A DNA stretch of 64,000 nt. It comes from Klebsormidium nitens. Its lineage: Eukaryota > Plantae > Klebsormidiophyceae. The translations under genes and the position numbers were made by a program. Location of the stretch: assembly GCA_000708835.1 (NCBI GenBank), contig DF237156.1:42686-106685 (forward strand), written 5' to 3'. The notes under the pieces are model-generated. The model was not told the origin of the DNA, did not search any database, and saw only the letters and a list, made by a program, of their open reading frames with translations. Each line of letters starts with the position of its first letter. Position 1 is the first letter of the stretch. Below are positions 1 to 64,000 of the stretch, one piece after another.

Positions 1-1026
1 AGTAGGCTGTAAATAATGCCCGGTACGGCCCGCGCGGTAGCCTTCGGCTAGTACCGCCAGCTAGGATAAACCTGCCGACGGTGAATTCTTGTAACCTTGA
101 ATTTTCCGAGTACACTCGACGGAGAAAGTACTGCCGCAGTGTACAAGTGCAATTCTGACAGACTTGGACTCGGTCCCTATACGTGGCACTCATCGGACGG
201 TGCCAGCCCCAGCCAGCGGAAAGTTCGGGACCCCGAAATGTACCTAGTTAAAGTGCGCTTTTTGACAACGGGATGGTCAATGTAGTGCCTTTGGATGCTT
301 CAGATTGAGTCCTCACAATAGGACAGCTTCTTGTTCTCCGCATCCTTCTACGTTGAGCTTTGTGTTTTGCAGCTCGTGTTCTGTAAACTTCCTCTTTGGC
401 AGAACTGACCCGTGGCCTTCAAATGTGGCAGCCCCAGGACCCCCCCAGGAAGCCCAGGCCGGCCAGCTGAGGTCAGGAGTTTTGGCGGCTGAATCGAAAA
501 ACTGTACTACGTACTACTTGCGTGAAGCCAGCCCCATCACGGCAGCCGCATATATATGTGCATGCGTATATGCTGTGGTTAAGATAACAAATCCGGTTTC
601 CCCACAGCATTTGTTATCTTGAAGTCACAGGAAAAGCTGCGCTTTGCACGCTGCGCTCGCGACGCCTTTTCTGCCTCCACAACACTCCGTCTTTGTGACA
701 GCAGATATCTACTTTGTATTGTATCATTTGGTAGGCGCGCACAGTGATGGGCGAAAGCGGACGGGACGCGGCCGCCTCAACTCCGGCGAGGTTTCTGGAA
801 TGTGGCGGCGGCCGGGGTTTAACGACATGGGTAGGCACGTGAGTCGGGCAAGGCGGCCGCGGGCGCCGCGAAGTTGTTGAATCATTACTTGAAAGTGGCC
901 GCGGCCGCCGCCACTTCAGAGCTCAGCGCTATCGAAGGGAAATGCCTAGCTGGCCTATGCAGCTATGCTGCATGCATGCTGCCCTATGGCTAGATGCAAA
1001 TTATGTCCTTGAAAGTAAGTTCCAGC

Positions 1027-4000
1027 ATGGCCGTGTTGGGCAATGCTGCGATTTCACTGTTTGTGGCTCTTGCTGCATGGGCCTTTCTCGCATTGCCAGA
1101 AAGAAGCGATGGAAGCAGCGTGTTCCAGATTGTCCATGGCAGCAAGGATCTGCTTTCGGTGAGACGCGCTGCCTATTATGGACTTTCTTTTAAGCTGTCA
1201 TACTTCAGTGGAAAAGCTGGTGATCGCTCACAGGATTGCTAACGTGGAATACAGCTCTATTGTTGGACGCCGCTTGTTCTGCCCCAGCTACAGAAATTTA
1301 GAGCCTTTCACATGGCCTGGCTGTAAATTGCATTGGCAAGGTTCTGAATGTTCTTTTGCTGTGGTGTAACATCGCAGTGAGCTGCAAAAGTGTTGCCTTT
1401 CCACGTGACTTGGATTGTGTGGACAGATAGATGGATACAGCAACATTTCAAGAGAACCACCCAAACAGATTGGCCAGCATCACGCTAAGACGGCTCCCAA
1501 AACATTACCTTGCATATCTTTGGACTTCTTTCTGTATCTTCTCCACGTCCAAGCTCTTATCATTCTGGACAAGAGGAGAAATGCCATATGGCTTGCAATG
1601 TTAAGACATTAAAGGAGGGCACGCCGAAGGAATGAATCAGTACATCTTTTGCAGACCTGCGGCCTGTTGAGCGAGGATGAGTTCACACTGTATAGTCAGC
1701 GCGTTGTGACCCCACATGGGGTGATCCCTGCAGCAGGTGAGTATTCATGACCATATTTTGAGAAATTTCTATTCCTTTTCTTTTCCTTGAGAGCCTTGTC
1801 GCTGAGGATTCAGTATGCGTCTTGAAAATGTCAATCTGGCCCTCAGTTTGGCCCCTCGGTTTTCAGCTCCTCCGTTGCCTGCCTAGACATGTTTTTACAA
1901 TCGTTGAGCTTATACTAGACAGCCTCAGTGTAGGACCATCCCATGCATCTGGCTGTCTGGTTGATCCCAATCGAGGAGGCTGTTCATATGAGACTCCAGA
2001 TGATTGAATTCGCCTCAGGAACCACTTCCTGTTTCTTCACTAGCTCCTTGCATTTTTTTTTGTAGAAATGAAATCGGTTGCCCTCCTCTCCGCAACTTCT
2101 TCACTGCCTATTTGCCTGTCAGTGCGATCCTCCCGCTGTGGCTCTGAAAAGTGTAGTACTGCCAAATGCTTCATGTAAGCAGAGTGTGCTTTCCTGATGC
2201 CAATCGCTTTGCAGTGCATGTCAGAGGGGGGGTGATCCAATCAGTCATCTCCAGCCCCAACGGCCCCCCAGACGGTCCTTTTCCTGTGCACGACTACGGG
2301 AGATCTGTCATCATGCCTGGACTGATCGACTCGTAAGCGAGACTCCACTTGAATATTACTTTTGTCAAAGACTTCGTTGGAGAATTCAACGATGTCCCTC
2401 CTTTGTCAGCAAGATCCTCCAGATGCGAGATGCAGAAAATTCTGTGACATGGCACGGTCACCTTGATTTGAGTCCTGCTTGAAAGAATCAGATTGTATCC
2501 ATTCCTTTGAGGCGTTCTTTGCCCTGTTGCTTTAATCTAAAAGCCATCTGCATTTCACGAGATTTACCAGGTTGAAATAATTGGATGCAGGCACGTGCAT
2601 ATGAATGAGCCTGGAAGGACAGACTGGGAGGGGATGGCCACTGGGACTCAGGCAGCGGCCGCGGGTGAGTTGCACGCTCAAACTCATAAGTTAAGTTCCC
2701 TGGTCAAGACAATAAGGGTTGACCACAACTTGCCGTTTGCTATCTGAGAGTGGCATTGTTGGTATTTGCGCTCCTGCTGGGGTTTTGGAGCTCGTAGCCG
2801 ATTGCCTTGTGTTACTGCTGAGATTCTTTGAAAATCTTGACAATGTGGAAGTGTGCCTCCTTCCGTGAGGCCTTTTGAGATCCAGACACCGATGACTCTT
2901 CCTTAGAAAGCCCGAGAAGCGCTACAAGTGGAAATGCTGGGCCCCTCGACTGCAAAGCGGGTTTGACTGTGCAGAGTCGTTGGGTAAAGAAACCTTCAAA
3001 AGTCGTTCAAGGTGGTCGTCGCAATCAGAGTATGAACAATCTAAAAAGCCTTCGTTTTACTATTCAAAGCATTGCAAGAGAATCTCTGAGCGCTTCAAGA
3101 GCTCCACATGTTCACCTAACGAAACCGTCCACTTCGGTTCAAGGAAGAATCGAGTCTCGCAGAGTGCCTGCCAAGGGCCTTGAATGGATACCGATTTTTC
3201 TGCAGGCGGTTTCTCCACTGTGGTGGACATGCCGCTGAATAACATTCCCATAACCACGACGCCCGAGGCCTTGGCCGTCAAGGTGCGTAGTCCTCTCACT
3301 TCCTCCGTGTCAGTCATCAGAGGATCGTTCTGAATCTGATGAACGACCTAAGGAGGATTCTGCTAGCCGGCGGCTTGTCCTCGCAAAAGGAAGTGTTATG
3401 ACAATCCTCGTTTGATTGTTCGGAATGAAAGTTTGACATTAATGTCGTGAGTCTTGGCTAATGATCGCACAGAAGTTGTTGCTCTGCAGTTGAAAGCTGC
3501 GGAGGGCAAACTTTCTGTGGACGTCGGTGAGCTTTTCTGCTCTCGTTCTAACCATCATTTGCGGAATGATTCCCGGCAGACGCCTGAAGCCATCCAGTCT
3601 CAGCGGACGGTGATGTTGTCTCGAGTGAATGGTCTGCTTTTCATGGCTTTGTACAGGCCTTAGGTGTCACTTGCTCGGTAGGGAGTTCACTCCTTGCTCC
3701 TCCATTCAGCAAAACGGTTCATAAAACGATCGACAGGTTTGTCACTGTCCGAAGGCAGGATTGGGGTTTGCAAATCTGGGACTCCTTCTTCGAAGCACTA
3801 TAAATTTTCTCTGCTGATTTAAGAGAAGGTGAACTAAATGCGTTCTGTGTCTTGCAGGCTTTTGGGGAGGGCTGACTCCAGAGAACGCCGTCAACGAAAC
3901 GAAGCTCTCGGAGCTGCTCGAAGCCGGAGTCCTCGGTCTGAAAGTGAGCACGCTCGATACCTTGATTCGCATCTCAAGCTCTGTCGCAAGGTCTGGTCAA

Positions 4001-7000
4001 AAACTTCAGCTCCTACTGCAGTCGGATGCAATGAATACGCTTTGGTTCCCGGCATTATACTGAGCTCTCACCCAAAGCCCGGTCCCTTCGACGACGTTTT
4101 CCATTTCCATTCTAGAGTGGACTCTTCTCCTTCGCTCAGTGGGTTATCCGAGTTAGAGTGTCAGACGTTGCTGTAGCTAGATTACAGAGATAGGTAGTAT
4201 CTCAGACTGGATGTTTGAATTCCACCGAATTCTGTGTTGACACCGTTCGGGCCCATACGCAAGCTACGGTCCTTATAATAGGAGTATGAATGAATGATTG
4301 AATGAACTCTGGGATCATCCGCCCGCTTCTCGGCACGGGCTTGTGAGGGCTCGTTTTGTGCACTCCCCGAAGATGTTCGACGCTGGTGGACCGTGCCTTT
4401 CTACTTGTTTGCCCTTGTCAACACAGTTTGCCTTTTAAGGACAAATCGTTTTCGTTGTGATAAAAGGGCTCACAAAATATAAGCTGGGTCACGCTTTTCC
4501 CTTTTCTTGTCAGAACACCCTTTTTGCCAGTTGCTTGAGGGGATGACAAACATCAACTCACAAAGAGCTTTGCTCTGAGGAAAAAAAGGATGAAAAAGAA
4601 GAGAAAAGGGTCTGGCGACCACTGACGCCCGCATGCCAGTGCTCAGGTCGCCCCGCATGGGTCCACGTGCTCGACCGCAGACAAAAAGCCATTTCGTCGA
4701 TGACGTGTGCAGAGTATGTCCGCGCATTCGCCCTTTTTTAAGTCTGATTTGCTTTTTGCAGGCCTTTCTTTGTCCTTCCGGTACCGAGTTCCCTCAGACC
4801 ACTCCTCAGCAGATTGAGGTAAGCGGTTTCGAGAACGACGCCTGTGGGTTTGAGCGAGTGACATGTGAATGCCCAAAAGGCTATTTTGGAGAGTTACGAC
4901 CTAGGTAAAGTCTAGCGCAGAATGTCCAATCGTTTATCGGACTCGTGTCTTCTGGGGAGCGTTGTGCCGAAAGAACGATGAAGATGGTGCCGTCTGGTCG
5001 GGTCACCGCAAATCGTTGTTCTTCCAGATAAACGAGAACCTTATAAGGGGGCTTTTTTGTTGTCAAGGGGGCGGAGAAAAACCGATGAAAGGCGGACCGC
5101 AGGTTTGTCCTTTGTGTTTAGACAAAGTGATTGGACAGAGACATCCCAGGGACACCTCACGAGCTGGAGTGTGAACGATGGCTTCATTTTCTTTCTCGGG
5201 CTTGTCCAGGATTCTCAAGAATGATAATAAGAAGCCATGATAATAGTATGCTCCGATAAACACTAGACACCCTGACCTAGACACATGTTTGTTCCTCACC
5301 CCTATCCTCCTAAAAACCCCCAAAAAATCTTAACGATCCTGATGCGGTTACCTTTCCATTCTCTTCGCTTGCTACTGTCTTTTGTCGGACATCGATTCTG
5401 GTCCGAATGCAGTCCGCTTTGCCGGTTCTCGGACGATACGGCCTACCATTACTGGTCCATTCGGAGCTGCCCATGCCGGTCCCCAAGCCATCCGGTTCCC
5501 CCCAAAAGTACGAAACGTACCTTAAGACGAAACCGCCTGAGGGGTGAGATTACCGCTCGAGATCATTGTTGATATGCTCGCTGATCTTTTCCTATGTCTC
5601 TGTCGCCCATTGCCTTTGCTATGATCCGCTATTGTCCTCAGACCACAACACTGATGTTGCGTCACTATCAGATCATCAGGGGAAAGTTCCGTGTACATAA
5701 AATATGAGAAGGTTGGCGCATGCGAGGCCACTCTTACTCTTGCCCTGTAGTGGTTCACCGGGCAATCCGGGTTAGGACTTGTACGAAGCTTACTTGGTAG
5801 CAAGCAATTAGTAGGTGCTTTCAACAGAGCCCGGCCTGATACACTCATAAGTATCAGCGCTTTCAGTAAATATAATGTCGCGTACTTTCCTTCTCCCGGG
5901 CCCCGCTTTGCGTTATTTCTCTCAACGCCTAGCACGACTCTTGCTCAACGGCTGCGGAACTAACTTTACTGACTAGAGAGTACTGTGGCAGTGGCGTCAA
6001 TGATTATCCGAATTGCTTCTTGCAATTAGTCGAATTGTCCCTTCTCTGACCCGTGCAATGCAGAATTCTCAAGAAAGATAATGATAAGCCAAGATATAAT
6101 AAGCTCCGCTAACAATAAGAACCCTAACCCAAAAAGATACCTGCTCCGCACCCATACCCAAACCAACCCTACCCGTCCCAGTGCGGTTACCTTCTTCTTA
6201 TCTTGACTTATTAGTATCTTTCTTGAGTTGAATGTGCATTGTCACCGCAGGGAGAGAGCCGCCATTGCGGCCCTTATCGCAGCCTCCCGATCAAGCCCCG
6301 CCGCCGCCAAGGCGCACATTCACATCGTCCACTTGGCAGACGCCGAGAGCCTCGCCGTCATTAATGCCGCACGTGCGACCGGCGCCAATCTGACGGTCGA
6401 GACGTGCAATCATTACATCACCTTTGCGGCGGAGGACATCCCCGATAAGCACACGGAATACAAGTGCGCGCCGCCGATAAGGGACTGCGCGAACCGGGAT
6501 AAGCTATGGGAAGGGCTGCGCAGCGGGGGGATCGACCAGCTGGCGTCGGACCACTCGCCGTCCCCCCCGGAGCGGAAGTTTCTGAAGGAAGGGGACTTCC
6601 TCCGAGCGTGGGGGGGAATCTCGTCGATTGGGGTAAGTCTCCGGCTCTTCATTTTGGCCTCTTGCAGCTAGAGAGCTAAAGTTGGCAGAACGATGGACAA
6701 GAATGAACTCGTGCATTGTTGGCGCAGACAGGAACCCGCAAAGATCGTGCCCAATGCCATTTTTGGGTCGTCTGCTAATTCTTCGCTTTGAATGTTGAAA
6801 CCGGAACACTTTCTGAGGCCCGTATTTCTCCGGCGAACTGCCTGCGTATGTGCGACTTCGCTGCGTTCTTTCAGCGGCTCCTTTCTTTAGGAATGAACGA
6901 TTGGCTCCATTAACGGGTTCGTAGATGTGAAATGGTGACCTTTATCTCTGCTATGCATTACAAACGAATCTCTAGAGTCGAACGCTCTGGAACGAAGCCC

Positions 7001-8809
7001 TTTGGCTGGTGCCCCAAATGCTTCTAGCTCCACAGAAGAAGGACTGCCAGAGTTGCTTGGAGTCCGCGCGACGCTGTATATTTCGAGATCTGCATGAAAC
7101 AAAGGTAGGCCGCCAAGTAATGTCATCCTTGTAATCGTAGGCTGCTAGAAATATCATCCTTGTAAAGGTAGGCTGCTAAGTGACGTCATCCTTGTGCAGC
7201 TCGGACTGCCCGTGACGTGGACGCGGGCGAAAGCAGTGGACGCGACACTCGAGGACGTCGCGCGGTGGTGGAGCGCAGCGCCTGCGAAGCTGGCCGGCTT
7301 GAAACGCAAGGTGAGCCAGAAGTCAAGATAAGCGGGCGCTAACACCGATTCATGCCCAGCTGATTTGGAGCGCAAGGTGCACCGGTATCAAAGATAACTG
7401 GGCCCGCTAACACTGGGTTACACTCGAGGTCAAGGTGGTTGGGTGCCTAAAAGTGAGTCATAGTGGTGGGTATGGCTCGGTGGTTAGCGCGCTTGTTAAC
7501 CTTGATGAACGCCCACTTTCCTTACCACCTCTTTTTTGTCCACCTGTTATGAAGTGTTCCGGCGCTGAAGGTTCTGCTGGACGATTTTGCTTACACTTCA
7601 GAGGATCGAGATCTCTTGCACTGATGGGTTCTTGTCAGGTCCAAACCTCTCTGAAAAGGTTCCGTAGTTCTGCGACTTCCGACCGTTAAACACCGCAGTA
7701 CAGGCGCTCTGACCGTTGCAGAAATGTGCTCCGAACATCACTGTGGGAGAAATGTGATGTTGATATCCAGATTCTCCGGCGGACTCAGGGTTGGATATCT
7801 GACTAGACGGATTGCACGTGCGTAATTGTGTGTGTCTGAAAAGGTGGACAAAACTTTTCAAGAAAGAAGTCTGATCTCTGCAGCCCGCAAGGCAGAGACT
7901 TTGTATGCCGAAGCCCTCAGTGAAGCGGCGAAGAGTCGAGCACGACTGAAGCCTTTGTTTGTTTATTGCCGTGCAGGGCTCCATCGAAGCAGGCAAAGAC
8001 GCGGACTTCGTCATCTGGGACCCGGAGGCTGTGTATACCATTACCGAGGACATGATCTATTTCAAACACAAGGTGGGTGACGGTCCACATTCGGACTCAC
8101 TTTCTTGTACCTCGTGCGATTTTTCAGGCTGATGAACCAGCTTGCAGCTCCTAAGGTTCTAGGCTGCTTCCCTGCATTCTCTTGGATTGGCCGAGAACCG
8201 AGGAAGCTTCGTTAGGTGGTGTCAAGCGGATCCGCTCGGGCCGCTTGATGCGCGGGCCGTTCGTTGGCCTGTTGCAAACTGACGGAATACAGAGAAGGGG
8301 AGCCGAGCCGAAAGGCGCCACGAGGCCGTGCAGCACAAACTTGGTGCTCTGCCGTAATCCAACTTCAGGGTCTCTTCTCATGATATTCTTCTGAGATGCG
8401 GGCCTGTTGGCAAGTCGGTTGAACGATTGTGCCGTTGCGCCACCACTGCCTTAGGAAAGCACACAAGCAGATGCATTGCGCACCGTTGGATAATCGTTTC
8501 AGTACTCGGTGCTTGGTTTACCATTTCAATTTCTCATCAGGATGTTAGCGTGCCAACACATTTTTGGTGAATAGCGAAGCTACGGCTCCAATTCTATCCA
8601 GTTCCCCACTGAAGAGGTTGACTTATGTGCGCTCTTTATCTTTTCTCCAGCTGACGCCCTACACGGGCATGGAAGTGAGCGGCAAGGTGGAGCACACTTT
8701 TGTCCGCGGTCAGTTGGTGTTTTCCAAGGGCGAGTTTCCGACTACGCTCTGCGGGCAGCCGATCCTTCAGTTTCCGCACAAGAAGTTCAGGGCAGCGGCC
8801 AGTGCTTGA
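1027..8809 (+). CDS. ALN: Allantoinase (amidohydrolase superfamily), 13 exons, N-terminal hydrophobic signal/anchor
   Basis: Phase-consistent GT-AG exons: 1027-1158, 1655-1736, 2215-2332, 2591-2664, 3206-3282, 3490-3526, 3858-3943, 4762-4818, 5413-5543, 6251-6632, 7200-7310, 7977-8072, 8651-8809. Motifs [76 protein letters not shown] and [11 protein letters not shown] match plant and bacterial allantoinases. In-frame ATGs at 994 and 1003 are alternative starts. Confidence 0.95.
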
Positions 8810-10042
8810 ACGTGCAGTGTGTTTGCAAGTGTAGCTTGTAGGAAATTGTCTAGTATGTACTTAGGTGTTGGAAATGCAGCTGCATTCTGGATCAAGATAG
8901 ATCTGCTTTTGTGTTGCGGAAAGACGGCGGTATTTGACGCCTTGCCGAAGGTCAAGTGTAAATTATGATGCAAGGTGGACTTTGCGCGTTGGTTGTGCAG
9001 CTAAAAATTGGCGGACTGCTTCGTTCGATAAGTTTTCAGCTCTGATGCAGTATCAATGTACATTGGGGATGCTTTGTGTGCATGTGCGAGGAGTACGGTA
9101 CCAATCTATTTAATCAGTTATCGATTTCATGGTACTGGTTGTATTATATGGACGATCATACGTGGGGGCGCGTATTCTTCACTCGAAATTATTCTACATA
9201 TACGGGTACAAGAAATATAGTACGACTATTCGACTCACGCACGACGGACAACGACGTACAGTATAAACCAGACTCACGATCGGATCGACATGGAGCTGAC
9301 GTACAGCTAGGCGAACAAATTCAAATTTGCAATCCAAATTTGCAATCAAAGTTTGCAATCTAACTTATGATCTTACGGAGCATAGCACACATCCGAGTCT
9401 TGAGACAGGTATCATAGTACGATTTTATTCAACGTTCAACCCGCCATGTGATGAACAATTAGTTTTCTACCATGTCCGGAGGCGTCCGCTCAGCATGCGG
9501 AATCGTCCGACGATCCGCGCTCATGCACTCCCTAGCTTCGGACGCGCCCCAGCCAAAAGCATTAACAAGGCGGCGGGCATACGTGGCCAGACGGACTGAA
9601 TGTCAGATTGAATCTCATAAAACGAACACGACCTGTCCGTATGACTCTTTACTGATTCAGAGAACAGTATGCGACTCGACTGCAATCGAAAATTCCATCA
9701 GTCTAAAGATCAAGTCGGATCAAATCTACCCAATGGAATCGTTGCGTTCGTGGTCAAATTGCATCAACGTCTTTGTCAACTAATGCAGTAGACATGGTCA
9801 TATGACGGACGACCTGCCCGATCGGCTCCTGGGGCAGTACGTCGAACGAGTTTCGGCGAGTCTCGACCTGGAGAAAGGGAGAGAAAGAGCACCTCAGCCT
9901 CTGGCCAAGCTGGGGACATCATTAAAGAATAGCGAGGCAACGACCGAGCAAAGTTAAGGAGATTAAGAAGCCACTGGCGTGCAGGCAGACTACTTACATG
10001 GCGCCAAAGCCCTGAGAAAGCAAATGAGAGACCTCCGAAAGG

Positions 10043-11160
10043 GACCAGACGCTTCGTCCCCGGATGTCCGAACAAGGCCTTACATCTTCTTCGAGGAGCG
10101 TAAACGCACTCTCCAAACGCCTTGCCGGCCAGAGCCATTGCAGGTCAGCTGTCTGGGGCCAACAGACAGAAGGCATCGACGATTGAAGAAACTCATAAAG
10201 TCCCACAACAACTTGGCCAATCTAAGGCACATACAGGCAGACTATTTCAAGAGAACTAGGTACGAGAGCTCTAAGAATAACCAGGTACGAGAGGCGGAAG
10301 CCGCACAGCACAGACTACAGCGGATCAGCGCATCATCTTGAAACTTCGAATACTGAACAAAACCAAGTGAACAAAACAAATCGACAGGACCAGACGCGTC
10401 GTCCCCGGATAGCCAAACAAGGCCTTACATCTTCCCTGAGGAGCGTAAACGCACTCTCCAAACGCCTTGCCGGCCAGACCCATTGCAGGTCAGCTGTCTG
10501 GGCCGAAAAAGTGAAGGCAGCGACCAGCAAAAATTCATGAAGTCCCAAAAGAACTTTACCACTTAAAGAGCACTTGCAGTCTGACTTGTTCGAGAGAACT
10601 AGGTACGAGCGCTCTGCACACAACTAGGTACGAGAGGCGAAAGATGCACAGCACAGACTACATAGCGCAGCATCGCATCATTCTAAAACTTGGAAAATTG
10701 AACAAAACCAAGTGAACAAAACAAAAATACAAAGGACCAGACGCGTCGTCCCCGGATGTCCAAACAAGGCCTTACATTTTCCTTGAGAAGCGTAAACGCA
10801 CCCTCCAAATGCCTTGCCGGCCAGAGCCATTGCAGGTCAGCTGTTTGGGCCAACAGACAAAAGGCGTCGACCAGCAAAAACCCATAAAGTCCCAAAACAA
10901 CCCAAAACAACTCGACCACTCAAAGAGCAGTTGCAGGCTGACTTTTTCGAGAAACTAGGTACGAGCGCTCTGCACACAACTAGGTACGAGAGGCGAAAGC
11001 TGCACAGCACAGACTACAGCGCATCATCGCATCATCCTCAAACTTCGAACATTGGAAAAAAACAAGTGAACAAAAGAAATCTACAGGACCAGACGCGTCC
11101 TCTCCGGATGTCCGAACAAGGCCTTACATCTTCTTCGAGGAGCGTAAACGCACTCTCCAA
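10043..11160. repeat. Tandem array, ~345-352 bp unit, about 3.2 copies; three units carry a 69-nt minus-strand exon-like segment
   Basis: Unit starts GACCAGACG(C/G)..TCGTCCCCGGAT at 10043, 10388, 10735 and 11087. On the minus strand: polypyrimidine-CCCAG | TADLQW(L/V)WPARRLESAFTLL(E/R)ED | GTAAGG. Confidence 0.9.
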
Positions 11161-12659
11161 TACGAACTTTGTGAAGAGATTCTTGAGATGCAGGCTGGCA
11201 AGCCGAGTGGGGCTTTTATCAGTGAGTCACAATTCGGTCATGCTTTTGATGCATAATAATTACGGCAGTGCTTGGATTATGCTCTCGCAATTTGAGTACG
11301 TGGACGGTGCGCATGCATTCTCTTGTTGAAACGTCATGCATGTGTATCGTGGCCTCAAGTTAAAACAAGGAATGATGGTTGACGGCGGAGTTGCGATAGT
11401 ATGTCCAATTGACTGGACTCAATCAAACCGACTCAATTGATGATCTGTCGCGTCTCATGCTGATTCGGCGACAGCTTTGGTGGCTGTTCTTTCGCATGTT
11501 GTCAGGCTAGTGACAATTAAAGGTCGGACGTCAAGACCGGATCGGTTGAGGAAGACCTTATATACGTGCATGTACGGTACCGCAGTACCAACTTATGAAA
11601 GATATAAGGAACTTCTCGCGCTGCGACCATCTTCTGCAACCTATCAAGGAAGCATGTTACGCCCTGGGAGGTCATCGCCCAAACATTTGCAAGCATTCGC
11701 TCATGCAGTGAATTCCGGGCCTTCTCCTGATCGTGGTGCTAGGACGATGTTAGCCTGAAATCAGCAACAAATGATTCCTTAAGGTTATTCCTAGCTTCGA
11801 ACATGTAATTTCTCCGCTAAATGCATGGGTCGCCAATATTAGCGAAACGATCAATGCGCTGAGTAAGAAAGAAGTAACAAAAAGCTGAGCCTTTACCCAT
11901 CCTTTACCCAGCCACGTCCACCGGCCCTGAGTCCTTATCACAAGCCACAAGCTTTGCCGGTCGGTTTAACTTAAGGGCGGTACCGGTCTTGAACTATGAA
12001 TCTGGACGCGAGTTAAGAGCGGTGCCGGTCTTGAACGTTACCTGCTTTCATACCGGCGGCGCTATTCATATAGAAGCGGTTTGAGAGCGCCGTCACTCTA
12101 AACGCACATGCTGAAATTAAGGGCGATCTTGGCTGTAATGTCTGGTTTTTAAAATTGGAACGTACTTCAAACGCGCAAATAAAGAGTGCTAAGAACCTTA
12201 AAACAGATTTGAACGGAGTTGGTGGTATTTTTAAAGTGCGGTCCTACACTAGCATAATGTTCTATCTCATTGGGTGCGCCTACAATACTCTCACATGCTT
12301 CTGATAACTCTATTTTAAGCGAGCAAATTGACAAATAGGGGCCTACAGCTAGCGGAGTCCTAACCATAAGCTGCGTAAGTGCTTACACTCTTCACGTCCT
12401 TGGAAGATGACCTCGCCTCGACTGCCTTGCTTTTCCGCAACGCGAGAGAACATGCTCTGATTGTGGATCCATGTTGATGCTCAAGGTCATGTCCTGACCT
12501 GCAGAACATAAAAATTTGCGTTTATGCTCCGAACCAATCAATGCACGTTCGACAAAAGATTTGGACGAAGGTTTGAGCGCAATGGACGGAGCGACCTGCT
12601 TCCTGGAAGTCGTTCTGCTTCACCACTGGCGGAACTCGCCCGTTACTAGAAGTACCGAG

Positions 12660-13115
12660 CAGATATGACGTCAGCAGCTGTTTCAATGTTGCCTTGTATG
12701 CGCGCGTGCGAGAAGGGGCGCGGCCCAAAAAGCCGATCCGAGTCTGCTCCCAGCCACAGGTCGCTCGCGCTCGCAGAAGTACTCAAACGAACATGACGTC
12801 AGTAAGTCCGCGAACGAAGATGACGTCAGCAAAGGCGGAATTCTCTGCAGCGGTTTCGATCGAGCCAGCCCGAGTTCATGCGCGCAGGGGAGAGGCGCGG
12901 CCCAGAAAGACGTCTTGCTCCACGGCATCGGCCCCTCACTCACGCTTGCAAAGCTGCGCAAGCGAAGGTGACGTCAGCTTAGGCGAAAAGGGAAAAGCGG
13001 CTTTGGTCGAACCATTCCGTAATTACGCGCTCGCGGGAGGGGCGTTGCCCAAGAAGACGTTCTGCTCCACGCCCACCGGCCGCTCGCGCTCGCAGAAGTA
13101 CGCAAGCGAAAAGAC
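12660..13115 (-). repeat. Degenerate triplication of a terminal-exon-like segment (FCERERPVGVEQNVFLG-like)
   Basis: Three related ~100-bp GC-rich blocks near 12700-12800, 12880-12976 and 13020-13115. Two are preceded on the minus strand by CTGACGTCA plus an acceptor-like sequence. The third copy has almost all G/C third positions. Confidence 0.6.
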
Positions 13116-15489
13116 GTCCAAGCGCAAACATAACAAGAACGATCTCGGTCAAGCTCACTGGAAATTGGGCACCCGTGGGAGGGGCAACCTGGTTGCGACC
13201 CAGATAATATACGGCCACCGGCTGCTCCCATGAAACACTGCGCAAGTGAACGTGACGGCAGCAAGCGCGGATATGCCACCAAAAATGTCAGTCGAAACTC
13301 CGGCAGACAGAACCCTGCTCAATACCTCGGTCGGCTGCCACCTTCCCTTAGCTGGGTGCCACGAAACGTGGCGACTGTTGAGTAAAGAAACTGAATTTGG
13401 GCAGAGATGGTCGTAGGCTGGTAGCCGCAAAATGGTAGAGAAATTCCACCTAAGTTCCTCAGGTACCGGCAAAAAGAAAGCATTATAAATGTCAAATGAG
13501 CAAGCAGATGGTGCTCCGGTGCTGCATTGGCTGCGGAGGCCAAGGTTTCGAAGAACGCGCTTGAAGCTACTTTGAACTGGTTCACAGAAACGGACTCGCG
13601 GGGGAGAAGAACCTTTCGATTTACACGCAACCTCACCTGTCGCCTTTCCCAGGCTTCCCTCGACCCGGCCCCTGGGCCAGTTGATGACGTCAGTCTTGAC
13701 CGGCAGGTCTCTTACCGTGAGCGTGGATTTGCGAGTAGTCGGTGTAGCCCTTGGACACCTTCCGCCAGGCTGGCGACGTGTCAGTCGAATTGACGATTAC
13801 CCGGTTGTGCTCGTCTCCCAGGGGACCACATCGGTCGGTTTCGTGTAGATGACTCGAGCCACGCCGACAGGCTGAATGAATTAGGGAGACTATTGTTGGA
13901 GACAGATTCTCTATTACTTATACCAAGATCGTTTAATGCTTCCAGAATCGAAGTTACTTGCGACAGAGGCTCTGTTGTGGAATCTGCTTTTCGTCACTCT
14001 TCGATGATAGCAGTGGTAAGAACTTTCAGAAAGAAGACTTTACCTGTTGTCAAGTTACTGAATTCCAAACGTGTCAACACATTCTTGTGGCTGAGAATGG
14101 CACGTCGAAAGAGGGTCCCAGATCTAAACAACCAGGAGGAGTAAGTGCCTAAGCGGCTAAGGGCGCAAGGGACAAACCCGACTCGGAATGTCTCCATGCA
14201 TAGTGTCCAAAGTATGAAAAGAACCTTCAATCGAGGACAGTTCCAGAGAGGCGCGTTCAACGGGTATGTAAGGCTTTGGGAAGAAAGGGTCCGAGCACCA
14301 GGAGCAAGACATTTGGGTGGACAGAGGATCTGGAGAACGAGCACCGGCCAAGCAAGTGAAGACGCTCAAGCCAACAGACCTCTATCAGTGGCAGATGAAG
14401 GTTCCGTTTAGCCGGAACCCTTCAGGCAGATCATTCCGGTCAAATCGTTCCGGATCCACCTTGTGCTGCTAATGGTGAGCTTGTCAGTGCGTTACGGCAC
14501 ACGCCCATGGCTGCATCTGCTGGCGCGACAGGCTCTTGCTGGTGTTCACAACCTCGAGCGCGGGCTTGACTCCTGCCAGATTGATTAGCAACAGCTTGCC
14601 GCAGTGCTGCGCGCGGCCGCCAATTTGCTGGATTGCGCGATGTGTTTTCGATGGAGACCTAGAGAAGGGACACGTGTCAGAATCCTATTGGGAGGAAGAA
14701 ATAGCTGGTGCAGCAAGCACGCAGCCTCCGCTTGCGCCGTCCTGCGCGGTGCATTCCACAATAACCTGCGAGGGGACGGGTTCGGAGGTGAGGGAATGAG
14801 TTGCTGGGGGCGGCAGGCAGGTAGTAAGCCTTTCCAATAGGTGCTGCCAAGCACGTAATTAAAGTTGCACATTTGAACACGTGGCAGGAACTACGCGTCA
14901 GCCTCCAATGGGGGGAGCAGATACTGGCGCTATGAGCAAAGAAGTGCTGCAAAGAAGTGCTGCAAAGCACGTAATTATGGAATGGGTTTGAGAGGGCTAC
15001 TTCCACAAGCTTACTGTGGACTGTTACTGCGGACGGTTTGTTTGAGCAGACGTCGCGTTTCCCGCAACCCTTAAACCAGCATACAGGCACTGCGGATAAC
15101 GGCTGCAACCATGTGACCAACATATGCGAAACGCGGATAACTGCTTGTCCTGATTGCTTCATGAAGGACCCAGCAAAGCCCAAAGGTCACAGAGCTTATT
15201 CTGCAAGAAGTCGAGGAGATCTGCATTGATAAAATAGTCAGGGGCAGTTTGCTGGACAGTGAAATTGCATGGCCTGGTTACAAAGAATGCGAGAATACTG
15301 CGGACAAATCAGAATACTGACCAGTTTCGAAAAGGGGGTCCCCATACTGCGAGAAAAATGGACTTCTAGCAAACCTTTGTGAGCCCAGTTGCCTGTAAAC
15401 GCAGGAGATCAGCTGTTGACGCCAATTAGACGACCTTTTCTACGATCACCAATCTGGATCCCAGCCAAGGTGGGTCCACGAAAGCTTAC

Positions 15490-16327
15490 CAGGAGATTGC
15501 ATTTCCTTCCATACATCAACTGCAGCAACTCAACGCCAATCCATGCAAGGGCTTCCACATGGATAATTCAAGGTCGACAAGGGCACAGTAATGTTGGCAG
15601 CTTACCTGGAGGGCCACGATCACGAAGCCTAGATCCCGCATGCTCCCCACCTCCATGTGCGTCTCTCTCGCTCCTGTGACGCCAGAATTACTGACAGAGG
15701 CGTTGCGGGCCTCCAAGTCCACCACCACCAGGGGAACCACGCTGTGGCAGAGGAACGAGAACCAGTCAAAGTCCGGTTTAAGGGCCTGACTTCAGCAGCT
15801 CATGTCATTGCAATAACACATCTCGGAAGCACCCTTCTTTCTCACTTGTGACTTCTGGCTTGTCCGGCGATCTGATGCCGTAACCTGCTTCTCTTGGCAA
15901 AGCCCTCGTTTTTCCAAACTGAAGCTTTGCTGGCAGATTGCTCCCAAAAAAACCCCGGCGAGAATACCTCATATCTGGTCAAAAGAAAAGCCTGCATTCC
16001 TAACAAGAGTGCTAAAAGAAGCTTCCAATACTATTAAAGAGATGCAACAATGTAAACCATGCAGCATTGTACATGACAGGATGCAAGTTTCAGGGATAAG
16101 ATATATGCTGGTGACGGTATAACTGGGAATCATGTATGATTCAAGTCCTGATGCATCAACAGTTTGACTAATCACTTGCATTTGCTTGAGAGTGACGAGC
16201 TGGTTACTGGCAGAGGTAAGAGAAACACATTTCAACTTGTGTGTACGAGTTTTCAAGTGGTCACACAGATTCAAAACTGTGGTGCGCTCACCTGCACCCT
16301 GCGCTCTGCATCCCCTTGTCCTTGTAC
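15490..16327 (-). CDS. Putative multi-exon gene of unknown function (partial model)
   Basis: Four consecutive phase-0 exons with AG/GT borders: 16292-16327 (VQGQGDAERRVQ), 15968-15991 (AFLLTRYE), 15606-15785 (ALKPDFDWFSFLCHSVVPLVVVDL...RDLGFVIVALQ) and 15490-15519 (LMYGRKCNLL). No family recognised; the gene may extend towards 9800 and 17200. Confidence 0.4.
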
Positions 16328-18640
16328 CTTGCATTTCAGATAATCCATTTTTGTTTAGGAATCTGCATGCCACTAAAGCCCTTGTCCGCAACTGGCACTC
16401 CGGCCTGGGCCTACTTTTGGCATCTGCTGCTGCCACCATTGACACTCTCCAAAGGAGCAGAAAATGCAACCGTGCTGCCTGGTGCCGCCGCTGCAGCACA
16501 AATTGAACATAGAAAAATGGATGTTACTTCTGAGAAGACAAAGCGTTGCGCACGACACGCAGTGTGGCCCACTTTGCAACAAACTTTTTGTGTGAGCTGA
16601 TTATTGAGCTGGGAACTTTGGCAAACTTTTCTTGCTTCAGCCTGAGGCTGCAGTGCTCATGCAGCACTAGGTCCGTACGTAGTGTGCGAGGCCGCAAGTT
16701 TCTGGCAAAGTGTGGCGCACCAACCAAACCCTAGCTCCGTTTGGCAGCCGCGATTAGCATGAGCGTTTCATGCTGCGGCGAGAATTTACAATTTTGACGC
16801 TCCCTCGGAGTTCTCAAAATTGGTTGTAACGTCTATCCCTGCTATGATTTACCATTCATGATTCATCAATTGACATTTCAAATTTTAGACCAAACCTGCA
16901 GTGATACATGCGCAAAACCCTCGCGGGCGCGGTCCAGCCGCCGCACGAACGGCGCGGGGCTGCCTCATCGACGTATAGCGGCCTGCCGCAGCCTGGATTC
17001 AATCATAGAATGCTTTTCTGCTTCGATCAGAAATATCGTCCCAGGCCGGGCCGGCCGGCTGCATTCCTGCAGGCTACCCGCCGCATGGGCCGGTGAGTTG
17101 TATTGCAAGCCAATGCTTGGCGCAGGCTGGGCCAAGCCGAAAACGATACCGATGCGGCACCTAGCTGCCCAGTACTTTCGGGGAGCACAACGCCTCAGCT
17201 GGTCCACGGCGCCCGGGGTGAGAACAACCAATTCTAGTCATTCTAGCACACCGAAGCTTCCATACTGATGTCAGTCTTGTTTGAAGGAGTTGAAAAGCCG
17301 CACTTTACTAAGAGCGGGACCGATCTGAATTTCGTGGTACGTTGTAGGATCGCTTGCGCTCTTAATAAAGAGCTTCACCCGTTTTATAATGAAGAGCGGG
17401 GGCAGCCTGAAAAGGAGACCGCTCGAGGATTCAGTACGTTTCGTACTTGGTTGTCCGGTCTTGACCGCTCTTCAAACGGGTCATGGTTTATAGTATGGAT
17501 CTTTCAAACAAAAGCTTGCGTAGAGACTTCTGAATACTTCAGCCTCCGCTAATGTATCTGCAAAGATCTATCACTTTGCTCCACCCGGCAGGCTCAATGC
17601 GCTAGTGAGTGCCACAAGTCAATGTCTCAGCGGTGGCGTCGGGGGTGTGCTTGTACGTGCTGCGGCACTCATCCGGGTTCATCAGCCCCGCGTGCTCCAC
17701 CGGGTCCCACAGCCGCAGCCGTGACGCTGCAGTACACGAGTAATACACACTGTCAGCCACAACCTGAAGCTGTCAACGCCCGGACCAGTGAGAACAAAGT
17801 TGCTTCAAGGGCTGCTTCTCAAATTGAAACTCCAATGCTTCGCAAAGCCGAGAAGGCCTACGACTGGCCACGACGACCAGGCTCATTTCACAACCGCCGC
17901 CACAATACGGAAAGGAAAGGCTTAAGGCGGCTATATCGAAGGACTCAGCTCTTTGTCGCCGCTCTGAAAAGAAAGGGCTATGCCCAGAATTCGAATCTCT
18001 GAAAGCGGAACCGGAAATGCTGGATACGCAATGCTGGCAGCAATAAATATGCCGGGTGCCTCAAAGCGTGCCGGTCCTGCATCAATGATAGTTTGCGCGT
18101 GCATGGCTTCTGCATATGACGGCGGAAGCATGCATGGGGACTAGTACGATTTTCGACTGACGTTTTACAGAAAATGCATCGTGGCAAAAAGTATGTAGCC
18201 ACGAGTACAATTCCTCATAATCTTTCCCATGCAAACTCTGAAAGCAGTCGATAAAGCAATGTTGAATAAGCTCTGGCCTGAAAAAGCATAGATAACAGCG
18301 CCCCCCGTTTCCCAGGGAGCTGTTCCACTGTTTGCCGAATTGGCAGGGCTTGGCGTGAACATTGTTGCACGGGGCGCCTATGAAGTCAGCACGATTTCGC
18401 TTCCGCCAGCCCTGCTCTAGTTGCTGACTTCAGCCGCGCTCGTCTGTTTCGCCCTGGTTGCTTACGTCTTTGTCGCTCCTTGCCTCTGCTTATGCTGACG
18501 TCAGCGCCGCTCGTCGGCTCATTCGGCTGAGCACGACTGACCCCCCCGGTCCGCTCACGTCAGCCGCGCTTGTCTCCCCCGCTCTTACGACTGACGTCAC
18601 TGAAGCTCCTTTACGCTCCGCTGCTGACGTCAGCGCCGCT

Positions 18641-21600
18641 CTATGGTGTAACCGGCTGAGCCGGAGTCAGCACGGCTGACCCCCCCGGCCCGCGCTTGCT
18701 CTTTTTGCTGGAGCGCTTCGACGACGATTTTGAGATGCGGGCCCATCGTCTGCGGACCATCCTTTTGGCCATTGGCCAGCCCTCCACTTTCAGGAATACG
18801 AAAACGTCGACAGACCTGCGTGGGACAGAATAGTATACTGTCAAGGCGCTACGAAATATGGGTCGCTCTTATCATGATCCTTCCCAGCAACCAATCCAAG
18901 TTGCGCACCGTCAGCGGGACGGCTTAGACTTCAAAACGCAGCAGGAAGGTTCACGGAAAGCGTGTATTCGGGCGGATAAAACATGAAGGAATGGCTCACG
19001 AGAGGAAGACGTACTTCGGCAAATTTGGGGGCGCCCGCAGCGCGATCGTGACTATTCCCACCACTCGATTTACGTAGCACACGTTTGGACGTTCAAGACA
19101 TCAAATCAAGAATGAGGTTTGATAAATGACCAGAAGTACAAGCGAGTGAAACAGGGGGGACTGGCTTACAAGAGGAGTGTGAAGGCAAAAATGGGCAGCG
19201 CCTACAGTGCGATCATGAGGTGTCCAAGCGCGCGATTCAGACCGACGAATCTGGGGCGGCGATGATTCTTAATCCAATTGAATTTTTACTTGTCACTTGT
19301 AATAAGATTGTCATGCATATTAACCAGGGAAAGGCAACTCACGAGAGGAAGTTGATGGCGAAAATTGGCAGCGCCTGCAGCACAATCATGAGCGATCCCA
19401 AGAACGCGGTTGGGGCCGCGGACCATATTTTTTGGACAATACAGACTTGAAGAAATACATGAAACATCCGAGAAGAAGTATTCGACCGGCCAAATAAAAC
19501 ATGGAGAAATTACTCACGACAGGAAGATGATGGCGAAGACGGGCAGCGCCTGGAGCGCGATCATGACGATCCCGAGCGCGCGTTATCCCAGCGCGCAAAA
19601 TCTGGGACAAATATAAAAACAAAAAAAGATAAAAGTTTTTCGGCCGATTGAAACATAGAATCACTCACGATAGGAAGATGATGGCGAAAATGGGCAGCGC
19701 CTGCAGCGCGATCATTACGATCCCGAGCGCGCGGTTGGGGCCGCGGACGCCCGAAGCCGCCATCGCGAGGAGCGCGATCGCGATGGACGCGGACGCGACG
19801 TCGGACACCGCGTTGATCAGCTCGCACAGCTGGGGGCCCGCCTCCTGGAACGGCTGCGCGCAGTTGAAAAGTGACGTCAGCAAGACTTCAGCAGGTTCCG
19901 ATGACAATCAGCAAGGAATTGTGATGTCATTGAGGAGGGCGTAAAAGAAGCGACCTTCGCACGCCCTGTTGATCAGCTCGCACAGCTGGGGGCCCGCCTC
20001 CTGGAACGGCTGCGCGGACAAAACAGAAAGCTGTGACGTCAGCATGACGTCAAAGAGTCGCTTGAAGAGCAAGTTCTGTGTGGGTTTGATCCCAGCCAGA
20101 AGCGTGTGAAGGAAGGACGTTGCAGAACGTATTGATCAGCTCGCACAGCTGAAGGCCGGCCTCTTGGAACGGCTGCGCGGGTGATCTACAATCTTTGCCA
20201 GCATGGCGATGTCAGCAGTAGCGATGTCAGCAGTGACGATGGAAAATGTGGGAAAGACTATTGGGCACCACCACCAACGGTGGCATCAGCATCTCCGGCG
20301 CGAGTGGATGATTCAGTAAATGATGCGGACGCGAGGTCGCGAACTGCGCGGCTCACCATGAAGAAGAGGATGAAGACTGCGAGCAGCGCCTTGAGGATGA
20401 AGATGATCGACAGTTGCGTCCAACTGCCCTCGTCGTTGGGGAAAGACGCCAGCACCACGCCCTCGACGCCCTGAAAGAACAACAATGCCTCTTCTAAGTA
20501 GACTTTGGTCAGATAAAAAAGAAGCTGGGCCACTTTGCATTTTATTTGGTTAGCACCGCAGCCAAACCAGAAGCAGTCCTTTGCAGGTGGCGATTGGGTT
20601 GAGATCAAGAACGAAAGCTGCAACTTCACTAAATCTTTGGATTGGAAGCGGAGGCAACCCATCAAGGCCTCCGTCGTGGCGGGCTTTGATTGTGAACGTA
20701 TACTCACGTTGCAGATTTATAATATTCAGAACAGAGTCCTATCCAAACGGGCATGATTGGTTGGTGACGGACTTGAAAGCTGGCTATCGTTCACAAAATG
20801 CAGCTAAGGCACTCCGCGAGACGGCCCTAAGGAGCCGAAAAAGAAGTACTTACGTAGAAGAAGAGCTGGAGCGTGAAGTAGTACGGCCGCAGGAAGCCCC
20901 CATACTCCTGCTTGAACTCCTGCACTTTGGCGGAGCCCCTGCTCAGGTTACGCGAGACCGCGTGCGCGACGCCGGGCCGTTTCGGGTTAGCGACCAGTCG
21001 CGGGCTCGGGTTTGGGCTGCCCCAAAGGAGGTTTGAAAACGGGTTTGGCTCCGCTGGTGCCGCAGTTTGTACTGCGCCCGGCGCAGGATTCGCTGCCGGG
21101 TTTGATCTCGGGTTTGCTGTGGAGTGTGCAACCGGTTCCGTTTCTGGGTTTGTCAAACCTTGTGCGGGCGTATCTGCGGGTTCGATCTCGTGGATTGGGC
21201 TCGTCCCTTCGTAACGCCGGCCTGGCGAGGCAGACCCAGGGTGACGCTTTTCCGACGGCATCGAAGTCGCTCTTTTCAGGGCGGAATGAATCGGTGGCCG
21301 CAAGGGGGATCCCCTTCCTGGGCTGTACCTATCACCGGTCAAAAAGTCCACCGGGCGCTCCAACCGGGGCCTTTCCAGCGCCGCTGAGGAGTCGGGGGAA
21401 ATCGACACGCTCCTTGCGAGTGGGGGCTTCGACGGGCCCGGCAGAGCCCGGGGGGATCCCCCTGGGGAGTTGAGGGCCTCCCACGTGGGCGCCACGTGTG
21501 ACGGGAGCTGCGTTTGTGCCGCAAGCGACGCTTGCTGTTTTCGGTACACGCTACTTCGTCGCCGGCTCCGACTTTTCGTCAGCACCGGTCCCCCCCCTCC

Positions 21601-24600
21601 TCCGCCCTGCTCATCGGCCCCCCCGGCCGCAACATGCGGGCTGACGTCACCATCCGACCCCACGTCGACGTCAGCGGGCGGCGCGGCCGCTGCCGCAGCG
21701 CGCGCAAGCTCGCCCGCGTCGACAGACGCCCTCCGGCCCGCGCCGCTGACGTCACCCGCCCCGGCGCTGACGTCACCCGGACCAGCTGCGGTCAACAGTG
21801 CGCCTCCATCGGACGCGCGCCGAGAGAGCGTACTGCGCGCGCCACCGACGTCAGCGGTCACGCTCCGGCGCATGGACGGCACGTAACTAGGGTGGCGGCT
21901 GAGTGTGGCGTCGCCGATCCGCTCCATTGGCGTTCCAATGAGGTCGTCGAAGAAAACGCCGTAGCGGGCTGTGAAAGGGGTACTAAGATTGTTTATAGGC
22001 AAAGGTGTCCTTCGGGGCCTAGATCATTTAAAAGGCGAATAGTAAGACCCGCTGAGCAGGTTGCGCGGTCGTTTGTCCAGATCATTGGAACTACCGTAGG
22101 ACTCTTTGAACCGCACATACTGATCCATTGAAGCGCAGGAATCCTCAAGCTCAATGATAACCTTCTGAAAGCGACGAGAGTGTGTGCGAGAAGCGTGGTA
22201 ACTTTCTCCTCAAAGTCTAAGGTCCTGAAAGCTTAAAAAGGTTGAAATTTTTACAAACGTACCTGTAAAGAAGCGGTGGCGCTGGGTATGAACAGGCTCC
22301 CACTCGCCCTGCGCGTGCCCGGAGAGTGCGCGGTCACACCACTTGGCGACCGCGCGCAGGCCGCGCGTGGACGTGTTCTGCGCGCGCACCTGGCCGCCCA
22401 TGCCATCGTCCATCTCCTTCACCACGAAGGCGACCGTCTTGTTCTGCACAACAGCCAGATGGTCGCCGTAAGCGGCTGTTCAAGGAAGCAACCGTTCGAG
22501 AATCTGCCCGATATGAAATGCGAGAGACCACTAGAAGGTCACGCGTCGTTTATTTTGGGTCCCGAAGGGCTTGCAACGAGAGAGACACTCACATTTGCGA
22601 TTGAAAATAATGCGGAGTTGCAAAGTGACGCAGGACTGAGATCGAAGAGTAGCACCGACCAAATTGCACAGCCTTGAATGATGGACGGACTCAGTTGATC
22701 AAAGCAAGCGTTCGAATTCGAAGCAGAGTCCGATACCTTTGCGTGCAAGCCCCACTGTTCTTTGTTCCGAATCAGCGACAGAAATCTACAGAACAAGAAG
22801 CGAGGACTTTCAACAAAGATTGAGTAGATTTGTAAGAATGCCTTACCGACACAACGTGATAGTAGACGTAAAGGATTGCCCAGATGATGTAGAAAACCAC
22901 AAGCGCCAAAACGACGCCTCCGAGGACTTTACCGAGACGGGTGCCTCCTGCAAGGCGGAGGGATTGGGATTGATTGGTACTTTCTCCTTCGTTTATATTG
23001 CTACTGTGGATCGTGAAAGTCTCAGCATGCCACACAGTGAGGCAAGACAGCATGAATGAGACTGATCCGTGTCAATGACAGCAAATCCAGAACCTTCTGG
23101 CTTCTGAAATAGCTCGAAAAGGGAGACTAATCAGAGCCTGGCAAAAAGCACATGCGCCTTGGGCCAGAAGTCGATCGTAGTGGCCGCTTTTGCGTAAGAA
23201 AGATGACCAAGAGAGAAAGCTCCTCAGAAAGGGGAGACTGTAGGGCAAAATAAGAAACTTTGGGGAATATGTACGTAAAAGAACGCGCAGAGATCAGGCA
23301 GAGACCTTTTCCAAAGCGCAAACCTCCTTCTTCAAAAACGAAAGCCATTCCGATTTCCGTGTCTACTTCGAAGCAAACTCACGAGACCATCTCGGTCGGC
23401 CGAGAAAACTGAAAGAACTAGAGGCGCGGCACTCACCCATGATAACGCCGATGCTGGCGGTAACGAGCCCGATCACTGCCGCGTTGACAAGGATGAACTC
23501 GAGCGCCGGGAAAACTAGGATGTCGGGAACGTTCTTGAACTTTCGCATCAGGGGACCGGTGAGGACCCGGATAAAGAGCATCACCAGGAGGAGAGCGGCT
23601 ATCCAGAACAGGGCGCAGAGGAACGTTTGGAGCCTGCAGGCAAGTGTCGGAAGATTGGTAAGTGGGCTGGAAAGCGCGTTTGAGTCGCGCGGTTTCGGTT
23701 AAAGTGTTGAGTTTGCAGAGTGGACACTTTATGAATGTGTATTGGGACGCCATTTAACATGTTTTGGGGTCAGAAATTTGTCGGGACCCTTTCTCGAAAA
23801 GGATAATTGTTTTCGAGCAAAGCGGTTTGCTGAATGAGGAACATTTCTAAGATCGACTGACGGTAACGCGAATCTAGCGAACCGGAGAAGATTGGCCCCC
23901 CGTCTGGGGCTTAAATCCAGTTGATTCAGTGCGCGACCACTAATTTTTTGAGTGCTTTCAAGAGCCGAAAAGTGTTCGAACAAAAGCGCGCGCTTATTGT
24001 ATTGCACAAGCTAGAAGACACGCGCGGTCAAATAAGGAGCGCCGGACTTCGGAGAGTACATACCCTTCATTTGCGGTATCCGGCAGATTCCCCTGTAAGA
24101 AATTGGAGACCGCTTTCCCGTCCGTCAGCAGCGTCTGGTACAGACTCTCCATCAGTTCCGTCGACGTGGCGTTTCCCCCAACGTTACTCGCGACGACCGT
24201 AACGCTAGTACTCTCGTTCGTCGGCAGGCGCGCGGGGACAGTCCTCGCCGCGAACTGGGGGGCATCGTCCCCGGCCAAATTCCAACCCCCCTGAAGGAGC
24301 GCCCGCCGGTGGGGGGCGGATTCTCCAGCGGAAAGCTCCCCCCGGGCCTGGTAGCTCCGCACCCGCTCGAGCCTTTTCACACTCTCGCCGAAGCCTTTCC
24401 CGCAGAGCGCGCGCGCGGCTAAAGAATCGGCGCCCATGAGCCGGCGCCCCTTGGTGTTAATACTCCCCTGGAACAGCTCGGCGCTGGTTACACCCCCCGA
24501 CGGCCCGGCCGGCGTTCCGTTGGTCTGGTTCGCCAGAAACGGAGAATCCGGGGTTTCGCCGGAATCGGTGAAGTCAATCGCACTGAAGGGGCAAGTCCAG

Positions 24601-27600
24601 TGGAAAAGCGAAAAGGAGACGGCTTGCGTTGCGTCGACGTAGACCGGGGGAAGGGGCGTCGCGAGGTTCTCGCTGGCGGCCCAGGCGGCCATGTTGGAAA
24701 AGGCGCCCTGCGGAGGGGGGCGGGTTAGTGGTTCGAAAACCTGGGGGCGAGTAGAGACTTGGCAGCCCCAGAAAACGGAAGTAATTGTGAACGGTTGACC
24801 ATCAATCTCTTGCCCTAGTGGGTATTCTAGGCACGTAATCTAGTCAGGCCTATCAAAGATGCAAGAACTGTTTGCCGCGCTGCTCTTAGAGAATACAGGC
24901 CGGCCTTCGACGGCCCTTGTTGACCCGCTGCGTTACCTTAACCCGCGTCGAGCGTCTAGTGAAAAGTCGATTTTGCTCTCCGTCCGGTTCAAAAGCTGGA
25001 ACACACTGACTGTACTTACTCAGTATACTATAAAGCTCAACATGTCGGCACCTTCGACGCAATCCTGTTATTTTCCAAGCTTTCTTTGGCCGACCCAATC
25101 GTTTCCGCTAAAGACGACCGTTATCATTTGGATCAGCCTTTTCTTCAGATTAGCAGGCTTGGTCATAATAAAATTCTGCGGAGACTACAGAGCAGTACGA
25201 TGTTATTGATTACATATGCTTACCCCAAAGGCAAACGGCCCCGCAAACGTGGCTGCGACTCCCGACACCACGAGCGCGGTCGCGGCGGTTACTTGCACCG
25301 TGCGGGTTACCGCGGGGTCGACCTCGTCTGCGCAGCAAACCAAAACCAGGTTTGAGGGCAGTTTAAAAAGAAACCGATCTCAAATCCCAACATCTCGTCA
25401 CGATTTAAATTGTAGCTTTGATCCCAATGGCTTCGAATTCGCCGCATTTGAAACGAGGCGCTTCTGATCTGGCTCTCATTAATAAGATACGGTCTGGCTT
25501 CGTTCTACAGCCTCCGCCGAAATTCCAAAGCAATCGCTGCCGGCTTATATCCTCTTTTGCTGAAACACCGCAGGTCTACTAACGGGTTAGCAAGAACCTA
25601 GAACGTGAGTTCTGACGCCCTCGGCAGAGACAAAACCCATCCAAAAGCTGGAGCACAAAAGTAGCAATCAATGTCCCACAAGATTGCCAACGAGGCAGCA
25701 CGAGAGGGCTACTCACAGTTGAGAACCTGGAACTCGTTGGAGGGCAGGTTTGGGTGTCCCGCGTAATCGGCCGACACGTTCTCGGGGATCTGAACGATGA
25801 GGGTTTGGGAGGGGACGATGGCGCAGTCCAGCAGGTAAAGCTGGCCGTTGGTGTAAGAGTCGTCCTTGGTGAAACTGTGCAAGAGATGGAGAACATGTTT
25901 TGCAAAAGTAATAAGCTTTGTTTAAGTTGAAATACTCACCCTAAGCTGTGAAAAGGTGATTGCAGTGAGCACTGAAGATGCAGTACAAAAGGCAGAACTG
26001 CCTATCGATGTTAGGAATCATTCTGGACGAAGCTGCGTAAAGAGTGGGACAAACTTTCCTTTTCGTGACATGTTTCTCGTGAGATTCATTCCAACGATGG
26101 ATTCGAAACGACCTCAAGAGTCTCATTGTGGAGCACGTCTTTGCCGCGTCCAATCGCCTGAGAACGCCGCTTTCGCACTCCCTTAAATTCGGCCCGTCCG
26201 CTTCATTCCAGAGACAGACGGTTCCAATCTGTTATCTGATTGTCGCCACAAGCTGGCAAGTGCGGCTGACGCCCTCCTTCCGGCGTCCTCTTTGACCTAG
26301 TATACACTTGTCCAGCCAGAACTCACAACATCCACTCTGAGACCATGAAACGTACAAACTTACCCTATGAGCGTGCCGTTTCTGACGTCAGCTCCGGACG
26401 GTCCGAAACCCGTCACGGGCTGTCCGAAGTCCACCAGCAGCGTCACGTTGACGTCAGTGCTGAGACCCGGACGCCCGCTGTCGGCCCTCGTAATCTTTGG
26501 GGTCGGACGTCCGGAATCTGCAAAAGGAAACGGAAGTTGGATGAACCTTCGACGCGAGGCCAAAAGTTGGGGGAAGGCCACTGAGAAGCATAAGAAAGTC
26601 CTCACTACGCAAATAAGTCCTTTTCTCTCTTGTTACGTACGTTTCCCGTACTAGATTACGACCCAGATATATTTTCACGGAACCTACTCCGCGTTGCCAT
26701 GCAAACACTGTCGGGTCTTCGCAAGCGGACGTCGGGGCAGCAAGATTAAACTGAGGATAGGTTTGGAACAGAGCTTTTCGGATTCACGGGCTCCAATGTA
26801 AACCATCAATCTGCAAAGCTCAAAGAAATCTCAGCTAGTGTTCTTTATGAAGAGCGTTTGCGCAGAGTTTCTTTGGGGGTACGCGCTGATCAGTGTAGCA
26901 AAGAGTAGCTCCAAACTTGTCTTTTCCATGCTTATCAAAGTTCACCGTAATATGCTGTGAATGACGAGTCCGCCGTAAGGTTGACTGGGTTGCCCGCCCG
27001 GTCCCTGAAGCCGCCCGGCTTGGCGGCGACCGTCATCAAACTGGGGCCCGTTCCCTCCGGAACGACCTGCGAAATGGCGGAATAGCGGATAAGTCCCTAT
27101 AGCTCTTGTTACTGGGCAAAAGTGTCTGCAATACCAAGAATGAGGTTATCCTACACAAAAAAAAACTGGCGCGCCTCTGGCCTACTGCAACTCGCGATCA
27201 ATATCCACTTGCAGCTTTTGACTTTTAAGATTATGACCACGACGACACTGGGTTGTTGGAAAGCGTCGCTTTAGCTTCAAATACTTTGACGACAAAGTTT
27301 GGTTAGCTATTGTTACCTTCGCTCTCCGGTTCAAAAAATGATTGCAGATAAACGTAGTGGGTCAACTGAGGCAAACGTAGCGGCTAACGTTCCCTCCTTG
27401 AAGACTATTCCAGGCAAAGCAGAAAGTCCCGTGCCCATGCACGGACTCTAACCCACCTGAAAACGATACCCGGTAGGCCCATCCCCGGTTATCGTCCCCC
27501 AGGTTTGCAATAACCGCCTTCGCGCCTGGGTCGTCAACTGCTGGTCAAACCTCAGGTTCTGAAGGGATCCCCCGCTGAGCTGGAACGCGCTGGACTCCAA

Positions 27601-30600
27601 CTGGGGGCAGGGTTCGCTGATTACGAGATACCCCGGGCACGGTTCGGGCACGTCCCAAACCAGGAAGGTTGTGCTAACCCCGTTCAGGGTTTGCTGGCTG
27701 ATCCGGGTTGTGCCGACTTCCAGGGCGACCACCACGACTGGAGGAACAGGGTCTGCAAAAGAGGTTAAGGACAGGGTTAGCGGAAGCTGCTACCGTCGTA
27801 AAAGGGAAATTTTGCGATCATTAAAGCGAACATTAACGCCTGGCGAGGACGTTCTAGTCACAGCGGATTGCAAACATTCGGCCTCGCAGGGACGAGAGAC
27901 TAAAAACCTTGTAAGACTACAAAAACTGCTGCGACAAACCTCCTTTTCTCACTGATACCCTCAACCAGAACAGTGCTAAGAACAGAGATCAAGAGCCACT
28001 CCAATAACAGCGAAAAGGCCGCTTCAGGAAGAACGCCTGTGACAAAAGCTCGACATATGGGCTCGACAACATGAACACTGGCGAACAGTGACAAACGCCT
28101 CAAGTTCTTCTAAGATGGCTTCTTTAAAAAGCTCTTCGAAGCTTCTCCAGACATCGCTCACCGACTGTGAAAAGTACGCTTCGAGAAGCGACGAGGGAAC
28201 CAAACCCGTCCGTGGTCTGGATCGTGAGCCGGTGGCCACCGACCGAGAGGCCCTCTAACTGGAGCTGCCCCTCTCCCGCGCCGCAGGGAACGGGGGCGTT
28301 GTCGTCCAACTGCAGCGAAAACAGGGCCTTTATTGAACCACTCAAGGTCAACAAAAGCATTCGATGTAAATCCTTGAAAAGAGCGGAGGTCTTGCGAGTA
28401 GTGGGTAGGAGTGCAAGCAGGAAGAGTGCGGCACTTAAAAGCAACGAAGGTCCGCGAATAGTGACAAATGGACTCGGAAAGGCGCCCAGAAAACAGGGAA
28501 TGGCTGTCTGAGGCAAAGCCTCGCCTGCTCTCTGAAAGCAGAAGCTGTGGCCGTCGCGAGATGCAGATCATCCAAATTCCTTAGGGTACGTTCGAGACCA
28601 TAGTAATAAACCTCAGCTTCGATGAACTGCTTGTAGGCTGAGGCTTTTTTTACTCCTGTACATCAGTGATCATGCATTATTGGGGTGCGCTGGCAACATG
28701 ATTTGCAATCGTCCAAAGCGCTTCTAAGCAACCCACGCTGAAGGAAAGATGCCTCTGCATCAAACACCACAAAGCTACCTTACGCGCAAGCAGAAGAGAC
28801 CTCACCTGGCAGGTAGAGACGCAGGGCGTGTTCACACAAGCGGCCGCGCTCCCGCCCGTCAGCTGGAAGGCCAACCTCCACTGGTTGGTGTTAATGAACT
28901 CGCCGATCGGGGGGTTTAACACCATGGTTCCCAGGTCCGCAGGCGCCGCGATTGTGTACGCAGGAGTGGTGTCAAGCGTCCGGGGGAGTGACGTCATCAT
29001 CTGCTGGACTGTCCGTACCATCTGGGAGTCCGGAGCGGGGTTGATGATCTGCCCGGTTGACAGCTGGATGACGTTACTTGAGGTGTTAAGTGGCACGGTG
29101 ACGGCAGAGGGGACGGTACCCGGGGGGTTCGTACCGGGCACTGTGGTGGGCAGGGGTGAGGTCGGGATGGAAGGGACCGGGGCGGGCGAAAGGACCGGGA
29201 TTGGAGTACCTGTAGACGAGAGGAACATGGATTCCATTAGGAAAACAAGCGAGGAATACTTCAGAAGAGCAGGACGGCTAGTGACCTTCGACCTCGATAA
29301 AAAGAAACGACTGAGTTGGAAGCCAAGACTCTCGAGTAAGATTGGAGTATCTGAAAGAAAAAGGAAAACGGGACCTGATGCACAAGGGGCTGACGAGAGG
29401 TTGGAAGACGAGATCCGGCTTGAGCCGAACCCAGTGGTGTGGGTCAATAAGTCCAAAGCTGCCACGCAGTCCGATCGCTTGTTAGTCTGTGAGACCAGGG
29501 ACGTCCGCTCGGGAATGTGCGCAATTCTAGACTTTTCTTGAGAGGATAAAAAGTTGGATCTCATGTAAGCCCAGCCAAAGCCAGGCGACTCCTTTCGAGA
29601 CCGACGCGACGCTTAACTAGTAGACGGAAGAGGACCCGAAGTCAGGAGGCGACAGAGGAATATTCAATCACGCTTCTTCGTACTTGCAGTTTTCGCAGCC
29701 GTCTCTGAGCGCATCTGGGCCGAGCCCACCTCTTTCATCATTACAGCGAAGAACTTAACTTCTCTTTATCGTTACATCGAAGAACAGAACTTTAAAACAA
29801 GACGATGCGCACACAGGCTAAAACACGACCAGTTCAGATTCCGTCAAATGCTTGCCTGTCTGCGCCAGAACAGCAGCCGGGGAAACGGTCGCGCCCGGTT
29901 GCGTCTGCTGCGGTGCAGGGAAGCTCTGCCCGGGGGGGGCAACCGGGGCGTTCGTCGACCCCCCCGGCACTGCCAAAGTCGGGCTCGGACTTTCGATTGC
30001 AAAGTCTGGCGCGGGCGTGGTTTGGGCGGCGGTTACCGTTGACCCTACAGAAGGTGCGGCGGAGCGAATTAGTGCGGCGGGCGGAGTGACTGACGGGGTG
30101 GTTAGTAGCGGGTTAGTGACTGTGGTTGACAGCGTTGGTCTGGGTAATGGAGGGTTAGCGAAACCCGTTTGGAAAAAGGGCAGTGGTGACCCGATGGGTA
30201 GTTGGTTGAAGCTCAACGTGACGACTGGGACGGGCGAAGGAATCAGTGGAGGATTAGCAGAAGTGGTTAGCGGCGAATTAGTAGGAGCGGTCAGTGAAGT
30301 ATCCGTAGAAGCGGGCAAAGCTAAAGTGCTTTCAGTTGGTGTCAGTATTGGGAGACCGGTGAAGGTCGTTTGGACTAATTTGGGTAGTGATGACCCTGGT
30401 GGGTTCTCAGTAGATAAAGTGGGTTTGGTTTGGGCAGTCGACAGCGTTGACGCAACTGGAGTTTGTGTGGGGTTAGAGACACTGCTTAATATTCGTAATG
30501 ACACCCAACCGGCGTAGTCGTAGAAATTGCTGGAGGCCCGGTAGAACCAACCGGGAAGACGGTGACCGAGTTAGGAGCAATCGGGTTAGTACCTTGCGGA

Positions 30601-33600
30601 GCGGGGGTTCCAGCCGGGGTTAAAGTCGGGGTTACTGGCGCAGTTGTCGGGCCGAAAGGGACACTGGTTAACGTGCTGGGGGCAGCCGTTGAGCCCATTG
30701 GGGAAAGGGTCGGCGAACCCGGGGTTAGAGTTGGGGAACCCGGGGCTGATGTCGGCGATCCTGGAGCATTGGTGGGTGCGAAAGTTGGGGGACCCGGGGC
30801 ACCGACTGGTGTGCCCGGCGTTAGGGTTGGCAAACCTGGGGTTAGGGTAGGTAACCCTGGGGCTAGCGTCGGCAAACCCGGGGTTCGGGTCGGCGAACCC
30901 GGACCAGCGGTAGAACTCCCCGAGGATGACGTCGGGATGACCGGGAGGGGAGTCGAGCCGACAGGGGAGGTTGGACTCGGGGTAGCGGTTGGTCCGGTTG
31001 GAGCAGAGGTTGGAACTGCTGGAGCACCGGTAGTACGGACCGGGGAAGGAGTCGTGCCAACCGGGGCTGGAGACGTGGCAACCGGGGGGAGAGTGGAACC
31101 GCCCGGAGCAGGGGTGGTACCAACCGGGGCAGGGGTGGTACCAATCGGCGAAGGGGTTACGGGTGGTAGAGTAGAACCACCCGGGGCAGGGGTGGTTCCA
31201 ACCGGAGCAGGGGTGGTACCCACCGGGGGAGAGCTCGGGTCAACCGGGGCAGGGGTCGTGCTAATCGGGGCAGGAGTTGTGCTAACCGGGGCCGGTGTGG
31301 TGCTAACCGGGGCCGAGGTTGTGCTAACCGGGGCAGGGCTGGTGCTAACCGGGGCAGGGGTGGTGCTAACCGGGACGGCCGTCGTGGGGACCGGGGTCGG
31401 GGTAACAGGATCCGGGGCAGGTGTGGTAGGAAACGGGGTCGGGGTAACAGGAACCGGGGCCGGTGTGGTAGGGACCGGGGCAGCAGTCGTTGCGACCGGG
31501 GCAGGGGTGGGAGGTCCAGGCGTGATACCGTAAGCCACGTCCTGCAAAAGAGAGCCCGGAAAACGGATTCTACCAGCGTGGAACAATGCTTTGGAATTCA
31601 TTGTGGCGAGCCTTGATCTGATGATAATAAGGAATGGATCGTCTCGCAAGGAGAAACGTCTCGCAAGGACAAAGGTCATTACAATGCGATGGCGACTGGT
31701 CTGAACGGGCGAGCAGATAAGAAAGGCTTCCAGAGCTGATCCTCCCGTACAAAAACAACTTTTCGTAAGCCCCAGATGGGTCAAATCGCGCCGGTGCAAA
31801 CAATAAGAATCGCACCGTTCGAGGGTTACGCTGCTGTAATCTTGAACAAGATTGTCCGGGCTTGGAACGCTCGTAGTCGACAGCTTTCTTCTCGGTCCTC
31901 TTACACCTTTCACCACAGAGGCGCGCGATTTAAGCGACCTTTCAGCAGAGGCGCCAGCCAAGAAGTCGCCGGACTCTCACCTGCTGCTGCCCAGGTGCAG
32001 CCGTGTTGCCCTCGTAGATACTGCCCGGGTCGTTATAAGTACCGCCGGCAATAAAGGCCGCCCCTCCGGCGCCACTCACCTGCATAGATGGTTTTGCCAG
32101 GATTACGTTGTGGGGTCTAAGGGATTCCAAAAACTCGAAATTCAGGACTTTAGATTTCAGCGTTAGGGATCACAGGTTTTGAGTCTCAGCTAAACTAGCG
32201 TTTCGAGGGTTTCAGTAAACTCAGTTACTGTGACCGCTGGACTAGCGCGTCGCATCAGCTCGGTTCGTCAGATTGCCAGCAGAGAATCCCAATCGGACGC
32301 TCACTAACAAACTTTATCATATCACGAGTCTTTTGAGAGCAGGGCTTTCCGAGTCTCTTGGCCATCCTGACTCGCACGGCTATCTCTCTTCTCTGGCTTT
32401 GCTAAACCCCTGATTTCACGAAGTTATTTCAGAACGGAAATCGACACTGGGACCAATGTACTCAGCCCTCTTCGAAAACGCCCTCTTCTTCTTTTTCGTT
32501 TTTGCTCCGAAGGCGGAAGAGCGTCTCTGGGCTGGCTTCTTCGGACTGTTCATGAAAGGCCCTCGCAGTGTGCCAAGTGATTCCCACACCTCTGAGAGTA
32601 GTATGCGTCGACTTGACACTCCAAAAAGCGTCAATCTGAGGAAGCTTCCGAATGGGACCGCAACAATGCGTCCAAACCAGCCTTTGATACTGTGTCCGAA
32701 CAGACTCTGACACACCGTTTGGACAATTTGGATACAACGACTGAACGGAGAATCAGCAAACCCGCGCCCAAGCTGGGTGTATATATTGTTGATGTTAGGT
32801 GCTTAGTCAGATCAGCGTCCCGGCAACACTTACCGCTGAGTTCGAGACGAAGCTGCAACTGATGCAGTTCGTGATTCCGCTGGATTGGTAGAGGGCGCCC
32901 CCGCTCTGCAAGTTAAGAAACGGAAACGGATCGTCAGTGATCCCCAACACGTCTCGTCGTTGTGCGAGACTCTTAGAAACAGCCAACATAAGGAGAACGA
33001 TGACGTGAAGCTAAAATCGATTGAAAGGAGAAAATTTTCTGCCCATTCAAAGGCGCGCCGTTTGACCAACAGTTTGTCTTTAAGCCGGGTGTCGGAAAAA
33101 GCCTTTGAAAGTTTTGCAAAATGAGGGACTAGGAATGGTCGTGGATTGGCGAACGGAAGGTCCCTCCTTTTGAGAGGACAAAGAAGGGTGGTGACCAGAC
33201 AAAAGAGGAATATTAGGGTGACGAAATTGGAGAGATCTCGATACTAGTCACCGTATCTTCCTCCTGGACTCAATCGTGTCGATAGGTTCTCCCTTCCTAG
33301 TGGCTTCCAAGTCGTCACCTCGTCATGGTTGTCAACATCGCGTCGATCCGTCTCAACGCGATGACAGCTCGCGCGGAAAGCGGAGCACCGACAGAAAACG
33401 GAGCGCCAGCGGAAAGGGAAACAGTCGCAGGCGTTACTTCTTTTCGTTCTGCTTCGACCCCGCAAGCGAGCTGCTAACCAACTAACAAACCCCGAGGAAG
33501 AAAGGAGACCCCACGGACCGAGCGAGCTGGGTTGAGCTTTACCTGGTCTGCCGTGTTGTACTGGAAGTAGCAGTTGGTGCAGTTGAAGGTCCCGCCGTCG

Positions 33601-36600
33601 TTGTAAACGGCTCCGCCGTTCTGCGCACAATTGCAAAAGTATGAGATTTTATTTCTTTGACGGCAAAGACATTTGAAATTCTTGCAAAGTAGAGAATCAA
33701 GGTTTTGGGTCGGCAGGGTTCACCAGAATAGATAAGCGAAGTGCATCAAAGCGAAGGAGCGGCTCTAAGGAAGAAAAGGCGATTCGAGAGAAGGCAGCAT
33801 TCGACGCTCGACGGTGGTTATTTCTGTTGATTGAACGCTTGCCAAAATCCAATTGCACGATAAGAGTCGATGCTGCGTCTGACCCACAGGCCCGAATATT
33901 CTTCGATTCGCTTCTGACACACTCACCACTGCCTCTTGATAGAACCAGATTCTCTGCCGCCCCAAGACCTTCTTTCCCGCAGACCCTTTTCCCGCAGAGT
34001 TCTTTCCCGCAGACTCCAGATAATTCAGATGTGGATTAGCACGACACTGGGCTCAAGTCTTAGAGTAGAACAGCTAGAAGATGTCGAAACAGTGTCAAAA
34101 GCGGGACTTACAGTAGCGCTCCCCGAATCGAACTGCAGATTGGTGCCGTTGAAGGTCCCCCCCGGAGAGATATACAGCAAACCCTGCGAAATGCGAGGGG
34201 AATAGCTGATATGCGCCGCAAGAAGCCTCTTCAATCGAAATGGCAGCTCTCTTTACACCCGCAGAAGAAACTTCAGGTGCAGGCATCGTTCAATCAAATC
34301 AGGATCGCGCCCTAGAAGGGCCACAAAATCAGCAAAAAGCAAGCAAAAAGCAGCAAAAGATACGGGGGATTTGTGATATCAAGTAAAGATTGAGGAGACC
34401 CGAAGGAAAAGAAAGCCAAGGAAAAGAAAGCCCACCCCGTTTGTGCCCTGATACCCGTTCCCTGCTAACGTCATGTCCTGCGCCGACACCGTCATCCCAG
34501 GGCCCACTACAAAGAGAGGCCCTGACGTCACTTGCAACAGCCTCCTGCTCGGTATCTGTGGCGGACTGCCAGCACCGAAAGAGTCTCCCCCAACCGGGGG
34601 GGGTAGTGACGGGGAGCTCTGGATCCCCCCCGAAGGTGTGGCAGTCGGAGGGGGGGACGTTGGAGTGGGTGTGGGGGTGTCAGAAGGGGGTGGGTTCAGA
34701 GGGGTTTGCGGGAGGAGGGAAGAATTTGCCGGGGTTTGGACGGGGGGAGGTGAAGAACTTTCAGACGTTTCTGAAGGTGGGGGTAGTAAGGGAGCTTGAG
34801 TAGTCTCTACAGGTGGGGGCGTGGCCGTAAGCGAAGTTGGGGTCGGGGGGGCGAGAATATTGGAGATGCCGTCCCAGGGGGGGGATGGGCAGCGTTTCCG
34901 GGGGGCTGTTCGTGGAGACTTCGTCTGCCAGGGGGGGAGAAATGTACGTTGGCGGGGGAGGATACGGCGCAGTTTCGAGAATAGGGGGGGGTGCTGAAAG
35001 CGCAGGGGGTGGAAGTTGCAAATCCTTGGAAGGGAGGGGGGACGCAAGCAGCGGCGAGGGCGCGACGAAAGGGGGGGGTGGCGCGGAGCCTTCTATCACG
35101 ATCGTCGAGCCCCACCCCAGGAAGGTGACCGTCCGCGCGAGCGGCGGAAGGGGCGCGGAAAGTACGTAAGTCCCCAGGGCCATGTACACCTCACAAGACC
35201 CGGAAGCGGCGCAGAATATGAGCGAAGTGACGTCAGCCACCTCGCAAATGTCGTCACAGGCGGGGAGCGGAAATGTGGGGGCGGGGGTGGGGGAGGGGGG
35301 AGTGGGACGAATTGCTGGGGGTGGGAAAGCGGGAGCGATCGCCGGAGGGGGAAAGGCGGGGAAAGGGGGTGGTAACGATGGCACGGCGGGTGGGGGAGGG
35401 TTACCTAGGGGTGGAAACGGAATGCGAGATGATGTGGTGAAAGTGAGGAAGAGACGACAGCAAGTGGAGGAGAAGACCTATCGTAAAATGTTGAGCATCG
35501 CAGTGCGGGCACTCAGGAAGCAGCGAAGAACAACAAGAAGGAAAACTCAGCATCGGATCTCAGCAAGAAAATCAGCAAAGGAATGGGCACATGTTTGAAA
35601 ACCCTCGGCGAGCATTTACCTCGTTCTTTTTTGAGACAGACTGGTTCACGACTCGTGAGCAGCAAAAAAGTGCACGGAAAAAGCGAGAATACGGTATTAG
35701 CAGCTGAAAGAACTCACTTTCTGCCGGTATTGGCGGTGGGCTCGAGAGCGGGGGGGGCACCAACACCGGGGGAGGAAACGGCACGCTCGATGGGGGGGGA
35801 GGTAAATTTGGAGGTGGTGACGAAAGAGTTGGGGGGGGCGCTAGGGGGGGGGGCTGAGTTGGAGGCGGATTGAGGAGGAGAGGGGGTGGGTTCACCGAAG
35901 TTGGGGGCGCAAGAACCGGAGGGGGGGGGATACTTTCGGGGGCGGAAAAGTTGAGGGGGGGGCTGATTTGGAGGCGGATTGAGAGGGACGGCGGGGGGGT
36001 TCGCCGGAGGGGGGTGGGCAAGAACCGGAGGAGGAGGTGATACTTGGGGGGGTGGAAAACTGGCAGGAGGTGGTAGTGAGCTGAGAGGGGGCGGAGGGGA
36101 AATGAGGGGCGGCGGGGGGGATCGGAGCGGAGGGGGGGGAGCCACTCGTGGTGGGGGGAACTGGGGAAGGGGGGGGGCGCAGGATCTGCGCGGAGAAAAG
36201 AAGAGGCTCAAAAAGAGAGGAGGGAGACTCGAAAAAGGTGCATGCGCGTGCAAGAACAAAACGAGCAGGCAAAGCTTCTGCAAGAAAGAAAAGCTCTAAC
36301 GATTCCGCTGGCTGACCTGGCAGAGCATTGTGGATCAGTCCGGCTAACTGACATTGGACAAGAGCCCTCTTTCTTTGAGGAATCAAACAAGGGAACATCA
36401 AACAAGCCCAAATACGTCAACATCAGACACGTGAAGATAGCCCTACATAAGTGGTTGTTTTTCCGAACAGAAACGCTTGCGATATTTGCCGAGAACTGGA
36501 AACTCACACAAATCGCTTTCCGTCGCCGCCACGTAATCAATCACCGCCCCGTACGCGCTCGAGGTCGCGTCCTCCTCATAGAACACCAGCGTCGTCTCGT

Positions 36601-39600
36601 TGCTGACGGCAGCAAACGTCAGCCGCTGGAGCGTATACAACATGTTCGTGGTGGTCCGCGCGGGGTCGAACGGAACCGGAAAGTACTGAGCGGATCCCCC
36701 GGTCAGGTTTCCGACGTCAACTACCAGCGTCTTGACGTCCGTGCTAGAGCTCTCGGGGTTTCGGCTGAGGGCGAAGGAAAGGTCGTAGAGGGCCCCCGGA
36801 GTAGTGACGAAACTCTGGCGCAGGAAGAAAATGGGTTAGAAAATCTGGTTAGAACCTGGTAAGATGCACCCTCATTGAGGGCCTCGGGGCCCCCGAAGCT
36901 GTGTTGGAATTGCGTCGCAAGAAGAAACGAGTCAGCTGATCCGGTTAGAAATTGGTTCTTTGCTCCTACAACAAGCGCACACGTGCAGGCACACGTGTCT
37001 ACCAAGTTCAAGTAACCAACGGCACGCGGCCAGGCTTCTGTGCATAGAAAACTTGCGGACCAGTCAGAAGTTAGTGGGTTGACAAACATCAGCAGAAAGT
37101 GACCCGCCTATGACATTAAGAACCCAACATGAAGACCGAAATGTGCAGAGTGGTTGCTATAAGTTTCAATGCCGAAGCGGGTATCCCAATGACTCACTTG
37201 CGATATCGCTCCAGGGGTTTGGCCAGCCATGTCAATAGAGCGCTCTCCCGAATACGCCTCTGCAAATGGGTGCGAGGTGAAATTGTTAAAAATCCCTACC
37301 TGATCCGCCTTTATATATAGTCCAGCTTCGTACTTGATGCAATGCTCACAGAAGAGACACGTTGTTAGAGGCAACTGACGGCCTCTGGACACAAGCTGAT
37401 ATTGATTTAAAATGCCCGACTGCGGTGTCAGGAGACGTTCATTTGTTTCTCACACTTAGCTTGTTTCCTGCGCTCCTCAGTGCCGTCTTTGACACTGACC
37501 TTTCGTTTTTTTTGCAAACCAAGAGCCCTTTTTTCCGACTGCCGCTCGACAGCAAGCGGAAAATCATAACAAACACTCGTTCCTTGCAATCAGTACCAGC
37601 TCCCACGGTCTTGCGCAAAAGAGACGCCCCTTACCGCCACAATCTGCGCGGAACGGACCCGGAACGAACCGGAACGAATCGGAACGAAACCGAGGGTTCT
37701 GGAATCACCCCGTAAGTGTACCAAGTCACTAAATGCTCTCATGAGCGGAACGGACGAACGGAACGGAACGGAACGGAACCGAGAGTTTTGTACTCACCCC
37801 AGTAAGTGTAACGGTTCACTTCGATGCTCCCAAGGTCAGTCCCGGCGTATTGACTCCGGCTCGGGATAACATCCCAGTTTGCCAGCCAATATCCGGTAAG
37901 GTTTCTGGGATCGACTCTGTAGAACCTCTCTTCAGTGAAGGGGGTTCCTTCCTCAAAGTCCGGGTTGAGGAGAAGGTTCCCGGTAACCGGGGGCACTGAG
38001 AAAGTCGGGTAAGCGTGGGTTAGCGGTTAGCAGTTGGAAGAGATGGTCATCATGCAGTGGTCAGGAATTTTGCGAATTAAAGGAATCGTGCAAAGAATGG
38101 TTTTGCTCACGCAGCAAACTCGACGTGCAAATGGGCTACGAGAACGTACTAGGGACTCAGACATCCTTCCAGTCTGATAGTAGGCCTTTTCAAACAGCTC
38201 CTTCTATGAAGACTCCGGAGGTACAATTCAGTGTGAAACGTTCGAGAAAGTGAGAAATAGAGATTCAAGGAACATCGCACAGACTTTCCTCCAGTTAAGC
38301 TGCATCTAGTTTTACGCATGGATCTCTGCTCCACTGAGACGCCAGCTTTTGAAAGGCTCCTCTTAACACCAGAATGCATCTTCAACGCTCCAGCTCCATT
38401 GAAATAGTTTTGAATGCGAAAAAGCTGCTTCCAGCACTTGTCTCTTTGAACCAAGATTGCCAACAAGCAACAGGCCCGGCGAAAATAGCATCGAGTTTGA
38501 CGGTGGCTTACGTGAAGTTGGAGGAGGTGCTGCAAAAACGCCATATTAAGACCAATGTCAGAGATCCGTTGTTCTAAGATGCTTCCATACTCAATTCTAA
38601 GGGTCTGTACTTTGACGGGAGGAGCCGACCGGAAAACTCAAGACCCGAACCTGACGCGCCAGTTCAGACCCATACATCCATAAAACGTGTTGTCGACCTT
38701 TGACCTGTAAGAAACGGATTCTCAACACTCTGATTGAAGTGTCAGGAACTAAGTGCAGGGTTTGCGAAAGCAGCCGCGCCGCGTCAGGCAATCTACTCCG
38801 CTCCATTTATATATGGATCGTCAATCGTCAACCGTCAACAATAAAGCCCTTCAGCAACGCAACCTGTAAACGCTCACCGCTGACGAACGTCACGATCGCG
38901 CCATCGATGACGCAACCATAACCGTCCGCGGCCGTGTTCCCGCCCTCCGCAAACAGCAGCGTCGTCACCGTTCCGTTCGCCGTGAACGGAACGGTCTGAA
39001 CGGAATACTGCATGTCGGCTCTGGTCGGGCTCCCGTCGTTCGCGCTAACCGAAAACTCGACCTCGGCGTCGCCTACGGATACCTCCAACCAGCGTAGGCT
39101 TTGGTCGTTAGCAAAGTTGTCGGGGTTTCGCGCGAGCGCAAACTGGAGCTGGTACGTAGCCCTCGGCGCCGTTGAGAAACTCTGCGAGGGGCGCACGTCG
39201 AGCTTCCGTTTTTTTAGGATTGTGAGTTTGGAAGTTTTGAGCTCTGGGGAAACCGGGTACGTCCATCTCAAGTGAAGATTTTGAAGAACCTACAGAGCTG
39301 AACTTCCGACACTGAATGCCAGAAGCTTTGCAAAATGTTGGGCGTTTCTCAAACCACTATCCAGGTGTGCAAGGAGGTGAGTACTTTCAAGATCAGCTGC
39401 AATTTGAGTTCTGCTATTCAGGGCGCACGACAGGAAACTTACTTTCTCAGATTTCAAATTTTCAGCGATGGCTAATCAAACGTCCGGACTCTCAAATGTT
39501 GCAAGCTTCAAGCACCGCTATTCGCTTCGTTCGAATGAGTGTTGAGCCATATACGCGCACGCGAAAGCATCGGTCAGAGTATGGCCCTCGAACCCTCGAA

Positions 39601-40507
39601 ATGATAGAGCATTAAGTGACGAATCGAGTAACGGTTCGGGGGTGCGACTCACCTGGCGCATCGCCCCCCCTGATGTTCCTGCCATGTCGATCGAACGGTT
39701 GCCCGAGAACGGCTCTGCGAAAAGGTGCACACAAGAGGTGAGCAACTTTGACGATATCTGATTAGTCGTGGTAACCCTCGAAAGCCCCAGCTTTGGCCGG
39801 ACTATTTCGCCAAGGGCAGCGGAATCGTAGCAGACAAAATTCCCCTGAATCTGTGGAAACTGGGCGGCGGGACTGTGCAGAAATCGGAACGGGGGGACGT
39901 GGGCAGCTAGCTGACGTGTCCCTTCCGGCGACCAGTCGTCTGAGACTGCTCCTCTTTGGTTGCTCAGCGGTTATGCAACTTAATCCACATTCCGGGGGCG
40001 TTCGGAATGGATGCTTCAAGATTCTTGCCGCAAGCAACGTGAAGCAGATGCTCTCTGTCGATCAAGCGAAAGCGTCTGAGCAGACAAGAAGAGACGCGCT
40101 GATATATAAAAGCAAAAGATAGTGCCGTGAGCATGCACTCGGTCTAACAAGAGAATCTCATCGTGCTTCCAGATTTGTAAGATCACAGCAAATGCAAACT
40201 CACGCCATTGGAAGTTTCCGTCGACCTCGATGTTCCCCCCGCTGGGGGTTCCGTCTGGGTTATACGGGTTATAGATAATCTCCCAGCCGGTTAAGTACGC
40301 CCCAGTCGAGTTCCTCGGGTCGATTGTGACAAACGTGTCGCTTGTCGAAGAAGCGTCCTCGAAATCGCCGTTAACCAACAGGTTATCGCCGCTTGGGCTC
40401 GGCGAAAAGGGTGGGTAAGGCTGGGCGGACACATTCACACTGATCCAGCCCAGCAGGAGGAGCACAATGGCCAGCGGCCAGTGTGAAAAGGCTCTGGGTC
40501 GCGCCAT
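18641..40507 (-). CDS. Giant mosaic cell-surface/membrane protein (~2,900 aa, ~29 exons): signal peptide, 2x DUF642-like, Pro-rich, beta-helix-like repeats, Pro/Thr-rich stalk, Ig-like repeats, TRP-like multi-TM domain
   Basis: Exons: 40204-40507, 39653-39714, 38878-39181, 37798-37995, 37198-37259, 36508-36814, 35718-36185, 34436-35404, 34112-34183, 33543-33620, 32834-32905, 31981-32079, ~30500-31541, 29856-~30480, 28806-29209, 28162-28309, 27457-27752, 26946-27066, 26364-26517, 25717-25874, 25224-25327, 24064-24707, 23437-23633, 22847-22947, 22263-22443, 20854-21968, 20357-20470, 19669-19853, 18641-18815. Splice phases agree at the junctions traced. Frame breaks fall in poly-C runs (34.8-36.2 kb) and at ~30500. 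The only signal peptide is at 40507 (MARPRAFSHWPLAIVLLLLGWISVNVSAQ). Confidence 0.75.
18985..19669 (-). repeat. Four fossil copies of the 3' end plus donor of exon 19669-19853
   Basis: Copies of ...ATCGCGCT(G/C)CAGGCGCTGCCC..TTCGCCATCATCTTCCT.TC|GTGAG near 19510-19585, 19337-19422, 19165-19260 and 18990-19060. Spacing is ~150-190 bp and divergence increases with distance from the exon. Confidence 0.85.
19960..20185 (-). repeat. Two fossil copies of the acceptor plus 5' end of exon 19669-19853
   Basis: GCGCAG|CCGTTCCA(G/A)GAGGC.GGC..CAGCTGTGCGAGCTGATCAA is repeated at ~19968-20016 and ~20133-20180, in addition to the real copy starting at 19853. Confidence 0.85.
25717..28309 (-). other. Bacterial-Ig-like repeats (Big-type)
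   Basis: Motifs LSVGGHRLTIQTTDGFG...FTVDPVPPVV, FRDRAGNP, LLVDFGQPVTGF and ADYAGHPN resemble the DxAGN / F.EPVTGF / TVDTxPP signatures of Big domains (recalled family pattern, not searched). Confidence 0.55.
29856..31541 (-). repeat. Coding Pro/Thr/Ser-rich low-complexity stalk (PTTPAPV-, PVGTTPA-, PTLTPG-type short repeats)
   Basis: Direct translation of the minus-strand ORFs 30486-31961 and 29818-30504. Confidence 0.85.
31981..34183 (-). other. Parallel beta-helix (pectin-lyase-fold / POMP-type GGA[I/L/V]Y) repeats, about one per small exon
   Basis: GLLYISPGGTFNGTNLQFDS, NGGAVYNDGGTFNCTNCYFQYNTA, SGGALYQSSGITNCISCSFVSNSA and GGAAFIAGGTYNDPGSIYEGNTA, each on a phase-0 exon of 72-99 nt. Confidence 0.7.
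36508..40507 (-). other. Two tandem DUF642 / galactose-binding-like domains (exons 1-6 of the giant gene)
   Basis: NLLVNGDFE...GWEI...RSIDMAGTSGGAMRQSFST...LARNP...YGCVID and NLLLNPDFE...NWDV...RSIDMAGQTPGAISQSFVT...LSRNP...YGAVID. Both copies share intron positions, with a 62-nt middle exon in each. Confidence 0.8.
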
Positions 40508-42753
40508 CGAGCCTGCGCGAGGGTGGTGAGGAAATCGGGGGCAAGAAAAGCGCAAGGAAAACAGGAATTCGACGCAGATGTTCGGAGGGACAAAGAAAGA
40601 ACAAGGCTTCGCGAAAACCGGATTCCTGCATGTAACTGAAGAGCAATCCTCACAAACATCACAATCAGAAAACGAACAAAGGGTAGGGAAGAAGATGTGG
40701 AAAACATTGTCAGAATTAACACCGGTAGAGGAGTTTTCTTCTGCAAAGTGTCTGAAAGGTGACCTCTGAGGAGCCATTTGAAAGTATAAACGCAGCGCTA
40801 GCCATGCATGAGCAAATTTGCACTCTAAATTAGGGAACGGTTATAAACCGTTGGTTGACAGTGCGACGATGACAGCAAGATGACAAAAGCGTTGTTTTCC
40901 CCCAAAAGCTCGACAACAGGTGACGCACATGTCTTCTCAAAGAAGAGGTCGCTCCGACTCAAGTCAGCAGCGCAAGGCAAACGATATGCCGAATTCGGTG
41001 CGCCTAATCGGGGTTGCCTGTTGCTGGACCCAGTGAATTCCTTGTCGGACATGGATGCGCTTACCTTCAATCCAATCGGCAGCAGAAGACTATCGTCCCT
41101 CCGACACAAGACAGTTTTCTCTCGAAACTTACGTCCATGTACCTGCGAAAGAAAAGGGCGAATAGGTATGTGCTGAATCAGAAGGACTCATGTGCCGTTT
41201 GCAACGTCCATGAACACTTCCGTCTTGATGGGTTCGATCTTTCGTGCCCTCGAAGATCTCAAGGTGTTGCAAGTTCAGCCCGTCGTTCCTTTATGACCGA
41301 ACTGCCAAAGCCCACTAGCTGAAAACCACAATACGGAATCAGAGATATAGATATTTACAATCAGAATGCGAGTTAAAAACACTGAAGTTTTGGGGCCCCC
41401 GGATGCAGTCGTCGCCCCTTCTCCGAAAGATCACCTGTTACGTCGCTACTCGTTCCACCAGAAAACGGCAGTGCCGAGACGCCTGCTAGCCAAGTTGCCG
41501 CCTTATGGTCGAGAGAAGAAGTGAAACAAATCGTTCCTTTAAGATTTTCAGCCGATACTCCTCCTAGCTAATGCAGCAGGATGCGCTGCCAAACGAGGTG
41601 CCCAACGTTCAGGATCGGAAAGGTGTCTTCAAAAGGGTATCGTTAAAAGAAACCAATTGTTTCTTGCTCTGCTGAGGTAGACACAACGTAGCGTCTAATG
41701 CTTCGCTGGTTTACGAATACAACAACCTCTCCTTGAGGAATAAAGGGCTGCTGATTTTGCATCAAGCTGTGACGCATGAAGCGCCGTGAGATACATCCCT
41801 GAGCAACTTTCTGCAATCACTAAAAGGTTAAAAGATTACACACATACAGGGGTAAGGGGAGCTCATGATGTTGAGCAGATTGAGCTGGTTAGATTGTCTA
41901 AGAGTGCAGGGTTAAGGAAAATGGGGTTCAGAGGCGCCGGGGATAGCCATGCAGTAGCTTCAGATCACACCTTTTCCCTTAAGCACCTACCATGCATGCG
42001 GGGTGGTCAACTGAACACTGTCTAGGTATGAAGGACAGTAATTCCTATTATGGAGAATATTTCCTCCTTTTCCATTGGATCCCAACACTCCGCACATCGC
42101 CAGCGCACTACTCCAAACTACGCCGCCAAACCAGACCCTCTCCAAACCAACGCACAGCATTGTAAAGGCACGATATTGGTGGAGCTTGATAACCGCGTCT
42201 TTCATTTCCATCGGTGGGATTGGCTCCCACCGCATTTCAAAGGTGCGGACGCATGCAATGCGCAAAGTGCTGCCTCTGCTAGAAAGTAAACAATCAGCAC
42301 AGCGCCCTAGAAAATCCGGCCTGCCCACCCAAGCGCAGATCTACAAGTCTAGGGGCCTATCCACAAACCTGAAGTTCCCCAGAAACCTCATGTGCCATGC
42401 GTGCCGCACACATACAGCTGGCTGGTTAGCTTCACCCTGGCGCGCAAGCTCTGCTGAGAGGATTTGGCCAAAATACATGACTGCCCGCAGCTTGAAATCC
42501 TAACCCCCAGTATCTGGAATCCAGCTGCATTCCCCACAGTCACATCTCTCTTTCACAGCCCTCTAACTGCCACAGGGGTTTTCTCATTCTGGATCTGGCT
42601 GTGTTTTAACATTGGTAAGGCCAGGGGGAGAAAATGCCACCAAGGTTTTTGGTGAGGATGTCTGTTTAAGGGTTTTTGGTGAGGGTTTCAGGTCTAACGT
42701 TTTCCAGGAAGCAGTTCTGCTGAGGGGGTTTGGGCAGAGGCTTCTTCAGAAAA

Positions 42754-43471
42754 TCACCATGTTTGACATCCCAGAATCCCCCATTGCGCCTGGTCAAAGA
42801 GTTGAGCTGTCCTTTCACGGATGGCGAGTGAAGAGCCCAGCGGTTCACTCCCGAAAATGTCAAATCTACAGGTAGCAGAAGGGGAAACTAATTTCCATTT
42901 GCAATTTGGGTGTGTTACAATCACTCACTTCAGCTCCATGCGTGCAACTTTCCCCTCCGGTGGCGCCGCTTTTAAGTCCGCTCTTGAGCCCAGTTTGTTA
43001 CACCCCGCCCAAGAAGCCTTGAACTGAAGTCCCTTACGCAGCGCTATACATTCTCTCATGCAGAAGCTTGTAAGGAGCCACCCTTTCCGCTCTAGTGCTT
43101 CAGGCAACAGTGCCTACAAGTCTACAGGGTGTCTCTGTGCTTGAGAAATAACCACTTACTTAAACTTTCTACTCCTCTGCACACAATCAAAACCGCCCAC
43201 GATCAGGCGGAACTGCCCGAAGGTACCGAAGACGCGTCCGAGCGTAATTTCAAAACCTCCCTCTTGGGAAGTTCTACACTTCTCCAAACAGCTGTTGACT
43301 TCTATCAACAACTTACTATTCTCTTGGGCAGCTTGCTGAAGCGCGCATGGAGATCTGCTACGAGTCCTAAGCGTGGCGGAATGGCACATGCCAGCTTTTC
43401 TCTAGTGAGATCCTCTTTGAAGCCCGCTTTCTCGCGCTTGCGTTCCCGCGCTTTTCTTCGCCATTCCCATG
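42754..43471 (-). CDS. Putative partial multi-exon gene, unknown product
   Basis: Three phase-compatible exons with canonical internal borders: 43317-43471 (...REKAGFKEDLTREKLACAIPPRLG...KRI|gtaagt), 42929-43113 (ALLPEALERKGW...MELK|gtgagt) and 42754-42865 (FDIFGSEPLG...GCQTW*). No start or family identified. Confidence 0.35.
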
Positions 43472-44983
43472 CTCAAGAGCATGCAACAGGACCATGCTTA
43501 ACTCCTGAGATGCAGAATTGCAATGTCATGTCAAACCTGGCGCATCAAGGAGCGTGTTCCCTGAGATTCAAAAGAACTAAACCTGACAATGGTCACAATG
43601 GCAACAACAATGAGACGGCCCGAAGTCCTGCCGGGGGGGCCCTCGTGATGCTGCACAAATCGCCACTGACTGAGAAGTCTCTGGAGCAACGTGGATGACA
43701 GAACGCCTAGCGGGTTAGTCGGTTTGGTCGTGTTGAACGTTTGCGCGAAAGAATTTCTAGAGTTGCACGTTCAAAGGCTATTGAATTAGGTCACAGGTGC
43801 GACTTTATCCCACTTGCTTGGGAGTCCTCCTAAGGACTCGGGGACGCTTGTGTACCTACAACTGGAGAAAAGAATCAGCACTCAGTGCTCATTCAGTAAC
43901 TGTAATATTTACACACCCTAGTGGGCATGTAGCAATGTACCTGGTACCCGCTCTAAACTAGGTACATACCGCAGCAGTCTCAATTATCACCTTTCGTTAG
44001 GGGACAGGCATGGTACCGGGCCCCGGCCCTTTAGGATATGATATGTAGGTACACAACTTGCAGGTGTCGGCGACGTCTTGAAACGGCAGGGCGCCGAGAC
44101 GGTCGCTGCAAAGAGCACGGGGACGACCGAGTGGACCGGATATGATTGGTCAACCTTAATGGCCGGTTTGTACAATGATTGAACCCATCAGGCTGGATTG
44201 GAGATCTGGATTTTTGAAGGTTGCATTTCACTCGTCGATTTGTCAATTTGTAATCATTTGAACGGTTCCTGAAAGTCCACGTATTATGCAACAAAGTCCA
44301 GGTTGAGAAGTTCTGACAAGTAGCATGATTGCCAAACCTGAAACCTGCTTCCTTATGTTGTCATCTTGAGCTGGGACAACTAGGTTTTACCCAACAAACC
44401 TTTGCATGCGCTAACGGTCAAGGCGGACTGACAGTGAGCCAGGCTGAGGGCGGTAAAGGTTAATCGACGTGAGAAGAATGTGCGAAGCTGCCACGAAACC
44501 TTGCCAAATATGGTCACATACGGCTTGCTCCATGTGGCAGATCCTGAATGGTGAAGGTCCTTCGAAAAGTAAATGTGGGCGCACCTGGGATTCCGTCTGC
44601 TAACGACGGACCTATCCGGGCCGACGTCATTTCGGCCGAGGCTCCTACTGTGCTTCAATGGATACCCGCTGTGAATGGATTACATAGCTACCGTATGTAG
44701 CTTTGAGCGCTGGGCGTAGAGGCGAATGCAAGTCGCCATTGCTGATTGAGATGTTCACAGCTAGTCTCTGCAGACGTCAGCAGGTAGAATTGCTGCAACA
44801 CTCAGGAGTCCAGCCGCAGTAATCTGCTCTAACAAGAACCTTGCACAGCTCTAGATTCCCACCGTGTCTTCGCATTCAAAGCTTTCCGGCTGACCTCGCT
44901 GATACGCCTTTGCATTTGGTCACAATCCCCTCTCGTGATCAACCAAATCTACTCGACGTCGACGTCGCTTCACATTCTGTCAC

Positions 44984-47811
44984 ATGCTTCATTCTCAGCT
45001 CTCATCACTTCACGCCGCTCCCTTCCTTCCTTTAATCCAATTCCAGCCATCTAGATCTCCACATTTCCAGCTCAAGCCAGCTCGACTTGTCAGCTCGACG
45101 GTACATACCATGGCTGCCAGAAAAGAACCGGCTACCGGCTCCAGCTTCGCTGAGAAGAGCCACGACTTTGCTGGGAAGACGCTGCATTTGCTGGGCGCAG
45201 GTGACTTCTTCTTGAGAAGTGTTCAAAGAAGTTCCCTGGAAATGGCCCCCTCTTGTTCTTGCTGCCACGACGTGGCAAGGAAGTCGCACGTTAGAAACGC
45301 ACTCTTTTCGTTTGCCCATGCTAAGTATCTCGACTAGTAAGGTGCCACCTGCAGCCAACCCTTGGGTTCATGTACCAGGACTTGACAGGCATAGATAAGA
45401 TTTTGGCAAATCACCTTTCCCCAAAAAAGAAACGGTGTCATGGGTTTTCGAGGTTGGACAGGATGTGAATGCTGGGGGTTTGTAAGTTTGGAAGTTTCTC
45501 AGTAGTCGGCTTGAGGTGATCCAAGAAAATTACTGCAATGAATCTTCAAAATTCTGGGGGTCATATGTAAGTGCGGTTCACAACAAGAAGCAACACCCCA
45601 GGGACTCTTTCTTTCACCAGGGTTCTCATTCAGCTTTTTGTACAGTAGTACTGGAGTGCCCGTTAAAGAGGTGACTGGCGATCCTCCAACAGAAGAATTC
45701 CTCAGTCTTCTTATCTATCCTTCAGAATACGTTGGAGTGTTGTATTACGATTCCTTTTCAACGAATCTTTCTTCAACCCCCAAAATCTAGAGACATAATC
45801 CAAACAGGATGTCGAGCTGTCGTGCCAGTTGCCAGTCAGTTTTTACAACCCTATTTGCTTTTGTCCATTTTCTAGTACAAAGAAATCTAACTACCGTCTC
45901 CAAACGCAGGCGTAAGGGAGAGGAAAGTCGGCTTCATGACCGTGAAAGCGTTTGCTCTCGGGTTGTACATCGACGATGAGGGGCTTCAGCTGTTGCACCG
46001 CTTCAAGGGCAACACCGCCTCCCAGCTCGAAAAGTCTGAGGACTTCTACAAGCAGCTCATGACAGGTGGGTAAGCTACGGGACTGGTTCTCATCCACGGA
46101 ACCAGAATGAAGCACTTAAAATTCAGACTGAAACACGCAAGAACCCATCAAAAAGTTGCGGGCACGGATGCCTGCCAACCTGCTTTTACTTTTTCGATTT
46201 CCAGATCTTAAAAGCTCGGAAACTCCAGCGCACTCCAGACGTGTCAGGCTGGCGTGTAGAACATGCTCGGGACTTTTCCCCGGGCAACAGCAAGCGGTTT
46301 GAACGGAACCCAGGGCAGGAACCTGTCAAAGTCTCTTGTTCTGGTCTACCATTTTTTTTACCAACAGCGCATCATTCAAGTTTCTTTTGCTGACATGCAG
46401 GCAACTTCAGCAAGCAGTTCGAGATGATTCTCCAGCGCGACGCGACCGGCGAGGACTTCGGCAAGAAGCTTCAAAAGTCTCCCGTTCTTAACAGCATATT
46501 CAATTCTTGGGCACGCGTTTTTTACTCTCTGTTCCTCCAACGCAGGCAACTTCAGCAAGCAACTCGAGATGATTCTTCAGCGCGACGCGACCGGGGAAGA
46601 CTTCGGCAAGAACCTGCAGGAGACTCTGAAGCCCGGGGTATTGGCGCACGGGGGAAGCGGCGCCGACTTGGATAAGCTGAACGCCCTGTTTAAGGGCAAG
46701 ACGATGAAAAGCGGCGCGGGCATCTTCATGGCGACTAGGACCCCGGGCGTGCTGGAGGTGGGTCGCCCTCGCAGACGCTCGAGAACCGCTTTCCATCAGT
46801 TTGTACGAATTCAGAGGTTTTGCATTCAGCGACGTAAGCTCAAGAAAGAGATGTGTCCGTTGCTTTCCTTCCATGAGTCTCCTTGCAAGTCTGTCTCGCT
46901 TTCTCAGACCTACCGTGACGAAAGCGCGAACATCTAGTTGCAAGCGCGTACCTGGTCTCACCAGTGGAACATGGGGACTCTAACGGTAGGCTTGCCAATG
47001 TGTATGGTTACCGACGCTTCGAAGCTAGTAAAAATGCTTCTTTGAAAGGCTTATCAGGACCAAAACTCGCTAAAGTGCCCTTCGTTTTAAGTTGCCTCTG
47101 GTTGTTTTCGACGTCAAAGATGACGTTCGGGATCTCAGTCCACCAGGTCGGTACGGCTCAGGATCCGCTTCCAAGCTGGACTCTTTTGATTGATGACGCT
47201 TCTAAGCTGGAGCCCCTGAATCTGCTGGTGTGCGATAGTCTAGGTTTCTTTACCAGAAGATTATAATGACGTCTTTTGCAGAATACAACTCACCAAGCAA
47301 TTTCGAGAACGGAAAGTTCTTCTCCTCGTTCTAGGTCGGCTTGGTTGACGACGCGTCCAAGCTCAACCCCGTTAAGACCCTATGAGCGCTCGCTTAGGTA
47401 TCATCTTTTTGGAACCCCAGAAAGGTGGTTGAATTACGATCTTTCAAGAAACCCAAGGAATGGTTAAGGAAAATTTTCTCTCTCCTCGATTGAGGTCGGC
47501 TTGACTGACGACGCTTCCAAGCTGGAGCCCCCTTCAAACCTAGTTAGCGCTTCGTTCAGTCTCCTAACCCAGAAAAACATGGTCGAACAACACAAGTTCA
47601 ATCTAATACTGGAACGTTCTTGTTTTTTATCTAGGTCGGTTTGGTTGAGGACGCTTCCAAGCTTGAGCCCCCCGCCGCGCCCCTCGGTTCCGTGGAGTCT
47701 CCCCCGGTGGTTGCCGCCCTTTTTGAGAATTACCTGGGACCCAAAGCCGTGTCTCCTTCCGCCAAGTCCGCCTTCGCCGCGGGGGCCGCCAGCCTGCTGG
47801 CAACCGTGTGA
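44984..47811 (+). CDS. Chalcone-isomerase-fold protein (FAP / CHI-like fatty-acid-binding protein), 4 exons, probable plastid transit peptide
   Basis: Exons 44984-45200, 45910-46065, 46546-46757 and 47635-47811, phases consistent. Motifs EPATGSSF, LLGAGVRERKV...FALGLYID, LILQRD-like MILQRDATGEDFG and GSVESPPVVAALFENYLGPKAVSPSAK are CHI-fold signatures. A second ATG at 45110 follows a 42-aa Ser/Pro/Leu-rich, acid-free extension. Confidence 0.88.
46401..46480 (+). repeat. Fossil copy of the acceptor plus 5' end of CHI-fold exon 3
   Basis: GCAG|GCAACTTCAGCAAGCAG... sits 145 nt upstream of the real exon start at 46546, so it is out of frame, and it has no donor. Confidence 0.9.
47140..47535 (+). 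repeat. Four fossil copies of the start of CHI-fold exon 4 (VGLVEDASKLEP)
   Basis: AG|GTCGG...GACGC.TC.AAGCT.GAGCCC variants at ~47146, ~47190 (partial), ~47334 and ~47494; real exon at 47635. Confidence 0.85.
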
Positions 47812-47877
47812 ATGCTGACGTCACGATGTGACGCAAAAATGCTAGATAAGTTTGTAGTTTTAGCCAGTGCGATTCTG

Positions 47878-47980
47878 AGAATTACCTGGGACAAAGCCGT
47901 GTCTCCGTCGGCCAAGTCCGCTTTTTCCGCGGCCGGGCGCCGCCAACTTGCTGGCAACCGTGTGACTGCTGACGTCACTG
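47878..47980 (+). repeat. Downstream duplicate of the CHI-fold 3' end including the stop codon
   Basis: GAGAATTACCTGGGAC..AAAGCCGTGTCTCC...GCAACCGTGTGA..GCTGACGTCAC repeats 47728-47824. Both units end at a TGACGTCA. Confidence 0.9.
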
Positions 47981-49088
47981 TGAGATGGATAACCATGCTG
48001 GTTGGCGCGGATACCGGCGCTTCTTTCCTTAAAGGGGAGCGATTTTGGGGAGTACGTTGCCAGGCGCTGGAATTGTTCGGCGGCTCTTGAGTTTAGTGTT
48101 GTGTGACATGGCTCGTCAGACAAAGTCGATGCAGCCAGCTTAATTTTTGCCGCTAAGAGACCGTACCAGTTGTCAGGTGTTCGGTAATTAAGACCGAGAG
48201 GTGTACGTTATAAAACTTGGAAAGTTTTGCCATTACGATTTGTTATTTCTGAGCATATACAAATCCTTTGCTGGCTTTCAAATCAACCGTGTACTGTGGT
48301 ATACCGGCGCTGAGTCAATTACTCAAAAGCTGGCTACTACTATAGGCGATATACCTACCGGCCCTCCGCATTGCGCGTAAAGTCGGATGCACATGCACGA
48401 ATACAGAACATGCAAATCCGATCAGGGCTTATAGACAGTAAGTACGTTTAAGTGCAGCGGCGCTGCATGTACGGTCCTCCCGGCCATCACGAATTGCATG
48501 CTCCTCAGCGGCCGCCTGGCCATGTTGTTACCGTCCGAAAGCACATGTGTGGAGTCAGATCGACGAGTCATGCATGCCATCCAGTTAATGATAGCACTGA
48601 GGTTTGCTAGCTGCGCGCTGACCGACCTAGCTGCAGCGGATCGCGATTCGACTCGATCATGTGGCGTGCACGTGCCAGCGGCAGAGTCATGCGCACTCGG
48701 TAAAGTGCGACCCCGCATCCTCTCTTGACAGTGACCCTAACCAGACGCAATCCTGTGGCAATGCATCACAGCATGACTGTCGTGACATGCTTGAAAGATG
48801 ATTCTAGGCTTTGAATCCAAGGCGAGTGCGCTCCTCAAGTTTGTCAACGAATGAAACGGACCTCACCGTACATTTTTGCAGAATGGATTTGACGAGCCTA
48901 GTCCCTTGCATACGCTGATACACGACCCCTCAGTGTTTTACCGACTCCGTGCAAGTATCTATGACCTACCATTTCGTGATGCGTTTAGTATCAAAAGAAT
49001 GTTATGCAAAACTCTAGTAAAAATCCCGGACGCCAGCGACCTGTATTCTGTACACACTCAGAACGAAGCCCTTTCAAACACGCGGCGC

Positions 49089-52000
49089 TCACAGCCGCTT
49101 TAATGCCCTTTTCCTATCCACAACCTTTTTCTTGTCCGCTAGTTTCGTGACCGTCTCGCCTTTTGGCTTCTTGGCTGAGGGAGACGAGAGAACTGTGTTC
49201 GGATCCGCAGCCGTGGGTGCACCTGACAAGCAACAGAAATACCAGAATTTAGCTTGGGCTTGAGACCTGACACTTCGCCGGAGCACCATCAGTGTTCCAG
49301 TTTGCAGAAGTCGAAACAGACTGAATCCGAACACAGCCAGTCACTCAAGGAAAGCTCTAACGTACGTTTGGATGGTCCGAGCAGAAAAGCTTGCATCTGG
49401 GAACATAACGTCCGAAAATCCAAAAGCAAGGGACGAGCGAATCAGTGGGACATCAGCAGTAAAGCTTCGAGACTAACCATTGAGCAATTTGAGTAATATC
49501 AAACCGTTCCCAGAGGGGCACCAGAGCGGGCCAGAAATAAGAGAAGAGCGGGACCCGGTAAGGTGGGGCAAACACTACGAACAGTGGGCACAATCCACAG
49601 GGACTCAGGTGATAACGAGAACAGCAGGGCAGGAACAGTATTGTGAGCGCAGAAACAAGGAAAAGGAGCAGAAACAGGAACAACGGGCGGCCAGAACTAC
49701 TTCAAAAAGTAGGGCAGAAAGGACGCACAAGAATTGCCGAAACAGGGGGGCAGACATGACGAAATGTGAACAACTCAGAGCGGGGGCAAGACCAGACTGA
49801 AGCGCTCACCATGAGCGACCCCCTCCGCCGGCGCGCCCGCGTCCGTGTTCGCCGTATCCGTCGACAGGGGGGTCGTCGCCTGCCCGTCCTTGCCCCCCTC
49901 CGTGGCGGATTTCGTTGGCCCCGCCCTCGGCTTGAGTGCGTGGATGCTGGTCAGCAATTGCGCGTGCCGCGAGTAGCCCTCGTAATCCTCCATCAGCATC
50001 TTTCCGGCCTCCTCGTTCAGAGCGGATTCCGGGAACGGCTCGATGAGGAGGCAGCGGATCACGAGCAGGACGTGTCGGATGCCGAGAGTGGGCTTCCAGT
50101 CCTGGAGGAAAGTGGGTTACGAAAAGTGGGTAAGTGAAAATCGACTGCTTTACATATTTTCGACGAGGCTTCCAATCCTCGAGACAAACGGCTGGAGTGA
50201 CTTCAGAAAAGACTGACATAAACTTCTCTTGCTAAAAGGTGTTCTGTTGCTAAAAGAAGGAAGGATGGAGGGACGAGCGAAGGTTCACAGTTCCTGGGGG
50301 ATCTACCTCGAAGAAAACCTATGGAGCTTTCCCACTCCGAAAGCAACATGCGGGATCGCCTGCGGACCAAGAATCAGGGGCAGACTTTGAAATTGCACTG
50401 GACAGCCCAAATCCCTCTCTCTTTCCTGAATGAGATTGACATATTCCTGAGGCACCAAAAGACTACAGTGCAATGTTCTTATCACTGTACTGTAACAAGT
50501 CCAGCTATCCAAGACGGTTGATTGGCCACCAGTGACTGTGACCGACCACAAGTGTTCAGCGTAAGCTGTCAAACATGTTGATGCACAAGGATGCAAGCCG
50601 ATCAACCGTTACTGCCTTTATGCCAATAACAACGGATCTGTAGAATGTAGAGGACTGTTTCTATACCTTTTTGAGCGTGTTGACGCAGATCTCGCCGCTC
50701 TTTGCAATGTTGGGGTGGAAGATTTTCGTGAGGAAGTAGCCCTTGGGGGGAACCTGGGGGAAGTCGGAGCTCAGGACCAGCTTCATCCGGAACACGCCGC
50801 CCTCGTACGGCGTGCCAGCTGGACAAGGAGAAAATGGCAGTGACGTCAGCATTCCGGCCCATCAGGGGTTTCCCCTTTTCGTTGCCCCGTACAGCCTTGC
50901 CGAAATACAAGCGGTGCCGGGGTCATTCTTGTTGCATTTCGAGGGAGAAAAGAGGGATCCCTCTATTCTTATCTTTGTGAAACGCCCATCAACGAAAGTG
51001 TTGGTTAAGAGAGCGAACAGTACGTGCTGAAAATTTTTCGCTTCTCATATCAGCAGCTCATGCCAAGAGTCTGCCCGTGACCGTCATGAAACTCACCGGT
51101 AAAAGACTCGCTTCTCCACCTCGCTCAATCATTCATCCTGAATGTCTGCTGTAGCACTCTAAGTACTCAACTGAAATTGCGAGGCATGTTGAGAACGCAA
51201 GAAGCAGAAGTCCCTACCTGGCCCATCGATTTCTGCCTGGACGTTAGCAAAGTTGTCCTCATTCACGATGATCCGAATCCCTTCCGGGGGCTCTGCGTCC
51301 AGCGACTTGATCTCTTTTGCCAGCTCCCGCATCACTTTGGGGGACAGGTTCTCGTTTGCTCCCTGCAGCATAATGGGGGCGAAACCAATTTAGAGAGGGG
51401 CTCTTTGTTGAAGTAGTTCAGAGATTGGTTCATCCCAACCGAAAGCTCGGAATTTCCAGCCTGCAGCAAGTGGAGGGCTAACATTACCAAAAGGGCTTTC
51501 TCCAATTAGCGGGAAGACCATTTGATACCCAAAGGACAGTTCTTCATTTTCAGCCTGCAAAACAGTCATCAAACACTTCAACAAAAGTTTCACATCCGCA
51601 GCCTGCGGAATGGTGGGGTAACGCCAGGATCGGAAGCGCTGCTGTAGAAGCAGGCAAGAATCTCGCAACAACTCAGTAGAAAGGTTCTCACTAGCAGCCT
51701 GCAGATACTACAGGACAGATTCAGAATAGAAAGAGTTTCAAATCCTGCAACTGAGCCCACCACAAGACAAGGAGAGACCTCGTCGCTGCGGTCAACAATC
51801 CAATATGCAGGATTGCAAAAGGGACCCCAAATATGGGAAGAGAAGAGCCACCACAACCAAAGTAACACGATCATTCCAGCATATAAAAGAGCATAGAGAC
51901 ACATCCGCTGAATTTACGTAAAAAGGGTTGGCACAGGGTCGCAACATCCATGTCCAAAGAGGACGCGGCTGGTTGCTTGGTAAAGTGCAACTGCTCACTT

Positions 52001-53644
52001 GAACCACCGGCACAACAGTTCACGGAAAAAGGGGGTAAAGATTGAGGAACAAAAGAAGTGATGCTACCCAATACTCAAGGAAACAAGCAATCTTCGTAAG
52101 CTTTGGGCCTTCAGAAAGGGGCTGATGTTCCACGAAGTGGGCTTTGGGGCAACTGCAGCTTGCAGAAGAATCTTACTCCCACTGTACCTGGGGCAAGACA
52201 CGAGTCATGACTGCACACAGGGCTTGTCATTGGCAACAATTGCACTGGCTTGGGAGCACCAGGCCGCGAAATTATTCATTGCCCAAAGATAAGAAGCTGC
52301 AGAGATGATCTTATCAAGCCCAGATTTGCTCGCCGTCAGGACCTTTCCGAGAGATGCGTTTTCTCGTGCGACGAAGGCGAATAAGGACAAACGCCTTGTC
52401 AGGCGAACGGTTGCCTGCCCACGTCAGCACGAGCTCTCTCTCGCGGGGCACATTGAGCAGTGAAACGCATCCTTTCAGGGCGCTTTTATACGGCGTGAAT
52501 GGAGATCACCAAGTGAGTGCTGTTGTGAGAAGTGGCTGACGCTCTCACGCCAAAAGTATCTCAACAATGTAGAGGAGAAGACATGGTGTTTTTCTGAAAG
52601 GGCAATGGCAAGCAACAGAGCAGCCCATTGATCTTGCAAGCGCTTTGTTGCAAAAGCATTCGTCCGTTTGGACAGCAATTGACCACGCTCACTTTGAGCA
52701 GTGACCGGAGTTGCTGCTTTTAGACAAAACCCTTTTTTATTTTGTTGCGACATATCAACCAACACAGCTGGACTCCATGCACAAGTGGGCACGAGCTGTG
52801 CTCTCTTCACCAGAAACGGTGAGCTATGATACAAGGAATACACTCATGGCACAGCATTGGGCCTCAACTTATGCGGCAGCAATACGGAGACGCTTTTACC
52901 AGAATCTCACTGACCCAGAACCATGATAAGTGGGCAAAAGCGAGTTGAACCACCGTACTGACAGACTGCATGCAGACCAAGCAAATGCGGGGCAGATTGA
53001 CTTACGTGCTGTTAGCTCCTCTCTATATCGCGTCCTTAGGAGCACAACCCAAAGTTTAGAGAGCGGGCAATATCTACTTCAGATTCACCGGTTAGATGGA
53101 CGGAGCGAGACAACAAAAGATGCAAAGAATTTTTGCGAGCTGTGATGCTGTATATCTGACTTGTGCTGTCTGGAAAATAGATGCTCCATGCATTGAATGC
53201 TTAACAAGCATGAAGGTGGTTCATTCTCCGGCGCTTTTTCTGCAGAAGGTTCAACAAGAATCCAGCTGAGACCTAGCATAAAGCTTGCCCATCTTTCCAA
53301 AATGGATTGTCAGTTTTGAAAGGGAGTTCCCATAAGTAGAGAGAAAAGGATGAAAAAGAAAAGAAAAACTGGGCTCCAGTCTTGCCCTCTTACATTAGCA
53401 GGAAAATGTCCACAAAACTGTGAGTCATGTATTGCACTTTTGAAAGGGTCAAGCAACCCCCGAAAGCAAAACGGCCCTTTGAAACCAAACCCAAGCACCA
53501 TTCAGCAAAAAGCACTGAATATGAAGGGGAAAGGCTGAACTAGCAATAGCACAATCGAAGGTGTGCGATTACAGATGCAAGCGAGCACACCACCCGCACA
53601 CCAACGAGTTGTTTGATAGTTCATTCGTTTTAGGAACTTACCAT
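49089..53644 (-). CDS. UBC22: Ubiquitin-conjugating enzyme E2 S (plant UBC22 / UBE2S type)
   Basis: Exons 51218-51362, 50667-50818, 49810-50101 and 49089-49222. Motifs [67 protein letters not shown] and the basic tail [15 protein letters not shown]. The start is inferred as a lone ATG exon at 53642-53644 (cacacaATG|gtaagt), which is less certain. Confidence 0.93.
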
Positions 53645-55643
53645 TGTGTGAAGCGACCCCTCCCTCCCTCTGTGAACGCCGTTGACTGCCCAGCTATGAG
53701 ATCTTTCAGATGTTTAACACCTCGTGTGTGAGAAATCTTAGTTCAGAGGAGCCCACATGCCGCAATAGGTTGCTCTGTCGTCGCTAAGCCTCAGGCTGAT
53801 TCAACCCTAACCTTTGGTTTGATGGGTTCTTTTAAAGGGCAGCAATAAGGTTCACTCGTGTCGATAGGAAGGGACCCACTTATAGACGATCGGTGGTTTG
53901 GTCAAAGCAGTGCTTAGATAGGACCACTAACCAGTCTCAAGGCTTTTCTGCTCCTTCTCTTTACACCATTAGTTTCTTCTCTCACTCTCAAATACATCCC
54001 CTGCCACGCACAGGCTATCGGTTTGTGGCGTCTATCGGGTAAACCAGTATCCTAGATTGACCTTGTGCACTGGTCTCTCCTCCTTCACCCAGCGATCACT
54101 TCTCTGCTTCAAGCTATGCCAAAGAAAGTCAAACCACAAAAAACCGCAGTACCCCCTTTGCGAAACAGCGTAGGAAACACTCCAGTTCCCACGCTGTCCG
54201 TGCCTTGCTCTTCCAAACTTGGAGCAAACTTTGACTTTGTAGCAGCCTTTCCTGTGATGCAGGGAGACCCTTCTCTGATGGTAGGACGGTCTCCTCAACG
54301 CCTGTTCCTGTTGACAGTGTTGTTTGGAGTGTTCCTGTTCCTCATGTCGGTGTTTTAGAAAGCTGACCCCGTGGACTTCAATTTTGAAACTCTCAACCAA
54401 ACGATGTACGTCAACCATTGATAGCCCGTACATTGCGGGCAACTTCCAGCCGTTGACTGTTTGGGACGATGGAAGGCTACTGGCCCGTGCCAGAGTCCGA
54501 AACTTTAGTAGGTATGGTGGCAGTCTGCACCGATCAACGTCCGCAAATTTGGCCGTCCGCAAACCCTGGAAAGCCTAAACCCTGGCTACTCTGAAACAAT
54601 CAGTGCGCCTCCGCGGCCCCGTGCGCATGAATGGCGCATCATATGCCGCCGATGATCTTACAGCGCTTCTGCATAGCACAGATAGCAGAGACGCACAAAA
54701 GCAGCGAGCCAAAGCAGAGCCAGAAGGCGCCGCCTAACCGGCCAGCCCCAGAGTTCCAGTTATTCTGGGCCCTGAGTACCCTTCGAGTACTTCCTTAGGA
54801 GACTGAGGAGGTACTCCACTGGGCCCAGTACTGGTACTCGGAGGATCGGAGCTGGAAAGATTCTGAGCTTTGATAGGTGAGTTTGCGGATACTGAGAGAA
54901 GCTGGAAACGATTGATAATATTACAAGGCAATCATGGACAACTCAACAACTGGTCAAACAGTGGTTTTGTTCTTGCGCCGGATCTGACTCGATTGCCCAG
55001 AAACCTGAAAAGACACCTGCACTTCTCAGGTATAACATGAGGTGTCGACTTAGAAACCGTTCTAGCATTTGAGCGGAAGCTGGTTTCCTTGGCTCCTCAA
55101 CTTTGTTTGTTCAGGTTCCCGACTGTCTTCAACGTTCAGGCTTGCCCATAAATCCAGAATATCACCGGCTAAGTGCATAGTACTTCAGATAACGCGGACA
55201 GTCTTGCGGCACTGATTCAACAAGGATAGCAAGCGGATTTGTTGACAGCAGTTACTACAGACGTCTCAGTCACCCACCAACCAGTGGCCCACCAAAACAA
55301 GTGGAGCTTACATCGACCGGCTCCCTAAGTCAGTGTTCTTTTCTGGCGGGGGGTATTGACGACGATACAAATGACTCAAACGTTCAAACGTTTGGAATCT
55401 CCATAAGCGGACGCAGAATACAGCCTTAACAGCAGTTGCGTCAAGCTGCAACTCCATTAGCCTCAAGCAGGCTTGGATCGCCTCTACTTCATTCCAAAGT
55501 TTAGCTTGCTTTGGTGAACGATCAATCGCAAGCAGGGGGATCGGTCGGCAAGGAATACACAATTGCTGACATCATGCTGATGCTTAGCGGAATCTGCTTC
55601 TGAAACCGCTTACCTTCCTGATTTGCAGAACGGAACGAGAATC

Positions 55644-58600
55644 ATGGCCGGACTTCTGGGTGCCAAATGGCACGAACTCTCGTCAGAGCTTGAAAAGAGA
55701 AGGTCCGGTGAAGGTGGATCTGCCGAATCGGATGATAAGAAGAAGGAGCTCTCCTTTTTAATGAGGCACCTTAAAATACTGGACGTGCGCGCAAGGCTGC
55801 ACGCCAGATCAGGGATCGACTTTGATACACGTTACAAGCACGGGCGCAAAGGTGAGAGAAGGCTCAGCAAATCACAACGGGCCCTGCTCTGGGCAATGAT
55901 GCCATGCAGGCATCGCGACGTTCCTCTTAGGAGTGGTTCAACCAAAAGCACAGATCAAAAGAAAAGAAATGTTCCGGTAGGTGGAAACCCTATTTGTCCA
56001 ACGGCACAAGATCTCGGAAGTTGATGCCGCGGACCTTGGGAAGTGCCTCATCCGTTTGGGTCTCCTCTTTGACATCGTTGATCTGCACCTTCGTCGAAAC
56101 AACTTGAACCCACATCGCCGCTATTTTCTCACGTCTTCTGTTCCGTCCAGAGCGGAGCATCACATTGGGCCCCCATTGCCTAACGAGACCTACTAGCTCC
56201 AAATGGCCCGTTGACAAGTCGACCACTTCTGATCACTTGTCGATCGATATGACACTACTTTATCTTTTGACACAGGTTGACGCCCAAGAAGCACGTACGA
56301 TTGGCTTTTCTCCTTTCATTCATCTGAAAAGAGTTACGTGCTTTTACAACCTTGGGAATAATTAACGATCATTTACTCCTGTCTGACACCCTCTGACCCT
56401 CTTTCTGGCATCTTAAAGTTGCTGTTTTTCGGGGGTGCAGACTTGTGAAGTAGGTAAAAGCAAGATTAATGGGAAGAATTTTGCTGCAAAGCGGACGCAG
56501 GCAGACAACAATCATCATCCTTCTCCTTCCGATTCAGCTTTGCCTTGATTTGATACTGATCAGGTATATCTGCTCGCCAAGATAGGATCGACGTTATGAC
56601 GACTCGACCTCTCTGATACTGATGGCTTCAAATTTCAGACGTTAATCTGACAAACCCATCGGCATGTGTTTTGCAAGGTTCGGGCAAAAGTGAATACCTG
56701 GTTCAGCCACGTGTCATCTGCGAAGATGACACGTGGCGCTTCTTGGGAAACGGCCGCCTCGTGCTCAGCATAGACGTCAAGGACGGGACCTGTAACGCGG
56801 TTCCTGAGCACGTGGCAGTTGCCGTCAGCTGCATTAAACACGCCTGGATCGCGAGTACAGAGGAGCATTCCTCAGATTGGACGCACCATTTTGACCTGAT
56901 ATACAAGTGAATACCTTTTCTCGCTTCCGTCCCTACTTGAAGTGAGGTCCCTTGTTGGGCCTCCGAGCTTCGCAGCGTTCGGATCAACTTGCAAATGTTG
57001 TCCAACAGTAGGAGCAGCATAGAGACTTCATCGCCACAATGATTCCCAGAGCTTTTCAGTGGCATCACATAAGTGATGGCAATGTGATCTGAGCTACTAT
57101 CATTCTTTCGATCAGTTGTTCAACAGTTTCTGTATTCCAGAACGAGTCCAGAACGTTCAATCGTCCTTTTCTTAACCGTCAGCCTACGCTTAAGAGCTGT
57201 CCCTCCCCACATCGTAAAGTATAACAAAGTAGAGTCCCTGCCGAAAATAATTTACGATGAGCACAATAGAACGTTACACCCTAACCCTTTTACTTCTGAC
57301 TGCAGGCTGGACAGGTGCCGGACTCATCAAGCTTCAAGAAAAGGACGCTTTTCCGGACCGCTACATAGACACGATCACCCCTTGGTCCGCTAAAGAGCGG
57401 TGTGACCATATTGCGAAACGGATCCCGTCGGCTCTCGTTTTGTACCGCATGATGTGCCTCTTTCCAACCCTGGATGTGCCGACGGTCGATTGGTACAAGT
57501 GTCTCTGGGACTTCTCATTGAAACACAAAGCGACCGGATTCTTGCTACAGATATGGGAACACAAGGCCGGTTTGCAAGCCAGGGTGAACTCCTATGCTAT
57601 CGTCCCGCTTTAATTCTTGGTCTGAGGTCCTCAGACAATAAGTGCTCACAAAAAAATGAAACGGGGTCTTGGCCAGGCCGAACAGAAGGGCAAAGAGGTT
57701 GTGGCCCACTTTCAGTGAACATTGTGCACCTCGCAAGCTCGTTCCGCTTGGGTAGCAGAGTAGTGCCTTGAAACAGATTTGTGTGGCGAACCTTCACTCG
57801 CCATTTGAATGATATACAGAACAATGGCGCAGCTCTCATCCTCGCATGTCTCAGAAAAATCGACTCGGTATACTTCAAAGAACAAAGACTATGCGCGCCT
57901 CGTCGTTCAGTTCTCTGCCAACACTGCAAAGCAATCTCAGCCGTTCTAACCCTGCCGAGCTTCATTCTCCTGCCATCGCACGTTTATCAAGTTAACATGC
58001 ACTAACCCAAAATTCCGGTTCCGTTCAGATCTACTGGACGGGCAGCCTTGAAAGCCCTGGTCCGGGGCCGGAATGTTTCCAGGCTGACGCGTGCGCGTTT
58101 CTGGAGCTGCTCCTTTCGGACGAGTGCCGGCATCCCTGTGGAGTGGTCGCGGGTTCCATTGATCCTGCTCTTCTGGACACCTGCAGCGCAGCGGCACAAA
58201 AGGTGACCTAAATTTACCGATATTGCACTGCCTTTGAATTTTCTCTCTTGATGTTTTTTACTTCTTGATTTTGCTTCATATTGCGTCTCCCGCGGAAGGA
58301 ACGTCCCAAACGCTGGAATACGTCACACTGCTCAGGGTCATTCCAATGCTTTCTTCTTTCAAAGTTTAAGTGGTGGCCTATTTGTCGCCCCTCGTCATTA
58401 TGACGAGTTGGCTTTCGGAAACACGTAGGCTGGAGAAGGGTGCGACGCTGAGCAGCCAATGAGCAGCTACCGTCGCAAATCGAAAAGCAGCCAAGCAAGT
58501 TAGGACGGCGCGCTCTTGAACAGTAAGTTCTAGGGCTGCCACTTATTCGCTTCAAGTCTTCTCCATGCGCACGCATGTTCGCCCCACCTCTTTCCGCGTC

Positions 58601-59954
58601 CCCGTCTTCCAAACTCAATCGAATCACTCAACAGAGTGTATGTACGCTTGACAATCACAGGATGTTTGTTGTAGTTTTGTATCTGCAGCAGCGAAGATAT
58701 ATGGTGGACCTACCGCAAACCCACAGGGATCGGCTGACGCCCGAGGACGAATCGGCGGCGCGCGCGGTCAGAGATAAGTGGAAAGCCCTCGAAGAACCGG
58801 ACAGGCAAGCGCTCCTGAGCTTACTATGGCGAATTGCTTTCCGCATTAATTTCGTGCGACGGCAAAGTTTCTTTTCCTGCAAGATGAGTCACGAAGTGAA
58901 AGATGGGGGAAAAAGTTTGGAATGGTCTGGAAAAGCGACCGAGTGCTGTGGTGTACTTTGGTCCCTAAGTCAAATTGTGGCGCCTTTTCGAAGGTTGAAG
59001 GCAGTAATGCTCTTTTCTTCCTCAGCTGCCGGGGGTTTGATTCTAACGAGGGTGCTCGAGGAGCTTCTTAACGAGTCGCTTCTTGCGTTCTAGAAAGGCA
59101 CCTTTGCGTCACGTCTTTCCTCACCTGCTCGCCACAATCTGGTATCGCACCAATACCTCCTTCAATTTCTGATGCAGCGCCCCACAAGACGGTTCCGGTC
59201 GCTTGGAGGTCCGCTTCCGTTTCGCTACCAAATCAATCATCTTAGGCGACTTGGAGCCGGAATCTGCGGCGCCCAGAAACAAGAAGCTGAAGGCGGAAGT
59301 GGTGAGAAGGTGTAACGGTCCCCACGTTCCAACTTTCTTAAGCTCCACCAGTGCTACAGCAACATCAACGGTTCCTGACAAAACAGTTTATTCTCAAGCC
59401 TTGGCTGCTTTTGCGCTTCATGATCAGTCGTCGTTTCGCTCAATGCTCTTCATCATCGGTATCTCGCAGGACGGCAAGCACTGTCGTTTGAAGGGTGTTG
59501 CAGAGATGTATGAGCCCAGTGTAGGATCACGTTCTTCTCTTGATTTGTTCTGGAAGAAAATCTTGAGGAAACTTCTGCCCAGGATCCGTCGACCGTTCCC
59601 TTCTGCGTGACGATCTCCTCGGCGCTGCTGCTCTACCGTCTTCTCGCCCTCTTCAGCCTCCTCGACCGCGAAACGCGCCTCTCCAATGGATCTTACGAAA
59701 GCGTCCAGACTCCGGTTGAGATTCTTCGACCCGAAGTCCCTGACTCCGTCTGGTACACGGAGATTGCCCACGTGGCGTCCGGAACCGTCGTCCGGTTTGG
59801 CGACTACCGCGGCGCGGCAAGCGTCTGGGCGAAAGCGTCCGAAGGAGCTGACATGGACAAGCTCAAGGGGGATCTTGAGTCGTTGCTCGAGCTGCTGTGC
59901 GGCGAAAAGTCCCCGCATACGTACGACAAAGTGGTCGCCGGGTGTGTAGCTTGA
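55644..59954 (+). pseudogene. Paralogue A: uncharacterised protein with an internally duplicated domain, apparently frameshifted
   Basis: Exons ~55644-55851, 56678-56906, 57306-57583, 58029-58202, 58689-58804 (GC donor), 59178-59301 and 59583-59954. All junctions are in phase except exon 3, which has 4 extra nt (GGTG, 57314-57317) relative to paralogue B. The start codon is uncertain; conserved in-frame sequence extends ~60 nt upstream. Confidence 0.6.
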
Positions 59955-61107
59955 GAGGCCCCTTGCGGTATTGCGGGCCCCGTGCATTCGTCCCCTCTGA
60001 TAGTTCCCAACAGGAACCAGAAGCAGGTCGAGTCTGACAATATTCAAGACTCTTGAAATCTATGTGTGGATTGGACTCTTGAGTTCTACGGTGTGGACTG
60101 GTGCCTCCCTGCGCATGACAAATGACTGCCACGGTTTTCATGCAGCGGCCCGGCCCGCAAATGGCATAACGTCACGCCCCGCCGAGCCTATCACGCAGGC
60201 GCCAGTCTGTACATGTTAGTACGCAAATGAATGTGACCGGACTCGGTATTATAAGTACCAATAGTGCGATCCAGCTCAACGCAAACAACCGTCAAAAAGT
60301 AGGAGTAACTGGTTTTTGGTGGCAGGAGGTCCTTTTCCTGATCCCGTTCCTTATGGAGCTTTCCCGTGAGTGAACCAAGAACTATCAGAACCGAGAGGGC
60401 CGCCGGGTCTTCGTATCTCGCGTCGGCGGTCCGTAACCACTGCCCTGTCGCGCTCACGTCGCAGTCGGCCGAGAAATATTTTTCGCTCGCCTGCAATCGC
60501 CTTCGGTTTGGCCCGGGCGGGCTTCTTCGCATTGTGTGTCACCATGATTTTCCTCCTAGCCAGCCACTGCCACACCTCCGGTGGTCAACCTGCTATCATA
60601 CTTGGTTCTCAGTCGGGTGGTTCGAGATAGGCGTCTCTCGGCTCGACTTCAAGTTGAAACCGGCCGTCAGTACGGCACCCATTTCTGCTCGCTACGGTGA
60701 GGTGACGGGCAGCGCAAACACCGACGTCTGCGGTCGCCTCTTTAAAGAACACGGCGAAATGGCAGGTGGCGCTCGGAACGGACGAAGGACGATTGTGTCG
60801 TCTTCCGCGTCTCTTTGTGATTTACAGCCTGGGTTGTCCCTTTTCATCTTCTGAGCTAGAGGATTTTGAGCGAGCCTGCCGCTTCGACGCGGCCTAACTA
60901 AAGTGTCTGCCTCTTTGCTTCTGTTGCTTTGTAACGTTGCACATGCAGTCCAGGCCCGCACTTGCCTGACAATTTGCATCTCATTCAATTCGTGTGCACC
61001 CATCATATTGCAGTCTGGCGGTCACGCACTAGCCATCATCAGAAATTTGGACGTTTACAGGACTATTACACCATTGAACGGAAGATGAGCCTGAGCGGTC
61101 CCAAGCG

Positions 61108-61133
61108 CGTCCGCAAATTTGGCCGTCCGCAAA
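61108..61133 (+). promoter_or_regulatory. Conserved 26-bp upstream element containing a GTCCGCAAA direct repeat
   Basis: CGTCCGCAAATTTGGCCGTCCGCAAA is identical at 54538-54563 and 61108-61133, while the flanking sequence has diverged. Confidence 0.5.
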
Positions 61134-61234
61134 TCCTCTCAGCCGTCAAAACCCTGGTGCGCCTCCGGCCGGCGGCGCGGTATCTCCAATATTCCATGTT
61201 GCTTTGCTATCCAGTAAGAATAGCGCAGCGCACA

Positions 61235-61241
61235 TATATAA
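61235..61241 (+). promoter_or_regulatory. Candidate TATA box of paralogue B
   Basis: TATATAA is followed ~110 nt later by a G|GTAAGT donor (putative 5'UTR exon). The aligned position in copy A reads CACAAAAG. Confidence 0.5.
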
Positions 61242-61996
61242 GCAGCGAGCTGCATTCACGGACTCCAGGAGCTAGGCGCCGCGTGTCCAGACACTCCATT
61301 GACCCAGTCGGCTCAGCAAATTGCTGGAAGCTGCCGGAAGCATTCAGAGCTGGTAAGTTTGGAGAGACTGAAGAGACACCTAAAAGAATCTTTCCGAAGA
61401 CCGTCTGCAGTAAGATCTAAAGTCCTTTGTTCCAGATAGGTAGATCAGAAGAACGGTGACTGTTATGATTCGCTTCTTACAGCTTTGGCTTGTTCAAGGT
61501 CGGATCAAGTTCTCGTCTTCTGTGCAATGCCATCCTCGGGCCCCTACTACTTGAGTCCAATCAAAGACTGAAATGAGTGCTTGAATCATTGATGTCCTAG
61601 TGCGGCTTTACTGATCCAAAATGAATAGAAAGCAATTTTGCTGCTACTTATTATTGCAGACATCCAGTCCAAAGAAACGTACCAAAGGAACATTGCACGT
61701 TTTGATGGCATCTTTTATCCTTGTGATACAACAAACAACAGCACTCAAGAATGTCGGGATGCTCAGTATCTCACCTGACGCAAACCTTAGCCTTAAGTTG
61801 TGTCAAGCTACACTCCAAAATCCCAAGTAGGCTTTGATGGCCTTTGCTTTCGTCATAGGCTTGCTAAGTCATAAAAAAAGCTGAGCAACAGGATTCGCCA
61901 GGGACTTGACGTCTGCTGACGTCATGCTGATGCTCAACAGAATTACCTGCTTCCGAGAACGCTTGCCGTCCCGATTTGCAGAACGGAACGCTAGTG

Positions 61997-63867
61997 ATGG
62001 CCGGACTTCTCGGTGCCAAATGGCACGAGCTCTCTTCGGAGATTCAGAAGAGAAAGTCAGGTGAAGATGGTACTGCAGACTCTGATGACAAGAAGCAGGA
62101 GCTCCTCTTTCTAGAGAGGCACCTTCAGACACTGGACGTGCGCGCAAGGCTGCATGCCAGGTCAGGGTTCGACTTCAGTACCCGTTTCAAGCACGCGTGT
62201 AAAGGCAAGAGGACTCTGAGTTGAGCCGTAATTTTACCGAGAGTGTGGTTCAATTTCGTCGCGTCTGATGAGACTAGTAAGATCATTATTCTGAATCTTT
62301 CGAATCCTGAACGTAAGCCAGCAATGTTGGTTTCTCTACAAATTCTACTTCGTCGCAGAAGTTGAAATCTATCTTTTTGAACCGTTAGCAGAATTGCATA
62401 TGCAACATGTACAAGGTGCCATCCTGTGTTGTATAAGCTGCGCCAGGTTTCTGAAGTCGACGCCACCCTTTCGAAGTCCTCTCTTTGACATGGTTCACGG
62501 AACTGTCAATCGTATCTGCAACGGAACAAACCCCGTGGCTTGCTTTCGTCAGCTCACGTCTTGGATTATAATGTGGAGTATCGGGAGTTAAAAGGTTTCT
62601 ACGAATAGGAGCTTGCTGCATATCAAACAAAACATCAGCCATACCAAGCAAGAACCTTGCATGATCTTTCACACCAATTAGATACCAATTGCCCGCAGCA
62701 AGAGGACTTCAAGTAGAGATTCTCCTGCATACATATAACTTGAAGGCTTTCAATTCGTCTTGGTGTTGACATAATGAGACCAACCGATCAACCCGCATAT
62801 GGTTGCAAATTCCAGGAAGGAATGATGAGTATCTGGTTCAGCCACAAACCATCGGCCGTGATTCGGCCACGTGGAGCTTCCCTGGAGGAGGACGCCTCAT
62901 CCTCAGCCTCGACCTCAAGGACGGGACCTGTAACGTGGTACCTGAGCACGTGCCTGCTGACGCCAGCTTCATCAAAGACGCCTGGACTGCGAGCTCCGAA
63001 TGGCGTGGCTCAAATTCGACGCACAACTTCGATCTGATATACAAGTGAGTACCTTCTCGCCAACGTCTGCGCTTTTCTTACCTCGCCTCATAGCGTGGAG
63101 ACCAGCTCGCGAATAAATCCGATCCCGCCTATGATGAGCATATTCCCAGCGTTTTAGAAGCAGACAAACAAGGTTTCTAGGTTTTCCATTGATCCGGAAG
63201 GCTCTTTCATTGGCAGCTTCCGCGTGAGCAAGGTCCCGTACGCTCTCGCAGCCAGCGCAGAACAGGTGTTGAATTCGATTGAGCGCTTCAATTGCGCACT
63301 TTGATTGCTCAGGCCTAAATTACAAGCATAAGATTCGCTTAAGTTGCACAGGCCTCAATTACAAGCGAAAGATTCAGTTAATTTGCAGCTAATTACCATG
63401 ATCGAAGGGCATGGCAGATACAATTGGAGCTTCTGTTAGTCTTCATCGGGTCTTAAGCTCTCGACTGTTGCAGAATCTCTAAGATCAGATTTCTGGACAG
63501 CTCCGAAGCAAAGTGAGGAAGATAGACCATACAACTTGATTTTCAAGATCCAAAAACCCTTCTTTTGATTTATTCTTTCAATCCTACTGGAAGGCTCGAC
63601 ACCGGTTTTGTCAAGCTCAAAGAGAAGGACGCCCTTCCCGACCCCTACATCCTCACGATCACGCCTGATGCCGCTCGAGAGCGGTACGAGCACATCGGGG
63701 AGCGGATTCCGTCCGCTCTCGTTCTGTACAGATTGCTGTGCCTCTTCCCGTCCCTGGATGTGCCGACTTATGACTGGTACAAGTGTCTCTGGGACTTTCT
63801 GCTGACCCACGAAGCGACCGGCTTCCGGCTGAAGATATGGGAGCACAAGGCCGCGCTGCATGCAATG
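61997..63867 (+). CDS. Paralogue B of the same family, running off the window end
   Basis: Exons ~61997-62204 (GC donor), 62816-63044 and 63594-63867 are in phase and collinear with paralogue A, with many third-position differences (e.g. MAGLLGAKWHELSSE, RIPSALVLYR, DWYKCLWDF, IWEHKA). Confidence 0.75.
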
Positions 63868-64000
63868 GTGAGCTGCCATGCGCGCGCAGCCGCGCTGATT
63901 CGTACCGCGACAGATATCTGCCCCTCATCTCCAAAAACCTGCTTTAGCACCCGCAAACGGAAGGCCAGAGAGAGTGTGGTTCTCATTGACTTCTGGGTTC

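Follow-up and report, generated by a model that had tools for sequence, protein, structure and literature searches.

An excess of the palindrome TGACGTCA within transcription units of Klebsormidium nitens: candidate intragenic bZIP sites

The palindrome TGACGTCA is a textbook bZIP site, known as the CRE/C-box of animal CREB/ATF, yeast GCN4, Atf1-Pcr1 and the plant group D TGA factors. Ordinary bZIP cis-elements are tolerant of half-sites and near-consensus variants and make use of them, and the plant as-1/ocs elements, which are bound by TGA factors, show a spacing of 10-12 bp. GC-flanked forms of the palindrome are the core of Maf-type sites; to our knowledge, Maf factors are metazoan. Transcription-factor sites are also described in exons ('duons'), where a site at the DNA level biases synonymous codons. 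A CRE-like palindrome is preferred by Arabidopsis group D bZIPs and by yeast GCN4, and is thought to be the ancestral target of the bZIPs, an ancient family with members in green algae (PMC10163045). HIP1 (GCGATCGC), in turn, is the highly iterated palindrome of cyanobacteria (PMC4390886, PMC13756078). It is bacterial, occurs about once per kb in a quasi-periodic manner, and is matched by orphan methyltransferases.

Here we describe an excess of TGACGTCA in a 64-kb stretch of DNA (the window) from the green alga Klebsormidium nitens. The 8-bp palindrome is identical to the CRE/C-box, and its copies resemble CRE/C-box and as-1/ocs elements in that the flanks are symmetric and the copies group into homotypic clusters and into doublets spaced by one helical turn. 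The window differs from those systems in that half-sites and variants of the site are unenriched, the copies are intragenic and number about one per 2.7 kb, and codon choice is bent toward the site. With the preferred flanks (G C before, G C after), the extended core equals that of the CRE-type Maf recognition element (TGCTGACGTCAGCA), but the full 12-mer is present only twice in the window and full flanks are found in a minority of the copies. As in duons, a DNA-level site biases synonymous codons, but in the alga the effect is extreme for one exact 8-mer, and the frequency of the DV dipeptide is raised too. Like HIP1, TGACGTCA is a sharp 8-bp palindrome whose count in the stretches studied far exceeds expectation, whose copies occur in coding as well as non-coding DNA, and some of whose sites persist from one species to another (PMC4390886, PMC13756078); unlike HIP1, it is hosted by a eukaryotic nucleus, its density is lower and its distribution clumped, and CpG statistics suggest no methyltransferase link. 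A literature search, whose coverage was incomplete, returned no report of a TGACGTCA excess in Klebsormidium, nor of a nuclear HIP.

Size and sharpness of the TGACGTCA excess

The window contains exactly 24 perfect copies of the 8-mer, from position 7181 to 61917, where 0.9-2.3 are expected from composition over the 64 kb, i.e., an excess of about 10-fold. Dinucleotide shuffles of the window gave a mean of 0.93 copies and a maximum of 4. The Markov expectation per strand was 0.95 at order 1, 2.3 at order 3 and 3.0 at order 4; at orders 5-6 it reached 9-18, because TGACGTCA itself contributes most of its sub-words (24 of the 50 GACGTC and 24 of the 248 ACGT occurrences in the window lie inside it). 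Among all 8-mers of the window it ranked first for over-representation, and the next palindromic 8-mer had 8 copies. After local duplicates were merged, about 16 independent groups were left (Poisson p 3e-9 at 2.27 expected), and the part of the window free of tandem and local repeats still held 10 copies versus 2.05 expected (p 6e-5). The contigs of relatives (114.5 kb) contained 13 copies versus 1.7-2.6 expected; the excess thus extends beyond the window, to related algae. A preliminary description of this DNA had claimed at least 24 perfect copies where about 1 is expected, and an independent count that is lower yet well above 1. Both statements hold, and the excess withstands composition control and de-duplication and is not confined to the window.

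The signal is all-or-none: the exact palindrome is enriched, whereas its variants and half-sites are at chance. One-off variants numbered 38 in the window versus 33.8 expected, CpG-decay (deamination) variants were at background with 3 copies, and half-sites (TGACGT outside the full motif) were found 30 times in the window versus 30 expected; the many one-off and CpG-decay forms described earlier therefore do not amount to an excess. The CpG observed/expected ratio of the window is 0.93. The copies prefer G at -2 and C or G at -1, symmetrically (G C/G on either side). The preliminary description had also reported that many copies were extended, but the full GCTGACGTCAGC is present in only 2 copies of the window, and what exists is a mere flank preference. 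An anchored flank comparison revealed nothing common to the dispersed copies past 2 bases, similarity being restricted to local duplicates, and dispersed repeats were absent from a self-comparison of the window. TGTCCAAG was at chance in the window (58 versus 60 expected at one mismatch). A dispersed mobile element (MITE or solo terminal repeat) was rejected for the window, since the flanks are unshared.

The density of TGACGTCA is one per 2.7 kb in the window and one per 8.8 kb in the relatives. The copies are clumped, with 19 of the 24 in the 24 kb between 12 and 36 kb and none in the 11.8 kb between 36 and 47.8 kb. HIP1-type palindromes, by contrast, are spread roughly evenly or quasi-periodically, with about one copy per kb. 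The presence in both coding and non-coding DNA, unexplained by amino-acid usage, is a feature that TGACGTCA does share with them.

Position of the copies and imprint on coding sequence

RNA and splice support covers 17500-23400 (5.9 kb) of the window, and gene models elsewhere derive from orthologue alignment or reading frame; a Pfam analysis of 30 window ORFs gave DUF642 as the sole match. Two window ORFs and one locus ORF had no exact database match, and the low-complexity exon had no hit by homology. Introns, coding sequence, 3'UTR and a tandem array that is expressed all contain copies of TGACGTCA, and every copy of established context is transcribed. No copy was found within 1 kb upstream of the genes for allantoinase, the DUF642 protein (38.8-40.5 kb) and the CHI-fold protein, whose 5' ends are roughly placed. 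A classical promoter element was rejected, because these three placeable genes lack upstream copies.

Allantoinase, the exons of which were positioned by alignment to three orthologous loci, has an intronic copy (7181-7188) that precedes by 11 nt the 3' splice AG of the exon at ~7200-7310. This copy falls within the third and last unit of a threefold 31-bp duplication (7101-7195) spanning the branch-site/polypyrimidine region, the two upstream units of which carry TAATGTCA and AAATATCA; it is not kept in the orthologous loci L002-L004. A ~147-bp tandem array has four perfect copies between 12666 and 12976 (at 12666, 12794, 12821 and 12969), and degenerate ones at ~13110 (GACGTCC) and 13253 (TGACGGCA). 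TGACGTCA is the best-kept block of this array, whose mean column identity is 53%. Sampled words of the 12560-13330 region were all present in 18 RNA-like runs from several studies, and the array is therefore in mature RNA. Single copies lie at 13685-13692 and 50841-50848, and two others, at 34523-34530 and 35228-35235, fall in proline-rich ORF regions and are putatively coding.

In the long minus-strand gene, three copies (18496-18632) lie in the 3'UTR, as defined by spliced RNA contigs and reading frame. They begin 8 (18625), 41 (18592) and 137 (18496) nt past the stop codon (18643-18641). A 129-bp duplication includes those at 18496 and 18625, and a related organism has extra units of this array. 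In the predicted RNA fold of the 3'UTR the palindromes pair mutually (z -5.0). Intron 19854-20356 of the same gene carries three copies (19872-20052, minus strand): one at 19872, 18 nt upstream of the real 3' splice site, and two at 20034 and 20045, 11 bp apart, within a ~160-bp fossil duplicate of the 3' exon edge of the intron. Three minus-strand coding copies in a disordered region (21642-21775) each encode G-D-V-S (GGT GAC GTC AGC). Those at 21747 and 21768 form a 21-bp in-frame duplication, and this double-motif segment of ~40 nt is common to other transcripts of the same organism. One minus-strand coding exon contains two copies 66 bp apart (26383-26456), read as A-D-V-R (26383) and T-D-V-N (26449), and another contains the copy at 28989-28996, read as M-T-S, which is the sole supported coding copy in that frame. 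On the plus strand, two copies 154 bp apart (47816-47977) mark the end of the CHI-fold gene and its local duplicate, placed by reading frame only, each 4 nt past a TGA closing the frame ..LLATV*. Finally, at 61907-61924 the perfect copy 61917 has the one-off variant TGACGTCT 10 bp upstream; a paralogous gene copy carries TGACATCA at 55567, and the two blocks (55564-55858 and 61914-62211) are 81.5% identical.

Some orthologous sites were retained and others turned over. Site 21768 is kept with identical codons in the orthologue L006, and site 26449 is kept in L006 and L008, within a conserved protein block; at both sites the codons are identical in a species whose introns no longer align. The copies at 26383 and 28989 are window-specific. 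At the former, L006 differs at 4 of 8 bases and in amino acids; at the latter it has TGGCGAGC, with Ser encoded by AGC in place of TCA. In all three lineage-specific copies (3/3), 4 of the 8 bases are unlike those of the orthologue, at an exon divergence of 17-28%. The density of TGACGTCA is gene-specific, and the same gene is rich in two species: the long gene has 12 copies in the window and 5 in its orthologue, where ~0.5 are expected over the whole 20.6-kb orthologous locus.

The supported coding copies of the window and its relatives (n = 12) are read as D-V in 11 cases and as T-S in one, so that both of the exon frames noted earlier do occur, but very unevenly. Asp-Val is spelled xxT-GAC-GTC in 8 of 11 cases in the long gene of the window and in 5 of 5 possible cases in the orthologue, i.e., in 13 of 16 possible cases over the two species, although T-ending codons account for just 11-14% in these genes. 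The DV dipeptide itself is ~4-fold over-represented (8 observed versus 1.9 expected). We conclude that in coding DNA TGACGTCA overrides codon usage, and that the force acts on nucleotides. Amino-acid usage was rejected as the cause of the excess, because DV dipeptides are few and the codons go against the gene's own usage; codon choice is bent toward the motif. The earlier claims that amino-acid usage is not the explanation and that copies occur in introns as well as exons are upheld, the copies lying in CDS, UTR and introns.

Candidate explanations

The best reading of these data, to which we assign a probability of about 0.45, is that the copies are selected intragenic sites of a putative bZIP dimer of the CRE/C-box type. 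In sequence, TGACGTCA is the optimal palindromic bZIP site, and its GC-rich flanks are symmetric, as would be expected of a dimer on duplex DNA. The bZIP reading is favoured because there are homotypic clusters and doublets, a force at the codon level and perfect copies that are kept, and because the density is gene-specific and conserved and the excess lineage-wide. Measured between centres, the doublets are spaced by 10 bp (61907/61917), 11 bp (20034/20045) and 12 bp (16146/16158 in L002). TGACGTCA would be a functional double-stranded DNA site of a symmetric dimer, the likeliest binder being a bZIP protein of the CRE/C-box (TGA/ATF/GCN4-like) type. The Klebsormidium-type lineage would use it within transcription units (coding exons, introns and 3'UTRs) and not in classical upstream promoters, and selection would retain perfect copies and a given number of them per gene. 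New copies would arise by two routes: i) point changes that are synonymous or tolerated, for the most part at Asp-Val codons, and ii) micro- or tandem duplication of motif-bearing segments. We infer that a bZIP protein binds TGACGTCA, and that such binding regulates its host genes or the local chromatin. Three points count against a bZIP site: half-sites and one-off variants are unenriched; no copy lies upstream of the three placeable genes and the known contexts are all transcribed; and a single factor typically has a far lower density of sites than one per 2.7 kb.

A more far-reaching reading, which we consider somewhat unlikely, is that of a true eukaryotic highly iterated palindrome. In Klebsormidium-type algae, tens of thousands of exact TGACGTCA sites would be maintained, with a strength that overrides codon usage and amino-acid sequence, by a genome-wide, sequence-specific conversion or repair bias or by one abundant architectural DNA-binding dimer that marks gene bodies, and the palindrome might provoke the local duplications that multiply it.

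It is unlikely that a HIP1-like process (repair, short-patch conversion or a modification-linked bias) makes or restores the exact palindrome wherever it is tolerated; under such a process, the palindrome need not regulate its host gene. The all-or-none signal, with perfect copies at 10-fold and variants and half-sites at background, is consistent with it, as are the copies across CDS, UTR and introns, the overriding of codon usage and even of amino acids, and the excess in related genomes. The 4/8 base differences in all three lineage-specific copies look more like patch replacement than single change, but these cases are weak at 17-28% exon divergence. Against such a process, the spread is clumped and gene-specific (0 in 11.8 kb versus 19 in 24 kb), the density (1 per 2.7-8.8 kb) is below that of HIP1, neither methylation-linked decay nor avoidance is seen (CpG o/e 0.93, deamination variants at background), and no such process in eukaryotic nuclei was found in the literature. 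The HIP1 analogy of the preliminary description fits descriptively, the palindrome being sharp and found in DNA of both coding and non-coding kinds, while a shared mechanism would be hypothetical. Its proposed link to methylation found no pointer in the CpG ratio or in the deamination variants, and its position-independence was put too strongly, since 19 of 24 copies are clumped in 12-36 kb and the density is gene-specific, the orthologue being rich as well. That the palindrome is too common for transcription-factor sites was an argument rather than a result; the clusters and 10-12 bp doublets resemble bZIP elements.

A role at the RNA level, in which UGACGUCA copies pair within the transcript or bind an RNA-binding protein and thereby act in 3' end formation, stability, translation or splicing, appears quite unlikely. 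Every copy with a known context is transcribed, but this compact genome is mostly transcribed anyway. Nine or 10 copies are in 3'UTRs or in the expressed, non-coding-looking array, and in two genes the first copies lie 4-8 nt past the stop codons. The 3'UTR fold pairs the palindromes (z -5.0), but any repeated palindrome self-pairs in folds, and hence the z-score is not independent evidence. Three intronic copies (7181, 19872 and L002 15201) lie 11-24 nt upstream of 3' splice sites, in the zone of CUGAC-type branch sites, but the motif is present in just 1 of 6 RNA-verified introns of the long gene. A general branch site (CURAY) fits these three copies; it was rejected on the 1/6 introns and because most copies are exonic. 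Furthermore, symmetric flanks around a palindrome mark duplex recognition, not a strand-specific RNA site, and no flank asymmetry is seen when the copies are oriented by the direction of transcription.

Tandem and local repeats make up 9.6% of the window yet hold 14 of the 24 copies and 7 of the 16 independent groups (p 4e-4), and in the same exon of two species motif-bearing segments underwent independent duplications of 21 bp and 33 bp. Micro- and tandem duplication thus preferentially multiplies TGACGTCA-bearing segments. It is nevertheless very improbable that the 8-mer is itself functionless and that local duplication, or a motif-carrying mobile element, accounts for most of the excess: the repeat-free window holds 10 copies versus ~2 expected, on which ground a pure duplication artefact was rejected; dispersed copies share at most 2 flanking bases; TGTCCAAG is not enriched in the window; and duplication cannot yield a codon-level bias at single-copy sites.

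TGACGTCA is therefore a textbook bZIP site with non-textbook behaviour, being all-or-none, intragenic, codon- and dipeptide-imposing in two species, and repeatedly duplicated. Anyone annotating this genome should be prepared to meet TGACGTCA, together with small tandem duplications nearby, in exons and UTRs. Should a repair or conversion process turn out to be responsible, it would represent the first analogue of cyanobacterial HIP1 in a nucleus, and the reason why such palindromes build up, a question of long standing, could then be tested in a eukaryote.

Abundance and distribution of the palindrome

The perfect octamer TGACGTCA occurs exactly 24 times in the 64-kb window, in agreement with the preliminary description, which had counted at least 24 and whose coordinates are confirmed. 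It ranks first among all 8-mers of the window, and the next palindromic octamers reach 8 copies. Dinucleotide-preserving shuffles of the window gave a mean of 0.93 copies (maximum 4), and Markov models predicted 0.95 (order 1), 1.1 (order 2), 2.3 (order 3) and 3.0 (order 4) copies per strand. The expectation climbs to 9 and 18 at orders 5 and 6, a rise that is circular because the motif itself provides most of its sub-words; the window contains 50 GACGTC and 248 ACGT, and the motif contributes 24 to each count.

The excess is all-or-none and specific to the exact 8-mer, since one-off variants and half-sites are at background. The many one-base variants described earlier total 38 (24 variants) against 33.8 expected, and half-sites (TGACGT outside the full motif) number 30 against ∼30. 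The supposed CpG-decay forms are likewise at background, the two deamination variants summing to 3 occurrences, and the window CpG observed/expected ratio is 0.93. GACGTC is flanked by T..A 24 times and by every other pair at most 5 times. Beyond the core the only preference is symmetric: position −2 favours G, and position −1 favours C or G and hardly ever has T. The reported extension of many copies reduces to this preference, the full 12-mer GCTGACGTCAGC being found only twice.

The copies had been read as position-independent. Instead they are clumped, with 1 copy in 0-12 kb, 19 in 12-36 kb, none in 36-47.8 kb and 4 in 47.8-64 kb. As had been anticipated, local duplication lowers the independent count, to ∼16 groups, which is still far above expectation (2.27; p = 3e-9). 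The duplicated copies are 12666/12794/12821/12969 (period ∼147 bp, with a sub-duplication of 27 bp), 18496/18625 (129 bp), 19872/20034 (∼160 bp), 20034/20045 (11 bp), 21747/21768 (21 bp), 47816/47970 (154 bp), 7181 (final unit of a 31-bp ×3 array) and 61917 (with a one-off copy 10 bp upstream). When all tandem and local repeats are set aside, 10 copies remain, where 2.05 are expected (p = 6e-5). Repeats make up 9.6% of the window yet contain 7 of the 16 motif groups (binomial p = 4e-4), hence motif-bearing segments are preferentially duplicated or retained. Selection for extra copies could produce this link, as could template switching triggered by the palindrome or a tightly bound site. Self-comparison of the window revealed no dispersed repeat, and the dispersed copies have no common flanking sequence, so they do not derive from a mobile element.

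Other repeats were also observed. Tandem exon-edge repeats that include the splice site lie inside the adjacent intron at 18964-19740, 19801-20180, 46397-46626, 47186-47983 and 7101-7195 (period 31 bp or ∼140-175 bp, divergence graded); TGACGTCA is present in some and absent from others. Downstream of the allantoinase gene is a 345-bp tandem repeat (10042-11160; 3.2 copies, 83% identity). A tandem gene pair (55564-58000 and 61914-63881) shares blocks of 76-82% identity, and the paralogous counterpart of motif 61917 is TGACATCA at 55567. The enriched 8-mers GAACGGAA and AACGGAAC are due to microsatellite-like CGGAA/CGGAACGAAC repeats (37649-37779), also found at a relative's orthologous locus (L001).

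Genic contexts and codon choice

Spliced contigs from three RNA-like runs define a long minus-strand gene with exons at 22847-22948, 22263-22443, 20853-21968, 20357-20469, 19667-19853, 18466-18813 and 17500-17726, all introns being GT..AG on that strand, and a stop codon at 18643-18641. Alignment to L006, the orthologous locus of a related alga, extends the collinear gene region from ∼32.9 kb down to 19.6 kb. These contigs and the orthologue alignment place copies in coding sequence, 3′UTR and introns, so the reported occurrence in introns and exons stands, with no copy placed in intergenic DNA. The minus-strand coding copies 21642, 21747 and 21768 are each read G-D-V-S in a disordered stretch, and 26383, 26449 and 28989 fall in exons conserved in L006. 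The 3′UTR copies 18625, 18592 and 18496 begin 8, 41 and 137 nt past the stop. Among the intronic copies, 19872 precedes the real 3′ splice site by 18 nt, and 20034 and 20045 lie in a fossil copy of the same exon edge. The ∼40-nt double-motif segment (∼21735-21778) is common to several other, more abundant transcripts, which then diverge.

The spliced intron at 17727-18465 lies beyond the stop codon and is thus a 3′UTR intron, seen in contigs of three RNA-like runs. For the 3′UTR segment 18553-18693, a related organism (B, run X18) has at least 3 tandem units, one with a single base difference and a single gap over 137 nt, whereas neighbouring coding exons differ by 4-11%; this non-coding unit may be strongly conserved. 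A 21-bp Thr/Pro-rich, mucin-like coding repeat (30700-31510; L006 2560-3400) is common to the gene and its orthologue, and explains the enrichment of the 8-mers AACCGGGG and ACCGGGGC.

Elsewhere, alignment to three orthologous loci places copy 7181 in an intron of the allantoinase gene, where it precedes the 3′ splice AG by 11 nt. The best named matches of this allantoinase are from land plants, and together with the DUF642 gene it is in keeping with a streptophyte alga. Every sampled word of the 12.6-13.3 kb array is present in 18 RNA-like runs from several studies, against only ∼35% for the intron-containing 17500-22500 stretch in the same kind of run, which shows that mature RNA includes the array. 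At the end of a CHI-fold gene and at its local duplicate, copies 47816 and 47970 follow at 4 nt a TGA that closes the frame ..LLATV*, as judged by reading frame. Further copies are at 13685, 34523, 35228, 50841 and 61917.

The claim that exonic copies are read in different frames holds for one of 12 supported coding copies (window and relatives together), read T-S; the other 11 are read D-V, and the third frame is a stop. Nevertheless, amino-acid usage does not explain them, as had been argued. The RNA-supported coding sequence (623 codons, GC3 0.75) has 11% T-ending codons (GCT 8/79 Ala, GGT 8/62 Gly), yet 8 of 11 Asp-Val dipeptides in supported exons are written xxT-GAC-GTC. In the orthologue, retrieved via a motif-free exon, T-ending codons are 14% and 5 of 6 dipeptides are the perfect motif, the sixth being preceded by Trp, whose codon is unable to end in T. 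The following Ser is AGC or AGT, not TCN. Asp-Val is itself in surplus (8 against 1.9 expected in the 623 codons). From this codon choice and surplus we conclude that a nucleotide-level force molds synonymous sites and, where tolerated, protein sequence.

The motif in related algae

Eight loci (114.5 kb non-redundant) were collected by protein homology from Logan assembly SRR23617307 and two JGI metagenomes; they align with the window in exons only, at 65-88% identity. The excess is not confined to the window: the relatives have 13 copies where 1.7-2.6 are expected (p = 3e-8 to 3e-6), and TGACGTCA again ranks first among palindromic octamers. The ∼5-8-fold excess is thus lineage-wide, and motif density is higher in the window, or in its species, than in the relatives. 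The ACGT-core palindromes CCACGTGG (11 against 1.7 expected, the counts being non-independent since some copies share one orthologous exon position) and GGACGTCC (10 against 2.2) are enriched in L002-L007; the window, with 3 and 2 copies, shows no such enrichment.

The 20.6 kb of L006 contain 5 copies of TGACGTCA, each within an exon of the long-gene orthologue. Site 26449, in a conserved protein block, is perfect in L006 and in a further relative (L008), and 21768 (GDVS) is perfect with identical codons in an exon just 49% identical in protein. Site 21666 is one-off in the window (PADVD) and perfect in L006 (PADVS). At 26383 and 28989, L006 differs at 4 of 8 bases with changed amino acids, as the window does at L006 site 8750; 21642 is alignable only at the protein level, and the amino acids differ. 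Small duplications added copies independently in both lineages: 21747 (21 bp) is absent from L006, and L006 14403 (33 bp) from the window. Sites are thus partly conserved and partly turned over, and the gene has a similar motif load in both lineages.

Possible origins of the excess

Plant group D bZIPs and yeast GCN4 favour TGACGTCA, a CRE-like site held to be the ancestral bZIP target (PMC10163045). The exact palindrome and its symmetric flanks point to a symmetric dimer that recognizes duplex DNA. We tentatively propose, with a probability of roughly 0.45, that the copies are putative binding sites of bZIP-type dimers, under selection and used within transcription units. The clumping and conserved gene-specific load, doublets spaced 10-12 bp, perfect copies kept within diverged arrays and identical codons at orthologous sites are consistent with selected sites. 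Against them stand the very high density, the lack of any excess of half-sites and variants in the window, and the absence of TGACGTCA from the 1 kb upstream of the allantoinase, DUF642 (38.8-40.5 kb) and CHI-fold genes. These same three observations would suit a HIP1-like process of repair or conversion that generates the palindrome, HIP1 being the iterated palindrome of cyanobacteria; the uneven distribution of TGACGTCA and the lack of a methylation signature make such a process rather unlikely. A role at the RNA level, suggested by the 3′UTR positions and by pairing of the palindromes in the 3′UTR fold (z −5.0), is improbable, because such pairing is expected of any repeated palindrome and the symmetry favours DNA. 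Duplication alone is very improbable as the source, given the single-copy excess and its failure to explain codon choice.

Full-text literature searches found no report that TGACGTCA is in excess in Klebsormidium or in any other streptophyte alga, and none that describes a highly iterated palindrome from eukaryotic nuclear DNA. Although the motif is well known, its HIP-like abundance as a bZIP-type palindrome and its imprint on codon choice appear to be new.

Follow-up and report, generated by a model that had tools for sequence, protein, structure and literature searches.

A transcribed and spliced gene of Klebsormidium nitens, located on the minus strand of the window (the whole 64,000-nucleotide stretch of DNA analysed here), encodes a surface protein of about 2,700 residues. 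The gene model runs from an ATG at 40507 to a TAG stop at 18643-18641 and comprises 30 phase-consistent exons encoding 2,672 aa. In the reading that we moderately favour, this single gene of ~30 exons (40507-18641) yields a secretory-pathway or cell-surface glycoprotein of a stalked multipass family, whose head consists of a DUF642 pair and a short beta-helix of pectate-lyase type with a Pro-rich linker between them. Judged by sequence comparison, the gene is a member of a Klebsormidium 'stalked multipass' family in which a constant body carries variable, carbohydrate-directed heads, and what is new here is the DUF642 and beta-helix head on this lineage-specific body. All elements listed in a preliminary description of this DNA were recovered on the minus strand between the same limits, 40507 and 18641, and a single phase-consistent model was again obtained. 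The proposed length of ~2,900 aa was revised downward, mainly because RNA contigs show that 30592-30045 is spliced out as an intron.

RNA-derived contigs from four runs in three studies, with minus-strand GT-AG or GC-AG junctions, demonstrated splicing between about 34.5 and 27.6 kb. The introns removed are 33542-32906 and 32833-32080 in the beta-helix part and 31980-31542, 30592-30045 and 29855-29210 in the stalk part, the last with GC-AG borders; RNA junctions also support the first three exons of the Cys-containing and Ig-like modules (29209-28806, 28309-28162 and 27752-27457). The contigs overlap as one chain from above 32908 to below 27600, with a loose end that matches 33546-33575. Continuity of one transcript across 30486, which had been set beforehand as a test, was established by spliced contigs that link the beta-helix, stalk and Ig-like exons. 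Two RNA contigs extend another 1,691 and 1,896 nt downstream and, if spliced as modelled, would reach the exons of helices 1-3. For the DUF642 link and the exon joins downstream of the RNA-covered part, we infer the structure from sequence, phase and conservation.

The deeper contigs lack the intron at 30592-30045 and some others retain it; with the intron retained, the frame ends at a stop codon, 30488-30486, that is present in the sequence. Unspliced contigs from three of the four runs lie over its donor (30253-30621), over its acceptor (30031-30188) and inside it (30138-30575 and 30387-30574), and they could reflect an additional soluble product consisting of the secreted head and stalk without the membrane part. 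We consider such a product quite improbable, given that word depth is lower for the unspliced than for the spliced contigs (contig depth being a poor measure), that the former may be pre-mRNA, and that the frame of this intron is open in the ortholog too.

Conservation supports the body of the model. Two related algal contigs keep every exon from 34555 to 18641, in order; alignment to L001/L004 included 100% of exon bases versus 23% of intron bases, alignment to L002/L003 included 49% versus 3%, and L003 and L004 both conserve the beta-helix exons. In a local blastp search with the model, four K. nitens proteins were colinear with the body over 490-1,140 aa (31-35% identity, E 1e-70 to 1e-102). 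These paralogs, KFL_007310020 (GAQ91125.1), KFL_003150070, KFL_000930340 and KFL_007240025, share the colinear stalk, Cys module and Ig-like modules, the juxtamembrane R-x-L-L motif, and the seven helices with their long loop, while the family motifs WEPV...(R/K)YG.F and MIALQ.L occur both in them and in the window gene. The architecture of head, stalk, Ig-like and multipass parts is real, with body exons conserved in related contigs. The heads of the paralogs differ: a GT71 mannosyltransferase in P0010, none but a signal peptide in P0011, or a head lost at a scaffold end, and within 10 kb upstream of the four paralogs no DUF642 or beta-helix exons were found. The gene and its paralogs point to a modular family in which one stalk-and-membrane body carries different wall-directed heads, either a mannosyltransferase or the lectin-like pair plus beta-helix. 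The product was absent from the protein collections searched, and the sole real relative longer than 250 aa that matched the juxtamembrane exon was a paralog, so this gene may be missing or broken in the public annotation.

The N-terminus is a typical signal peptide, as had been claimed (residues 1-28, 40507-40424, ending in NVSA before QP; hydrophobic core WPLAIVLLLLGWISV), which follows the ATG at 40507 and whose best hydrophobic 10-mer scores 2.89. Two DUF642 (choice-of-anchor-C) beta-sandwich domains follow, at 40423-38878 (exons 40507-40204, 39714-39653 and 39181-38878) and at 37995-36508 (exons 37995-37798, 37259-37198 and 36814-36508), each split over three exons with identical phases and joined by canonical, in-phase GT-AG sites. 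PF04862 matched exon 3 of both domains at 31.3 and 29.6 bits, above the Pfam cut-off of 27, which confirms the DUF642-like pair of the preliminary description. With TIGR04362, domain 1 scored 54.2 bits in exon 3 and 19 bits in exon 1, and domain 2 scored 55.4 bits (E 1e-14 for the matches at 54-55 bits), the whole-protein cut-off of this model, 120 bits, being out of reach for single exons, as scanned here. In both copies, exon 1 covers profile positions 1-34, exon 3 covers positions 69-155, and the middle exon of 20 aa bears a G.RSIDMAG motif, so that the three exons together span the whole profile of ~157 positions. Two tandem domains behind a signal peptide are likewise found in seed-plant DUF642 proteins and bacterial TIGR04362 domains, and the bacterial TIGR04362 model scores the K. 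nitens pair higher than Pfam's plant-based PF04862. In contrast to the seed-plant proteins, the domains here most likely sit at the far end of a very large membrane protein. The DUF642 family has been described as exclusive to spermatophytes (PMC6651502), despite which DUF642-type domains are present here in a streptophyte alga.

Between the DUF642 pair and the beta-helix lies the expected extensin-like linker (36185-35268; 32% Pro), which would be made up of exon 36185-35718 and the first part of exon 35404-34767. Its exact borders are uncertain, and no frame can be assigned within the Pro-rich part, where all three are open. DUF642 domain 2 can be joined to the beta-helix in phase by way of canonical sites: GTGAGT donors at 36507 and 35717 pair with AG acceptors at 36186 and 35405. 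A further donor, at 34766, is weak (GTCTGA). The parts downstream of the pair are plainly extracellular, with 18 N-glycosylation sequons, the stalk and the beta-helix. On this basis, the DUF642 pair is probably carried on the same transcript as the body. The region could alternatively hold two genes, one running from 40507 to a stop at 36446 and encoding a secreted wall protein with the DUF642 tandem, the other for a membrane protein starting downstream and comprising the Pro-rich, beta-helix, stalk and Ig-like parts and the seven helices. A signal peptide with two DUF642 domains is the complete, standard stand-alone layout in plants (PMC6651502), and unspliced read-through past 36508 meets the stop at 36446, 21 codons after domain 2, whereas the strong GTGAGT donors match their AG acceptors in phase. 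In paralog P0011 a signal peptide of its own directly precedes the stalk, but 36600-34400 contains no ATG with a signal-peptide-like core (best real candidate 1.7 versus 2.89 at 40507). Both orthologous contigs end short of the DUF642 region, and the stretch compared with RNA, 34.6-27.6 kb, lies downstream of the join between DUF642 domains and body; within the family, however, the same body bears other heads, such as the GT71 domain of P0010. Taking these points together, we regard two genes as rather unlikely and continue with the single-gene model.

The putative right-handed beta-helix begins with an N-terminal cap (35267-35085; ACDDICEV...GTYVL...VTFLGWGSTIVIEG) that has 37-43% identity to a bacterial ORF carrying PF12708, a pectate-lyase-like family (27.8 bits), and PF13229. 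Its coils (34555-31981) are encoded by five small phase-0 exons (34555-34436, 34183-34112, 33620-33543, 32905-32834 and 32079-31981), each contributing one GGA..Y...G.T..C.F..N.A coil. The beta-helix-like repeats reported earlier are present; the only profile match, when coil exons were scanned singly, was a weak one to Chlam_PMP in one coil exon (E 0.054). The long Pro/Thr stalk, mucin-like in composition (28% Pro, 21% Thr), was recovered as well; it occupies 31541-29856 (exons 31541-30593 and 30044-29856) and continues into 29209-28806. The Cys-containing and Ig-like modules (29209-25224) consist of the three RNA-supported exons given above and of 27066-26946, 26517-26364, 25874-25717 and 25327-25224, all conserved in contigs L001 and L002. 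Big_12 (PF19078) matched exon 26517-26364 and the same place in paralogs P0008, P0011 and P0012 at 13-19 bits, below the cut-off of 27, which leaves the Ig-like repeats as candidates.

A conserved juxtamembrane module of 214 aa follows in one exon (24707-24064); its R-x-L motif (GRRLMG) is invariant, and RRALLQ is a second motif. A profile search with the module returned algal relatives only, and its AF2 model was too poor for use (pLDDT 35). The pattern R[RKH]x?L[LM] was seen four times versus 0.11 expected, a count reached in none of 5,000 shuffles; the paralogs carry it at three homologous positions, and its R and L are invariant across 11 sequences. The conserved R-R-L-L-Q motifs at module borders suggest putative subtilase (S1P-type) cleavage sites.

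The membrane domain contains seven hydrophobic helices, six strong and one moderate by hydropathy, and the secondary structure that AF2 gave for paralog P0008 likewise has seven. Helices 1-3 (23633-22847; exons 23633-23437 and 22947-22847; hydropathy 2.4-2.8) are conserved in L001, L002 and the paralogs. The predicted cytosolic loop (22443-20854; exons 22443-22263 and 21968-20854, the second ending in helix 4) carries a conserved NKTVAFV...WEPV...F.ARYGVFFDD motif, followed by ~350 aa rich in Ser, Ala, Gly and Arg; the join of 22847 to 22443 was settled because P0008 reads ...HVVMSKSVAFV... there. With 432 aa between helices 3 and 4 and 51 K+R versus 38 D+E, it agrees with the large basic, Ser-rich loop of the preliminary description. 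Helices 4-7 and a basic tail (20470-18641; exons 20470-20357, 19853-19669 and 18815-18641) complete the protein, the final 33 residues containing eight K+R and zero D/E. The AF2 model of the P0008 membrane domain was poor (pLDDT 50, pTM 0.32), an Atlas fold search gave TM values of 0.25 or less, and searches with the membrane domain against PDB and by word-based profiles gave no match.

In the working that we propose, the head would bind wall polysaccharide, and the O-glycosylated stalk would space it tens of nanometres off the plasma membrane. The membrane domain would anchor the head and may report on its state, with loop and tail in the cytosol, and a subtilase cutting at R-R-L-L-Q could free the head or stalk into the wall. 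The protein may serve in wall sensing or wall tethering. A tether-and-release reading would fit the mannosyltransferase-headed paralog and the border R-R-L-L-Q motif at least as well as the suggested wall-integrity or mechanosensor role.

The C-terminus had been described as a TRP-like multi-TM domain; its multi-TM nature held, whereas the TRP-like assignment stayed below cut-off. PF06011 matched none of the window exons, scanned singly at E up to 10; in the C-terminal halves of two paralogs it reached 13.1 bits (P0008) and 15.7 bits (P0012), against a gathering score of 28.5. There it was the top or only match, colinear with the profile end and covering the last four helices, and the automatic UniRef name of GAQ91125.1 is TRP-like. 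The TRP_N / ML-like lipid-binding domain had no match in any exon or paralog, and Ion_trans and PKD_channel had no Pfam match in window exons and paralogs. A canonical six-helix TRP/polycystin channel was ruled out by the seven helices, the last four joined by short links, and by the lack of a Pfam match. We rate homology of the membrane domain to the fungal TRP-like family PF06011, suggested by these paralog matches, at slightly under even, and ion flux through the domain as unlikely.

The membrane domain may instead be a lineage-specific seven-helix anchor or receptor, perhaps akin to the DGF-1/bodonin 'hat-TM' body, in which case no ions would pass and the protein would be an adhesin or a tether for enzyme and lectin parts. 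Language-model features of two paralogs ranked Euglenozoa clusters including DGF-1_C (0.91-0.92, 196-200 shared features) above TRP clusters (0.87-0.88), although by the tool's own figures a score of 0.9 is reached by chance in 4-10% of shuffled queries. In DGF-1, too, right-handed beta-helix modules are linked to a conserved membrane region at the C-terminus, which is reused with other heads (preprint 10.64898/2026.07.27.741050), but the profile of the DGF-1 C-terminal domain, PF11040, matched none of the paralog membrane domains at E up to 10, and PF06011 is the sole family that recurs in hmmscan. The seven helices lack a pore-loop signature, and a glycosyltransferase head on a paralog suits a tether better than a sensor. 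We treat this reading as tentative, its probability clearly below one half. Klebsormidium stands near the base of the lineage leading to land plants. A more far-reaching and very improbable proposal is that the family consists of wall-coupled TRP-like (Flc/Pkd2-type) Ca-permeable domains with gating set by interchangeable carbohydrate-directed heads, a wall integrity sensor lost or replaced in land plants, in which R-R-L-L-Q cleavage would serve as reset or release. If the body is a TRP-like channel, the protein would become a candidate for signalling from wall to calcium that can be tested directly; should the body be an anchor only, the protein would represent a new means of placing and releasing wall-active modules.

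Among known systems, polycystin-1 (animal PKD1) offers a conceptual likeness only: its huge ectodomain bears lectin-type and Ig-like repeats and is combined with a cleavage module next to the membrane and with a multi-pass domain; no homology to it was detected, and the K. nitens protein lacks GAIN/GPS, REJ and PLAT and has seven helices rather than eleven. The fungal PF06011 proteins (S. cerevisiae Flc1-3, S. pombe Pkd2 and A. nidulans TrpR), which act in wall integrity and Ca2+ balance (PMC8618638, PMC9600462), likewise have a signal peptide and then an N-terminal domain, lumenal or outside the cell, that is followed by a multi-pass domain, but their ectodomain has ~150 aa, compared with ~1,950 aa here together with a 430-aa loop and no match to TRP_N / ML-like. 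Trypanosoma cruzi DGF-1 and the bodonid 'hat-TM' proteins belong to an unrelated lineage and gave no profile match; DGF-1 differs in its seven 12-coil ribs and in having no stalk, DUF642 or Ig-like modules. They nevertheless resemble the K. nitens protein in combining a signal peptide, right-handed beta-helix modules, a conserved juxtamembrane domain and a C-terminal helix bundle, and their body, as here, is reused with other heads (10.64898/2026.07.27.741050).

The window has a eukaryotic, intron-rich composition of about 52% G+C, and the gene under study lies on its minus strand. The reading frame starts at ATG 40507 with a typical signal peptide, MARPRAFSHWPLAIVLLLLGWISVNVSA, followed by a cleavage point before QP, and the last exon ends in a TAG stop at 18643-18641; the gene limits of the preliminary description, 40507 and 18641, coincide with these two positions. 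Between them, 30 exons join without a stop into a hand-curated model of 2,672 codons, with exons chosen by RNA junctions, cross-species conservation, splice consensus and phase. An automatic splice-site and codon dynamic programme was set aside because a light intron penalty produced spurious mini-exons in the low-complexity parts, and a heavy one lost real exons of 62-78 nt. Database, family and fold searches were run exon by exon, and the joined model was used for phase, hydropathy, motif counts and local blastp against four paralogs. A small candidate exon at 22785-22737, between helix 3 and the following exon, was tried in two frames and rejected: it is not conserved in the related algal contig L002, and the K. 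nitens paralog P0008 reads ...HVVMSKSVAFV... there, which fits splicing from 22847 straight to 22443.

Splicing in the central part was read from RNA contigs of four runs in three studies, which match window 27600-33500 at 99% identity or more. These contigs skip six stretches, five of them bounded by CT..AC on the plus strand (GT..AG on the minus strand), corresponding to introns at 27753-28161, 28310-28805, 30045-30592, 31542-31980 and 32080-32833. The sixth, at 29210-29855, is a GC-AG intron with the donor GCAAGC, seen in contigs of three runs. A further minus-strand intron, 32906-33542, is indicated by loose contig ends past 32908 that match 33546-33575. One contig of 2,078 nt runs from 28821 to beyond 32908, and another of 2,782 nt runs from 30036 down past 27600 with 1,896 nt more. 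Taken together, the RNA contigs make up a single spliced chain in which the beta-helix coils lead through the stalk into the Ig-like part. Judged by length alone, the contigs that run past 27600, including one extending 1,691 nt beyond it, are likely to extend as far as the exons for helices 1-3. The preliminary description had proposed a single transcript across 30486, to be abandoned if transcripts ended near that position; because the spliced chain crosses it, no such early ending was seen for the main form. Intron 30045-30592 is retained in some lower-depth contigs of three runs, and its own frame is open and 54% conserved at the protein level in the related contig L001. Retention would carry the frame to a stop at 30488-30486 and is predicted to yield a secreted head-plus-stalk product; alternatively, the retaining contigs may represent pre-mRNA.

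A word-based search with the loop exon returned two genomic ORFs only, which served as orthologous loci: the contig pair L001/L004 (Logan), with about 80% amino-acid identity to the window gene, and the pair L002/L003 (JGI metagenome), with 45-78%. Every exon from 34555 to 18641 is present in the same order in both pairs. Of 5,676 exon bases, 100% aligned with L001/L004 and 49% with L002/L003, against 23% and 3% of intron bases, respectively. Both pairs end before the DUF642 region, so this conservation does not extend to the join of the DUF642 pair with the rest.

The head begins with two DUF642 domains, in each of which exon 3 scored above Pfam's cut-off. Each domain matches the bacterial choice-of-anchor-C model TIGR04362 more strongly (54-55 bits), with exon 1 accounting for the beginning of the profile, and the exon phases are common to both copies. 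After the pair comes a Pro-rich stretch that is open in all three frames, and then a cap-like beta-helix exon with 37-43% identity to a bacterial PF12708/PF13229 protein. The cap is followed by five phase-0 exons, each encoding one GGA..Y / C.F..N.A coil. The coil exons, within 31981-34555, measure 72-120 nt and are each in phase 0; with one coil per exon, duplicating or skipping an exon could change the number of coils while the frame stays intact.

Several observations bear on whether the DUF642 pair belongs to the same gene as this downstream part. The GTGAGT donors at 36507 and 35717 have AG acceptors in matching phase at 36186 and 35405, no start codon followed by a signal-peptide core was found from 36600 to 34400, and the sequence beyond the DUF642 pair is plainly extracellular. 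One gene is also favoured by a paralog in which the same body bears another head. The DUF642 pair could instead be a separate gene: tandem DUF642 domains commonly make up a stand-alone protein, and if the donor after domain 2 were unused, translation would stop 21 codons past that domain. A weak donor at 34766 also speaks against one gene, and the RNA contigs examined, at 27600-33500, lie downstream of the DUF642-to-beta-helix join. On balance, we regard it as reasonably probable that head and body form one gene. Neither DUF642 nor beta-helix exons were found when the paralog loci were scanned upstream, and a metagenome scan with the cap exon for a contig spanning DUF642 to beta-helix recovered only two bacterial-type loci. 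With the window gene, a family that already has a GT71-headed paralog gains a member whose head is of lectin type and includes a beta-helix. It also places DUF642-type domains in an alga, contrary to a review describing the DUF642 family as exclusive to spermatophytes (PMC6651502). A literature search for DUF642 together with Klebsormidium found no linking paper.

Within the body, Pro accounts for 28% and Thr for 21% of stalk exon 31541-30593. The Ig-like identity of the next part has sub-threshold Big_12 matches as its sole basis, at a homologous place in the window and three paralogs. The juxtamembrane exon (214 aa) is strongly conserved, and its profile, searched against 1.8 billion representatives, returned seven proteins: short algal ORFs, an unrelated repeat protein and GAQ91125.1. 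No public protein with the window gene's own juxtamembrane exon was found among these representatives, just orthologous ORFs on raw contigs and the paralog, and the window gene may be missing or broken in the K. nitens annotation. The paralogs were retrieved from Klebsormidium nitens assembly GCA_000708835.1. GAQ91125.1 (KFL_007310020), itself truncated by a scaffold end, and three more proteins are colinear with the model, membrane domain included, at 31-35% identity in local blastp; one paralog has a GT71 head by Pfam and shares the membrane domain. On scaffolds L006/L007 (DF237042.1, DF237673.1), an MS_channel_2nd mechanosensitive-channel gene adjoins paralog KFL_000930340 and a SPARK-domain receptor kinase gene adjoins paralog KFL_007240025; these neighbours may be coincidence.

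Hydropathy of the membrane domain indicated six strong helices and one moderate helix, with a 432-aa net-basic loop between helices 3 and 4 and a basic tail. AF2 secondary structure of a paralog membrane domain likewise contained seven long helices (model pLDDT 50; 35 for the juxtamembrane exon; both too low for use as fold models). The predicted topology places the N-terminus outside and the loop and tail inside. Directly before the juxtamembrane module, exon 25224-25327 codes for an Ala/Val/Gly segment of moderate hydrophobicity, VQVTAATALVVSGVAATFAGPFAF (score 1.66), which is shared by L001, L002 and the paralogs. Were this segment to cross the membrane, that module would have the opposite topology.

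The preliminary description had called this domain TRP-like. Neither the window exons, searched against Pfam membrane families at E up to 10, nor whole paralog membrane domains in a Pfam scan gave a match, and PF06011 membership was not obtained. For the C-terminal halves of paralog domains, PF06011 was the top or only match, with E-values of 0.007 and 0.04; these matches are colinear with the profile end and reach half the gathering score. UniRef automatically names GAQ91125.1 'TRP C-terminal domain-containing protein', which we take as a lead rather than as a test. By language-model features, two paralogs were nearest to Euglenozoa clusters including DGF-1_C (0.91-0.92), with PF06011 clusters next (0.87-0.88). 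A PDB sequence search with the membrane-domain profile gave no match, a word-based search with a profile of the paralog domains found nothing, and an Atlas fold search on the low-confidence paralog model returned meaningless rows. A distant relationship to PF06011 is possible, at somewhat short of an even chance, and a sensor-channel reading of the window gene is a minority possibility. According to a 2026 preprint (10.64898/2026.07.27.741050), DGF-1 carries beta-helix 'ribs' on a conserved 'hat-TM' body, which occurs with other heads as well; the parallel in design with the window gene is striking, but homology was not detected.

Four copies of R-[RKH]-x?-L-[LM], most of them R-R-L-L-Q, lie in the ectodomain, where 0.11 would be expected (0 of 5,000 shuffles reached four); R-R-(x)-L-L-Q is enriched about 40-fold over chance. 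The sites lie at model residues ~788, 1575, 1863 and 1909 (window ~34540, 27510, 24430 and 24290, minus strand). In paralogs P0008-P0012, the motif recurs at three homologous borders, after the head, within the Ig-like part and beside the membrane, and 11 aligned sequences share its R and L without exception. Plant pectin methylesterases have similar subtilase (S1P-type) processing motifs: in their pro-regions, RRLL, RKLL and RRML are Golgi cut sites of subtilisin-like proteases (PMC4008260). By analogy, the window protein may be cleaved at R-R-L-L-Q.

Near the 3′ end, within window 18985-20185, exon 19853-19669 (minus strand) has partial repeats of its two ends on either side. The 5′ end is repeated at ~20185-20117 and 20016-19954, and the 3′ end at ~19582-19517, 19413-19342, 19244-19161 and 19060-18995, all on the minus strand. 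The copy at 20172-20119 (54 nt) is in frame with an AG acceptor and a GT donor and could therefore be spliced in. Several such end copies are present in the close relative L001 and one in the distant L002.
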